Shown one piece after another: positions 1 through 64,000 of a stretch of 64,000 nucleotides of DNA. The notes beneath the pieces are model-generated. The model saw only the letters and a program-made list of their open reading frames with translations. It was not told the origin of the DNA and searched no databases. The translations under genes and the position numbers were made by a program. The first letter of the stretch is position 1. Every line of letters starts with the position of its first letter. The stretch comes from Octopus bimaculoides (lineage: Eukaryota), in the NCBI RefSeq assembly GCF_001194135.2, contig NC_068983.1:137266340-137330339 (forward strand). Direction: 5' to 3'.

Positions 1-1917
1 TGAATAATGTAGTCATATATGTTCACTTAAAAGATTGGATGACCATAGCTGAACTGGACTAGCTTTGATCACAACACTGCTCAGTCGGGGTTGTTGTGCA
101 GGGATTAAACAAGAGCAAAACTGATATCCCATTTTCACAGCGACCATTGTAACAATAATAACATTTCTGATTTAGATACGAGGCCAGCAATTTTGAAGGT
201 GGGAGATCAGTTGATACCATTGACTCCAATATTTGACTAGTGCTTTATTTTATCGACCCGGCAGAAGCGAATTGTAAAGTAGACTTTAGCTGGATTGAGC
301 CGGGACGAATACCACAAGTAATTTTTCCTGCTCTCTAATGATTTTCTCAGCTCACCATTATTAAAGCTAAAATAATAACAGCAATAGAAAGCAGCATCTT
401 TGACGCCATCTCGAACAACAACAACAACAGCTAGTGCAGCAACAAGATCATTATCTCTTGAAAAGATATGTATAAATAAATGATTTCAGAATTTGCGCTG
501 TGTGTTAACTCTGAAATTTGATCCTTTTCCTACCGAGGAGAAATGAATTAAAGAAAGATGAAAAAGAACACAGAAATAACAAAAACAATGATAATAAAAA
601 GAAAAGACTTTGCGATAAATTGTCGGCCATTTCATCAATAATCGCAGTGACTAGTATGTATATAAAGCTGACGATGCAAAACATTGGTAATGGATACATT
701 TGTCCTTTGAGAAGAATAAATTAAAAAAATAATGTCCACATGGAACCAAGCAGTTGTTTACTTAGAGACCTGATTTTGACTGTCGTAAATAGATATGTTT
801 TAATTTTCAAGCACGATCACGCAGTGTTTACTCATTTCTTTGCAAAGACACATGTCCTTGGGTTTCTGGTTGAGTTGAAATTATATATAATGACTTTCAT
901 GGGCTTCTCTAGAATATTGGTGGAGTAAAATAAACATGAAATTCGTTTCGACTAGCAAATAATGTAGTAATTTATTTACTTAAATACAAATAAAGTTATG
1001 AGTGTTAAATTCTAGTCCAGATACATGAATATGAACATGATCTAACAGCAAACGAAGAGTAAACTATTCAAAACGTTGTTTTTTAGTACAGAAGGAGTAA
1101 AAAGAAAAACAAATTAACAGTCCGAGAAATCATTCCGTAGATAAGAATCCTCAATGTGTGACTTCAAAGGTGTTTTTTGTTTTTTCATTTCTTCAGGAAA
1201 TTAGTGACACAAATAGAATAATTTCCCACTCCCACCCCAAGCAGCAAAGGCATGAGTAGTCTTATCCACGGCTTTACTGGAAGTAATTAACAACACGAAT
1301 GAAATGAATCTATACATGAAAATTACGTCGGTGTGGGTTCGGTTGAAAGCTGTGATCGCATGATGGTCGCATTATACTTTTGTTCACCTTGTAACCAACG
1401 GTATATAACGATAAATATAGTATTAACTTTGTGGCGAGAAGTAAAACAATATGTAAGTATATATGCAGGGCCTCCGAGAGAAATTTTGCTATGTACGTCA
1501 AGATTGCTTTCGGTATTATCATCACTCTTCTCAAAATTCAAGGAGGCTGTGAGCATTTTCTATTTTCTTTTCTTTCTTTTTTTCAATTTTCTTATGGAGA
1601 GGCCTGTCACATATTCACGGGACTCGGGCTGATGTACCGGCTGAACCCGCCTTGTATAGGACGCGCGCGCGTATCTGTGTGGACTTGAAACGACATCACT
1701 ATTAATTATACCCATAATTTTATAATAATTTTATTCCGTCTTTTTTTTTGTATTTTGTTCCTTTTTTCTCTTCACGTGTGTGTGTGCGTGCGTGCGTGTG
1801 AGTGCCACGTGTGTGTGCGCATGAGTATGTTTATGCATGCGTATGTTTCAACCCTACAGATTTCGGGCTTTACGTTTCACTTTTTCAAGGGCAATTCGAC
1901 TTTTCTCGAACTGCAGG

Positions 1918-2260
1918 TTACAGGTTATCATTCCCTTCTGTTAAATGTGAAACGTCCCCAGTTAACAATGATAATGTTCAAAGATTTAACTTTGTCTTTT
2001 TTGACGACATGACCTTTTCATTTCATGTTGGTGCCATTTACCGTTACCGAGACCTAATTCTTCATTAAGTAATAGCATTAGAAACTTGAAATCATGACTC
2101 AAACTGATGATTACAGGTCATCATTCACTTCTGTTAAATATGAGATGTTCCCAATTAACAGATCTAATGTTCAAAGATTTAAGTTTGTCTTTTGTAATGA
2201 CATGACCTTTCTATTTTGTGTTGGTGCCTCTTACCGAGACCTAATTCTTCGTTAAGTAAT
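1918..2260. repeat. Diverged tandem duplication, period about 193 nt
   Basis: ttacagg.(t/c)atcattc.cttctgttaaat...taatgttcaaagatttaa...ttaccgagacctaattcttc.ttaagtaat occurs twice. Confidence 0.8.
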
Positions 2261-2927
2261 GACTCCGGAAATATTAAATCAAGACGGATAATACAACCAA
2301 CCCATCGTATATATATATATATGTAGTTCATAAAGCAACTTTCCATATTAAGACAGTCCGCTTTTTCCAGTATTTCTGTGTTATGTATAAAAGATTTACA
2401 ACTGATATTTAATGTTTTAAAGACGTCTGTTAAAATTTTTCGGACATCAATATAGCGTCCCTGTCTCAGACGAGTATAACAGGGATTTGCAAACTGTGAT
2501 GCAAATTTTCAAGATCCTCTCTGATCATATTCACTTTTGCAGTGTTCCAAACGCGATTGAAGCCCATTGAATTCTCAACTTAATCTCAGAATCTAGAGAT
2601 TCATTACTATAGACGGAGCTGTCGAGATATACAAAAATATTCAGTATGATCGTCTTGGCAATATAACTTGCAGAACTATGCACGGGACTTCCGCATGAGA
2701 TTGAACATGAAGAGTTGCGGACAATTGCGTAAGTAATTACGCAAGTGGTGACAACGAAACCGGTCTATGGTTAATCTTTATATCCTGCATCTTTGTCTTG
2801 CTCGCTTACGTTCTGGTGTTTGCTGAATTTTCTTGAGAACAATCTTTTCTTTGTGGTCAGACCATAGGTGGTCTACTTCTAGCAAAATGGATGTCCATTT
2901 AGTGGTCATCCCTTTTATATGTATGTA

Positions 2928-2985
<58 letters not shown>
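2928..2985. repeat. (TA)n microsatellite
   Basis: Direct inspection. Confidence 0.95.
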
Positions 2986-2987
<2 letters not shown>

Positions 2988-3214
2988 TTGTGTTTGTCTT
3001 TATATCTGTTTCTCCTGCCACCGCTTGAACCGGTGTTGGTGTGTTCACATCCTCATAACTTTGAGGTTTGGCAGAAGAGACGGACAGAATAAGTACCAGG
3101 CTTTAAAAAATAAGTACTGGAGTCGATTCATTCGACTAAAATTTCTTCAAAGCGTGCCTCAGCATGGCCGCTGTCTAATGACTGAAACAGGTAAAAGATA
3201 AAGATTAGAGTTAT

Positions 3215-3560
3215 GTAAGCTTTCGATTTAGCTTTGAAACGATTCATTTTAAGAAGTTTCCCTGTTGTGCGATAGCCAAGATCATAGTCCTTAAATACAT
3301 GAGCAATTACGACAGCAAAGTGTATAGAGAACAAAGTTGGCGCAAATATACTCTTCTGCTTAACACGATTGTTCATAGCGATTGGTTCCAACAGAGCATC
3401 ATTTGAGTTGAAGTAGGCTTGTGTATCAGTTCGTAGTTGGGCAAACACCAACACATTTAGGTGGGTAGCCTAACTTTCCCAAGATCTTCCATAATGCATT
3501 TCGATTCTCTGTATCAAAGGCCTTCGTGAAATCTACAAACACTTGAAAAAAAGAGGAGTA
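3215..3560 (-). mobile_element. RTE LINE reverse transcriptase fragment
   Basis: VFVDFTKAFDT..RNALWKIL.KLGYP and NRVKQKSIFAPTLFSI motifs. Confidence 0.7.
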
Positions 3561-3813
3561 TGTTCTATACACTTCTTTTGCCGCTATGTAACGTTTAAAG
3601 ATCATATGCATAGAGCCTTTTCTAGATCTGATTCTGCATTCAATTTCTGGGGCAACGATGGAACATACGTGTGTTTGTAAGGATTCAATAAACGTCTCGC
3701 GAATATCTAACTTACAAGTAAGGCAATATCACGATCCTATTTCTAAGTTTTCCCAAATACTGTACATATTAATGTGGACCCTATTTTCACGTCTTCTGAT
3801 CCATTTGGAACTG

Positions 3814-4030
3814 CGATGGGGTTGCTGAAAAGTTCCTGACCTTAAGAATATTGCGAAAGGCCTGGTTGGGGGCCCAACTTTCCGAGTCTTTTACATGGCT
3901 TAGAAAAACTGAAGGACTGCTGCAATAAGTGTGTGAATCTGAGAGCGGAATATGTTGAATAAAATCATAATTAACTGATCCTCCTGTATTTCCTTTTACC
4001 TAAAACCAGAAACTTTTCAGCACTCCATCG
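3814..4030. mobile_element. Mariner-type MITE
   Basis: Imperfect TIRs cgatggggttgctgaaaagtt / aaacttttcagcactccatcg|ta; internal remnant resembling the mariner C-terminus (KCVNLRAEYVE*). Confidence 0.6.
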
Positions 4031-4656
4031 TATACTTCCGAAAAACAAATTCTGTGACATATTCTAATTCAAAATCATCTAGTTTGATTATTTCCATGCT
4101 AGTTGAAAGTATCTTGCAATACATGTCATTAAGTTCTATGCCCCATTTTTTTATGCTTCGTTTAACAATTCAATGAATATATTCAATTTTGCAAAGATCG
4201 TCGATATTAGGATTGTGTCGTTTGGCTTTCTAATATCTATGTAGAGGACTCCAGCAAATACCAGGCTTTTATCGAAGTTTTTCAGTTCTTTCATAACACG
4301 TCAGGAAGATGTCGGAAAGGCAGACTCACTCGTATTCGAACCAATCTATCGGTTAACTATTCACGAACATAGCACTTACGATAGTGTTGTATAACGCGTC
4401 TCTGATTTGCACTATCTTCAGGAGTACAGTTATTTCTGTTATTACCTTTTATAAGACCTTTTCCTAAATAGCATCGAAGGCAGCTTTAAAGTCGACGAAG
4501 TTGAGGTGTAAGGGCATTTTGTGTCCTTTTTTACTCTCTTTTCTATGTCTCTCTGACCGTACCTCTATTAACTGTATAAGTATAAAACCAAAATTAACTC
4601 TCCCCGTCGTTTCGTTTTTATCCGCTCAGAGTGAGCAGAGTACGTGTGTGTGTGTG

Positions 4657-4699
<43 letters not shown>

Positions 4700-5102
4700 G
4701 TGGCGTATGCGAGTTCTGAATACCATGTGAAGAATTTATAAATAAATTCCCCACCACTCATATTTTGGCAGTCATGTGTATGGTTTATATACATGACTGC
4801 CAAAATATGAGTGGTAGGGAATTTATTTATAACCTCCATTTTTTTAAATCAGTTTTATTCATAATGTATTTTCTTCTCTCAAATTGTTTAGTGCTAGAAA
4901 ATATTTCACAAAAACAATGTCAGTTAAAAGTCTTTAGAGAGTCTTGTAAGAAAGAGAAATAAGAATTGTATGATGCTAAATTTTATACATTGTTCAGGTT
5001 ATTCTACATTCGNNNNNNNNNNNNNNNNNNNNNNNNNNNNNNNNNNNNNNNNNNNNNNNNNNNNNNNNNNNNNNNNNNNNNNNNNNNNNNNNNNNNNNNN
5101 NN

Positions 5103-5175
<73 letters not shown>

Positions 5176-6337
5176 CACTCTCTTAAATGTGCATCTCAGA
5201 TCTGCCAGCTTGTCTTCTCCACTTCATTTCACTCTTGCATATGCATTCTTACCTACTCTCCTGCTTAACGGGAGAAAATAAAATTTTCAGTATCTTTTTT
5301 TGAGTGACGAGATCGGAACATATGAAGGAACGGATGACTCCAACCAAGAAATCAACATTTTATCCATTTAATAATTGTAGTGCGTATGTTTCTGTATGTG
5401 TATGCATCGTTGTTGTTGATATTTTCAGCAATGGAAGCTTGAAAGCTTGCAAATAAGGAGCTTTAACTGCAGAACGAAACCATAGAATATTTTCAAGCAA
5501 CAGGTTGATACTCTTATCAACAGAAACACAATAATCAAAGCAATTTTCAACACGTCTCGAAAATTGTGAGTTCATATTTAACTTCAGGTAATAATTGTGC
5601 TTTGAGTAAAATACTTTCTCATCTGATTTAACCCTTTGAAAACTGATTGCTAGGGAAGGAAAAAACAAGGTAACACAACAATGTATTCATCCATAGACAT
5701 GAAACGTTAGAGTTATATAGAACTAGCAACCGTATCTGACCTGACCTGGGGTTATTAGAACAGTACATGCAGTAAAATAATTACAGTCAAATAAATTCAT
5801 TATAAATTTGGATAAATTGCCTTTAGAAAATGTTGGCACTCTTCAGCTAGTCCGGGAATATTATTCCACTAAGAATTGTTGCAATTCAAAAGATGGTTCA
5901 AGCTGTTTCATAAAAATAGCAAAAAATAAATCTAAGTTAAAATATTACTTCCATTTTCACAAGGAAAACATGCTTTTCTTTCTTTTTTCTTTTCTTTTTT
6001 TTCCATTTTTTTTAAAAGAAAAACTGTACTAATTTACATAATTACTTTAAATTAGTTTTTCTCTTAATCAGTAAATTTTTCCAGTATCTATTGCAGTACT
6101 TGGCGTTATACAATATTCTTGGTTTTTGTCAGAAGCTAAAATGAAATTTCAGAAATTATTACGTTATGACTGCTTACTTAAAAAAAAAGATCTATCCCTA
6201 TTTAAAATTTCATTTAGCTAGTTGCCCTGAGCTATGGTCTACGACTTAGAACATGCATACATACATACATACATACATACATTTTTATTGTGTGCGGTTT
6301 ATGTTTTTCCACTGCGATGAAATAAGAATATATCTGT

Positions 6338-6700
6338 GGGTGTGTTGTAAGTGGCTTGCTTACCAACCACATGGCTCCGGAGTCAGTCCCACTGCGTGTC
6401 ACTCCGAGCAAGTGTCTTCTACTATAGTCTCGGGCCGACCAAAGCCTTGTGAGTGGATTTGGTTGACGGAAACTGAAAGAAGCCTGCCATATGTGTATGA
6501 GTGCTTTTCCCTCCACCCACCATCGCTTGACAATTGATGCTGGTGTGTTTACGTCCCCATAACTTAGCAGTTCGACAAAAGAAACCGATAGAATAAGTAC
6601 TAGGCTTACAAAGAATGAGCCCTGGGGTCGATTTGTTCGACTAAAGGCGGTGCTCCAGCATGGCCGCAGTCAAATGACTGAAACAGATAAAAAAGTAAAA
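6338..6700 (+). mobile_element. Near full-length tRNA-derived SINE, family A (other copies at about 3000-3200, 7611-7930, 18405-18735, 23465-23850 minus, 48330-48540 minus, 53360-53725)
   Basis: Recurrent head gtaag..gcttgct.ccaaccacatgg..ccgg..tcagtccc and tail cagcatggccgcagtcaaatgactgaaaca. Confidence 0.8.
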
Positions 6701-8345
6701 GAGTTGGGATTACGAAACTGCAACGCAGCCTCAGCTTGTTGAGAACTAACCACTTACACATCACCAACTGCAGAAAGGGGTAAAACAATACGAGTGTTGT
6801 TTGTTTTTTTATATATCCAACTATCTTCAACAGACGATAAGAACGGCCAAGGTACACCGATTTGTTGCTACCCAGTTTTCTGTCTGCACCATCCACCGGA
6901 AGCAGCATTAACTTATCAGATACTGCTCGTCAGAAAGATTTTCCCCGGAGAATGTAAGTTCCAAAATGTTATAAACTTGAAACTGTAAGTAACGATTCCT
7001 GAGACTGCCTGAGTGCTGATGCTTAATCCTGTACATTACCTTTCCCTCAAGTTGGTGATTAGTATTCCTTTGCAGCTAATACAGGGCTATGAAAACAGAC
7101 CATCAGAGAAACAGAAAGATGAGCAAAGTTGGCGGAAATGGTTGAGTGTTATTCTAAGTTCTTATCACTCTGAAGTTGACTTTACATTTCATTACTCTCA
7201 CCATCATCATCATCATCATCATCTGTCGGCCACAATTTTCACTCACGTCGAGCGCAATGTAAGACGTGTCACACATCATCTTCTGTTATTCGTATCTCAA
7301 AGTCCATCGGCAGTCACAACATCACTGTCTTCTCCTTTCAGAATTTTGGCCATAGTTTTGGAATGAGAGTTGATAAAATAGTAACAAAAATATACTCGTG
7401 TTAATTGAATCTGGTCTACTCACTGACAAAAGTTAATTTCTCACATTTTCGCAAAGCGATTCACGCGGTACAAAAAAATATCGTTTGAAACGAATCCAGG
7501 ACATTGAGCTGATAAGAAGGTGGTAAAAAAAAAAAGAAACGACGCCCTAGGGTCTATGAAATATTTTGAAATTAGATAATAAGATAAGCTGTAACCAAAT
7601 AACTAAATCAAAGCCGACGTGGCTGAGCAGTGAGAAGTTTGCTTCCTCATCAGATGGTTTCGTGAGCAGTCCCAGTGGGAACCGACCAAAGCCTTTAGAG
7701 TGCATTTGGTTGACGGAAACTGAAAGAAGCCCGTCGTTTATATATGTGTGTGTGTGTGCGCGCGCGCGCATGTATATGTGTATCTTTGTGTTTGTGTTTG
7801 TCCCCTACCACCGCTTGATAACCAGTGTTGGTTTGTTTGCAGTTCGGCAAAAGGGCACAATAGAACTGGTACCAAACAAATCAAATACTGCGATCGATTT
7901 GTTCGATAATCCCAGCATGGCCGCAGAAACATAAGTCTGATCACACTGACTGATCGATCTTAAGCAGTTTCTCTCTCTGGGACCTCAGCTCCTTGATGGG
8001 GTCGCAGTAACATTCGGCGTGTCTTAAGTGTTTTAAACTTGGTCGAAACTATCCTTCTCCAGGTTTAAACACGGTTAATTTCTTCCTGAGATGAAGTAGT
8101 GTGTGTGTGTGTGTATGAGAGAGAGAGAGAGAGAGAGAGGCAGAAGAAAGGCGGAAAGGAGAGAGAGAGAAGACGAACCGGTCCCAATAATTGACTGGTA
8201 TTTGTTTATCGACTTCAAAAGGATGAAAGGCATATTTTACATATGTGGGATCTGAACTCAGGACCAATACCATAAAACATTCTATCCGATGTTCTAACGA
8301 TTCTGCCAATCGACCGCTACAAAACAATGATACGCAACATTAGCT

Positions 8346-8896
8346 GGATCTATTTTAAAACGGGGGCGCCAGTTTTCATTTATGTTTTATGTAGTGTTTT
8401 TGGTACCGAAAGACTTTCAAACTTCGTATACTTATCTATTTTGTGTTATAGAACAGAAAAATATTTTTGTATTCGAATTTATTTCATGTAAAAAATTTGT
8501 CTTATTTCGATAATTTCTACTAATCACTGACGTCTATTCAGTTGAAAACAGTTAGCGCTGTAACGGTGTATATCGTATTAATCCCCGTTAGTTCTGACAT
8601 TTCCGATTAACTAAACTGTTAACCCTAACCCTAANNNNNNNNNNGTCACAGGGAATAACATTTTTATGACCGCCCAGCACTTAATGTATTCGGCTGAATG
8701 GACGTCAGTGATTGGTTGAAATTACAGAAATACGACAACTTTAACATGGAATAACTTACGAATTCCTTTTTTTTGTCAAGAAGACTAAGAGTAAAAGATA
8801 TTTTATATGACACATTCTACCAGTGTCTCAAGTTTCAAAGTGTTTCGTTAGTGTTTCGTTAAGAAAATACTGGCGCCCCCGTTTTAAAATAGATCC
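8346..8896. mobile_element. MITE with 27-bp TIRs and 8-bp TSD (Merlin-like), containing (AACCCT)n
   Basis: TIR GGATCTATTTTAAAACGGGGGCGCCAG / CTGGCGCCCCCGTTTTAAAATAGATCC; TSD CATTAGCT at 8338-8345 and 8897-8904. Confidence 0.85.
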
Positions 8897-9343
8897 CATT
8901 AGCTGAGTCTTCCCTATTACCAGTTATGTAATATATAAAACAATACAAATTCATTTACAGATTCCTCCTCTTCCTCCTCCCCTTTTAGTCTCCATCATTC
9001 TTATTTCCTTTCCGTCATCATTTCCCTCTGCCACCATTTCCTTTCATTGCAATATCTTTTCCACCGAACTGCATGAATTATTGAACACAAACGTTAGCAC
9101 GCAGAATCGTTTGTACTCCGGACAAACGACTTGTTGGCATTTCTTCCAGTTTTACATTTTGAGTTCAAATTCCGCTGAGGAACTGAACTTTGTCTTTTTT
9201 TCTTCTGAGGTCGATAAAATAAGTACGAGTCGAGCACTGGTGTCGATATAATCGACTCGTCCTTTTCACGATAATTTCAGGCCCTTGTACTTATAGTAGA
9301 AAGCATTATTGAATACCACACCACACACACACACACACACACA

Positions 9344-9384
<41 letters not shown>

Positions 9385-9559
9385 ACTCACTCTCTCTTTT
9401 TTCTTTCTTTCATATACACATATACGTGTGCGCGCACGCACACACACACACACGCACACACTAACATTCTCTTGTTTGTAAGTTGTCACACTGTCACACG
9501 TATCATGGCTTCCAGTGGAGATTACTCACAAAATAATACCTATTTATAACAGGATGTCC

Positions 9560-10290
9560 CTTATTGAACCATCTGGTTCAACATTGTTGCTCCTTTAAAC
9601 CTCTGAAGCATAAAATTGGTGTCAAGAGATGTCATGGTCGACAATGGAGAGAACAACATTGAAATATTCATAAAAAATATCCGAAGAAATAACGAGATTA
9701 ATTTGACACTCTGCTGACAAATTGTACAGTAATTCAAATACAATAGAGAAAACGAAAGAAGTTTTTTGATGAGTTATGAAAGCCGTTCAGAGGATTCTGA
9801 TGCATGAAACTCCCTTATTTTGGAGGGGTTCTCCGCCCCGATTGACGATTCCTTCAAGTAGAAGCTTAACAAGATTTGAAACTGGAAAGAACACTTCTCA
9901 TACTTTTTTGTTGATCTGGAAATAGTTGTCTACACCGGAAAGTCTTTTGACCACAAAGTGCATGTCCTCTGCACAAACGTAAAATGCCCATGCAACTACC
10001 AAAATACTTTCAAATGAATTGACCGACATGAAAATTATAACATACTGTTGTAAGTTTGGGGAACTACTATTTAAACCCATGGATTTACTCAACGAAGTAT
10101 ACCGTTACAAACTGGAAAACATTACTCCAAATGTTTGTGTAAGGTTCTGAATTTTTTTTTCGCGATGCCTGCCATGGCAGCCTTAGCAAAATGCTTGTTC
10201 ATCGAACATTTTGCGAAAACTACAAATTGAAGTTGCAGATTTCAGATACACAAAACCTTTAGCGCAAGAAAGTATGCTAAATACTTCTGA
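9560..10290 (+). pseudogene. Degraded hAT (ZMYM1-like) transposase C-terminal remnant
   Basis: Fragments across frames: RKRKKFFDE, SLTRFE, NITPNVCV, LAKCLFIEH...FSARK; many stops. Confidence 0.45.
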
Positions 10291-10639
10291 CAAAGCTAAA
10301 ACCCAGTTCGGTATTGTGTGATCTTTGGTAATAAATAAATAGTTAAAATTATGCTGCACTTGGTTCTGATAACTGGTGAACGGGAGTTCGAAAACAACCT
10401 TCTTCTAGGGATAAATCTTTCTGTCCACGGTTCTGAAGAACCATACATGTTATTTATCATACGACTACAACATAATGTTCATGGGAACGAAATTTTTAAA
10501 AATGTCAGGTATTATTTTTACGCTCAACTTATAAAGAGGGTAGGAAACAACATTACAAAATAGGAGAGACAGACAGAATGAAAGCTAGTGGATGAGATAA
10601 CTGCTTGTCAGCTGAATCAGTAGAAAATCTGTGAAGACC

Positions 10640-10671
<32 letters not shown>

Positions 10672-11118
10672 CCAATCTGCCAACTAAATTGAATGCTTAT
10701 CTTGAAGATTTTGATAGATTTCGTTAATTTCATGGCGGTGATTTAGCAGAATCAGTAGAATGTCAGATTAAATGCCTTAAAATATTGTGTTTCGTTCCTC
10801 TACTTTCTAACTTCACATTCTTTTGTTTCGCCAACGTAAATTTTTTCAAGAAAATTTAAGAGGCCTTGTCATCGATACTACACAGCACCAACGACAGAAT
10901 AAAATTGATTGATCTTTTAGTTAATAATACTATTCTGGACAACTGAATCGTTGGTTTGTAGTAATGAGTTCATTATTCAGGACGAGAGTAGTTTCTCAAG
11001 CGTTTTATATTACTACCAATCAGAAATAAGCATATTCCGTAAATGTAACTGCTACTTTTTCCGCTTTATTTTTATTTATTTATTTATTATTATTATTGTT
11101 GTTGTTGTTGTTGTTGTT

Positions 11119-11930
11119 GCCTTTGCACAGCTTCTAACGCTGGAGATGTATTACAGTGTCAGCTGTTCACTACCAGTGAACTAAGGTAACACCTCTTATT
11201 GTTCGAACACCTTCCGGAGTATTCGAGCGGTTCCAAGCAGTGCTGTTTTCTGCGAGTGCTCCACCCTTACTGCAGCCCCTATTTGTTCCATGTACTTCTC
11301 GAGATTTTTGCTCACTGTTCCCAGGGCTCCGACAATTATTAGTACTACTGCTACCTTTTTCATCGACCACAACTACTTAACTTCCCAAGCTAACCTGTCA
11401 TATCTCTCGACTTTTCTTTCTTCTTTATCGCACACCTTGTTGTCAGCTGGGCATGCTATATCTATGATCCAGCATAGTTTGTTTTCTTTCTCAATTAAGA
11501 CTATGTCCGGCTTCCTATTCTCTATCTCATGGTCGCACTGAATCCTAAAATCTTTGCATTTCCATTTTCGACGATGCCTTCATGTTTGTGGTCGTACCAA
11601 TTTTTTGGCTCTGTCAAGTTCATACTTGTTGCAAAGTGTCTTATGGACAAGCCTGGCTAAATTGTTGTGGCATCTCTTATATTCCTTCTGGGCTAGTGGC
11701 GTACATTGGCTGGTAATATGCCATACGGTTTCACCGTTTTATCTACAGATTCTGCACTTATCACTTTCTGCTGTGTTGTCTATTCTGTATTTTATCTAGT
11801 TGGTTCTTAGTGATGGCTCTTGGGCAACACAGATTAGAGCCTCCGTTTCCGGTTTTAAATCACTTTTAGTCATCCACAGCCATCTTTTTTCTCTGTCTGT
11901 CTTATCTTCAACATCCCTATGAAATTGACC
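11119..11930 (-). mobile_element. R4/Dong-like RLE non-LTR retrotransposon 3' fragment
   Basis: Minus strand: LKPETEALICVAQE...CRIC...ETVWHITSQC...EYKRCH (CCHC), KPDIVLIEK...IIDIACPAD...E.K..Y (RLE), GALGTVSKNLEKY...QKTALLGTARILRKV; 3' end runs into (AAC)n/(AAT)n. Confidence 0.8.
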
Positions 11931-13049
11931 AAGTCTAAGAATTTCAATTTCTCTCTGGTTAACGAGATATCAAAAGCAAAACATGACAGTGGTGTGCCTT
12001 TGTGTACGGTGACTCTCAACTTATCAAAGAGTGCCCCATGCACTATGGATGTCAATGATAGGTCGTTTATATATTTGTAACGGAAATAGTATTCGTTGTA
12101 GTTCTGGGTCACCAATTTAACGGTTTGTGTCACCAATGTAACGGCAATGCAGTGGGTTGGTGATAGAATGATGTTGTAAGGGACAAGAAATTGAGTTAGT
12201 GAAAGTTATAGAGTCGATGGACGTTGTGTCTCAGAGTTGGCAGGTTGTAACCTTCTTTCTCCTTATGGCCGTTTGATCTCAAGTGGCTGCCTGCTTGTGG
12301 TCATGACTCTAGTTGGTCTCTGTTCACTAACTGATTTTGCCTTACCAAATTCTAGTATTTATAACTATCCAAAACCAGCTAGAAGGATAGATATATTGTT
12401 GAGAACAATAGATTTCGTTAGGGGTCTGTTGTCACTATTCTAGCTTTTGGTGGCCTAGAAGAGGTTAGAAGGGTCAAGTGGCAAAGATATTATTCTGCTT
12501 AGCGATGGCATCTGGCAAGTGTAACTCGTGTCACTCACAGAAAAACTATTGTTTTACCGTGAGAAAAGTGCTGTTGAACTGTTAAGTGAAATTTGACTAT
12601 CGAGAATCGAATCCACGCTATGCCTGCATGAAACCACTACATATTTATCTGCTCAGCTTCATTGTTGTGTCAAAAATACATTATGACTCTATGAATGGGA
12701 GTTCGTATATTAGCTCCATAAAATTTCATTGCAAATTTCAAAGACACTACTTCAGAAACATTTTTATACTGATGATACTAATTCTAAAGCACAAAAGGAT
12801 TATGACCTGCACTTGTTGTGTAAACCACAATGGTTTGTATATAATGAGCTTGAAATGATGAACTGTTGTCTGATTCTGCAGGAAAACTGTATCTTTCTTT
12901 GACGAAAGCTTCACCAACCAAATTCTGATATTTAGTTTTCTTCAGTTGGTGAGAAATGTCGAGTCTGCTCTCCCAGAGCAGATGAATAATTTTGCGCTCC
13001 AAGATAGTAAGTTTATCCAGATCAACTTGGGTGTGTCAGTATTATGTTT

Positions 13050-14450
13050 GTGAAGTCGCCAGGAGAGATCGATTTACCTGCATCAACAGTCATGTTCTGA
13101 AACAAAAGTTTCTTATTTAACCGTGAAGTCTGAGACAATTTTTAACGAAGAAATAGGTCGTTCATTATGTTCTACACAGCATCAGAAAGGAGAATGAAGA
13201 AAAATTACTCCAACTTGAGTCTGGCGGTATGTTATCAAAGCTAAGGTCATTCGATGATACCCTCCCTAATTTTGTAGAGCATTATACAATCAAAATCCAA
13301 TTGAGAAGTGAACTGAAAATCGTGGACTCCAGTTTCCCAGAAAGCTAATTTAGGCTTGGCTAAAATTTACAAAGTCTTTACTTTTACAATGGAAACAGCA
13401 AAAAGTTGCAAAAAGTTAATACTAAACTGCACACAACGTGAACTCGAAGTATTCTTACGTAAAATCCAAAACTGGTTCAGAAAAACTAGTCTAATGTTAG
13501 TTCTTAATACACTCTGAACGAACCAGACTTAAAACCTACGGCAGTCTACATAAAAACAGAAGCAAAATGGAGCTAATTCTTCTTATAGTGTCCCTTAAGA
13601 ATTAGTAGCAGCATTAATTCAAGAAAGCAAGGGCTAATGAAGATATCACTTCTTCGACATCAACACAGGTGTCTCGCAGAGTGATATATTTGCACCATTC
13701 TTGCTTATCGTCCACTTAGTAAACGTCCTTCGAACTTTATTTGGCAAAATTTAAGAATTCTACTTTATTCAAATAAAATCCACCCCTCGTCAACATCCCA
13801 CAATAATAGTAGACGAAGACTGTATTGATGGTATCGTTCTCTTTACAAGCATCATCTCCGAATCCATAACTCTTTTAATGACCCCGAGAAAGCGGCAGAA
13901 GATATTGCCTGTATGTCAATAGCTCCAAGGCTTAATGCATTTGTTAATCAAGAGGGCTTAATAAGCACAATCAAACAAAACTCTTTAAAATCCGTAGACT
14001 CCTCTATCTTAGGAAGCAACACCACATCCAGAGAAAAAGTTTAAAAATCGTCTTGCAAAAGCATAGCTATGCTTGATGGCTACAATGTGTTCCGGAAGTC
14101 ATCATTCTCAGATCTTAAAACAATTTTCTTCCGCTACTGTGGACACTTACCAAATAACTGGTAACAAGGCTTGATGGTGCATACACCTGTATATTACAGG
14201 CCGTTCTGAATATCTCGTGGAAAAAGAGTCTGACTCCCCACTTCCTAAAAAAATCTGTACAGCAGCCTTCTTGTAGTCACTGATATCATTAGAGAGAGGC
14301 TTGTGCGTTTTGCATGGCATTGCTAGAGGACTAAGGATGCCTGCATTAACTATACATTCCATGAACATCCAGCATGGATTTAGACGACTCAGTCGTTCTG
14401 CAAAAGTCTTCATCGATTGACTCTACTGACCTACCGAACGCTTATTGGTG
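13050..14450 (+). mobile_element. Highly degraded LINE reverse transcriptase remnant
   Basis: FFDINTGVSQSDIFAPFLLIV at 13650-13712 resembles the GVxQGDxLAP RT motif; boundaries approximate. Confidence 0.5.
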
Positions 14451-17400
14451 TCGTGATCGAGTTGGGCCAATTCGACCAAGATTAGATAACTTTTTAAAAT
14501 AAAAAAAAGTTAACGGATGAATACTCGAAATACAAATGGTTTTGAAGACATGGCTAAAAAAAGATTAGTTAAGTGGAGGCTAACATCAGACTTACCAAGT
14601 CCCACGACTTTGATGTGAGTCGCATGATTTTACTCATAATCTCATGCCCTCGCTTTTTTACAAGCAATTTCGCACGCTTTCTCCAAAGACAAATCCCGCC
14701 AAAAGTTTATAACGTCTAAAAACCCGAGGTCCATTTTTAGCCTACTCATAGACCACTCTGCATGCGGCAGCATCATCTCCAGTTCGCATCATCCTACAGT
14801 TGACTCTGTGGTTCTGTTCTTAACTTGGCCTCTAGCTTTGAGTTATATTTATTATATACATTTGTTCTTTCTTATCACACACACACACATTAAAATCCTT
14901 AAGGGTACATTCTGTTTACTGTAGATATAACATGACATAGAATCCCAATTACGCTCACACTAAAACCTGCTCTGCTAGGAAATTTGATGGTGTCTCACTA
15001 CTTTTTCGAACTCTAGGTTCGAATTCTCACGACTTTTGGTTTTTGAGGGTCGCTAGGTCTGTAATATACTCACTTTAGTGAGTCAAAATGAATTGTTAAT
15101 CATGTACTCGCAATGAGGAGGAAAATGATTAAGATAATTAATGATAATTATTGCCAAAGGGGGCAAATTAGTAAACTCCGGAATTTTAAGTGGTTAAAGA
15201 ATAAATGGAGTAATGGAGATTGAATGTGAGTTTTAGTAAAGACACTGACAACTCTAGACATGTTTTGATCTTATTAGTCCTCCCTGGCGAAGAAAAGTCT
15301 CGAACGCATCTGTTAGACCTTGTGCAATTTAAATAAAAAGCATTGGAAAATTTCCAAGGGATGCGTTCTCCATAAAGAATATATGGTTAGGTGCAACATA
15401 ATTTGGGATAATCTCGTTTTGTTAAGATATTTCAGAGTAATCAAAATGAAATTCAAAGAGCATTCCGAAATTGCAACTTAAGCTTTGAAATATATTCATG
15501 TATCATAAATAAATAAATAAGTTATAGATGAGCCGATATCTTGTTTTATTTTGCTTTTGACCATGAGCGTCAGACAATGTATTTTTGTATTTAGATTCAC
15601 CCTTTTTCATCAAGGTTGACGTGGCCTTATTTAATATACTGCAGTCGATTTGGATGCTTACACCAACAGGAGTTACTTATACAGTGCGTTTTTATTTATA
15701 CGGAAGTATGGAAATAAAAAAAAAAAAGGATTTATTTTTACAAACTCGCGGTCCACTTGTTTATCACGAGCTAAAAACGATTACTAAAATACATTCAAAT
15801 ATGTCATATATGATAAACTAAATATTTGACGGTAAAATAAATTATTCGTAATTCAAGCAAGCAAAAGTAACCCAATTCATTTGTCTCTTCTGAGAGGATC
15901 TTAGAGGAAGCGCAACAAAATAGACTACCCAAGAGGCAAAGCGGACTACTATCACTTTTACACTCGTCAGTCTACTTGACCAGAGAATCAGCCGTAAATT
16001 AATCTTCACTTCAGAAAAAAAATCAGTTTATGAAGAGACTGTTACATTAAGGAAAACACATGTCTAATGACGAGGATTTAGTTGCCAATGTGAGTATGAT
16101 TTATGAAATGTAAGACAATTAAAGATATGTCTCAATCAATGAAAAAAAGTATGACGGACCATTCGTGTTTTTTTTTTATTTATTATATGTTACTTCTTTG
16201 TTTTCGTTCTAAATCATAACTTCGTGAGATTTTGCGTAGTTAACGTCGCCAATTATCGTTTGAACGATATTTCACTCCATCCTATTTTTCTGTATGAAAA
16301 TTTTAGCATACATAACACATTTGTTCATAAAATCTATCACATGGACTACTCAGACAAAAAGATCTATGAACGAATGTACAGATCCGATTACACAAGTAGT
16401 ACAATTTATAGTCTGCAAAATAACAACGAATGACATTTTAAAAATTACTTTCTTTATATTTTAGTGTCAATAATCAGCCTAGCGTTGTTTTCAATTTCCA
16501 TGATTAAAGTATAAGAAGGCCGCGCGCGCACACAGAAACTCTGCATGGTGTCTTATATAAATAAACATATAGACATACATGTGTGTATGTATATATGTAT
16601 TCACGTATGTGTGTATGTGTCATTACTGATTCTTGTTTCTGTTCCCTATAGAGCCAGGATCCAATGCGTGGTCCTAAGGCTGTCAAAGGATCTGTTGTTA
16701 CTATTTGTTATTATTTTTTAAAAAAGCCACTTTAACGATTGGTTTCATCCAGGGGTAGAGATTTCATAGAGTATGAAAGATGATATCAGAATATAATATT
16801 GTATTTTATTCATAATACATCCGCTCTATTAACCAATATATCACTGCCTGTATCTTTTGACTGGTTTTAGAAATCGTGTGTGTGTGTAGGAAGGCAGGCA
16901 AAATTGTACTTCAATGACATAAAAGTAAAAACAGTGCATCATTTATAAGCGTGTATTTATTATTTCCCATTGATTCCAGCTCTTAGCGTTTTGAGTTAAA
17001 ATTCCGATGAGATCAACTTTGCTTTTCATCCTAAGGTTTCGAAGTTGATAAAATAAAATACCATTCAAGCACTGGATTAATGTAATCGACTTTACCCCTT
17101 CCATCAAAACTGTTGGTCTTGTACCTAAATTAAGAAGAATTGCTACTTCTCTTCGATGAGATTATTGACGTTTTTCTTCATATTCGTAGTGTGTTGTTTG
17201 CAGACTTGTTTGTCTCCCACTTTTTAGTGAAATATCAAAATCAATATTTATTTAATGAGATCAGATAATGGATATCAAACATTGATATATTTCCTGAAGG
17301 CTTTACCTTAACCAAACTGAGTAAACAGTGTGTGTGTGTGTGCGTGCGTATAATCACGAATGTTTACAATTTTTTAAATACATATTTTAATAAAAAAAAA

Positions 17401-19102
17401 AAAAAGAGAAAGAAATAGTCTCAAACGAATATGACAACCTGTGCATGGAGCTACATAATGTTTGAGTGTGTTGAAGTAAAACTTTGTCGAATGCAATTGT
17501 TTCGTTTTAAATAGCTTTCCTGGCGAAAATGTTGTCTAATTTGTAGGCGTATAAATAGTCCTAATCTAAGATCTGATATAATTGTTAAATTATTGAGTGT
17601 TCCATACCATATAGATAGTTTGCTGACAGTACAAATAACGTAAGTTTTGATAAAATACGCTCGCGAGACACATTAAGCTGGATGGAAATGCTAGATCATT
17701 TCAGAATGAATGTTGTCAAAAATGCTTGATTGGTATTTGCCCGTTTCTTTGCGTTGTTTTGATGTTGATAACATAAAATTCCAGTTATTTGGTGCGAACG
17801 ATTCAAGCAACTAATTTTCCACTCAACAACAAAATTGGCCTTTTGCCAAACAAAAATATAGTTTTATATGTCACAGGGAAATAATTTAGTTTATAAAATT
17901 ATTATTTTGAGTAAAGTTAAGCTCCTAGTGAGCTAGACCCCATGATGTTAATCATTTCAATTTCATTTATTTTGGTAATGCAATTGAGAAACTCAGGGAC
18001 ATCACACAATAGCATGTTGTGGGTCTGAACTTGAAATAAAATATGTGGGAAACAAACTTCTTAACACACAACCTCTTTTTACTTCTATTTTGTTTAATAA
18101 TATTGATTCAGATTTTGGCACAAGGCAGCAATTTCGAAGGCGGGGGTAAGTCGATTACATTGACACCAGTGCTCAACTGGTACTTATTTTATCGACCCCG
18201 AAAGGATGAAAGGCAAAGTCGACCTCGGCAGAATCTTTTTTACTGTAAATCTCTAAGTAATTCAAGTGCTTTGGAATAACTTAAAACAGAAGTTGACCAC
18301 AGACTATTTGGATGACTTGCAGAAAGAAGTTCTATTAGAATTGAAATGTTTGACTGGATAAAGTGCTATGAATGCACATATACTCAGAAACAGAGGGTGC
18401 AAGGGGACCAAGCGCACCTGATAAAATAGTGTCTTGTGCTATAGCCAAAGGCCGACCAATGCATTGTGAGTGGATTTGGTAGACGGAAACTGAAAGAAGG
18501 TCATCGTTTATATATCTACACACAAATACACATATATTCACGGGACCTGGGCCGATGTACCAGCAGAACCCGCTTCGTATAGGTCGTATGTGTGTGTGTT
18601 TGTGTGCGTGCATGCATGCATATGTCATCTCCACCGCTTGGTAACCAGTGAAGATTTGTTTTATGTCTCCGTGACTTAGTGGTTCGGTAAAAGAGAACGA
18701 CAGGTTTTAAACAATGACTGAAACAAGTAAAGGATAATCGATAACATGATAATAAAAATAATTCCCTGATGCACCACCAGGCAGTGACTCTGGTGGCTTC
18801 TGATCATAACTGATTGGAAGTGTTATCACATGTTTTTGTCTTGGTATAAAAGATGGGCCACAGGAAATATTCTGCTCAATACCACAAATTTGATTGTTGG
18901 TGACTTGGCCTTAAACGGTTGAGCATGTCACTTACTGGCTGACAATGCGTGTATCTCTGATCACGAGGAGTAATGGAGGAGCATCATAGCCATGTGTTGA
19001 AAGGCATTCTTTGGGGTTTGAATAATCCACCCCTGGAAACATGGGTGTTTCATTCATGAACATTATTCAGGGACCTCTTGAGCAGGATGGGCTACTCGAC
19101 CT

Positions 19103-19810
19103 TCACTCGCCACACCGAGCTAAACCTAATGATTAAGCGGGTCCTGGGTCGGATTAATATCCCCTGTTCTGGAGCCGTCGGGGTTATCCAGAAGTGATGG
19201 AAAGAGACCAGATAATCTTACCCTCTGTCCCTGGGTTAGAGGAAGGTACCTCATTTGAGATGAAACAGTCTGCGACTCCTTTGCTTCCTCCCACATCCTG
19301 GATGCAGCAGTTAATGGGAGGGTCACTGCTTCCGTAGCCGAACGGAAGAAAACCCTGAAGTATCGGGACTTGATAGTGAACTATTTCTTCCAACCTGTGG
19401 CATTGAAGATGTTCGGAGGGCTGGGCCACTAACCGCGAAGTTCTTGTCACCAGGGTGTCAAGTGATACCCGTAAGGACGCTTGGCTTTCCCAACATCCTT
19501 AGCCTCACCAACGCCCGTAGTAATGCTGGCTGGCTTGCTTCAGTAGGTTTCGTTAAACCTTGTGGTGTGCGACGAGTTGCTGTAATAAAAACAAATTCCC
19601 CACTAATAGTTTTGCTGTTTTAACAGAAAGATTTGGAAGAGTTAAATGAAAGTTCTCCGGTAATTTTCTTTCATGTAAATAAATATCTATGTTAATTTTA
19701 AAATTTGCCAGTAAAATCTTATAAAATGACAATGTTCTAAAGCATGCACATGTTTATATGTTATATATGAAAATATAAATTCGATTTACATTAGATCAAA
19801 AAAAAAAAAA
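19103..19810 (+). mobile_element. 5'-truncated CRE-clade-like (RLE) non-LTR retrotransposon 3' end with poly(A)
   Basis: [14 protein letters not shown] / [30 protein letters not shown]...AERKKTLKY (PD-(D/E)xK restriction-like endonuclease); A13 tail at 19798-19810; interrupts a dispersed repeat that is uninterrupted near 24170. Confidence 0.7.
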
Positions 19811-20188
19811 GAAAATTCTAACTGGGCCCCGGTTGTAAGGTCATGCGCTGTTTATCTTGATATGAGATCACCATGTTGCACACATATGGTTGTGATGCAT
19901 GTGCATGGTGTACCCTTAACAGACGGGTAGTCATGATGAATATATTGGGCTTCGTATATTTGTATTCCAGTGTCAGTTTGATGGCATGCTTTACTTTCTC
20001 AATCAATAATGATAGTACGAAAAAGTTCATAATTCCGTAGAGTGGAAAGATAACAAAGCTATAGGGGGTTCCGATGAGGTTGTTATCCACCCCTGATTGG
20101 AACTCTCCCGTTTGACATGTACGCATGCTCAGTGACTTGCTTTAACTTCCGCAGACTAACGACTCACATACTGTACTGACCGGTTAAT

Positions 20189-20455
20189 ATGTCTCCGAAC
20201 AAATCACGCAAATACTGCTGTATATGCAGCCACTATAGAGGGAAGAATGTAGACGGCAAAGTTATTTCACTACATAGATACCCTGCAAACGTAGCTATTC
20301 GTCGTATTTGGCTTCAGAGATCGAAACTTGTGAGGAAAGACTTTGTTTACACTGCAAATAGCCAAATGTGTTCCCAGCATTTCGTCACTTTTAATGGACC
20401 ATCGAAAGATCACCCCTTGCCATCCATTTTTCCAAACAAAGTATTTAAAATATCA
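20189..20455 (+). CDS. THAP-domain exon of the ISL2EU-like transposase
   Basis: YCCICSHY...ISLHRYPANVAIRRIWL...MCSQHF...PLPSIF; donor ATATCA|gtaagt at 20456, phase 0; in-frame acceptor tatttgcag at 21486. Confidence 0.75.
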
Positions 20456-21266
20456 GTAAGTGCATGATCATATACGCAGTTAGTAGATGAGTGNNNNNNN
20501 NNNNNNNNNNNNNNNNNNNNNNNNNNNNNNNNNNNNNNNNNNNNNNNNNNNNNNNNNNNNNNNNNNNNNNNNNNNNNNNNNNNNNNNNNNNNNNNNNNNN
20601 NNNNNNNNNNNNNNNNNNNNNNNNNNNNNNNNNNNNNNNNNNNNNNNNNNNNNNNNNNNNNNNNNNNNNNNNNNNNNNNNNNNNNNNNNNNNNNNNNNNN
20701 NNNNNNNNNNNNNNNNNNNNNNNNNNNNNNNNNNNNNNNNNNNNNNNNNNNNNNNNNNNNNNNNNNNNNNNNNNNNNNNNNNNNNNNNNNNNNNNNNNNN
20801 NNNNNNNNNNNNNNNNNNNNNNNNNNNNNNNNNNNNNNNNNNNNNNNNNNNNNNNNNNNNNNNNNNNNNNNNNNNNNNNNNNNNNNNNNNNNNNNNNNNN
20901 NNNNNNNNNNNNNNNNNNNNNNNNNNNNNNNNNNNNNNNNNNNNNNNNNNNNNNNNNNNNNNNNNNNNNNNNNNNNNNNNNNNNNNNNNNNNNNNNNNNN
21001 NNNNNNNNNNNNNNNNNNNNNNNNNNNNNNNNNNNNNNNNNNNNNNNNNNNNNNNNNNNNNNNNNNNNNNNNNNNNNNNNNNNNNNNNNNNNNNNNNNNN
21101 NNNNNNNNNNNNNNNNNNNNNNNNNNNNNNNNNNNNNNNNNNNNNNNNNNNNNNNNNNNNNNNNNNNNNNNNNNNNNNNNNNNNNNNNNNNNNNNNNNNN
21201 NNNNNNNNNNNNNNNNNNNNNNNNNNNNNNNNNNNNNNNNNNNNNNNNNNNNNNNNNNNNNNNNNN

Positions 21267-21315
<49 letters not shown>

Positions 21316-21486
21316 TTGTTTGATTAAATAATAAATTTACAGCATTGAATCTAATATTCCTCTAATTATTAGACTTTATAGTGTGACTGTCCCTACCTCT
21401 TCTACACCTCATCATGCTCATGGCCAAATCAGTGAATGGTTGCTGAAAGCTATGCCCACGTAAAGCCGTATTTAACTTATTTGCAG

Positions 21487-22315
21487 AATATACAAGTGAA
21501 TGGATGTCCAGAAGATATTGAGACCAAGGAAGTTGAAGATGTGAATGTTACAGAACAGCTTGTAAGTCCTACCATGTCTATGTTGAACTATTCTTTAATG
21601 TTTCATGATTACTGTGGTCCAGTTAATCCTGAATCAGTCTCAGCATTTACACACAAGTCAGTGCAGACTGTACAGGAAATTGGTACCAAGGAAATAGGAA
21701 TACAATGTGATCCTGCCAATAAACCTATTTCTACAAATAGCAGTACTCAGACGTTGGAAAGTAAGATGGTGGATTGTGAAACGCAAGCAAAAATACCTGT
21801 GCTTACATATGAAGATGTGCAAATGATAATCAGAAGCTTCTCTTTTACACGAGAATACCAAATTCTATGACTTTTGATTGTCTTTTTGATGAAATTAAAG
21901 ATGATGCAGCAAGTGAAACTGCCAGACATGGTGCATCTACAGAGCAAAGGAGACCCAGACAGTTTCGATTAATTGATGAATTTTTTCTTGTACTTATGAG
22001 ATTGCGACTTGGGCTGCTATTAGAGGATTTAGCATATCGCTTTTGCATTAGCACAACTACATGTGGCATAATATTTAATAAGTGGATTGATTACTTAGAT
22101 GTCCAGTTATCATTTCTGGTAATGTGGCCATCAAGAAAAGCAGTGAATGACCATATGCCACCATCATTCCGTGCAAAGTATCCAACTTGTCGAGTTATAG
22201 TTGATTGTACAGAAATACAAACTGAGACTCCTTCTTCTCTGCAAAGCAAATCATTGATGTACAGTGATTATAAATCACATATGACATGGAAGGGCTTAAT
22301 AGGTATCAGTCCAGC
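21487..22315 (+). pseudogene. ISL2EU/Harbinger-like transposase, frameshifted and truncated
   Basis: LIDEFFLVLMRLRLGLLLEDLAYRF (HTH_Tnp_4-like), WPSR, RVIVDCTEI, YSDYKSHMTWKGLIGISP (DDE_Tnp_4-like); apparent 1-nt deletion near 21820 (restoring it gives KLLFYTRIPN); cut after GISP. Confidence 0.8.
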
Positions 22316-22963
22316 AAAGTTCTTGTCAACGTTGGCAGCTCGCCTCACCAGGGTGTCAAGTGATACCCGTAAGGACGCTTGGCTTTCCCAACATCCTTAG
22401 CCTCACCATCGCCCGTAGTAATGCTGGCTGGCTTGCTTCAGTAGGTTTCGTTAAACCTTGTGGTGTGCGACGAGTTGCTGTAATAAAAACAAATTCCCCA
22501 CTAATAGTTTCAATGCTGTTTTAACAGAAAGATTTGGAAGAGTTAAATGAAAGTTCTCCTGTAATTTTCTTTCATGTAAATAAATATCTATGTTAATTTT
22601 AAAATTTGCCAGTAAAATCTTATAAAATGACAATGTTCTAAAGCATGCACATGTTTATATGTTATATATGAAAATATAAATTCGATTTACATTAGATCAA
22701 AAAAAAAGAAGAAAATTCTAACTGGGCCCTGGTTGTAAGGTCATGCGCTGTTTATCTTGATATGAGATCACCATGTTGCGCACATATGGTTGTGATGCAT
22801 GTGCATGGTGTACCCTTATCAGGTGGGTAGTCATGATGGATATATTGGGCTTCGTATATTTGTATTCCAGTGTCAGTTTGATGGCATGCTTTACTTTCTC
22901 ACTCAATAATGATAGTACGAAAACGTTCATAATTCTGTAGAGTGGAAAGATAACAAAGCTATA
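22314..22963 (+). repeat. Direct duplicate of 19435-20063 (CRE 3' end + poly(A) + flanking repeat)
   Basis: Colinear match with scattered substitutions and a 19-nt indel; 3' ends are offset by 2900 nt. Confidence 0.9.
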
Positions 22964-23673
22964 CATTGAAGTGATGCTACTGAAAGTGAAATGTAAAGTT
23001 CCAAAACCTATCAAAGGTAATACAAGTAATATACACAATGTAGATACGCTTATACACAATTCACAAAAACAGGAAAATCAGGTCCCCAGATATTATTGAA
23101 AAGGCCGATCATTAATTTTTAAAAACATTATTGTTGTAATAATTTATGAGATATTAAAATGTGTTTAACAATATTATATACACAATCACATTGACACAAA
23201 ATTCATTTACATATATTTGAGGCGATCTTGTACTTTTCAGCCATCGTTATTTCTAAGATAGAAAACAAATTTTTTCTGTTCGTTGTTATACGAGGATTTT
23301 AGATTAGATTTTTTTTTTTCTCCTACTTTTAGACCCAATTTCATTCAACATGGGATTAAATATCTGAAAAGTACTTTGAAAGTTATTTTGTAAACTTAAC
23401 AGCGTTAGTAAAGTTATCTCCCCTGCAATCTTATTTGGGTAATAAATGTCAAAAGATACTTATTCTTCTATTCTTTTACTTGTTTCAGTCATTTGACTGT
23501 GGCCATACCGGGGCACTACCATCAAGGGTTTTTGCCGAACAAATCGACTCCAAGACTTATTTTTAAGCCTTGTACTTATTCTATCGGTCTACTTTGCTGA
23601 ACTGCTAAGTTTCGGGGACGTAGACATAATCATGCGAACACCAGTTGTCAAGTGGTGCTAGAGGGACAAAGAT

Positions 23674-23721
<48 letters not shown>

Positions 23722-24461
23722 GACAGACTTCTTACAGTTTCAAGGCTTTGGTCGGCCTGAGGCTGTAGTAGAAGATACTTGCACAGGGTGCCACGCAGTG
23801 GGACTGAATGCAGTACCATGTGGTTGGAAAGGAAGCTTTTTGCTTCACAGCCTCAAGCTTTCATATTAATTAGTTGACTTCACATAATTTATCATTGAAA
23901 TTAACCACTAATAGTCTGTCACATCTTTTCCTGTAAGCAAAAGTAATAGGAACATCTTGAGATTTGAATTTTGTATGACCATCAGTTTAGTTAAAAAGGC
24001 CCACAAAAAAAGTCTCTCATAAACTGTTCAAACTGTTGGAAATAGCAGTGTTGAGTGGAATTCTTTGGAGTTTGAATAATTCACCTCTGGAATGAAACAT
24101 GGATGTTTCATTCATCATCATTAAACAGCCCTTATTCAGAGACCTTTTGAGCAGGATAAACTACTTGACCTGAAGAAATTTCTAACTGTACAAGATCGTG
24201 TGCTGTTTATCTTGATATGAGACCACCTTGTTGCACACATTCGGTTGTGATGCCTGGTGTACCCTTCCTTATCAGACAGGTAGTCATGATGAGTATATTG
24301 GGCTTCATATATTTATACCTCAGCATCACTTTCACAAATGTTGCTGAGGTCAACTTTGCCTTTCGTCTTTTCGGGGTCGATAAAATAAGTACCAGTAGAA
24401 CACTGGAGTTAATGTAATCAACTTATCCCCTACCTTCAAAATTGCTACTAAAATTTGAAAT

Positions 24462-24815
24462 CATTATTACCTCCTTAGTGAACAATACCTCTGCCTTAGC
24501 GAAGGCAGAGGTTTTGTTTGTTTGTCTGTGGACTAGGTATCTCAAGAACCACTGGATGGATTCGGTTGAAACTTTCAGGGATGTTTGGCCTCACGACTGG
24601 CATGAAATGATTAGATTTTGGGATCGATCTAGTACTGGACAAGGATTCTGGATTATTTTTCCATTTGTTTTTGCTTAATTTTTGAGAGCAGTTGGGTTCA
24701 TTTTTAGTATTCTCATTTGTGAGAGCAGTTGAGTTTATTTCAGATATTCTCATTTTTAAAATCATCTCTGGCTAATCGTTGGTGTTGCCTTGGCAGAGGT
24801 TTGTGCTCTCTGATC
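24462..24815 (+). mobile_element. Helentron-associated (DINE/HINE-like) non-autonomous element
   Basis: ttattacctcc...ggcagaggttttgtttgtttgtctgt...gaaacttt...ccttggcagaggtttgtgctct layout, recognised from recall. Confidence 0.45.
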
Positions 24816-26381
24816 GCTCGTTATCACTATTATTATTATTAGGCATGGAAGTACCAACAGCTGAACCTTCCCAAGATGCATGCAGAGAGATGAAACTGTC
24901 TATCATGCAATCATTCAGTATACATGCATTAGAGACTTGTGGCACTGTGCTGAGCAGTTGCTGTCTCGTGTAAGATGAATCCAGCTGTTCATCAAGTGTA
25001 TAGTGAAGATCAATGCACCACCTTCCTTTAGCAGAGATGGAAGGTAGGTACATGGCTCAGTGGTTAAAGTGTCAGGCTCACAATCATGAGGTAGTGAGTT
25101 TGATTCCTAGTCCAGGCTGTGTTGTGTTTTTGAGCAAGGTACTTTATTTCATATTGCTCAGCTGTAGAAATGTCACTGGTGCCAAACTGTATCAGACTTT
25201 GCCTTTCTCTTGGATAATATTGGTGGTGTGAAGAGGGGAGGCTGTTATGCATGGGTGACTGCTGGTCTTCTATAAACAACTTTGCCCAGACTTGAGTCTT
25301 GGAGGGGAACTTTCCAGGTGCAAACTCATGGTCATTCATGACTGAAGGAGTCTTTACCCTTCTAGCTGAGGAAAAAGAGGCTGTGTGGTGGACCCATCTG
25401 AAAAGTTTGAAGACAAGCACTTTCCTATCTGGTCAAGCTTTAATCAATTTCTCCAAATATCATTGAAGAGGAAGGTGCTGCCATCTAGTGTGTTTATCAA
25501 AAGGTGGACAAGAGTGGTAAGACTGGTGAGACTGAATGCATCTACAGTGAGTATGCTTTTAAGTAGGAGAAAAGAAACTGGAAGCGGGCACTCTCCATGC
25601 CTTGGAGATGGCAGAGTAATCTGGGTCTTTTGCATGACGTTTTCTGAATTACCCTACATGGACTGCCCTGGTCTTGGGGATTCTATTTATTTATTTCTCT
25701 AATTTCTATTTATATAGCCTTTGTTATAGCCTTTAATCTTGCAGTGTCTACCTTTGATGAATGCAAACTCCACCTGTTTTTGTGTGTTGTATCTTGTCCT
25801 TTAATTTGTCCTCCATGTCTTGGGCCTTTGTGGCCTATAAAAGAAATTATTATTATTATCATTATTATTATTATTATTATTACTACAAGGCAGGGTGCTG
25901 GCAGAATCATTACTGTACTGAACAAAATGCTTAATGGCATTTCATCCAGCTTTATGTTCTGATACCACTGATGTTGACTTTGCCTTTCATCCTTTCAGAG
26001 TCAATAAATTAAGTACCAGTCAAGCATCAAGACCGACGTGATCAACTAATCCTCTCCTCTAACGTTTCAGCCCTTGTGCCTATAGTAGAAAGGATTATAT
26101 TGTTATCATTATTATTATTGAGTGAAAGAGCAACGTATGCCATCAAAGTGACACTGGGATACAAATACATGAAACCCAATATACCCATCATGACTACTTG
26201 TCTAATAAGAGTACACTAGGCACATGCATCACAACCATTTGTGCATGATATGATTATTATTATTATTCAATAAATTAAGTACCAGTGAAACACTGGGATC
26301 GATTAAATAGACTAGTCCCCCTCACCCAAAATTTCAAGCCTTGTGCCTACAGTAGAAAGGGTTGTTGTTGTTGTTGTTGTT

Positions 26382-26700
26382 GCAGACATCACACAGTATC
26401 CAATATTGTGATATTGTAGATTGAAGATATTGTGTGTACTGGGGATCTGTACTGTCTGTCAAGTCACAAGAACTTCAGACAGACAGTACTTTACGCAGTA
26501 TGTTCTAAGTAAAGCTGATTTTTTGCAAAACACCAAGATTGTAGGGTATTTTTTAAGTGTCCAGACGTTTCTTCAGGTTGGGTGGTATTGAACCCAATGC
26601 TCTGATGACAACAGGAACAACCTTTACATTTGACTCTTACAGCTGCCACATCTTGGTGATCTCAATTTTCAGGTCTCCATATTTGTTGACATTTTCTCTT
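26382..26700 (-). mobile_element. R4/Dong-like 3' terminal fragment
   Basis: Minus strand KYGDLKIEITKMWQL...VVPVVIRALG...QKSALLRT; abuts (GTT)7 at 26361-26381. Confidence 0.7.
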
Positions 26701-27240
26701 TTTTTCATGATAATATGCTGATCTGGCATGAGTTGGCAGAATCATTAGCATACTGGGCAAAATGCTTAGCGTCATTTCATCCATCTTTATATTTTGAGTT
26801 CAAATTCTGCCTAAGTGGATTTTACCTTCCATCCTGTCAGAGTTAATAAAATAAATAGCGTCTACCATTCTAATAATTTTATCAATCTACTGGTCTTAAT
26901 AATACTACCAACAACAACAATGATAATAATAATGGTTTCACATTTTGGCACAAAGTCAGCAAGTACTGCCTTCCTGAGCTAAAAATTGTGGTAGAGGCCT
27001 CAGTCTCAGGACCACTTATGTCCAGAAACTGAGGTTAGGGGTAAGCAAGGGCATGCTCCCCATAGAAAATCCAGCTCCAAAAAAGCCTCATGATAGCAAA
27101 GGAGAAAGGGCACCAGCCAGTCCAAAGGTTGGGGTGGGCTGCACTTGCCTACTTCGGTTGCTATGGCATTGAGGTAGATCCAGCCACCCCCATTAACAGG
27201 GACAAAACCTGGATTTAAAACACTGGATGATGATGATGGA

Positions 27241-27452
27241 TGTCCAGACGTTTTTTGAGGTTGGGTGGCATTAAACCCAGTGTTCTGATGATAACAAGAA
27301 CAACCTTTACATTTGACTTTCACAGCTGCCACATCTTGGTGATCTCAATTTTCAGGTCTCCATATTTGCAAAAAATCAGCTTTACTTGGAACATACTGCA
27401 TACTGTGTAAAGTATTGTCTGTCTGAGGTCCTTGTGTCTCGACAGACAGTAC
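27241..27452. mobile_element. R4/Dong-like 3' fragment with an inverted 5' part
   Basis: 27241-27368 matches 26558-26685 directly; 27365-27452 is the reverse complement of about 26450-26529. Confidence 0.7.
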
Positions 27453-27859
27453 TTGCCGACCTTGTACCAAAATGTGAAACCATTATTATTATTATCATTG
27501 TTGTTGTTGGTAGTGTTATTAAGGCCAATAGATTGATAAAATTAGTAGAATGGTAGACAAAATACTATTATATTTTGTTGCATGTATCCCTTTACATTGT
27601 TAGTCCAAAGAGGCTTTGGTAACAAAATTTTAAGAAAATTGATGGTGGTTCTGTATATTTGTACATATTATTATTTTTTATTTTTTTGTTACAGAGGCAA
27701 TCAATACTTGACTCAAAATCTGGTCACTTAGATAATATAATTCATAGTATAAAGACTCTACTAATGTGCTGAAATATCTAAAAATCAAATGAAATATTTT
27801 TAAAATAACTATTATGATTTATCAGTTAAAACAATTATGCAATTGCTTATTATTTTCAG

Positions 27860-28036
27860 ATGGTGAGGAATTATTGCAGAAAAACACAACAGGGTTCATG
27901 GCACAAAGAAAATCTTCAAGGAGCTATTATGGCTGTCTTGAAAGGAGAGCTGGGTTACATGAAAGCTTCTAAACTATTTAGCATTCCAAAAACAACATTA
28001 ATCCGTTATGTAAAGAAACATAAGAACTTGATGATG
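27860..28036 (+). CDS. Exon encoding a pipsqueak-type (psq) helix-turn-helix DNA-binding domain; candidate alternative first coding exon
   Basis: Acceptor tattttcag|ATG (AG 27858-59) and donor ATGATG|gtaagt (GT 28037); 177 nt, phase-0 exit. MVRNYCRKTQQGSWHKENLQGAIMAVLKGELGYMKASKLFSIPKTTLIRYVKK matches the psq HTH pattern of pogo-like transposase N-termini. Confidence 0.8.
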
Positions 28037-28551
28037 GTAAGTGTTAAAGTTTATTTATTTTAGCAATTACAAGGAAAAAATTCCGTTTTCTACCGAGAAG
28101 TGGCTTTGTTTTATTGACAAGTCAAATATTGTTGATACATTTGAGTCAGGTATCAGAAATGCTTAGCAACAAAATGTTTAAAGCACTTCTTCCAGCTTTA
28201 CATTCTAACTTCAAATACTGCCAAAGTGAACTTTGCTTTTGTCCTTTCAGAGTTGATAAAATGAGTACCATATGAGCACTAGAGCCAATGTAATGACCTA
28301 TCTTCCTCCCAAAGGATTATTGTCATTGAAGGTAATAGACTGACAGAATCACTGGAACATCAGATAGAATATTTATAACTGTATTTATTCCAGCTTTCTT
28401 CAGGTTGCATTCAAGTCCCAACAAGATCAACTTTACCTTTCGTGTTTTCAAGATTGGTAAAATAAATATGTTAACTACTGAGTTGGACTGGGTATAAGCT
28501 AAGCTCCCTTCTCCAATTCAAAATCACCCATATTGTGCTTAAATTAGAAAC

Positions 28552-28552
<1 letters not shown>

Positions 28553-28608
<56 letters not shown>

Positions 28609-28620
28609 CATCATCATTAC
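28553..28620. repeat. (ATT)n microsatellite
   Basis: Direct inspection. Confidence 0.95.
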
Positions 28621-31519
28621 TATTAAATCATGACCTCATGATTGTGTTGTACTCACAATCGCAAGATTATGGTTTCAATACCTAGACCAAATGGTGCATT
28701 GTGTTCTTGAGCAAAACACTTCATCTCATTGCTCTGTGATAACTTTGACACCTGACATATGGTACGCCATGCACCTCTTCAGGCAGTGTCAATTTAATGG
28801 AAGGTGTGAGCTAAGGTACAGCACATACATTTGCTCGTTATAAACAACCCATTTGTGCAGGTCATTTGGCAAAAGCTGAACATTCATACATCATATTCAA
28901 CGGCAGAGTCTGTCATTATTACTATTACTATTATTGACCCTGGTAACAATCAAGTACTGGAGTCAACTTGTTCCCCCCACTCAAAAACTGCTAGCTCTGT
29001 GCCAAAATTTAAAACCATTATTATTATTATATTCAAATTCCACCGGGGTCAACTTTGCCTTTCATCCTCTTGGGGTCAATATAATATGTACCAGTTAAAC
29101 TCTGGAGTTGATGTAATTAACTTAACCCTTCCCCATAATTGCTGGCCTTGTGCCAAAATTTGAAACCATTATTATTATTATTATAAGGCAGTGAGCTGGC
29201 AGAATCGTTAGCACACCGGGCAAAATGTTTAGCAGCATTTCATCCATCTTTACACTCTCAATTCAAATTCCACCAAGGTTGACTTTGCTTTTCATCCTTT
29301 TGGGGTCAATAAATTAAGTACCAGTCAAGTACTGAGGTTAATGTAATCGACTAGTCTCCTCCTCCAAAATTCCAGGCCTTGTGCCTTTTGTAAAAAGGTT
29401 GATTATTATTATTATTATTATTACTATCATGATAATTAAGTGTTAGATAGCTGGACAAAACAATTTTGTTCACCTCTACATTATGAGTTCAAATTCCACT
29501 GGGATCAACTTTAACTTTCATCCATTCAGGGTTGATAAAATAAGTACCAGCTGAGCACTGGGGTCAATGTCATGGACTAAACCCTCCTCTTAAAATTGCT
29601 GGCCTTGTGCCAAAATTTAAAACAATCATTATTAGGAGCAAGAGATTTATAAAATAGTGGACAAAATACCTTACTATATTTTGTAATATCCCTTTAGATT
29701 CTTAGTTCAAATCACTTTGTGCTCATCTTTCATGCTTCCAGGGTAGATTGAATGAATACCAGTGTATCAACTGTTTCTTTAGAAAAAAATTAATGGCTTT
29801 GTGTCTATATTAGAAACAATTGATATCACTGAGGTGGAGAAGGAAGTACTGCTGCCTAGTAAATTTGTTAAAAGAGTAACAGAAATGACCTCAGTGAATA
29901 GGCCTACTTTTAGCATGTGCCTGTAAGCTGGAAATGATAGATGTGATAGGAGGAGAACTTTACATTTCATCCTTCCAGGATAAAATAAAGTATATTCAAG
30001 TATACTGGGATCAATTTAATTGACTAACCCCTTTCCATGAATTTCTGGTCTCCTGTCTGAGTTAGAAATGATTACTAAGAACAGTAAAATTGATAAACCA
30101 TTGAACAGAATGTTTTGTGATATTTAGTTACACTTTTCACATTCTGAGTTCAAACTCAGCTTGGGGCAACTTTATCTTTCCAGGACTGATACAATAAATA
30201 CTAATCAAGTATTAGGGTTGGTTTAATTGATGTCTATGTAACATATTATTATAGTGGAGGCGTCAAGCTGGTAGAATTGTTAGCACACTGGACGAAATGC
30301 TTGGTGGTATTTTACCCGTCGTTATGTTTTGAGTTCAAATTCTGCCAAGGTCAACTTTGCCTTTCATCCTTTTGGGGGTCAATGTAATTCCCCAAAATTT
30401 CAGACCTTGTGCCTTTAATAGAAAGGATTATCATAGTAGAATTACAGTCCAAATCCAGCTGAAGTCACATTTGTTTTCCATCCTTCTGAGTTTGATAAAA
30501 TATTTTTTTTTGTAGTTTTAGCTCAGAGCTGTGGCCATGCTGGTTCTCTTACTCTTCTCATTCACTCCTAGAACCTCTGTCTCCCTCATTCCTACCCACC
30601 TTGTACCTTCAAAGTCCACTCTGACACTATCTCCAATTTCCAGCTTCACATCATCCCCAACCGCTTTTCTAAAACATGAGTGATCATATAGCTACTCTTC
30701 AGCAAGAAACCTGTTCAGCTCCAGCCCTTTTCCCTCATATTTTATTCCTCTCTATTCTTTATTCTCCTAACAAAGTTCCTCCTTCTCACTCAAGGTTTGT
30801 AGTCTTGCAAGCTGCATGGTAACTTCACTAGTGCTCATTGAAAAAAAGCATCTAGTACACACAGTGAAGTGGTTTTATGAAGAGGCAGCTGTAGAAACCA
30901 TGCTAAAGCTGACACTGGAGCATGATGCAGTCCTTGACTCATCAGATCCTGTCAAACTGTTCGGCCTATGCCAGCATGGAACATGGACATTAAAATGATG
31001 ATGACATATTTGTGTGTGTGTGTGTGTTTCATTATCACCATCATCAACCTTTAATGCCTGTTTACCATGCTGGCAGGGGTTGGATGGTTTGACCAGAAAG
31101 CTGCACCAGGTTCCAGTCTGATTTAGTTTGGTTTCTATGGTTGGATGCCCTTCCTAATGCCAACCACTTTACAGTGTGTGCTGAGTGCTTTTACATGGTA
31201 CTGGCACTGGAACAGGACTCTTGCAAGCTGGTCTTCTTCACCAAGAGATGCAGCCTTAACACTTCTGCTGTGGAGTACGGGATTTCTTCAGTATAGCAAG
31301 GTGCTAGGTCTTTTGTTATCTCATCTGAATGGTTCAGCATTCTGAGGTTGTTAATTCAAAGGCCAAGAGTTTTGTGCATTAGCACTTATCAAACTTATCA
31401 TCACCAAACCTATGTATATATATATGTGAGGATCAGCTGAAAAGTTCATAAGATTCAGCACCATAAAGCAATGTTGTCAAGACCACTGACTTCTTTACAT
31501 TGACTGTTCCAAAGCCTAT

Positions 31520-32590
31520 GATAAAGCTTACCAAAAGCAGAGTTAGCCTTCCTGATTCTGGACTCAATTTCTTTATCCATCTTCGCATCATTGGATACAA
31601 TGGAACCAAGAACAGTTTTTAATGTTTTCCCATCAACATATACAATGGAGGCAACAGTGGGAAGATGGTCAAGAATGAGCTGATGGACAAGATCAGTTTT
31701 TTTTTTATGCTGATGGTCAGATCAAAAGCCTTCGATGCACATGAAAAGTTGTTTAAAATCCATTGCATGTCCTCAAGAGTGCAAGCTACAAGTGCACAAT
31801 CATCTGCAAAGAGCAAATCTTGAACTATTTGTACCAAAATCATAGTTTTTGCTTTGAAGTGCTGTTGGTTGAACAAGCCACCACCAGTTCTGTACTCAAA
31901 CTTTACTCCTTTTTTAACACCTACGAACATTGTTTCCAACATGATGGAGAAATACAAAGCAAATAAGAGTAGTGCAAGAACACAGCCTTGTTTCATCCCA
32001 TTTGAGACTGTGACTGAATCAGACACTTACCTGCTAGATCTAACAGAAGCCATCATCCCTTAATGGAAAGAAATGATGACATTGAGCATTATTTCAAGAA
32101 CACCTAGCTTTCTAAGGACAACCAAAAGAACATCCCTAGATATAGTGTCAAAAGCTTTAGTTAGATCTACAAAAGTAACAAAAACGTCTTGGTTGTGCTC
32201 ACAAACCTTTTCCTGCAGCTGCCTTAGGCTAAAAATCATATCTACTGTGCCTCTACCAGCCCAAAATCCACACTGAGATTCAGGCAACACTAAGCTGGCA
32301 AGGACATCATTTAGTCTGTGTAAGATAAAGCCTTCCAAGGATCTTCCCGGCAACACACAAAAGGGAGATACCTCTATGGTTGTCACATTTGTTGTCTTTA
32401 TCCATATAAAGATGGACAATAGAAGTGTCTTTAAACTCCTGTGGGACTGATCTTGATTCCCAGATTAAGAAGAGTTTATGTAACTTGTTCTGCAGGTGAC
32501 TGCTACCATATTTATATATCTCAGCTGATATGCCATTATTCCCAGACAATGCACACTCTCTCCATCAAAAGAGCATTTACCTGTACTTGT
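31520..32590 (-). mobile_element. RTE LINE reverse transcriptase fragment
   Basis: SQCGFWAGRGTVDMIFSLRQLQEK, FVDLTKAFDTISR, NGMKQGCVLA, LFADDCALVA. Confidence 0.85.
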
Positions 32591-32619
32591 GTACAGTGTG
32601 TCACGTGTCAGATGTTAAA

Positions 32620-33180
32620 TCGATTGTAGATTTGAAAGAAATGAAGCTGGATGTGTAATGTCAGTGTACATGCACAACAGTGTCTTGAGAGAAAAGTTGG
32701 GCATAAGAGGCATCAGATGTGGTGTGCAAGAGAGACGACTGCACTGGTATTGTCATGTGATGTGTACAGATGAGGACAGCTGTGTGAAAATGTGCCAAAC
32801 TCTAACAGTGAAGGGAGCGTGTGGAAGAGGTAGACCCAGGAAGACATGGGACGAGGTGGTGAAGCATGACCATTGGGCCTCACAGAGGCAATGACAAGTG
32901 ACCAAAACTTTTGGCGATATGTTGTCATTGAGGAGACCATCAAGCCAAGTGAAATCATAAGTGTGGCCAATGCCAGTGTCGCATAACTGGTACCCATGCT
33001 GGTGGCACATAAAAAGTACCCACTACACACTTGGAGCGGTTGGCGTTAGAAAGGGCATCCAGCCACAGAAATCATGCCAAATCAGACTGGAACCTGGTGC
33101 AGCTCCCCAGCTTACCAGTTTTCAGTCAAACCACCCAAGCCATGCCAGCATGGAAAACGGACGTTAAATGAAGATGATGA
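32620..33180 (+). mobile_element. RTE LINE 3' end and 3' UTR
   Basis: LREKLGIRGI...RRLHWYCHV...GRGRPRKTWDEVV followed by the common 3' UTR repeat ending in (GAT)n. Confidence 0.75.
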
Positions 33181-33184
33181 TATA

Positions 33185-34882
33185 TCTTAATATATAAAGC
33201 TGAAGTTGTGTGTCTGTGTGAAGCCTTTTTGAAAGTTTATAGAAATCCACATTTTCCACTTTTTCGTAAAAATTTTTACATCAATGGAATTTTATTGAAC
33301 TTTCCAGTGCAGTAATTAGATTTTTTAAATTCCGTTTACTTTGTGTGATTTAAGGGAGATTTGGCTGTTGTTTCTAGCAACTTTTATATTTCTTCCCTTC
33401 TACCTGTACACACAATCATTGACTACAATATAACTCATGTTCATCAATGTTTGGTAAATATACCACGATTTTCAANNNNNNNNNNNNNNNNNNNNNNNNN
33501 NNNNNNNNNNNNNNNNNNNNNNNNNNNNNNNNNNNNNNNNNNNNNNNNNNNNNNNNNNNNNNNNNNNNNNNNNNNNNNNNNNNNNNNNNNNNNNNNNNNN
33601 NNNNNNNNNNNNNNNNNNNNNNNNNNNNNNNNNNNNNNNNNNNNNNNNNNNNNNNNNNNNNNNNNNNNNNNNNNNNNNNNNNNNNNNNNNNNNNNNNNNN
33701 NNNNNNNNNNNNNNNNNNNNNNNNNNNNNNNNNNNNNNNNNNNNNNNNNNNNNNNNNNNNNNNNNNNNNNNNNNNNNNNNNNNNNNNNNNNNNNNNNNNN
33801 NNNNNNNNNNNNNNNNNNNNNNNNNNNNNNNNNNNNNNNNNTTTGGTAAATATACCACGATTTTCATTAGGGTGTTAGTGTTAGGGTTTATGTATCACTC
33901 TCTCCCCCCCTCTTTTACTCTTACTCTCTAAATTATATGTTGAGCGCATAATTACTGCACTGGAAAGTTCACATCGAAAAAATTCCATTGATGTAAACAT
34001 TTTTAAATTCCGTTTACTTTGTGTGATTTAAGGGAGATTTGGCTGTTGTTTCTAGCAACTTTTATATTTCTTCCCTTCTACCTGTACACACAATCATTGA
34101 CTACAATATAACTCATGTTCATCAATGTTTGGTAAATATACCACGATTTTCAATAGGGTGTTAGGGTTAGGGTTTAAGGTTAGGATTAGGGTTAGTGTTA
34201 CGGTTTTAGGGTTAGGGTTAGGATTTTAAGGTTACGGTTAGGGTTTAGGGTTAGTGTTAGGTTTAGGGTTTTAGGGTTAGGGTTGGGTAATCGTGCGGGT
34301 GTTAATCTGAAAAATTACAGAAATGTGAAAATTACCGACCCTGCCATCTATTATAACTTTGTTGTTCTATTTAATGTATACATAGATTATGCCTCCAAAC
34401 AAGAGAGTTTGCTGGGGAAAGAAAGCAACCAGTTTAAAATGACAGCAACAGACTGCAGCAATTCACCACATTCCAGAAGCTACTTTGAACATAATGCAAA
34501 GTGGTGCATCAACATATTCTACCTAATCTGATAGAATTATGGCAAAACTGTGTAGCAACAGATCGCCAGCAATTGCTTCATCAGAAATTGCCATCCTACC
34601 TCCTGCTAAAAGAGATTACCCTGCTATATATAATCAGGGCAGCGCAAAAAGTTTGTTTTGCACAAGCATTTCTACAGCCAATTAGACGGATGAAATTTAC
34701 GTACGCTTAATAATGTTACGCAAAACAGCCTTCAGACTTTCCCTATTAATTTTATCGTCTTTTGAATTATGAACATATTTACATCATAAGGGTTTTTTCT
34801 TTTTAGTTGATTTTCACCTAGCAAGACTTATCGTAGATGGTGTAATAAGTCACACCCGGACAAGGTCGGGTTATACTGCTAG
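33185..34882 (+). mobile_element. Non-autonomous Helitron with internal (TTAGGG)-like tract
   Basis: 5' a|TC ttaatatataaag; 3' hairpin cccggacaaggtcggg then CTAG|t; telomere-like repeats at about 34153-34284; spans N-gap 33476-33841. Confidence 0.7.
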
Positions 34883-34959
34883 TATTTATATATATTAACG
34901 TAAATCCTAAAGATGCATACACACACACATATATACATACATTCGTTAGAATTAGATAT

Positions 34960-35809
34960 CGGATAAACCGGTCGAAATCTGAATTAAGCGAGAGACTGAC
35001 AATGTTGATTTACACCGCCATTTCACTATTAATGTTTCTCCTTGCAATTTCCTTTCGCATTTCTGGGATTAGATATCTTTCAGCCTCGTGATATACACGA
35101 TGGCTTCAAGGGAAAGTAAGAAGCCAAGGAAAAAGCATGCTACTCTATCTGTGATCCAGAAACTGGAACTTATAAAGAAGTTAGAGGCTGGTGCTTCGGT
35201 GAGGAGTATTTGTACTCAGTATGGTATCAAAAAACAAACAGTTTCAGGCATACGCAAGGCTAAGGACAAACTTACTACATTTTCTTTGAAATATAATGTT
35301 GCTGCAAATTCTAAACTATCTGTTGGTGCAAGGAAGCGTATGAGAGTTGCAAAAGATTCAAATCTTGAGGAAGCTGTGACGAAGTGGTTTATCCATCAAC
35401 GATCTTGTGGTAATAACGTCCGTGGTGTGGAAATCCAAAGTGCTGCTGTCAAGTTAGCTAGGGACATGGGCGTCGACAATTTTGTAGCTAGTGATGGGTG
35501 GTTATGGCGATTTAGAAATCGCCATGGAATGTGTAAAAAAATTACCACTGGAGAAGCAGGTAGCCCATCAACCGGGGAACTTACGGTATGAACTTTTTAT
35601 TTAATTTTATGTATTAACGTTAAATAATTTTAAAAGCAGAATTTATACTTGCATAGTTATATATTCTTACAGTATGTACTCAAATTTTGCATATACTTCC
35701 AATATCATGTACGTATACAATATTAAATTCTACCATCGGTTAATTCGGACATTTGACTAAAACGGACATCCCCCCCCCCCCATTAGTTTGCTTCAATGAG
35801 GAGGAACTG
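34960..35809 (+). mobile_element. Internally deleted pogo/Tigger transposon shell around the CENP-B exon
   Basis: Right end ...cggacatccccccccccccattagtttg...gaggaactg|TA resembles a Tigger terminus; partial inverted match at about 34960-34992; catalytic domain absent. Left boundary approximate. Confidence 0.55.
35100..35585 (+). CDS. Exon encoding CENP-B N-terminal HTH + HTH_Tnp_Tc5 domains (Tigger/Jerky-like DNA-binding region, no DDE domain)
   Basis: Open ORF MASRESKKPRKKHATLSVIQKLELIKKLEAG...LEEAVTKWF...FVASDGWLWRFRNRHG; upstream acceptor ctttcag (35083); donor TTACG|gtatga at 35586, phase 0. Confidence 0.8.
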
Positions 35810-36094
35810 TATATACAAGACACCCTTCAACTTTTAATATATGTTTATTTTTTTCATTCATTCAAAGCTGTTTATTCATTTTGTTGCTACTCAGCATTTC
35901 TCATTTGCATGCGTTCGTTCAGATGAGACATTTAGGGTTCGGTTTAGAAGTATCAGTGTTCGTTTCTTAAAGGGGTATGTTGTTAAGACTGAATGAACGC
36001 ATGCACGCGGAAACTCGGAGTAGCCTTAGAGTGAATCATCAGTTTGGAATGTCAAAATATAGGTTAATACATACACGTACACGAATTTGATGCT

Positions 36095-36150
36095 ATTTCT
36101 CTGTCGCCATATTTCAGTCGATGAAATAAATTTCCGGCGCCATTTTTTGG
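36095..36150 (+). promoter_or_regulatory. Putative promoter with YY1-like motif upstream of the FLYWCH exon
   Basis: GGCGCCATTTT at 36136-36146 and CGCCATATTT near 36104 in CpG-richer sequence about 220 nt upstream of the exon. Confidence 0.35.
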
Positions 36151-36363
36151 ATTAAGTCGTCATAATTTTACACTCTGTAACTGTATTCACGACTTGCACA
36201 GAAAGAACGGAATTTTTTTCAAATAGGAGACGATTGATTTCAGTATAATGTATTCATTTTATTTACAAATTTAAAATTTACTCTTAATTTCAAACTGTCA
36301 TTTTAAAGATTCGGTTACTTCGTTTGGTTACAAGCGGCCTAGGAAATAAACAGGGTTTCCAGA

Positions 36364-36768
36364 ATGGAGCAAAACCCATATAACGGTATATGGATTCCTG
36401 TAACAGACGGTCACGACAAAGTGATGTACGAAGGATATATTTTCAATTATGAAAAAATGAGTAAAACAGATGAAGACACACGCTTTTACTCATGTTACAG
36501 AAAAAAATCGTTGCGTTGTAAAGCAAGGTTGCACATCTGTAACAACACAATAACAAAATTGCACAAGACTCACAACCACACTGAAGATTCGGCGAACATT
36601 GAGAAAAGTAGTAAGTTTAGAGCGGAAGGAGAGATGATACGAGCGATGGAATCACATGCAACAAGATTATCTGTCGCGAATAACAGTCACATTTCAACAA
36701 TATCTGTCCCAGAAATACTGGCTATCACAAATTCTCCTGGATGTATAAGACAAAGAAACACGAACAAA
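36364..36768 (+). CDS. Exon encoding a FLYWCH-type zinc finger; candidate alternative first coding exon
   Basis: KVMYEGYIFNYEK...RFYSCYRKKSLRCKARLHIC...THNH fits the FLYWCH C-x-C...HNH pattern; acceptor gggtttccag|aATG (36362); donor AACAAA|gtaagt (GT 36769); 135 codons, phase 0. Confidence 0.8.
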
Positions 36769-38347
36769 GTAAGTATATTCACGTGTGTATGTGAAAGCGT
36801 TTGTTTACATGTGTTTAGAGAATGAATCTCGTCAACTGAATAACTCGATTTAAATCTGGCGGCCCATAATTCATCAATTACTTTTTTTCTCGACACCGAT
36901 TTCGTGGACATAAATTCTGTTTCAAAAGATTTTGAAAAATATTACGAAGAAATTATTGTTCGCGCATCTCCGTATTGTAACTTGTGACAGTTATTTTTGT
37001 CAAGTATTGATAGACTGCTCTCGATTAAAAGTACACGTAAAAACGATCTTACTGCTGACTGTCTGCTAATAGCGGGAACGGTGTAGGATACGGAAGTTGC
37101 TTTCAAATATTCTAATTAGTAGTTGACAATAAGCAGTGAATAGTTCTTTTCATGCATTTTAACCTAGAACACTTGCGCTATCGACATTCATTATTCTATT
37201 ACATTAATTGTGCGATATAGGTACCTTAAAAAGAAGAAAGATGTGAAAAATAAAAAGAAACTGATAACATGCTACTAGTCACTGGGAATAAATCGAACTG
37301 TTATGAAAACTGCGCTTATTTCGATATTAACACCTTAAGGGCCGGCGAAAAAAGTAACTGAAAGTAGTTGTTCAGTCCCAAGTCGTCTTTGATTGAATAG
37401 GTCTGTAACCAATATTTTTCCACTCGCCACCACCGTATCTTTTTATGAGTATGTAAGCTAAGCTATGCAATCTAATACGTTTTCTTTGTTAAGACTGTAG
37501 GATGATTTAAGAGAGATTTGGTTGTTATTCCTAGCAGTTCGGGCAACTGCAGAGAGCCCCTCGCGCTAACAAAACTCAGGACAATCGAACGAGTACAGGA
37601 TTAAATCAAGAGCTCCTCAAGTTTGACATGTTTGGTATGATAGTAAACAAAGACCCGACGAGAAAGTTTTTATGGTTACTAGACTAGCTAGGAGGCGCAA
37701 CCACATCCCCCTCATTAAACCCCAATTCTACTATTTTAAACGAAGGACAGATAACATGGTTCTAGATACATTAAATGTGAATAAAATACGGGATGGTCGT
37801 AGCTGGAACGTTTTTGATCATAGATCTGTTCGAATAACAACAAAGACGTGGAAAAAGTTTAGACAGTTTTACTTCTCAAAGATTCGCTGCATGAATTGAC
37901 TATTTATCCATGTGCGTAATAATATAAATAATAAAAAAATGTATTTAATCTCCCCCTCTCTCTTTCATACACACACACAAATAAATTCTACATATTTTGT
38001 CTTCTATTGGCGGTGCTTTTAAGTTAGACATAGCCTGAGCCTAAACTCGCCCAAACCGAAGACACTGGGTGTTTTGGGTCTCATACAACACACATCCTCA
38101 TCCAGGCAACCCAACCGAGGTTGATCAAGCCCAGCCCTATATCCAAGCGACCTCCTACTGACCCCACCGATCAGTGACCAGTTGTTCTTGATAGCTCTTC
38201 TGTTCATTCCTGTAATTATTAAATGCATAGAATTCCATAGGTATCCTTGACTGCCAACCACCACTGGCAAACACCCCAATATTGCGGCAGTCCTCCACTG
38301 TGTACTTGGTTCTCATCAGTTCTTGCGCCTTCCCCATTCGTCTATAC

Positions 38348-38772
38348 CAGGGGTCAGATGACTGAGAGAATGACGAGAGCGAGCCGCATAACCATTTTCT
38401 TTAATACAATACATTGAATACACAACAAATAAAGACAACCAACATGTTTATTTACCAAAAAGTTATCAAAGAAGGTGACGTTAGCAATAAGATAGTTTTA
38501 TCACACCCAGTGCGCACATATCCGAATCTCACAAACTAAGCAGCAAAAAAGGTTAATGAGATTTGTGAAAATGGTGTTTAGCTTTTAAGATATCAATATT
38601 TGCTTTGGAATTGTTGCATCCAACCAAGAGAATTGCTTTCAAATGTTCATCAGTCAACCTCGTTCGATGTGCTGACTTCACATACTTCATTTTTGAAAAT
38701 GTTTGCTCACAGGCATAAGTTGTTCCAAACACGGATGAACTGACCTCGCAGGCCGTAGTTTGGTGACCCCTG
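38348..38772 (-). mobile_element. hAT (Charlie/SPIN-like) deletion derivative
   Basis: Ends CAGGGGTC.../...GACCCCTG; perfect 8-bp TSD GTCTATAC; minus strand VFGTTYACEQTFSKMKYVKSAHRTRLTDEHL (hAT dimerization region). Confidence 0.85.
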
Positions 38773-41159
38773 GTCTATACTGTTGTCTTTACTTCTGTTA
38801 AAGAATTTGGACAAATTCCGTAGAATAGTCTCAGATTTTTTGGCATTTATTTGATTGATTAAGCGTGAATTTTTAAAACTTGATCTCTACTTGTTCAATA
38901 TGCTTTTTTAATAAAAAGAGGGCTTTTCCGATATATCTACAGAAGTGTAGCCCCCCCCCCCACTTTGTTTCCTCATAACTTCCTGAAAAATGGAAATTTC
39001 TAATGAAATTTTCAACAAATACTTTTCAGGTGCTCTAGATTCCGATTATATCGGAATTTGTTGTGAAAATGTTTTTCAGAGAAGATGAGAGGAGTTTTGA
39101 TAAGTCAATAATCTTGATTTTGTTTCCTCATAACTTTCAGAAAAATAGGTATATTTTTAGCAAAATTGTCTACAAATACCTATCAGATGGTGTAGGTTAT
39201 GATTGTCTGGGAATTTAATTGATGACTGCATACAGATACATTCTGATTCACATCAAGTAATTTTTTCAAGATTTTAAGTTTCATTTCATAGATATGTGGT
39301 GTGTGTATGTATTGCGTGCCCATAAAATTTTTCTTTTGTTCTTTTCTTTTTTTTTTTTGGTCTCAAACTGCCGATACAATCATAATCTATGCCACCTGAC
39401 AGGTACTCGTAGAAAATTTCACAAAAGAATAGGGAATGGGTCAAAATGAAGTGTTTTTTAGACAAAATATATTTTTTTACAAATGTTCACTACCTCACAA
39501 AAGCTATATCAGTAAAGCAAATGGTCTTCCCTAAATGCACTATAGCATAATCTGATCACTATTTCAGATAATTATTGCCATTCTCTTTGAGCATATATAT
39601 AAAAGACTAATTTGGCTGGGGCAAAATGAGTAGGCCAAGATGATAAATTTGCCACTTCAGTTCTCAAAAAAAAAAAAAACAGACTCATACACATCACTAT
39701 CCATCCCTAGACATCAGAAATGCGAAAATTAAATATCTAGGTCAAATGAAAGAAGATCAGGGGGAAATGGCACAAGATACGAAATTAACAAAACTTGACT
39801 AAATATTAAAAAAAAAAACTCTTCAGAAAATATTATCTATATCTTCTTCACGATCTGCTGGAGTGTCTTTTACCCCGTTTTAGACATCATATTTTGAAAC
39901 TTGAAAAAAACCAAACTGGACATTAGTGTGAGGAAAAATTGATTTGGAATCCAACAGAGAAAAGAATATTGATTGTTAAACACCAAAAATTACAGTTAGG
40001 TCAAAGTTGAGGAAATATTTCTTGTAAAAAGAGGACTTGCCACCTGATTATGTTTCAGTCTCTCTCAACTTCAACAACTATGCTGACCAATTTTTACTCC
40101 TAAAGATGATGCAATATTTGCAATGTAATGATTTCTAATAGGTTAGGAGAAAATAACAAGAAATCAGAAGTTACTCATTTTACCCTGGTGCTAATTTTTT
40201 CTAACAGTTATGAAGAAACAAAGTCAATGGGAGGAGCACACATGTAGGTGTGTGGGTCTTCCAATTTTTTCTCTTTTTTTTTTTAGTATGACACATTCAA
40301 GATATCATCATCATTTAACGTCCATTGTACATGCTGGCATGGGTTGGATGGTCTGACTGGGCTGGCATGCTGAAAGGCTGCACCAGGCTCCAGTCTGATT
40401 TGGCATGGATTTCTATGGCTGAATGCCCTTCCTAATGCCAACCACTCCATGAGTGTAATGGGTGCTTTTACGTACCACCAGCACAGATGTATGTCATCAT
40501 CATCATCGTTTAACATCTGCTTTCCATGCTAGCATGGGTTGGACGATTTGACTGAAGACCGGTAAACCAGGAGGCGACACCAGGCTCCAGTCTGATTTGG
40601 CAAAGTTTCTACAGCTGGATGCCCTTCCTAACACCAACCACTCCGAGAGTGTAGTGGGTGTTTTTATGTGCCACCGGCACGAAGGCCAGTCAGGAGGTAC
40701 TGGCAACGGCCACGCTCGAAATGGTGTATTTTACGTGCCACCTGCACAGAAGCCAGTCCAGCGGTACTGGCAACGAACTCGTGCCAGATATATATATATT
40801 TATGTATTTATACATATATATCTAAAACGAACTCCATCAGTTACGATGATGAGGGTTCCAGTTGATCCAATCAACAGAATAGCCTGCTCATGAAACTGAT
40901 GTGCAAGTGGCTGAGCATGCCACAAACATATGTACCCTTGATGTAGTTTTCAGAGAATGTCACAAGGCTGGCCCTTTGAAATAGGGTACTACTCATTTTT
41001 GCCAGCTGAGTGGACTGCAGCAATGTGAAATAGTGTCATGCTCAAGGACACAATCTGTTGCTCGGATTTGAACTCACAACCTTACAATCATGAGCTTAAT
41101 ACCCTAACCACTAAGCCACATGCCTTCACTGTATGTATGTATATATGCATACATACGTA

Positions 41160-42416
41160 GAGGGTGCAGTGAATAAATTGCCGTCTAAATTATGCAAAAA
41201 TGAAAATAACACATCTCATTTTAACAGATATATTTACCAAAACTGCATATCTTGAAATACTAAACAGTAAATTTATTCAATAAAATCGCCATTGGCTTCA
41301 ACCACGGCCTCCAGACGACTTTAGAATTTCCTGCAACTCTTCTAGACAGTCTCTTTGTTTAAGTTGGTGAATGCTGCCATATTCATCTTTAATGTTACAA
41401 GGAGTTTTGTTGGTCTCTCACTCAACTGCATCCCACACATAATAATCAAAGGGGTTGCAGTCTGGGGAGTTAGGTGGCCAGATGTTAGGGGTAATGTGGT
41501 CACAGAAATTATCTGATGGTCATTACTGGGTTCTCCTGCTTGTGTGGCATGGTGCAGAGTCCTGTTGCCAGATATAGGGTCTTCTAGCAGCCACCCCCTT
41601 GGCCAAGGGCAGCACTACCTCCTCCAGGCACTTGATGTAGGCTTCCATGTTGAGTCTGAGGCCGTTTGGGAAGATGAATGGAGGCATAACATCACCAACA
41701 CTAGTGATCACTTCAAACACCATGATGTTGACTGGATGTTTGATTTTTATCACTCTTGGTACATGTTTTGGGGACACAGCAAGCCAATGGTTGTTCAGTG
41801 TGTGCACTATCTGATCCTAGCAGAAATTTTTCTCGTCTGAGAAAAATGAAAGCATGTTCAGTTGGAGGGGATGCTTGAGTTTGTTCAAAAGCTTCTTAGT
41901 GCAATCGTTCCTTTTGTTCTTGATGGCTTGGGGAAAAAATTGGCCCTTTCTCATCTTGTATGAGGAATATCAACTGTCTTTATGCACTACATGCCTGATA
42001 AGAAACTCAGACACTCCTGTTTCCCTGCCGATAAACTTGATTGAGATGCAGGAATTGTTGTCAATCTTGGCTTGGATCTCACCAACAAATTTAGTTCTTT
42101 TCTTATCAGAATGATCCGAGTGAGTTTTCTGAGCTGCCATACCTTCGTAATCACCATTGGGCTCATCCAACTCTTTCCAAATCCTCTTCACTGTTGTCAG
42201 AGTGACACCCAAACACTCTCAAATGTTCATAGAGCTTCTCGCATGAATGCTAAGCAGTACAGTATGTAGTTTCCAAATTTCTGGCAGAGTGAACTGCATC
42301 ATGGTGCTGTTTTTCTCACAGACGGTGCCCAGCTCACCCTACAAAACAGTGTAGTTAAGAAACCAATGCATATGTGCGAAATTAAAAATATAAGATGGCA
42401 ACAATTTACCCATTAC

Positions 42417-42422
<6 letters not shown>
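41160..42422 (-). mobile_element. maT/DD37D Tc1-mariner element, pseudogenized
   Basis: Imperfect TIRs (gagggtgcagtgaataaattgccgtc / gatggcaacaattt...cacccta); WQQDSAPCH...WPPNSPDCNPFD with 37 residues between the 2nd and 3rd D; in-frame stops. Confidence 0.8.
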
Positions 42423-42455
<33 letters not shown>

Positions 42456-43979
42456 CAAATAAAAGGGTAAAGGATTAACAATTTATTAATAAATTAATAA
42501 TTAATAATTTTTACCAAGCACTTTAGCTGTTATTTCTGAACTTCGGTATGTGGTGAAGCAACTGTTGCTGATCCCTTAATTATGTTTATATATGTGTGTA
42601 TATATGTATATATGTATATATATATATATATATATATAGGTGTGATAAGAGGCTTCCTTTACAATCACTTGGTTCCAGGTTCAGCCTTATGAGTGGATTG
42701 TAGAAGTGAGAGTGCAGTTACATAATTTGGAAAGACATCTATGTGCACTGAGTTGGGAACAAATCAATGAAGGCACAAATATTAGGATGCATGTGTAGCT
42801 GGATGTGGGCTCTGCATGCACCAATGTAAGAACACTGATTCACCATCATCATCGTTGTTGTCGTTTAACATCCGCTTTCCATGCTGGCATGGTTGAACGG
42901 TTTGACTGAGAACTGGCAAGCTCCAATCTGGTTTGGCAAGGTTTCTACTGCTGGATGCCCTTCCTAACGCCAACCACTCCGAGAGTGTAGTGGGTGCTTT
43001 TACGTGCCACCGGCATGGGAGCCAGTCAGGCGGCACTGGCATCGCCCATGCTTGAATGGTGCTTTTATGTGCCAGTCAGGCTGCACTGGCATCAGCCACA
43101 CTCAAATGGTAGCAAAGATTAAGTAATTAGTCTAAAACATGTAGCAAAAACAATGTTTTCTTCAGACAACACTTAAGCAGGAGACAGAAACACATGACCA
43201 TGCATACACAAACTCATACGCATAGACACTGAAGCATGCACATATGCACACACATGCAACAAGATCTCAAGCAGACAGATGCGGCGAAGGTAAAGAATAC
43301 GTACACCCGGTGGTTAGGTTTAGGGTTTTTGTTACGCCGAAAACCGGTTGTGTACGTATTCTTTACCTCCGCCGACAAATGCTGCCTCCGTAACAAACTA
43401 AGTCAAAAGTTAATGAAAAAGTTTCAAGTAGCAACGAAGAAACTTTGACAAACGAAAACAAAACAAATGACTTACTGTTTAGCCAAATTAAACAAACAAT
43501 CAATTAGTTGGATATTTAACCAACTGACGAATTATAAAGAAGTGGAATTAAACCAGTGTGTGTGTGTTAATAATATTGGCATAAGGACTCTCCCTATATA
43601 CAGCCCTTGTATTCTTTCGTTTTATAACGAAATGAAAGTGGAAAATTATCGTAAGCAATCGTCCTTAAAAAATTCAGATTTGTTTTAAACGGGAAAGAGG
43701 TTTCAGGATTTTTTAAGAATTCTTTTTTTAAAAAAATGTTGAAAACAGAATCCGAAGAAATTTTTGATTAAAAAAATGGTGGGGAGGGAAAGTGTGCTTT
43801 GCCTGTTCAAAACGCCCGCCTGGTCATTGCCGATTAGTGTCAGTATTTCCACTTTCATTTTCTGATTATAAAACGAAATATCACAGCTATTTGAAATCCC
43901 TCCGAGGTCGAACTTCGCCTTCCTCGTCTCTCAAAATGTATGTGACCTTGTCGCTGTATGAGAAAAAAATATCATTATA

Positions 43980-44100
43980 CTGTTGCCATGACGTCAGTTT
44001 AATTCGTCACAGAACCACAAGAAGGAGGTAGTTCACCATAGTGATATCATAAGTTAGACACTCGAAAATTGTTCATCGGGAATCCCGAAGCCTCGGAAGC
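43980..44100 (+). promoter_or_regulatory. Putative promoter and non-coding first exon upstream of the THAP exon
   Basis: Locally CpG-richer; palindromic CRE motif TGACGTCA at 43989-43996; strong donor CGGAAGC|gtaagt at 44101. Confidence 0.45.
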
Positions 44101-44603
44101 GTAAGTAAAGGGAGATAACTGTATTGTTGCTACGGAATGATTGTTATCACATGGTAACACTCATCAGGTGGCAGCACAGGTTACCAAAACAAAAAGAAGA
44201 AAATGGCAGGCGATTTGTAAAATGTTATCGTTAAACTGAATGAAATTATGAAAAATGTAATAAATGAAGATGATTTCTTACTCAATAAAAACAAGGTAGA
44301 TCATTTATTTTTGTCATAGTTTATCCTTAAAAAGCTATTGAAAATTAGTAAAGAAGTTTCTGCTGTTGTCACATTTCTATCAGTTTTCATTAGATGAAAA
44401 ACTGCTATTTGTCAGTGACATGTGTTTGTTAGGAAAAGTATGAGGGAGATAGAGAATGAGTAACCTGTTATGCATCGTTACACGTAATGTAGGTTGACTT
44501 GAAACGAAATGAATTGGTTAGCAACGCCTTTTTATTTTTTATATTTACTTTCACACTAATAGAAAACGGACTACATACACAAAATACTGTTCCTTCGTAT
44601 TTT

Positions 44604-44693
<90 letters not shown>

Positions 44694-45018
44694 ACTCTTA
44701 GGCGCGCAATCTCATGGTCCCCGCTTTTCTTCTTATACATCCTCATATTCTCTCACACCAACACAATTTCCATCAGACGCCTACACAGACAAATATTATC
44801 TCTCACTACCTCTCTCATTTATTCACATACATACGTCAATGTTAAATCTGGATGGTATCGCTAGAAAATATCCATGCTGATAGAAAAGTGAAAATGTTCT
44901 ACGAGAATTTGATTTTTTTTATTTTCCGGAGAGTAAAATAGCTAATAAAAGTGAACACCCAGTGAATAAATAATAAATGACACAGGCTGGAACTTTGCCT
45001 TCTTTTCTGTTTATGTAG

Positions 45019-45546
45019 GTGGCAATTTTCACTGAAATATTTTTGAAAAAAGATAGTTTTGGATCTATCGTGAAGATAAGCAGATCGATCGAAATAATGC
45101 CCCAACATTGCGTGGTTAGATTTTGTGATACCATTCAGTCTTCGAGTGCAGGATCCGGTACCAGTTTACATCGCTTTCCGAAGGATCCCGTTTTAAGGTC
45201 CAAATGGATCAATTTCGTTCAGACTGGGCGTAAAAACTGGGCACCATGTGTTTCATCTGCCATATGTTCTCTTCATTTCACCAGCGATGATTCTCTAGGG
45301 GTTTTAATGAAGAAATTCGGATGCCGCACACGCGTGTTCTTGAAGCCAGGAGCGATACCCACAATACAGTGCCCTAAAATGACATTGCAAACTTTTCAAA
45401 ATTCACCCACCACACAATATGTTTTGAGCACAGAAAAGCCTACAGAGCAATGGCAGGATTTAGTAAGTCGTAAAGCGAAAAACGATAATATAGTCCTGCC
45501 CGGCAGAAATCCATTAGATCCAAAATTATTTGAAGGAAATTCTCTG
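45019..45546 (+). CDS. Exon encoding a THAP (C2CH) zinc finger; probable start ATG at 45097
   Basis: MPQHCVVRFC...SLHRFPKDPVLRSKWINFV...AICSLHFTSDD...LKPGAIPTI is a complete THAP; acceptor cttttctgtttatgtag (45018); donor TCTCTG|gtaagt (GT 45547), phase 0. Confidence 0.85.
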
Positions 45547-46899
45547 GTAAGTGGTTACCGTTGTTAATATTAGCGTTTATATTTAAGACGACAGGCAAGG
45601 ACTAGGTTGGCCTGTATTTAATTACGTCATAGAGAGTTCAAATTTGCTGGGATCAACTTTGTCATTAATCCCTTTTGAGTTGTTAGAATATGTGTCGGTT
45701 CCAGCTACTGAGATTTGTTCAATCGAACCTTCTCTTCGCCTACACAAATTAATATTTCATAAGTATTTTGTACTTTCGAAATATTAATTTCGTAACTCAA
45801 GACAGACAATCGAAATGAGCTGACTAAATATTGGTCTATATACAGTAAAGTTTTCAGATTGATCCCTAAGTTCTGAATTGTTCTGCCAAAATGTTTTATC
45901 TTTATTTGTCACATTTTGATAAAAATAAGTATCAATATTTCTCTCTCCCATAATAATGGGACCTTCTTCAGAATAAATCAATATATTATAGCTTCTTTAA
46001 TTTATACGTAAGGGACTGGCTTAGCCTTTTCATCATTCTTATTCTATTGGTCCTAGAAAGTGACCACATACCAGTAATTTCTGTTAAGTATATCTTTCTA
46101 ATTTGTGAGTTTTATCAATATAAGAAATCCTTATCCTTAGGATTGGGATATTTTACATCAATATAACAAAAATGATTTATTATATTAATTATTTGAAATG
46201 GCAAAATCAATAGAGCATTAACAAAATGCATTGTGATATTTGAAATGGCTCTTTACATTCAGGGTTCAAATCCTGCTCAAGTTAACTTGCATTCATTCTT
46301 CCAAGGTAAACAAAAAGAAAAATCAAATACTGAAGTTGATACAGTTGACCATTTCTTCCTTTTCACCAAATTTCTAGCCTTTTAGCAAATGCAAGTAATC
46401 ATTGCAGAGCATTAGAAGAAATGTTGTGCAGTATTCCTTTCTGAGTTCATATCCCATCAAAGGTAACTTTATCTTTCATCTCTCCAGAACAATCAAATAA
46501 AGTACCAGTCAAGTACTTAGGGTCAATGTAATTGAGTGACTCCCTCCCCTCAAAAATTGCTGACCTTGTGCCTTAATTAGAAACCATTATTATTGGTAAA
46601 AATGGTTAGAGTGAATGACCCTTCTCTAAGTATGTGCCTGGAGAACAGGAGAGACAGCTCATACCTTTGGTGGTCAGAGTAATCTTGTATCTGTGGGGGT
46701 TACTTGATTGGCCCTAGTTGGAATTTTTCCTGTATCAGGAGGACTCCACTTTTCACACATACCTTGTAAACATTTCACTGTCTTTTCCATTTATTTCTCC
46801 TCATCCTTTATGCAAATCCCCACACAAATTGTTGTCTGTTCTTGTAATGTCTCCCTCATCTATGCTCCTGTGGTTAATAAAAGATATTATTATTAGTAA

Positions 46900-48300
46900 G
46901 GCAGTGAGCTGCCAGAATTGTTAACACAGACAAAATACTTAGTGGCACTTCACCCCTCTCTACATTCTGAGTTCAAATTCTGCCAAGGTCGACTTTCCTT
47001 TTCATCCAATCAGGATCAATGAGCACTGGGGTCAATATAATCAACTAGCCTCCTCCCCCAAATTTCAGGCCTTGTGCCAATAGTAGAAACGATTATTATT
47101 ATTATTAATGTGACAGCATCATGACATGCTGAAAAAATGCTTTGCAGCATTTTTACTGGCTCTTTACATCCTCAGTTCAAATCCTGCTACGCTCAACTTT
47201 GCCTTTCTTCCTTTCAGGGTTGTTAAAATAAAATTCAAGTAATGGGGTCAATTAACTTGCCCACTCCTATCAAAATTGCTGGCCTTATGCCAAAATTAGA
47301 AAACATTTTTGTTTGTATTGTTGTTGCTTTGATTTAGATAAGCTATTCCAAGTCTCATTATTCCAAGTCACATACTTACAATTAAGATACTTGTAAAAGT
47401 TTTTTGTAATATTTTCAGGTCAACTGTTTTTCTTTGGGTGTGAGTTGTAGCCATGAGAACATTACTATTATTGTTATTATTATTATTATTATTATTATTA
47501 AGGCGGTGAGTTGGCAGCATCATTAGCACACTGAACGAAATGCTTTGTGGTATTTCACCCATTGCTCTATTCTGAGTTCAAAATCTACTGAGGTCGACTT
47601 TGCTTTTCATCTTTTCCGAGTGAATAAAATAAGTACCAGTTGAACACTGGGTCAATGTAATCGACTCATCCCCTCCCCCAAACTGCTGCCCTTGTGGCAA
47701 AATTTTAAACCATTATTATTATTATAATTAAGGTTGCAAGCTGGCAGAATCGTTAGCACACTATGAAATGCTTAGTGTTATTTCACCCATCGCTATGTTC
47801 TGAGTTCAAATTCTGCCAAGGTTGACTTTGCCTTTCATCCTTTTCAGGGTTGATGTAATCAACTGGTCCCCTCCCCACAATTTCAGGCCTTGTGCCTATA
47901 TTAAAAAAGGTTATTATTATCAATCATTATTAAAGTGGCAAGCTTACAGGATTGTTAGCATGCTGGACGAAATACTACATGGTATTTTGCCTATTGCTCT
48001 GTTCTCAGTTCAAATTCAGCCCAGGTCGACTTTGTCTTTCATCCTTTCAGTGTTGATAAAATAAGTACTTGTTGAACATTAGAGTCGATGTAATCAACTT
48101 ATCCCCTACCCCAAAATTGCTGCCCTTGTGGCAAAATTTGAAACCGTTATTATTAAGGTAGTGAGCTGGCAGAATCGTTAGCATGCCAGACAAAACGCTC
48201 ATTGATATTTAGTTCAAATTCCACATTGGGGTCAATGTAATCGACTAGTCCCCTCCTCACAAATTTCAGCCCTTGTGCCTTTAGTAGAAAGGACTGTTAT
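46900..48300 (+). mobile_element. Head-to-tail cluster of family B SINEs (ggcagaatcgttagc...gttcaaattc...aaatttgaaacc) separated by (ATT)n
   Basis: About six consecutive copies; further copies are dispersed throughout the window. Confidence 0.8.
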
Positions 48301-48527
48301 TATTATTAATGGTTGCTAATTTAGGCATGTACTCTACTTGTTTCAGTCATTTGACTGTGGCCATGCTGGAGCACTGCCTTTAGTCGAGCAAATCGACCCC
48401 AGGACTTATTCTTTGTAAGTCGAGTACTTATTCTGTCGGTCTCTTTTGCCAAACCGCTAAGTTACGGGGATGTAAACATACCAGCATTGGTTGTCAAGCG
48501 ATGTTAGGGGGACAAACACAAGCATAT

Positions 48528-48559
<32 letters not shown>

Positions 48560-48561
<2 letters not shown>

Positions 48562-49200
48562 CATCATCATCGTTTAACGTCCGCTTTCCATGCTAGCATG
48601 GGTTGGACGATTTGACTGAGGACTGGCAAGCCAGAAGGCTGCACCAGGCTCCAATCTGATCTGTCAGAGTTTCTACAGCTGGATGCCTAACGCCAACCAC
48701 TCCGAGAGTGTAGTGGGTGCTTTTACGTGCCACAGGCACGAGGGCCTGTCACACGGTACTGGCAACAGCCACACTCAAAATGGTGTTTTTTACGTGCTAC
48801 CTGCATGGGAGCCAGTCCAGCAGCACTGGCAACGACCTTGCTCGAATGATTTTCTAATGTGCCACCAGCCCATGCTAGAAGGCAACGCTGGTAACGATTA
48901 CACTCAAATGGTGCTATTTACGGACCACTAGCACGGAAGCCAGACAGCTGCTCTGGCTATGAACACACTTGGACAGTGCTGTTAGTGCTCCACTGGCGCA
49001 GGTGCCAGTCATCAAATATGGTTCAATTACAATTTTAATTTCATTTGCCCCAACAGGTCTTCGCAAGCAGAGTTTAGTGTCTAATGAAGGAGTGGTTGGC
49101 ATGGGTGCCAGTCGTCGGATTTGGTTCGATTTTAATTTCAGATTTCAAATTCACTTGCCTCAACAGGTCTTCGCAAACAGAGTTTAGTGTCCAATGAAGT
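48560..49200 (-). repeat. RTE 3'-UTR-related dispersed repeat with internal minisatellite-like units (also 40300-40790, 42840-43110, 57040-57650)
   Basis: Shared catcatcgtttaacgtccgctttccatgc...cctaacgccaaccactccgagagtgtagtgggtgc core, which is the reverse complement of 33000-33180. Confidence 0.7.
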
Positions 49201-52200
49201 AAAGATAGGAATAAGTGAGCTGGCTATACTTCTGGCAGAGGCCACAGATTATATATATATATATGTATATATATATACGACGGGCTTCTTTCAGCTTCCA
49301 TCTCCCAGATCCACTCACAAGGCTTTGGTCAACCCGAGGCTATAGTAGAAAACACTTGCCCAAGGTGCCACGCAGTGGGACTGAACCCGGANNNNNNNNN
49401 NNNNNNNNNNNNNNNNNNNNNNNNNNNNNNNNNNNNNNNNNNNNNNNNNNNNNNNNNNNNNNNNNNNNNNNNNNNNNNNNNNNNNNNNNNNNNNNNNNNN
49501 NNNNNNNNNNNNNNNNNNNNNNNNNNNNNNNNNNNNNNNNNNNNNNNNNNNNNNNNNNNNNNNNNNNNNNNNNNNNNNNNNNNNNNNNNNNNNNNNNNNN
49601 NNNNNNNNNNNNNNNNNNNNNNNNNNNNNNNNNNNNNNNNNNNNNNNNNNNNNNNNNNNNNNNNNNNNNNNNNNNNNNNNNNNNNNNNNNNNNNNNNNNN
49701 NNNNNNNNNNNNNNNNNNNNNNNNNNNNNNNNNNNNNNNNNNNNNNNNNNNNNNNNNNNNNNNNNNNNNNNNNNNNNNNNNNNNNNNNNNNNNNNNNNNN
49801 NNNNNNNNNNNNNNNNNNNNNNNNNNNNNNNNNNNNNNNNNNNNNNNNNNAAAACCAAAGCAACAACCTGGCAGAATCATTAGCATGCCTGGTAAAATGT
49901 CTTTGCATTCTATGTTCAAATCAGTTTTGCTTTTCATCTTTTTGAGGTCAATAAAATAAGTACTAGCTGAGTACTGGGGTCAATGCAACTGACTTACCCG
50001 CTTCCCCAAAATTGCTGGCTTTGTGCCAAAATTTGAAATCATTATTATTATTATTATTATTATTTTGGTCTCTCAGTTATATTTATGAAGTTTTTGAGAA
50101 TTTAGGCCAAAATTATAATAGCATTGATTTCTAATTTGGGAAGAGAATAGATAACTCCACCCATAAGGATTTGAACTCAAGGATGTAAAAGGGTACATAA
50201 ATACAGTAAGATAAAATATCTAATGCTGTATTTATTCTACCATCTATTGCCCAAATGATAATAATAACTGTTTCAAATGTAAGCACAAGTCCTGAAACTT
50301 TGTGGACAAAAGGATTAACCAATTAAATACTTGACTGGTATTTTGCTTTACCAACACTGGCAGGATGAAAGGCAAAGTTGAACTTGGTGAGATTTGAACT
50401 CAGAATGTAAAGAGCTGCAAGACATTTTGCCCAATGCTATAATGATTTTGGCAATCTAACATTTTAACGCTCTAATATTCTGTGGGCTAGCAATGTTAAT
50501 TCTTTCTAATCTTGGTTACAAGACCAGCAATTCTGAGGGGAGGGGGCAAATTGATTACATTGACTGCAATAGTTGACTGGTACTTTACTTTTTCCACCTT
50601 GAAAGATGAAACAAAATGTTGACTTTAGCAGGATTTGAACTCAGAGCTAGAAGAAATGCTATTAAGCATTTTTTCTGACATGTTAACGATTCTGCCAGCT
50701 CATCATTTTTGGGGCTAGCAATAATAACAATAAGACAATCATAAGAGCTGTACAACTGTGCAAGGTTACAAAAATGCAGTGATGTGCCTAACCTCCCAGT
50801 TTAACAACACCAGCTGGCCCTTAGGTTCTTTCAGCAGAGTACATCCTATAGCGAGCATTCAGGTCAGGTCTCCAATATGAGGATAAATTTTGCCCTTCTT
50901 TCCTTTTCGAAGTCGTATAAAAAAAAATTAATAAATAATAAAAAATCAAATAACATTCCATAACTATCAACTCTTGCATCAAGTTTATTGTATGATTTTC
51001 ACAGAGCAGCATAAATTTAATTGCTTCTTTTCTCTAAACTTTATAGTTTTTGTGTCCAGTGATATTCCTAAAATATCGTATTTGTTAAAATTTTCTCTAT
51101 TGTTTCATGTCATTTGTTTGCTGTTTTTTTACCTGAAGCAATAAGCAGACAAACTGGCAGTAATGACAGAACACAAGACTAAATGGTTTACTTTTTCATA
51201 GCTCTGCATTCTAAAGTTCAAATCTTCACAGCATTGTGTTAATCAAAAAGAAAAATATTAACATTAACTTATCATTCAGTTCAACATCTCACACCACTAT
51301 ATTCATGATGTTATCTGGTGGTTTACTGAGGGAAAATGAAATAATGTAGGGATTTCTGATTGAGATTGAGAAAGAGAGAGAGCTGTATATGTCAAAGAGA
51401 CCTTAAATTTATTAAAGTAATGAAATTTGTTAACATCATGTTATTGATAAGCAGATGTGGTTATCATTGCCTTCTTCAGGAGAAATTTAATTCAACACTG
51501 AGTACTGTTGTGCCCACAAACTGACCCAATATTATTTGCATAGGATGAATAATATATTTTCTTTTGCTGAGAACAAAGCACCAGATTGAGGAAGGAGAAA
51601 TGTAGAATTATGTTTGTTTTACCCTAGGGTATTAGGAATCAGAATCAAATCGCAGTCTTGAATTGCCAAAAGCACTCATCTTTTATGTCTACTTTCACAT
51701 GCTGGCATGAGTTGTTTGGGTTGTTATGTGCCAATTCAGTTTTTATTTAGAATAACTGCCCTGCTAGATGAGATGGGGACCACATCTTAGTCTGATATGG
51801 TTTCTATAGTTAAATGCCCTTCCTATTGTTGACCACTTTACACAGTTCACTGAATCCATTTTATCTAGGCATCACTGCTAAAATGATTATCACGTACTTG
51901 AAAAGATTAGAGACCTCCTTTATGTTGTCTCCATCTGTTTACCAAGAAAATACTGAGTATATTTTATCTTAACACAGCACTAGTAGAAAAGCTGTCTTGT
52001 TCTCACAACACATAAGAGTCTTCATTCATTCATTCATTGGCACCAACCAGATGGTGTCTCATTCCCAGTAGTCATAAGACAGAGTGGTAGATGAAAGAGA
52101 GTAATAGAAGAGAACCAAACTGATAAGGAGCGAATGTGATAGAAATTAATAAAATTAACATTTTAAGCTTACACCTTGTGCAAAGGTGTTTACCTCAAGC

Positions 52201-53732
52201 AAAAGAAATAGGTGTATCTTATTTGAGATATATTTAATCTCTAATATAGAGGTATAGAAAGGCAATTTAAACCTTTTCAGAATATTTTATTGAATAAATA
52301 TCTAACTTTTCTAATCTCCACAATTACAAACATCCAACCACTGTCATCTAAATTTAGGAAAAGAGATCATTTTAAGAAAAATAGGGAAAGGAGATATATG
52401 AGTAGCTTCATTAGTAAGTTAGTGTTTGAAGGGAGAGATTTCGATTGGGAGGAAGATATGGAAAGAGGAAATTTGAACCCCATTTTTGTCATTAACAAAG
52501 ACTCATCTGGAGGGTTTTATTGCATGTAAACCAGTTTTACAAACTCTGTCTGCTACTACAAGACAACAGAAACATGCTAGTAAAACACAGAAAGAAGCAA
52601 TAGCCGGATGAGCTAAAGATGTTACCAGAAACAGACAATATGCTGAAATCAAACAAGCTAAAGAAGCAGCTACAAACCCACAGAAACACTTGATGAAGCA
52701 GTAGTCATCAGATGACCTAATGGCACTGCTGAAAAGCAGCAGACAAGTTGGCTGACAACCAGAACAAGCAGCTGCTTTCAAACAAAGAGAAATGTTACAT
52801 ATTCACCGTTTCAGGCAATCTCAGAGAACAAAATGAACAATAAAAGAAATGAACATTCTTAAAAAGAGTTAAGTAGCTTGTTGTCAAGCAATCAAAGCAA
52901 ATCTATGACAGTAAAAGCGAAATAATTTTTCCTAGAAACCAGCATTTTTTTCTTGTGACACTTGAGCCAAGTATTTTTATTCAAATGTTTAAATGTATTA
53001 TGAAAACTAATGGACCATCTATAGAGTAAAAACTGAAAGCTATTTTAATCATGAACATCTTGGTAATATTATTATACTTGTGTGAGTTCAAAATACACCA
53101 GTGAATGACTAAATATTAATATATGAATGAGCCAGTAATATAATTTGCAGTTTACTTCTGCTGATTTGTGAAGAGCAGAATTGATGGATCATGGACAAAA
53201 TACCTTACAGTATTTATATTTCTTCATGTTCTAACTTCAAATCTCTCTGAGACCTGACTTAGCCTTGTCTTCTAGATTTGACACAATAAGTACTAGTCAA
53301 GAATCGTATATTTTATCACCTGTTTTACTCATCACCACCATCAATTTGGGGTCTTCTACCAGGCATGACTATGTAGTAAGAAGTTTGCTTCCAACTGCAT
53401 CATTCCAGGTTCAGTCTCACTGCATGGCACCTTGATCAAGTGTCTTCTACTATAGCCTTGGGCAAACTAAAGTCTTCTGAATGGATTTGGTGGAAGGAAA
53501 CAGAAACAGACCCATCATATGTGTGTGTCTTTGTGCTTGTCCCAGCACTGCTTCACAATTATTGTTGATTAGTTTATGTTCGCATAACTTAGCAGTTTAG
53601 CAAAAGACTGACAGAATAAGTACAAGGCTTTAAAAAAGTGCTGAGGTCAATTCATTTGACTAAAAACTCTTCAAAGCAATGCCCTAGCATGGCCACAGTC
53701 TAATGACTGTAAAATGTAAAAGATAATATAAA

Positions 53733-54609
53733 TATGTGGTCTGACCAATAAGTATCCTGACTGTTGTCATAGTAATGAAGCTAAAGCACGCAGAATGAAG
53801 CCACTTAGCACAGATTGACCTTGAACACTGCTGTGCATATGCACTAAGTTTTACCATTCTAGCTCACTTCTGCTTCCTTCCAAGCACTGCTTGGAAGGAA
53901 GGTGTGTAGCATGTCATCATCGCATTGACCATGACAGAGAAAGTTGAGCAGAGAATCAATCAAATTTTGCTGAAAGCTTGGTGATACCTGCTCAGAGGCC
54001 TATGCAAAGTTTTCAAAAAGTTATTGTTCTCAGTACAATCGAGGAGATTTTTTGCAACTGAAACCTGAGTGCATTTTGGTCAGCTGAAAGCAGTTTTGGC
54101 ACAAACTTGGCAGACATGTGTCCCATATCCAAATCTTCAGTGATAATGGACTGAACTGAGCCATAACTAATCTGCACATCCTCTGATAATTCATGGATGG
54201 TGATTCGACAACTTACGTTCACAGCTGCATACACATCTGCAATGTTTTTCTCAGTTCTGCTGGTTGTGGGTCACCCAGAACATTTGTCCCTATCGACATT
54301 TTTTTGGCCATCTTGGAAATGTCTGAACCACTCGTACACTTGTGTGTGGCTTATACACTTTCTACAACTTCTCATTGGCCTCTGAGTAGGTATCGTCATG
54401 ACAACTTTGTCATGGTCAATGTGACGATCACATGCTACTCACCTTCCTTCCAAGCACTGCTGTAAACAGTGGAAGTGAACTAGAACTTTAAAAATTAGTG
54501 TGCATGCACAGCTGAGTTCAAAGTCAATCTTTGCCAAGCAGCTTTACTCTGCATGCTTTAGCTTTGTTACTAAGGCAACAGTCCAGATACTTATTGATCA
54601 GACCTTGTA
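53733..54609. mobile_element. Mariner derivative with long inverted ends
   Basis: gtggtctgaccaataagtatc... at left versus ...gatacttattgatcagaccttgTA at right, roughly 200 nt of inverted similarity; minus ORF ITIHELSEDVQISYGSVQSIITEDLDMGHMSAKFVPKLL is a mariner N-terminus. Confidence 0.75.
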
Positions 54610-54989
54610 TATTGTTAGCACCATTTAATATTTGTTTTTCCATGCTAGCATGGTTTAACTAGGAGGAAATTGAGGCAAAGTTTTGTGGTGAGATGTTCTT
54701 CCTGTTGCTGAGCCTTGCTTCAATGTATGTACGTACATATTTGAATATATGTATGTATATCATCATCATCATAGTCATTTAATGTCCATTTTCCATGCTG
54801 GCATGGGTTGGTCAGTTTACCTGGAGCTGGTAAGGCCAAGGGCCACACCAGGCTCCATTGTCTGTTCTGGCATGGTCTCTATGGTTGGATGCCCTTCCTA
54901 ATGACAACCACTCCATAGAGTGTACTGAATACTTTTAACGTGGCATGTATATGCATGCCTACATACATACACACACACATGTATAAAAC

Positions 54990-55355
54990 CATAAAAAAGA
55001 GGTATGACATCCATTTCACAACCTTCTTTATGGAGTATGATTTCAGCATTGAAGAAATTACGCATACATGTTTGCATTAATATATATGCTAAGCATTATA
55101 CAATACAGTTGTATATTCACAAAGATCCCAGCATTGCCATAAGAACACAGAACCAGATACTGCAACAACTTGGGTTTCACTGTCCCACAGCTCTTCAGTA
55201 TTCTCCCAAAATGCCTGAGAGACCTACATGAGGTGGATGTAGGTGTCTTCAAAACAAAGCTAGCTCTACTCTTGTCAAGAATTTCAGATGAACCCACCTT
55301 GTGGCTAGAAATACAGATGAGGATAGCAACATCAAACTCCCTTGTTCACTAAATG
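54990..55355 (+). mobile_element. CR1-like LINE 3' fragment
   Basis: PQLFSILPKCLRDLHEVDVGVFKTKL...DEP, homologous to 59400-59570. Confidence 0.65.
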
Positions 55356-58300
55356 CCACATATCAGAGGAGGTTTTAAGTAGTGAAAGTGTAGTATAGTT
55401 CTAAGTTCAGTTCCACTGCATAGCATCTTAGGCATATGCCTTCTTCTATAGGTCCTGGCTGACTAATGAAACTGAATTTAAAGTTAAGACACTACTATAT
55501 ATATACTAGCTTAAAATCCACACTCTGTGCAGACTTTTAAGCTAGCTGCTGCAGAGGTCTAATTGGGCCTGTGGTCCAAAACGAAAGACAGCTAAAAAGC
55601 ATGACTATAATATGTCTATAATGACTTTATGCCCCAATGGTGTTTGATCAGAGTTTAAGGACGGGTGAGAATTAATTTTGTAATGCAATCATTCTGTTGT
55701 TCCAGTCCCAATTTACATTCCAACTGTTGGCCAATTTGTCCCAAAGTTCTTATCTTGATGTAAAATTAAAGCAAATGTCATTTATCTCCCCTCTTGATTT
55801 CTGATTTCATCTGACAAACAGCAACCCATATGCTTTTAAATCAGATCCCAATGCTGAATGTTCAAGAACCAAATAAAGGGCAGCTTTTCAATCTCAGGGT
55901 CATCCTAATTCCAAAAAGGTATAATATAACTATGTAGAGCAAATGTAGACTGAAATGCAGGGATCTTAAACAGACAGAATTTTGCATTTATTATTATTAT
56001 TATATGTATATATTATAAAATCGTCTTGCTCTGGGATTTGGAAACGTAACTTCAAATCACTGTTTAATTACACTATGAGGGAATTTTGTTTTTGTTCAAA
56101 ACTGAGTCTATTAGGGGAAAAAAATAGGTTATGCTCATATACATTCAACCAACTGTGACATCAGAAAAACAAGTGACATCATAAGTGAATCAGCCAACTA
56201 ACTGTCAGAAAAAACAATTGACCAGGATATTTGCTAAACATATAATGTCCTTAAATAATCAACCAACCACAGCATTGGACACAGACAAGTTCAGACTACT
56301 GTTGAGCATGAATGTATCATCAGAAAATATGATAAACAAACAGTGCACTCTGGCAGTCAACCAACCAGAACGCTGGACCACTTGTTGACAAAAACAAATG
56401 TCATTGAGTGAGAAGCAAATCAGGACTTGAAGCTCTGTCTTAAAAACCTATATGCACAACAATATCAGCTGAAAACCTAATTCAAGTTCCACAAGTAAAG
56501 TAAATGATGAACAATTCTCCTTCACACAGCATGATTGGACTTGTAAAAAATTATTTTGTTATTCCGTAAAATCATCATCATATCAAATTGATAACATAAC
56601 TTATTACTGTGAAACCTATTCTAGCATTTATTATTATTACTATGAAATTTATTGAATATTTGAACTCTCATCATTTCTTAATGCTATGAAACTTATTGAA
56701 AACTTAAATTTTCATTGTGTAATTTTGTACTGAAACCTATTGAAAATTTGATTTTTGAACAGATTTTATTGCTATGGAACTTTTCGTGTGCATTCTCTTT
56801 TAAACTCTTATCTTGTTTGCTTTTTCTTTTCCTTTACCATTGAAAGTTTTTTAAATAATGAAACTAGTATAGTATTTCAATAGACTTTAAAAAATTGAAT
56901 TAAAAAAAAAAAAAACCTACAATTCATTTTAAGACCTGATTACATTTTCAACTCCAAAACTTGGATGCAAGTAAATATCTTTTTCCTGTTTTATATAATA
57001 TATATGCCAGCATGGAAGATGGATGTTAAAAAGGCCTCTGCCAGGGCTGTAGCCAGCCCACTTATGTGTACCTTTCCTTCACTGGACACTAAACTCGCTT
57101 GCGAAGACCTATTGAGGCAAGTGAAATCAAAATCGAACAAAATTCGACGACTGGCACCAATGCCAGAATCTCCTTCATTGGACACTTAACTCGACTTGCG
57201 AAAACCTGTTGGGGCAAGTGAAAGCGAAATCGTGATGGCACCTGTACCAGTGGAGCACTAAGAGCACCATTCGAGCGTGATCATTGCTAGAGCAGCTGTC
57301 TGGCTTCCGTGCCAGTGGCACGTAAATAGCACCATTTGAGCGTAATCGTTACCAGCGTCACCTTCCTGGCACGTGAAAAGACATTCAAGCGAGGTCATTG
57401 CCAGTGCTGCTGGACTGGCTCCTGTGCAGGTGGCATGTAAAATACATAATTTTGAGCGTGGCCGTTGCCAGTACCACACGTAAAGCACCCACTACACTCT
57501 CCGAGTGGTTGGTGTTAGGAAAGGCATCCAGCTGTAGAAACTCTGCCAAATCAGATTGGGGCCTGGTGTAGTCAAATCATCCAACCCATGCTAGCNNNNN
57601 NNNNNGTAGTCAAATCATCCAACCCATGCTAGCATGGAAAGCGGACGTTAAACAATGATGATGATAATATCTGTATATATAGATATATATGTGTCTGTGT
57701 ATATATGTGTATGTATATATATGTATATATATGCATATATGTATATATATGTGTATGTATGTATATATATGTATAGAAATATGTATATATATGTGTGTGC
57801 GCATGTCATCTCTTATGTCCCTGCCGTAAGGCTTCACTTCCACACATGCCAGCTTAATTTAATTCGTCCTTACTTGAAAGGCACCTGTTATTTGCATTTG
57901 TATTTGTGTACCATTTTTCCGTTTTTTCCTGTCCTTATTTTCGTATACATTTGCTGCTTTCTTCCAAGGAATCTAGTGCCCTTAGGCTAGAGTTTCCTCA
58001 GGGCTGGCCAGATTGGAGCAGTCTTGCGTAGAACCAGCCGAAGCTGCAAAGATGATCTTGAACTCCACTGAGGAAAGCAAACTCCAAATGACCCATCCTA
58101 GTTTTTTTCTTGTCCCTTTTTGTATCATCTATTGCATTCTTGTCCCATTTTTTGCATTCTTTTATATATATAGATATGTATATATATGTGTGTATATATA
58201 TATATATATATAGCAATATATGCTGAAAATATAGTGATAAGAACCGTTGCACCGGTCCTCCCTTCCAAATGCAACTAAAAGCGTATGTACCAGGGAACAT

Positions 58301-58859
58301 GTATGTATGGGAGTGTTTATATATACATATATGTATGTATGTATGGGTGGGTGGGTATATATATGTGTCTGTCCTCCTCATATATAGTAACAATAACAAT
58401 TGACTCTTCGGTGTGCATGTATAGACATTTATGTATGTACATCTAAACACACACATAGGTATTTATGTATATCTGTATATGTTAAAGTATGCATGCATAT
58501 GCATATATATGTGAGTTTTTATGACTCTTTATATGGTTTTTTTTATATGCTTTTATATTTATATTTGAATTTTGTAAACTTCATGAACTGAACTTTGTAA
58601 ATCTCTGAAGAGGCCTAGAGAATCATGCATGTACCTTCACTGCATCCATTTCATCTACCAATTACTCCAGCTTACTGGAGTTATATAGATAGAATGAGGC
58701 ATGCCACCTCTAGGCCAAAACAGCTGTAAGACTTTGTCCCTTCTTCGGTCACTAGATGTCCTTTTGAATTTTTATTTTTAATATGACATGGTGCGTCATA
58801 TATATATATATATATATATGTGTACATATATATTTATGTATATATGTACAGGCCAATCT

Positions 58860-59620
58860 CTCTGACTTCGCATCTCAGTAAAGTTATGGAGTGAATCATC
58901 AGAAAGAAGTTGATAATGTTCCTGGAAGAAAATGACCTACTGAACAATACACAGCATAGCTTCCGTCCAGGAAGAAGCTGCCTCACACAGCTTTTACAGC
59001 ACTATGACTGGGCTTTGAAGCAGCTGTTTGACCAATTAGATGTCAGTGTGATACACCTTGACTTTGTAGAGGACATTGCTGATAATCTTGGAAAGTGGCT
59101 GCATGACTTCCTTAAAAACAGAAGTCAAGTAGTTTGAAGCATTCCAATGCCACTACACTAAAAAGATTGAAACAGTGCAGCAGATGAGCTATAGGGATAG
59201 GCTGAGAAAACTACTGCATTTCTCCCTGGAGCAAAGGCATGAGAGATATGCAATAATATACATATGGAAAATCCAAGAGGAGCTAGTACCTAATTTTGGC
59301 ATTGAGTGTTATACAAATGGCAGAACTGGCCACCATTGTATTGTACCAAAGGTACCATCCACTCCATCTAAATTCAGGACTAGGTACTGCAATAGTCTAG
59401 GGCTCAAAGGCCTAAAGCTCTTCAATGCTCTGCCACAAAAATTAAGAAATTTGCATAAGGTGGAGATAGATGTTTTGAAAAAGGACCTAGACATCCTCCT
59501 CTCCACAATACTGGATGAACCAACAGCCCGACATGGGGTACAGATGAGGGCAGCAGAATCAAACTCCGTTATACACCAAATGTACCAACAGCTGGGACAA
59601 AGGCACATACAGGAAAGGTA
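58860..59620 (+). mobile_element. CR1-like LINE fragment (RT start + 3' end, internally deleted)
   Basis: FLEENDLLNNTQHSFRPGRSCLTQLL...IHLDF; SYRDRLRKL...SLEQR...LFNALP...KKDLD. Confidence 0.8.
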
Positions 59621-59699
59621 ATGTGAAACATCCAGACTGAGGAAGTCAGAAAGACCATGGCGGTGCTCCAGCATGACCACAGCCGCATGGCTGAAACAA

Positions 59700-59841
59700 G
59701 TAAAAGAGATGTATGTATGCGTGTATGCATATATGTGTGCATGTATGTGTGTGTGTATATGTATATATATGTGTGAGTATGTATATATATATATGTGTAT
59801 ATGTATATATATGTGTGTGTGTGTGTCTGTATATATATATA

Positions 59842-59930
<89 letters not shown>

Positions 59931-59935
59931 GTGTG

Positions 59936-59966
<31 letters not shown>

Positions 59967-59975
59967 ATGTGTGTG

Positions 59976-60006
<31 letters not shown>

Positions 60007-60060
60007 ATATATATGTATGTATAAATATGTACGTATATATATGTATGTATGTATAATATA
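59700..60060. repeat. Compound (TA)n/(TG)n microsatellite
   Basis: Direct inspection; it generates the spurious YI/CV ORFs. Confidence 0.95.
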
Positions 60061-60437
60061 GGTGCAAGCACGGCGTAGTGGTTTAGAAGTTTCCATTATA
60101 TCGTCCTCCACCCACTAGGGAGCAGTCTAAACGTAAGCCGAAATGATTGTCGTGCTAAATAAAGCTTACAGTACACATTGTCTTCTCTATGAATTGTTAA
60201 AAATATACTAAATGTGCACTGAGGAATTCCTTATGTAGATCCTGCGACTAAAGTGTAGTACAGCAGATGACGCCTGGTAACCGAATGTGGTGAACATGCT
60301 CTCAAGGCACACTATTAGTTACATACCTCAAAACAAGGTTTGGATACTACAACTTAAGGTATCCTGTCAAAACTTTAATTTTAAACTTAACCTAATATAT
60401 CTATATATAGATAGAGAGAGAGAGCTTCTCACAGAAT

Positions 60438-61047
60438 TACCAGTTTTCATTAATGTTTTATGTAGTGTTTTTGGTACCGAAAGACTTTTATAGAACAGAA
60501 AAAAATGTTTGTATTCGGATTTATTTCATGCAAAAAATTGTCTCATTTCGATAATTTCAACCAATCACTGACAAGTATTCAGCTGATTACAAGTTACTCC
60601 TTTGGCACTTTAAGCGGTGTAAAGCGTATTTAATCTCCATTACTTCTGACATTTTGCAGCGGCAACACACGTGTGTTCGTTTTCCTTAACCCTAATCGGC
60701 TTGCTCCTTCCCTCAAAAACCATGCCTTGTGCCTATAATAGAAAGGTTTACTAGCTACTGCCAACATGCTTCAGCCATTTTTTGACAAGGAAATAATAAT
60801 TTTATCACCGCCGAGATTCGTTTGTTTACGTAGTCAGCACTTAATTTTGACGGCTGAATGGACGTCAGTCATTGGTTGAAATTACAGAAATACGACAACT
60901 TTAACATGAAATAACTTGCGATGTAGGTTTTTTTTGTTAAGAAGACTAAGAGAAAAAGATGTTTTATATGACACATTCTACCAGTGTCCCAAGTTTCAAA
61001 GTGTTTCGTTAAGAAAATACTGGTGCCCCCGTTTTGAACAAAATCCC
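60438..61047. mobile_element. Second, degraded copy of the 8346-8896 MITE
   Basis: Shares the internal sequence (cagttttcat...ggtaccgaaagact...gacgtcagt.attggttgaaattacag) and right TIR ctggtgcccccgtttt; left TIR degraded. Confidence 0.75.
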
Positions 61048-62534
61048 AAATTTCAGTAACATTGCCATTACACTGATAATAATCGAAGAAAATCAAACGA
61101 AATTTATACTGAAATGTTACACATATAAACATTATACAAATTTAGAACACAAAACAATAAACATTTTCAAAGATAGGAACGAAATATTAATTTTGAAACG
61201 TTCCAAAAATATGTACGCAATACAGGAAACTTGCTACATTCAATATTTTATCCACTCTTTTCACTAAATTCAAATATTGCTGATAATTTCAATTCTAATA
61301 AATTATTTCTCCTGGCATTTTTGCACCGGTTACAGTTATTGCATCTGCAGGAATTCTGATTTGTGTTCCGTGGTGAAAATCTTCATTGTGATTAAAATGG
61401 CACCAAAAGGAAAAGAATTGTCTGAAGATTTGAAGAAAATTATTTTTAATTTGCACAGGAATGGTTTAGGATACAAGTTAATTAGCAAACGAATACATAT
61501 TAGCGTAAACACAGTTGCCAAAATAATTCAGAAGTACAAAGCTACTGGACGGCTAAGAAATAAACATCGTCCAGGTCGCCCTTCTATTTTAACTGCGCGT
61601 GATATTCGCCACATCCAACGATGCGTGATGGACGACAGGCGTCGTACCGCTTCATCTTTGGCCCAAGAACTGTCTTCTGTAAGTGAAAAGAATGTATCCG
61701 CTCAAACAGTTCGCCGAAGTTTGAACCGGTGTGGTCTTCGTGGACGTATTTCTCGTAGGAAGCCTCTCCTCACTACCAGGCATAAATCAAGTCGTCTTTC
61801 TTTTGCCGAAGCCTACGTAAGTAAAGGGAAGGAGTTTTGGAATGAAATTCTTTTTTCTGATGAGACTAAAATCAACCTGTTTGTGTCAGATGGTATTAAA
61901 TGAGTATGGTAACGACTAGGTGAAGATAGTGACAGATGCACCGTGCCTACCGTGAAGCAAGGCGGCGGAAGCGTTAGGTTTTGGGGATGCCTGTGTGCGG
62001 CTGGTGTGGGAGGACTCAAATTTATTGAGAGAACAATGGGTTCAAGGCTTTATTGTGACATATTGCAGAAAGCAATGTTGAAAAGCATCAAATAAAAAGG
62101 TAAAGGCATTGCCTTGACCTACCATGTCACCTGATTTCAACCCAATAGAACATGTGTGGGGTGTTTTGAAAAGGAAAGTTGAGGAGAGAAAAAGCCCCGC
62201 AATGTAACACAGTTGAAGGATATCATTCAGGATGAATGGAAGTCGATTTCATCGGTTAAATAGGGAAATTTATTTGACTCTATGCACAGAAAGCTTAATG
62301 CAGTCATTGAAAGCAAGGGCGGTCACACCAAATACTGAATATAGCCAATAATTCTCTGGGGGTGTACATATTTTTGTATCGTTTGAAAATGTTTATTGTT
62401 TTGTATTCCAAATTTGTATGTATGTATAATATACTTTATTCTGTATAAACTTCGTTTGATTTCCTTCGATATTATCAGAGTAATGGCAATTTTACTGAAA
62501 TTTGTTTAGGGGTGTACATACTTTTGTGATATAC

Positions 62535-62535
<1 letters not shown>
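61048..62535 (+). mobile_element. Tc1-family transposon with long IR/DR-type TIRs; transposase (ATG 61397) disrupted
   Basis: MAPKGKELSEDLKK...GRP...WNEILFSDETKINLF...TVKQGGGSVRFWGC, later PDFNPIEHVW; stops after 61900; repeated ggggtgtacata at about 62359 and 62509 in the right TIR. Confidence 0.85.
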
Positions 62536-62606
<71 letters not shown>

Positions 62607-62615
62607 TATATATAT
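62522..62615. repeat. (TG)n(TA)n microsatellite
   Basis: Direct inspection. Confidence 0.95.
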
Positions 62616-63431
62616 CACATTCTGAATCCTTGCGTGTGCCTGTTGAACGTTATTAAATATAAAACTATAAACATATTTATATGAGTGTATCCACATACAC
62701 ATTTATAGAAGTGTTGCAGCAAACTCAACACTACGAATTATTTTAAATACAGCAATATCTTTTGTTATCGTTAACTGTTCTCCACCATCGAGTAAAAGTT
62801 TTATAACCGAAAACAATATTAAGACGGAAATTTTACTATTTTATCACACTGAAAGGTTAGAGGCCATAACAAATAATCTCCCTTGGGCTGTTCTGCTAAG
62901 ATAGAAGAATTAATTTACTTACAGGTTTTGCAAGAGTCACTAAATCCCTTTCCTGATAATGCTCTTGTTCATATGAATGATATCAGAGTGAAATGATGAG
63001 TATCATATAATGTAGAAAAGAATCGAACAAATATCATAAAATATGATACCACATCTCCCTATTCTGTGATGTATTTGTATAGTATCTTGTTCAAAGCAAT
63101 GATGTGAAATTCATCTTCCCTTCCATCTATCCTGGTAGTAACACTGAGTAGAAATTTGACCAAATATTTGACAAACATGACCATCACTTCAAATGTTATA
63201 TTTAGGATTATAATATTCATGCCCATTTTAAGAGAGTTATGTGTGGTTTGTAAGTGACTTAGCTACTTATTTTAATAGTTTAAAATGACAGCTATATACA
63301 CTCACTCCTCACACAACTTTCAGGAGTCCCATCATACTGTCCTATTTTGCTTACTTGTTTATTTTAGTGTCTAACGAAATTAAAATGCTTTATATATTAT
63401 TTAATATAGAATATGTTTATTTTTTCTCCAG

Positions 63432-63471
63432 TTGAAAACTCAAAATCAGATAAATGAAGAATATGATGTTG
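63432..63471 (+). CDS. 40-nt internal exon (LKTQNQINEEYDV), candidate first shared exon downstream of the DNA-binding-domain exons
   Basis: Strong acceptor tttattttttctccag| and donor GTTG|gtaagt; only phase-0 entry is free of stops (the other two frames hit TGA). Confidence 0.6.
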
Positions 63472-63625
63472 GTAAGTTTGAAGTTCTTATATATATATAT
63501 ATATGTGTTTGTCAACTGGAATGTTGTTGTTTCTTGTTTTCAGCTGGCTGTTTAACTACTCCAGGCAGTTGGATGAGACTTTTTCAGCTTTTATTATTGT
63601 AATAAGAAAAAGAAAAATTATTAAG

Positions 63626-64000
63626 GGTGGAGACTTCAATGGTCATGTCGGACGTCGTGCTGGAGGCTTCCATGGCATACATGGAGGCTATGGCTTCGGT
63701 TCCCGCAACGAGGAGGGAACCAGACTGCTGGAGTTCTGTGATGCAACCGATCTTATGGTCTGCAATACCAACTTCAGGAAACCTGCTAGTCACCTAGTCA
63801 CCAACCGCTCCGGCAGACACTCTAGCCAAATCGACTACATCCTCGCCAGAAATAGGGAAAGAGGGCGGCTTATAAATGCCAAAACCTACCCTGGCGAAGA
63901 ATGTACCCCACAACATAGATTAGTAGTTAGCGACTTTGGGATCAAGGCAAAATGGGTGCCCAGAATTAGACCGGCTTGGAGGAGAAGGGTGTGGAAGCTT
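63626..64000 (+). mobile_element. RTE LINE APE endonuclease, open to the window edge
   Basis: GGDFNGHVG...GYGFGSRNEEGTRLLEFC...NTNFRK...SQIDYIL...QHRLVVSD; 125 codons without a stop by manual translation. Confidence 0.85.

Follow-up and report, generated by a model that had tools for sequence, protein, structure and literature searches.

We examined a 64,000-nt stretch of the Octopus bimaculoides genome (the window), in which the 5' end of the plus-strand gene LOC106877732 lies. This gene has at least 36 RefSeq isoforms, and the 16-64 kb interval of the window is the upstream portion of its 5' region. In the RefSeq models, several alternative 5' exons are joined to one common body that carries a BTB domain. 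The part of the array in the window encodes THAP (twice), psq, CENP-B_N with a Tc5 HTH, FLYWCH and Tc1 paired-like HTH domains (Table 1). The array begins before position 27860 and most of its members lie past 64000; further THAP, HTH and Brk exons, none of which map to the window, are present in other isoforms, and THAP exons that resemble duplicates occur past the window (P0166/P0173 and P0165/P0167). All exons in the window are on the plus strand and ordered as in the transcript, so that cis-splicing suffices. The 'MQ' 5' exon of isoform X36 (ATGCAG/GT) was not found within the window. The four gaps (20494-21266, 33476-33841, 49392-49850 and 57596-57605) are all intronic and no exon or reading frame spans one; candidate ORFs across them were rejected as artefacts of N.

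Table 1. Features of the LOC106877732 5' region in the window (a slash marks a splice boundary).
Feature	Position	Strand	Details
5' exon coding end (MSNDEDLVAN)	16060..16089	+	donor GTGAGT at 16090
THAP2 first coding exon, 89 aa	20189..20455	+	Pfam THAP; phase-0 donor GTAAGT; in X4, X7
Optional 75-nt mini-exon (NIQVNG...TEQL)	21487..21561	+	acceptor ttgcag/, donor GTAAGT, phase 0-0
Truncated HTH_Tnp_4 + DDE_Tnp_4 remnant (Harbinger/PIF type)	21813..22397	+	Pfam
psq HTH exon, 59 aa	27860..28036	+	internal, phase 0-0; ATG at 27860; donor GTAAGT; joined to 63432
CENP-B_N + HTH_Tnp_Tc5 first coding exon, 162 aa	35100..35585	+	ATG 35100; donor GTATGA
FLYWCH first coding exon, 135 aa	36364..36768	+	ATG 36364; donor GTAAGT
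5' exon end (MKNVINEDDFLLNKNK)	44248..44295	+	donor GTAGAT
THAP exon	45019..45546	+	acceptor tttatgtag/ at 45018; ATG 45097 (150 aa); donor GTAAGT
Tc1/mariner paired-like HTH exon (HTH_SB + HTH_Tnp_Tc3_2), 140 aa	61397..61816	+	donor GTAAGT
Frameshifted Tc1 transposase catalytic remnants, now intronic	61817..62900	+	three-frame translation by eye; no Pfam call
First shared exon (LKTQNQINEEYDV + one base)	63432..63471	+	entry phase 0, exit phase 1

Variable exons and the shared BTB body

A preliminary description of this DNA had proposed an array of four plus-strand exons (psq, CENP-B, FLYWCH and THAP), each leaving in phase 0. All four were found at the proposed positions with the proposed donors and phase, and their domains exceeded the Pfam gathering scores (HTH_psq, 39 bits; CENP-B_N, 31 bits; HTH_Tnp_Tc5, 50 bits; FLYWCH, 47 bits; THAP, 64 bits). 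However, the array is larger than four members, as the THAP2 and Tc1 HTH exons are also present and more lie beyond 64000; the THAP2 exon falls outside the span first described (27860-63471). Every variable exon in the window exits in phase 0 with an intact reading frame, whereas the neighbouring transposon ORFs are broken, and a stop codon follows each of the psq, CENP-B, FLYWCH and THAP donors by 1-18 codons. Distinct ATG-initiated ORFs of at least 55 codons that end at an in-frame GTAAGT numbered five on the plus strand and one on the minus strand, compared to a mean of 0.11 and a maximum of 2 in 200 shuffles; such ORF-plus-donor structures are above chance in the window.

The shared exon is bounded as cag/TTG...TTG/gtaagt and, as had been reported, is open in frame 0 only. 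It begins a constant part of 596 residues, the rest of which lies beyond the window, and the common effector that had been expected past 64000 is a BTB domain in this part (41.6 bits vs. a Pfam cut-off of 20.5), located at residues 384-487 of 758. Its nearest solved relatives are IVNS1ABP, ZBTB17/BCL6 and SLX4. Later isoforms have three additional points of entry into the constant part.

Comparison of constructed products (variable exon plus constant part) with a protein collection returned exact RefSeq isoforms of LOC106877732, in which positions 28036, 35585, 36768, 45546 and 61816 are each joined to 63432. The CENP-B exon corresponds to residues 1-162 of P0005 (XP_014782195.1, isoform X5) with 100% identity, followed directly by the shared exon. 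The FLYWCH, THAP and Tc1 constructs match isoforms X9 (XP_014782198.1), X6 (XP_052822529.1) and X8 (XP_014782213.2) exactly, as do the THAP2-psq and 44248-exon constructs with X7 and X35, all from this one LOC. The isoforms are computational RefSeq models, i.e., predictions, and their accessions indicate that they were retained over two annotation releases. At the level of gene models, the central inference of the preliminary description, that DNA-binding exons of transposon families belong to one gene and use a common exon at 63432, is supported.

The proposal that these are alternative first exons would apply to some of them. The CENP-B, FLYWCH, THAP2 and Tc1 products begin at the ATG of their own exon, but psq and THAP come second: each has an acceptor and is preceded by a 5' exon. 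The psq acceptor (ttttcag/) lies immediately 5' of its ATG and receives either of two exons. One is the exon ending at 16089, whose 5'UTR reaches approximately 100 nt further upstream; the resulting isoform has psq as its sole binding domain and corresponds to XP_014782201 (MSNDEDLVAN, the psq exon, then LKTQNQ...) in the supplement of PMC10027918. The other is the THAP2 exon (X7 and X4), so one isoform class carries two binding domains in series. The product of THAP2, mini-exon and psq is P0174 (isoform X4), a member of the cluster, and the mini-exon is missing from X7; psq joined to the constant part without another exon was not in the protein collection. The 44248-44295 exon is spliced either to the THAP exon or straight to 63432, the latter giving X35, an isoform without a binding domain.

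Serial use of THAP2, the mini-exon and psq, together with the in-frame acceptors on the psq and THAP exons, would also be expected if the exons were spliced one after another into a single multi-domain protein rather than used as alternatives. We give this explanation a negligible probability. Constructs joining psq to THAP, psq to CENP-B, FLYWCH to THAP, or THAP2, mini-exon and psq to THAP or CENP-B are absent from the collection, and the orthologue in a related octopod has an 8-bp indel between the acceptor at 45018 and ATG 45097 that disrupts any upstream frame, which led us to reject an upstream frame reading through into the THAP exon.

Conservation and selection

The orthologous contig of the related octopod (L001) retains the FLYWCH and THAP exons with their ATGs and donors, and exon 44248-44295 is conserved as well. 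Omega was computed against this one species for the FLYWCH, THAP and CENP-B exons. The values for FLYWCH (0.15, p = 3e-6) and THAP (0.25, with 0 nonsynonymous and 9 synonymous changes in the THAP domain) indicate that both exons are under purifying selection there; the THAP tail ahead of the donor is nearly neutral (0.8). In contrast, a 26-bp deletion shifts the frame of the CENP-B exon, and its omega is about 1.3 (neutral). Retention under constraint, which the preliminary description had named among its checks, was found for two of these exons but not for the third. A protein model from O. vulgaris (CAI9720176.1) has the identical FLYWCH-to-constant junction and may have been built using O. 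bimaculoides proteins as evidence. In a more distant relative (L003), the THAP exon and its domain were detected with no other part of the window within 10 kb on each side. Searches of the collection with the FLYWCH and THAP exons gave orthologues only, and therefore neither is multi-copy in that collection; the psq search returned zero candidates and is uninformative.

These comparisons bear on whether most of the isoforms are transcriptional noise, that is, transcripts from transposon promoters in which any donor past the binding domain is joined to whichever strong acceptor of a host BTB gene lies nearest, with the chimeras annotated as isoforms of which one or a few matter. The decay of the CENP-B exon in the related octopod, the position of the Tc1 donor within a decaying Tc1 reading frame and the predicted nature of the isoform models are all compatible with noise, and the first two suggest that some isoforms may be non-functional chimeric transcripts. 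As an account of most of the variety, however, noise is unlikely: it does not fit the purifying selection on FLYWCH and THAP exons at the orthologous locus with their donors conserved, the uniform phase and intact frames amid broken transposon ORFs, the annotation of the FLYWCH isoform in O. vulgaris too or the appearance of isoforms in two annotation releases.

It is less probable still that the exons serve mainly as small stand-alone genes, whose unspliced transcripts would reach a stop a few codons past the 'donor' and so encode binding-domain-only proteins similar to truncated P-element repressors. Read-through ORFs of 153 aa each are retained in the related octopod, the 110 nt past the FLYWCH donor are 97% identical, above the surrounding intron, and the 2015 gene set includes a 198-aa THAP-only model (UniRef A0A0L8GD14). 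However, the GTAAGT donors are conserved and the phase is uniform, the RefSeq models are spliced products and evolution of the THAP tail, which precedes the donor, is almost neutral. Stand-alone products could exist alongside splicing, as intron retention.

The best explanation of the whole is that captured binding-domain exons lie upstream of exon 63432-63471 and join its phase-0 acceptor; this exon leads into the BTB/POZ body. We consider this probable (roughly 85%), on the basis of the exons with their domains and splice signals, the identity of the products to RefSeq, and the purifying selection on FLYWCH and THAP.

Transposon origin and proposed mechanism

On this reading, several alternative 5' exons each encode the N-terminal DNA-binding module of a distinct DNA-transposon lineage. 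Pfam searches of ORF segments and of stop-masked three-frame translations detected no transposase catalytic domains beside the psq, CENP-B, FLYWCH and THAP exons, and we therefore rejected the possibility that these are simply the first exons of intact elements. DDE_1 is present in relatives of the CENP-B exon. Decayed catalytic remnants do adjoin the THAP2 (DDE_Tnp_4) and Tc1 exons. The former, which closely follows THAP2 and the mini-exon, is likely the source transposon of both, and the Tc1 donor sits within the former transposase reading frame. In the gene models, transposase DNA-binding domains that have lost their catalytic partner continue in frame into a host domain. The CENP-B and Tc1 captures look recent or decaying; FLYWCH and THAP are constrained.

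Separate promoters preceding the variable exons may start the transcripts, in which case promoter choice would select the binding domain, as in the protocadherin or UGT1A clusters. The motif AAAATGGCR, which lies upstream of both the FLYWCH and the THAP unit, was rejected as a common promoter element, as its frequency was no higher than chance (3 matches vs. 2.1 expected). The BTB domain would dimerise isoforms and recruit cofactors, and one locus would then supply a family of regulators that differ in their DNA targets. A new member could arise by insertion of a transposon upstream, once a donor past its binding domain comes into use.

A more speculative extension, which we regard as doubtful, is that the locus works in genome defence as a trap, still evolving, in which the DNA-binding domains of transposons are caught; each isoform would bind the ends of the family it came from and bring BTB-bound repressors there. 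A transposon inserted upstream of an ancestral THAP-BTB gene could donate its own promoter along with its binding domain. Such a system would parallel, at the protein level, surveillance by KRAB zinc fingers or piRNA clusters, and the choice of isoform might be cell-specific.

Relation to known systems and significance

The Drosophila genes mod(mdg4) and lola (also fru, ttk and broad) likewise combine a constant BTB part with dozens of alternative DNA-binding exons, and mod(mdg4) also uses FLYWCH. The preliminary description had called the locus a mirror image of mod(mdg4), and the analogy fits, as the common effector is indeed a BTB domain. In the Drosophila type, however, BTB is N-terminal and the variable exons are 3', whereas in LOC106877732 the variable exons are 5' with BTB downstream, and the choice would therefore be of promoter or 5' exon and not of 3' exon or trans-splicing. 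The variable domains here are also of several unrelated folds instead of one, and the BTB cannot clearly be assigned to the insect TTK type.

In the clustered protocadherins and UGT1A, too, variable 5' exons stand in tandem, and the donor of each is spliced to the leading constant exon. This form is matched by the CENP-B, FLYWCH and Tc1 exons, but psq and THAP, as second exons behind small 5' exons of their own, differ from it. Furthermore, the variable exons in the window are unrelated folds from different transposons, not paralogs from tandem duplication as in protocadherins and UGT1A, and they encode DNA-binding rather than extracellular or substrate-binding domains.

Host-transposase fusion genes include POGK, KRABINER and others. 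Such genes are said, by Cosby et al. in 2021, to form via splicing capture. They too have an in-frame transposase DNA-binding domain, lack the catalytic domain and gain a host protein-interaction domain through splicing; P0021 (CENP-B_N, Tc5, SCAN and C2H2) is an example. However, known fusions usually involve a single capture in each gene and have their host domain at the N-terminus, whereas LOC106877732 has many captures from several superfamilies on one host body, with the transposon part N-terminal.

The array had been thought undescribed in cephalopods. Its isoforms are in RefSeq, and a catalogue of transposon-derived transcription factors (Mukherjee and Moroz 2023; PMC10027918) lists XP_014782195.1 (CENPB BTB), XP_014782194 (BTB THAP PSQ), and XP_014782201 and XP_014782223 (HTH-PSQ BTB) under LOC106877732 and remarks on BTB in Octopus THAP and CENPB factors. 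However, the locus went unrecognised there: the entries were counted as separate factors, BTB was treated as a transposon component and isoforms or alternative splicing were unmentioned. Our literature search found no description of the LOC106877732 locus; the architecture was apparently already in database gene models but never described as such.

If correct, LOC106877732 would clearly exemplify a single gene that has taken up binding domains repeatedly, from four or more transposon superfamilies (P/THAP-type, pogo/Tigger, Mutator-like FLYWCH and Tc1/mariner), and placed them on one BTB scaffold. Three known routes to diversity, namely variable first exons, BTB isoform families and transposase capture, would be combined at one locus, and captures of different ages side by side would make it a testable system for the birth of transcription factors. 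The 'expanded' counts of transposon-derived factors in octopus partly reflect isoforms of one locus.

Exons of the array and their predicted spliced products

Alternative 5' exons of a single BTB gene, LOC106877732, form a long array, and the window is its upstream portion. The preliminary description had placed four DNA-binding exons ahead of a shared exon at 63432-63471, and rereading the sequence bore out the coordinates, donors and uniform phase-0 exit of all four (table), together with a stop codon 1-18 codons into the intron after each donor. Pfam agreed with the psq, CENP-B, FLYWCH and THAP identities, all above gathering scores. Flanked by good acceptor and donor sites, the shared exon is, as had been claimed, open in frame 0 only. 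Five ATG-initiated ORFs on the + strand reach 55 codons or more and close on an in-frame GTAAGT, against one on the - strand and a mean of 0.11 in shuffles, a pattern that is beyond chance. Assembly gaps, including a fourth at 20494-21266, are all intronic and are crossed by no exon or frame; ORFs listed across them were rejected as artefacts of N. A second in-frame GTAAGT lies at 45463, within the THAP exon tail after ...EQWQDL, and the product spliced from it was absent from the protein collection.

Exhaustive HMMER searching, with the CENP-B exon as query, recovered a protein of 758 aa (P0005), whose residues 1-162 are identical to that exon and run directly into LKTQNQINEEYDV, the product of 63432-63471. 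We constructed products by joining variable exons to the 596-residue remainder (the constant part) and searched the protein collection for identical sequences. All matched products carry the record name 'uncharacterized protein LOC106877732', Octopus bimaculoides. The NCBI pipeline normally builds alternative isoforms from transcript evidence only. The proposed joining of different DNA-binding exons to one common exon corresponds to exact RefSeq isoforms of this gene, themselves predicted models. However, psq and THAP, which had been taken for first exons, are both second exons, psq following either 16060-16089 or THAP2 (a first coding exon); psq plus the constant part with no other exon gave no record in the exact look-up of the protein collection. 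In these models the exons are used as alternatives, but THAP2 with psq forms a serial two-domain isoform. Exons do occupy the proposed span of 27860-63471, but the array is already under way at 16 kb and extends beyond 64 kb. Isoform numbering reaches X36; the rest of the isoforms listed have additional exons of THAP, winged-HTH and Brinker types, none of which maps to the window and which splice in further along the constant part, at three positions. The FLYWCH isoform has an annotated counterpart in O. vulgaris (CAI9720176.1).

In the supplement of PMC10027918, XP_014782201 comprises exon 16060-16089, psq and the constant part. In the mRNA given there, 16060-16089 runs into the optional mini-exon (…GCCAAT/AATATACAAGT…); in the protein given there, it runs straight into psq. 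The discrepancy suggests a further isoform or a table mismatch.

Features of the window and database matches of the spliced products
Feature	Coordinates	Strand	Donor; exit phase	Pfam or remark	RefSeq product
psq exon	27860-28036	+	GTAAGT; 0	HTH_psq	
CENP-B exon	35100-35585	+	GTATGA; 0	CENP-B_N + HTH_Tnp_Tc5	XP_014782195.1 (X5)
FLYWCH exon	36364-36768	+	GTAAGT; 0	FLYWCH	XP_014782198.1 (X9)
THAP exon	45097-45546	+	GTAAGT; 0	THAP	XP_052822529.1 (X6)
Tc1 HTH exon	61397-61816				XP_014782213.2 (X8)
Exon alone	44248-44295				XP_014782224.1 (X35)
THAP2, with psq	20189-20455				XP_014782197.1 (X7)
Mini-exon, between THAP2 and psq	21487-21561			Cluster member P0174, mapped to window	XP_014782194.1 (X4)
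Reverse transcriptase	32066-32347	-			
hAT dimerisation trace	38625-38732	-		Weak; inside 37932-41910	
Mariner-like transposase fragment	41526-41816	-		Read by eye; no Pfam call; inside 37932-41910	
THAP + HTH_Tnp_4 + DDE_Tnp_4 element	20.2-22.4 kb			Pfam	
Frameshifted Tc1	61.3-62.9 kb				
LINE-type endonuclease ORF	63.6 kb, runs off window			Exo_endo_phos_2, weak; begins ~130 nt past the shared exon, within the next intron (63600-64000)	

Conservation and selection in related octopods

Searches with the THAP and FLYWCH exons matched only near-identical ORFs, all from Logan assemblies of a related octopod. In one orthologous contig (L001), which aligns collinearly with window 35.4-45.8 kb at ~82% identity (blastn, indels counted), the order of the two exons is preserved; the contig lacks an insertion of ~4 kb at 37932-41910. 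Both exons are constrained relative to L001, and their ATGs and GTAAGT donors are conserved. The FLYWCH exon has 10.5 nonsynonymous and 15.5 synonymous changes (omega 0.15; one-sided binomial p = 3e-6). The whole THAP exon has 12 and 13 (omega 0.25), divided between the domain (0 and 9; omega 0) and the tail (12 and 4; omega 0.8). A more distant relative (L003, L004) retains only the THAP domain and a donor, and L003 shows nothing else from the window within 10 kb on either side. The portion of the CENP-B exon on L001 has a 26-bp frameshifting deletion and an omega of ~1.3; from this alignment the exon looks unconstrained. In the databases, the exon is closest to pogo/Tigger transposases with DDE_1.

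The ~110-130 nt past the FLYWCH donor (36769-36900) are 97% identical in the related octopod, conservation at least equal to that of the exon, and an 18-codon read-through ORF is also retained there. This conserved intronic stretch could serve to control splicing, or could reflect intron retention. Of the four Logan contigs bearing the FLYWCH exon, the three retrieved (L001, L005, L006) all start within the CENP-B exon, at points 24-33 bases apart; that exon may be repetitive in its upstream part in the related genome.

Transposon remains and proposed origin

Pfam searches of ORF segments over most of the window, with stop-masked three-frame translations 3' of each exon, detected no catalytic transposase domain beside the four exons. 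Members of the array would arise when a transposon inserts and a donor past its binding domain comes into use. The Tc1 HTH exon illustrates this, as its GTAAGT falls within the old transposase frame with the decaying catalytic part immediately 3', and THAP2 and the mini-exon likewise adjoin a Harbinger-type remnant. Each variable unit would be preceded by a separate promoter, the conserved blocks 36095-36184 and 44185-44304 being candidate regions only.

Constant part and possible gene family

The constant part has a single BTB/POZ domain, closest among solved structures to IVNS1ABP, ZBTB17/BCL6 and SLX4; this domain would mediate pairing and cofactor recruitment. Residues 29-45 of the constant part (HFVGGNGPTRDHPDPLPV) resemble the C-terminal half of the THAP2 exon (HFVTFNGPSKDHPLPSI, window 20372-20422; 65% over 17 aa, E = 0.02). 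Three short THAP first exons (in proteins P0164, P0165 and P0167) end ...VCSK, their zinc-binding His apparently supplied by the constant exon. Judged from these sequences, the two features suggest an ancestral split THAP-BTB gene.

The isoform models of LOC106877732 are already public. Several were catalogued as separate transposon-derived factors, and their BTB association noted, in PMC10027918, which never mentions isoforms or splicing; literature searched by identifier and by architecture yielded no description of the locus. LOC106877732 combines known kinds of gene, namely BTB genes with alternative binding exons, variable-first-exon clusters and host-transposase fusions. A binding domain followed by BTB also occurs in O. 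bimaculoides LOC106877745 (HTH-CENPB-BTB, with a LOC number adjacent to that of LOC106877732), LOC106872008, LOC106875595 and LOC106875079 (PMC10027918 supplement), and this architecture may represent a gene family.
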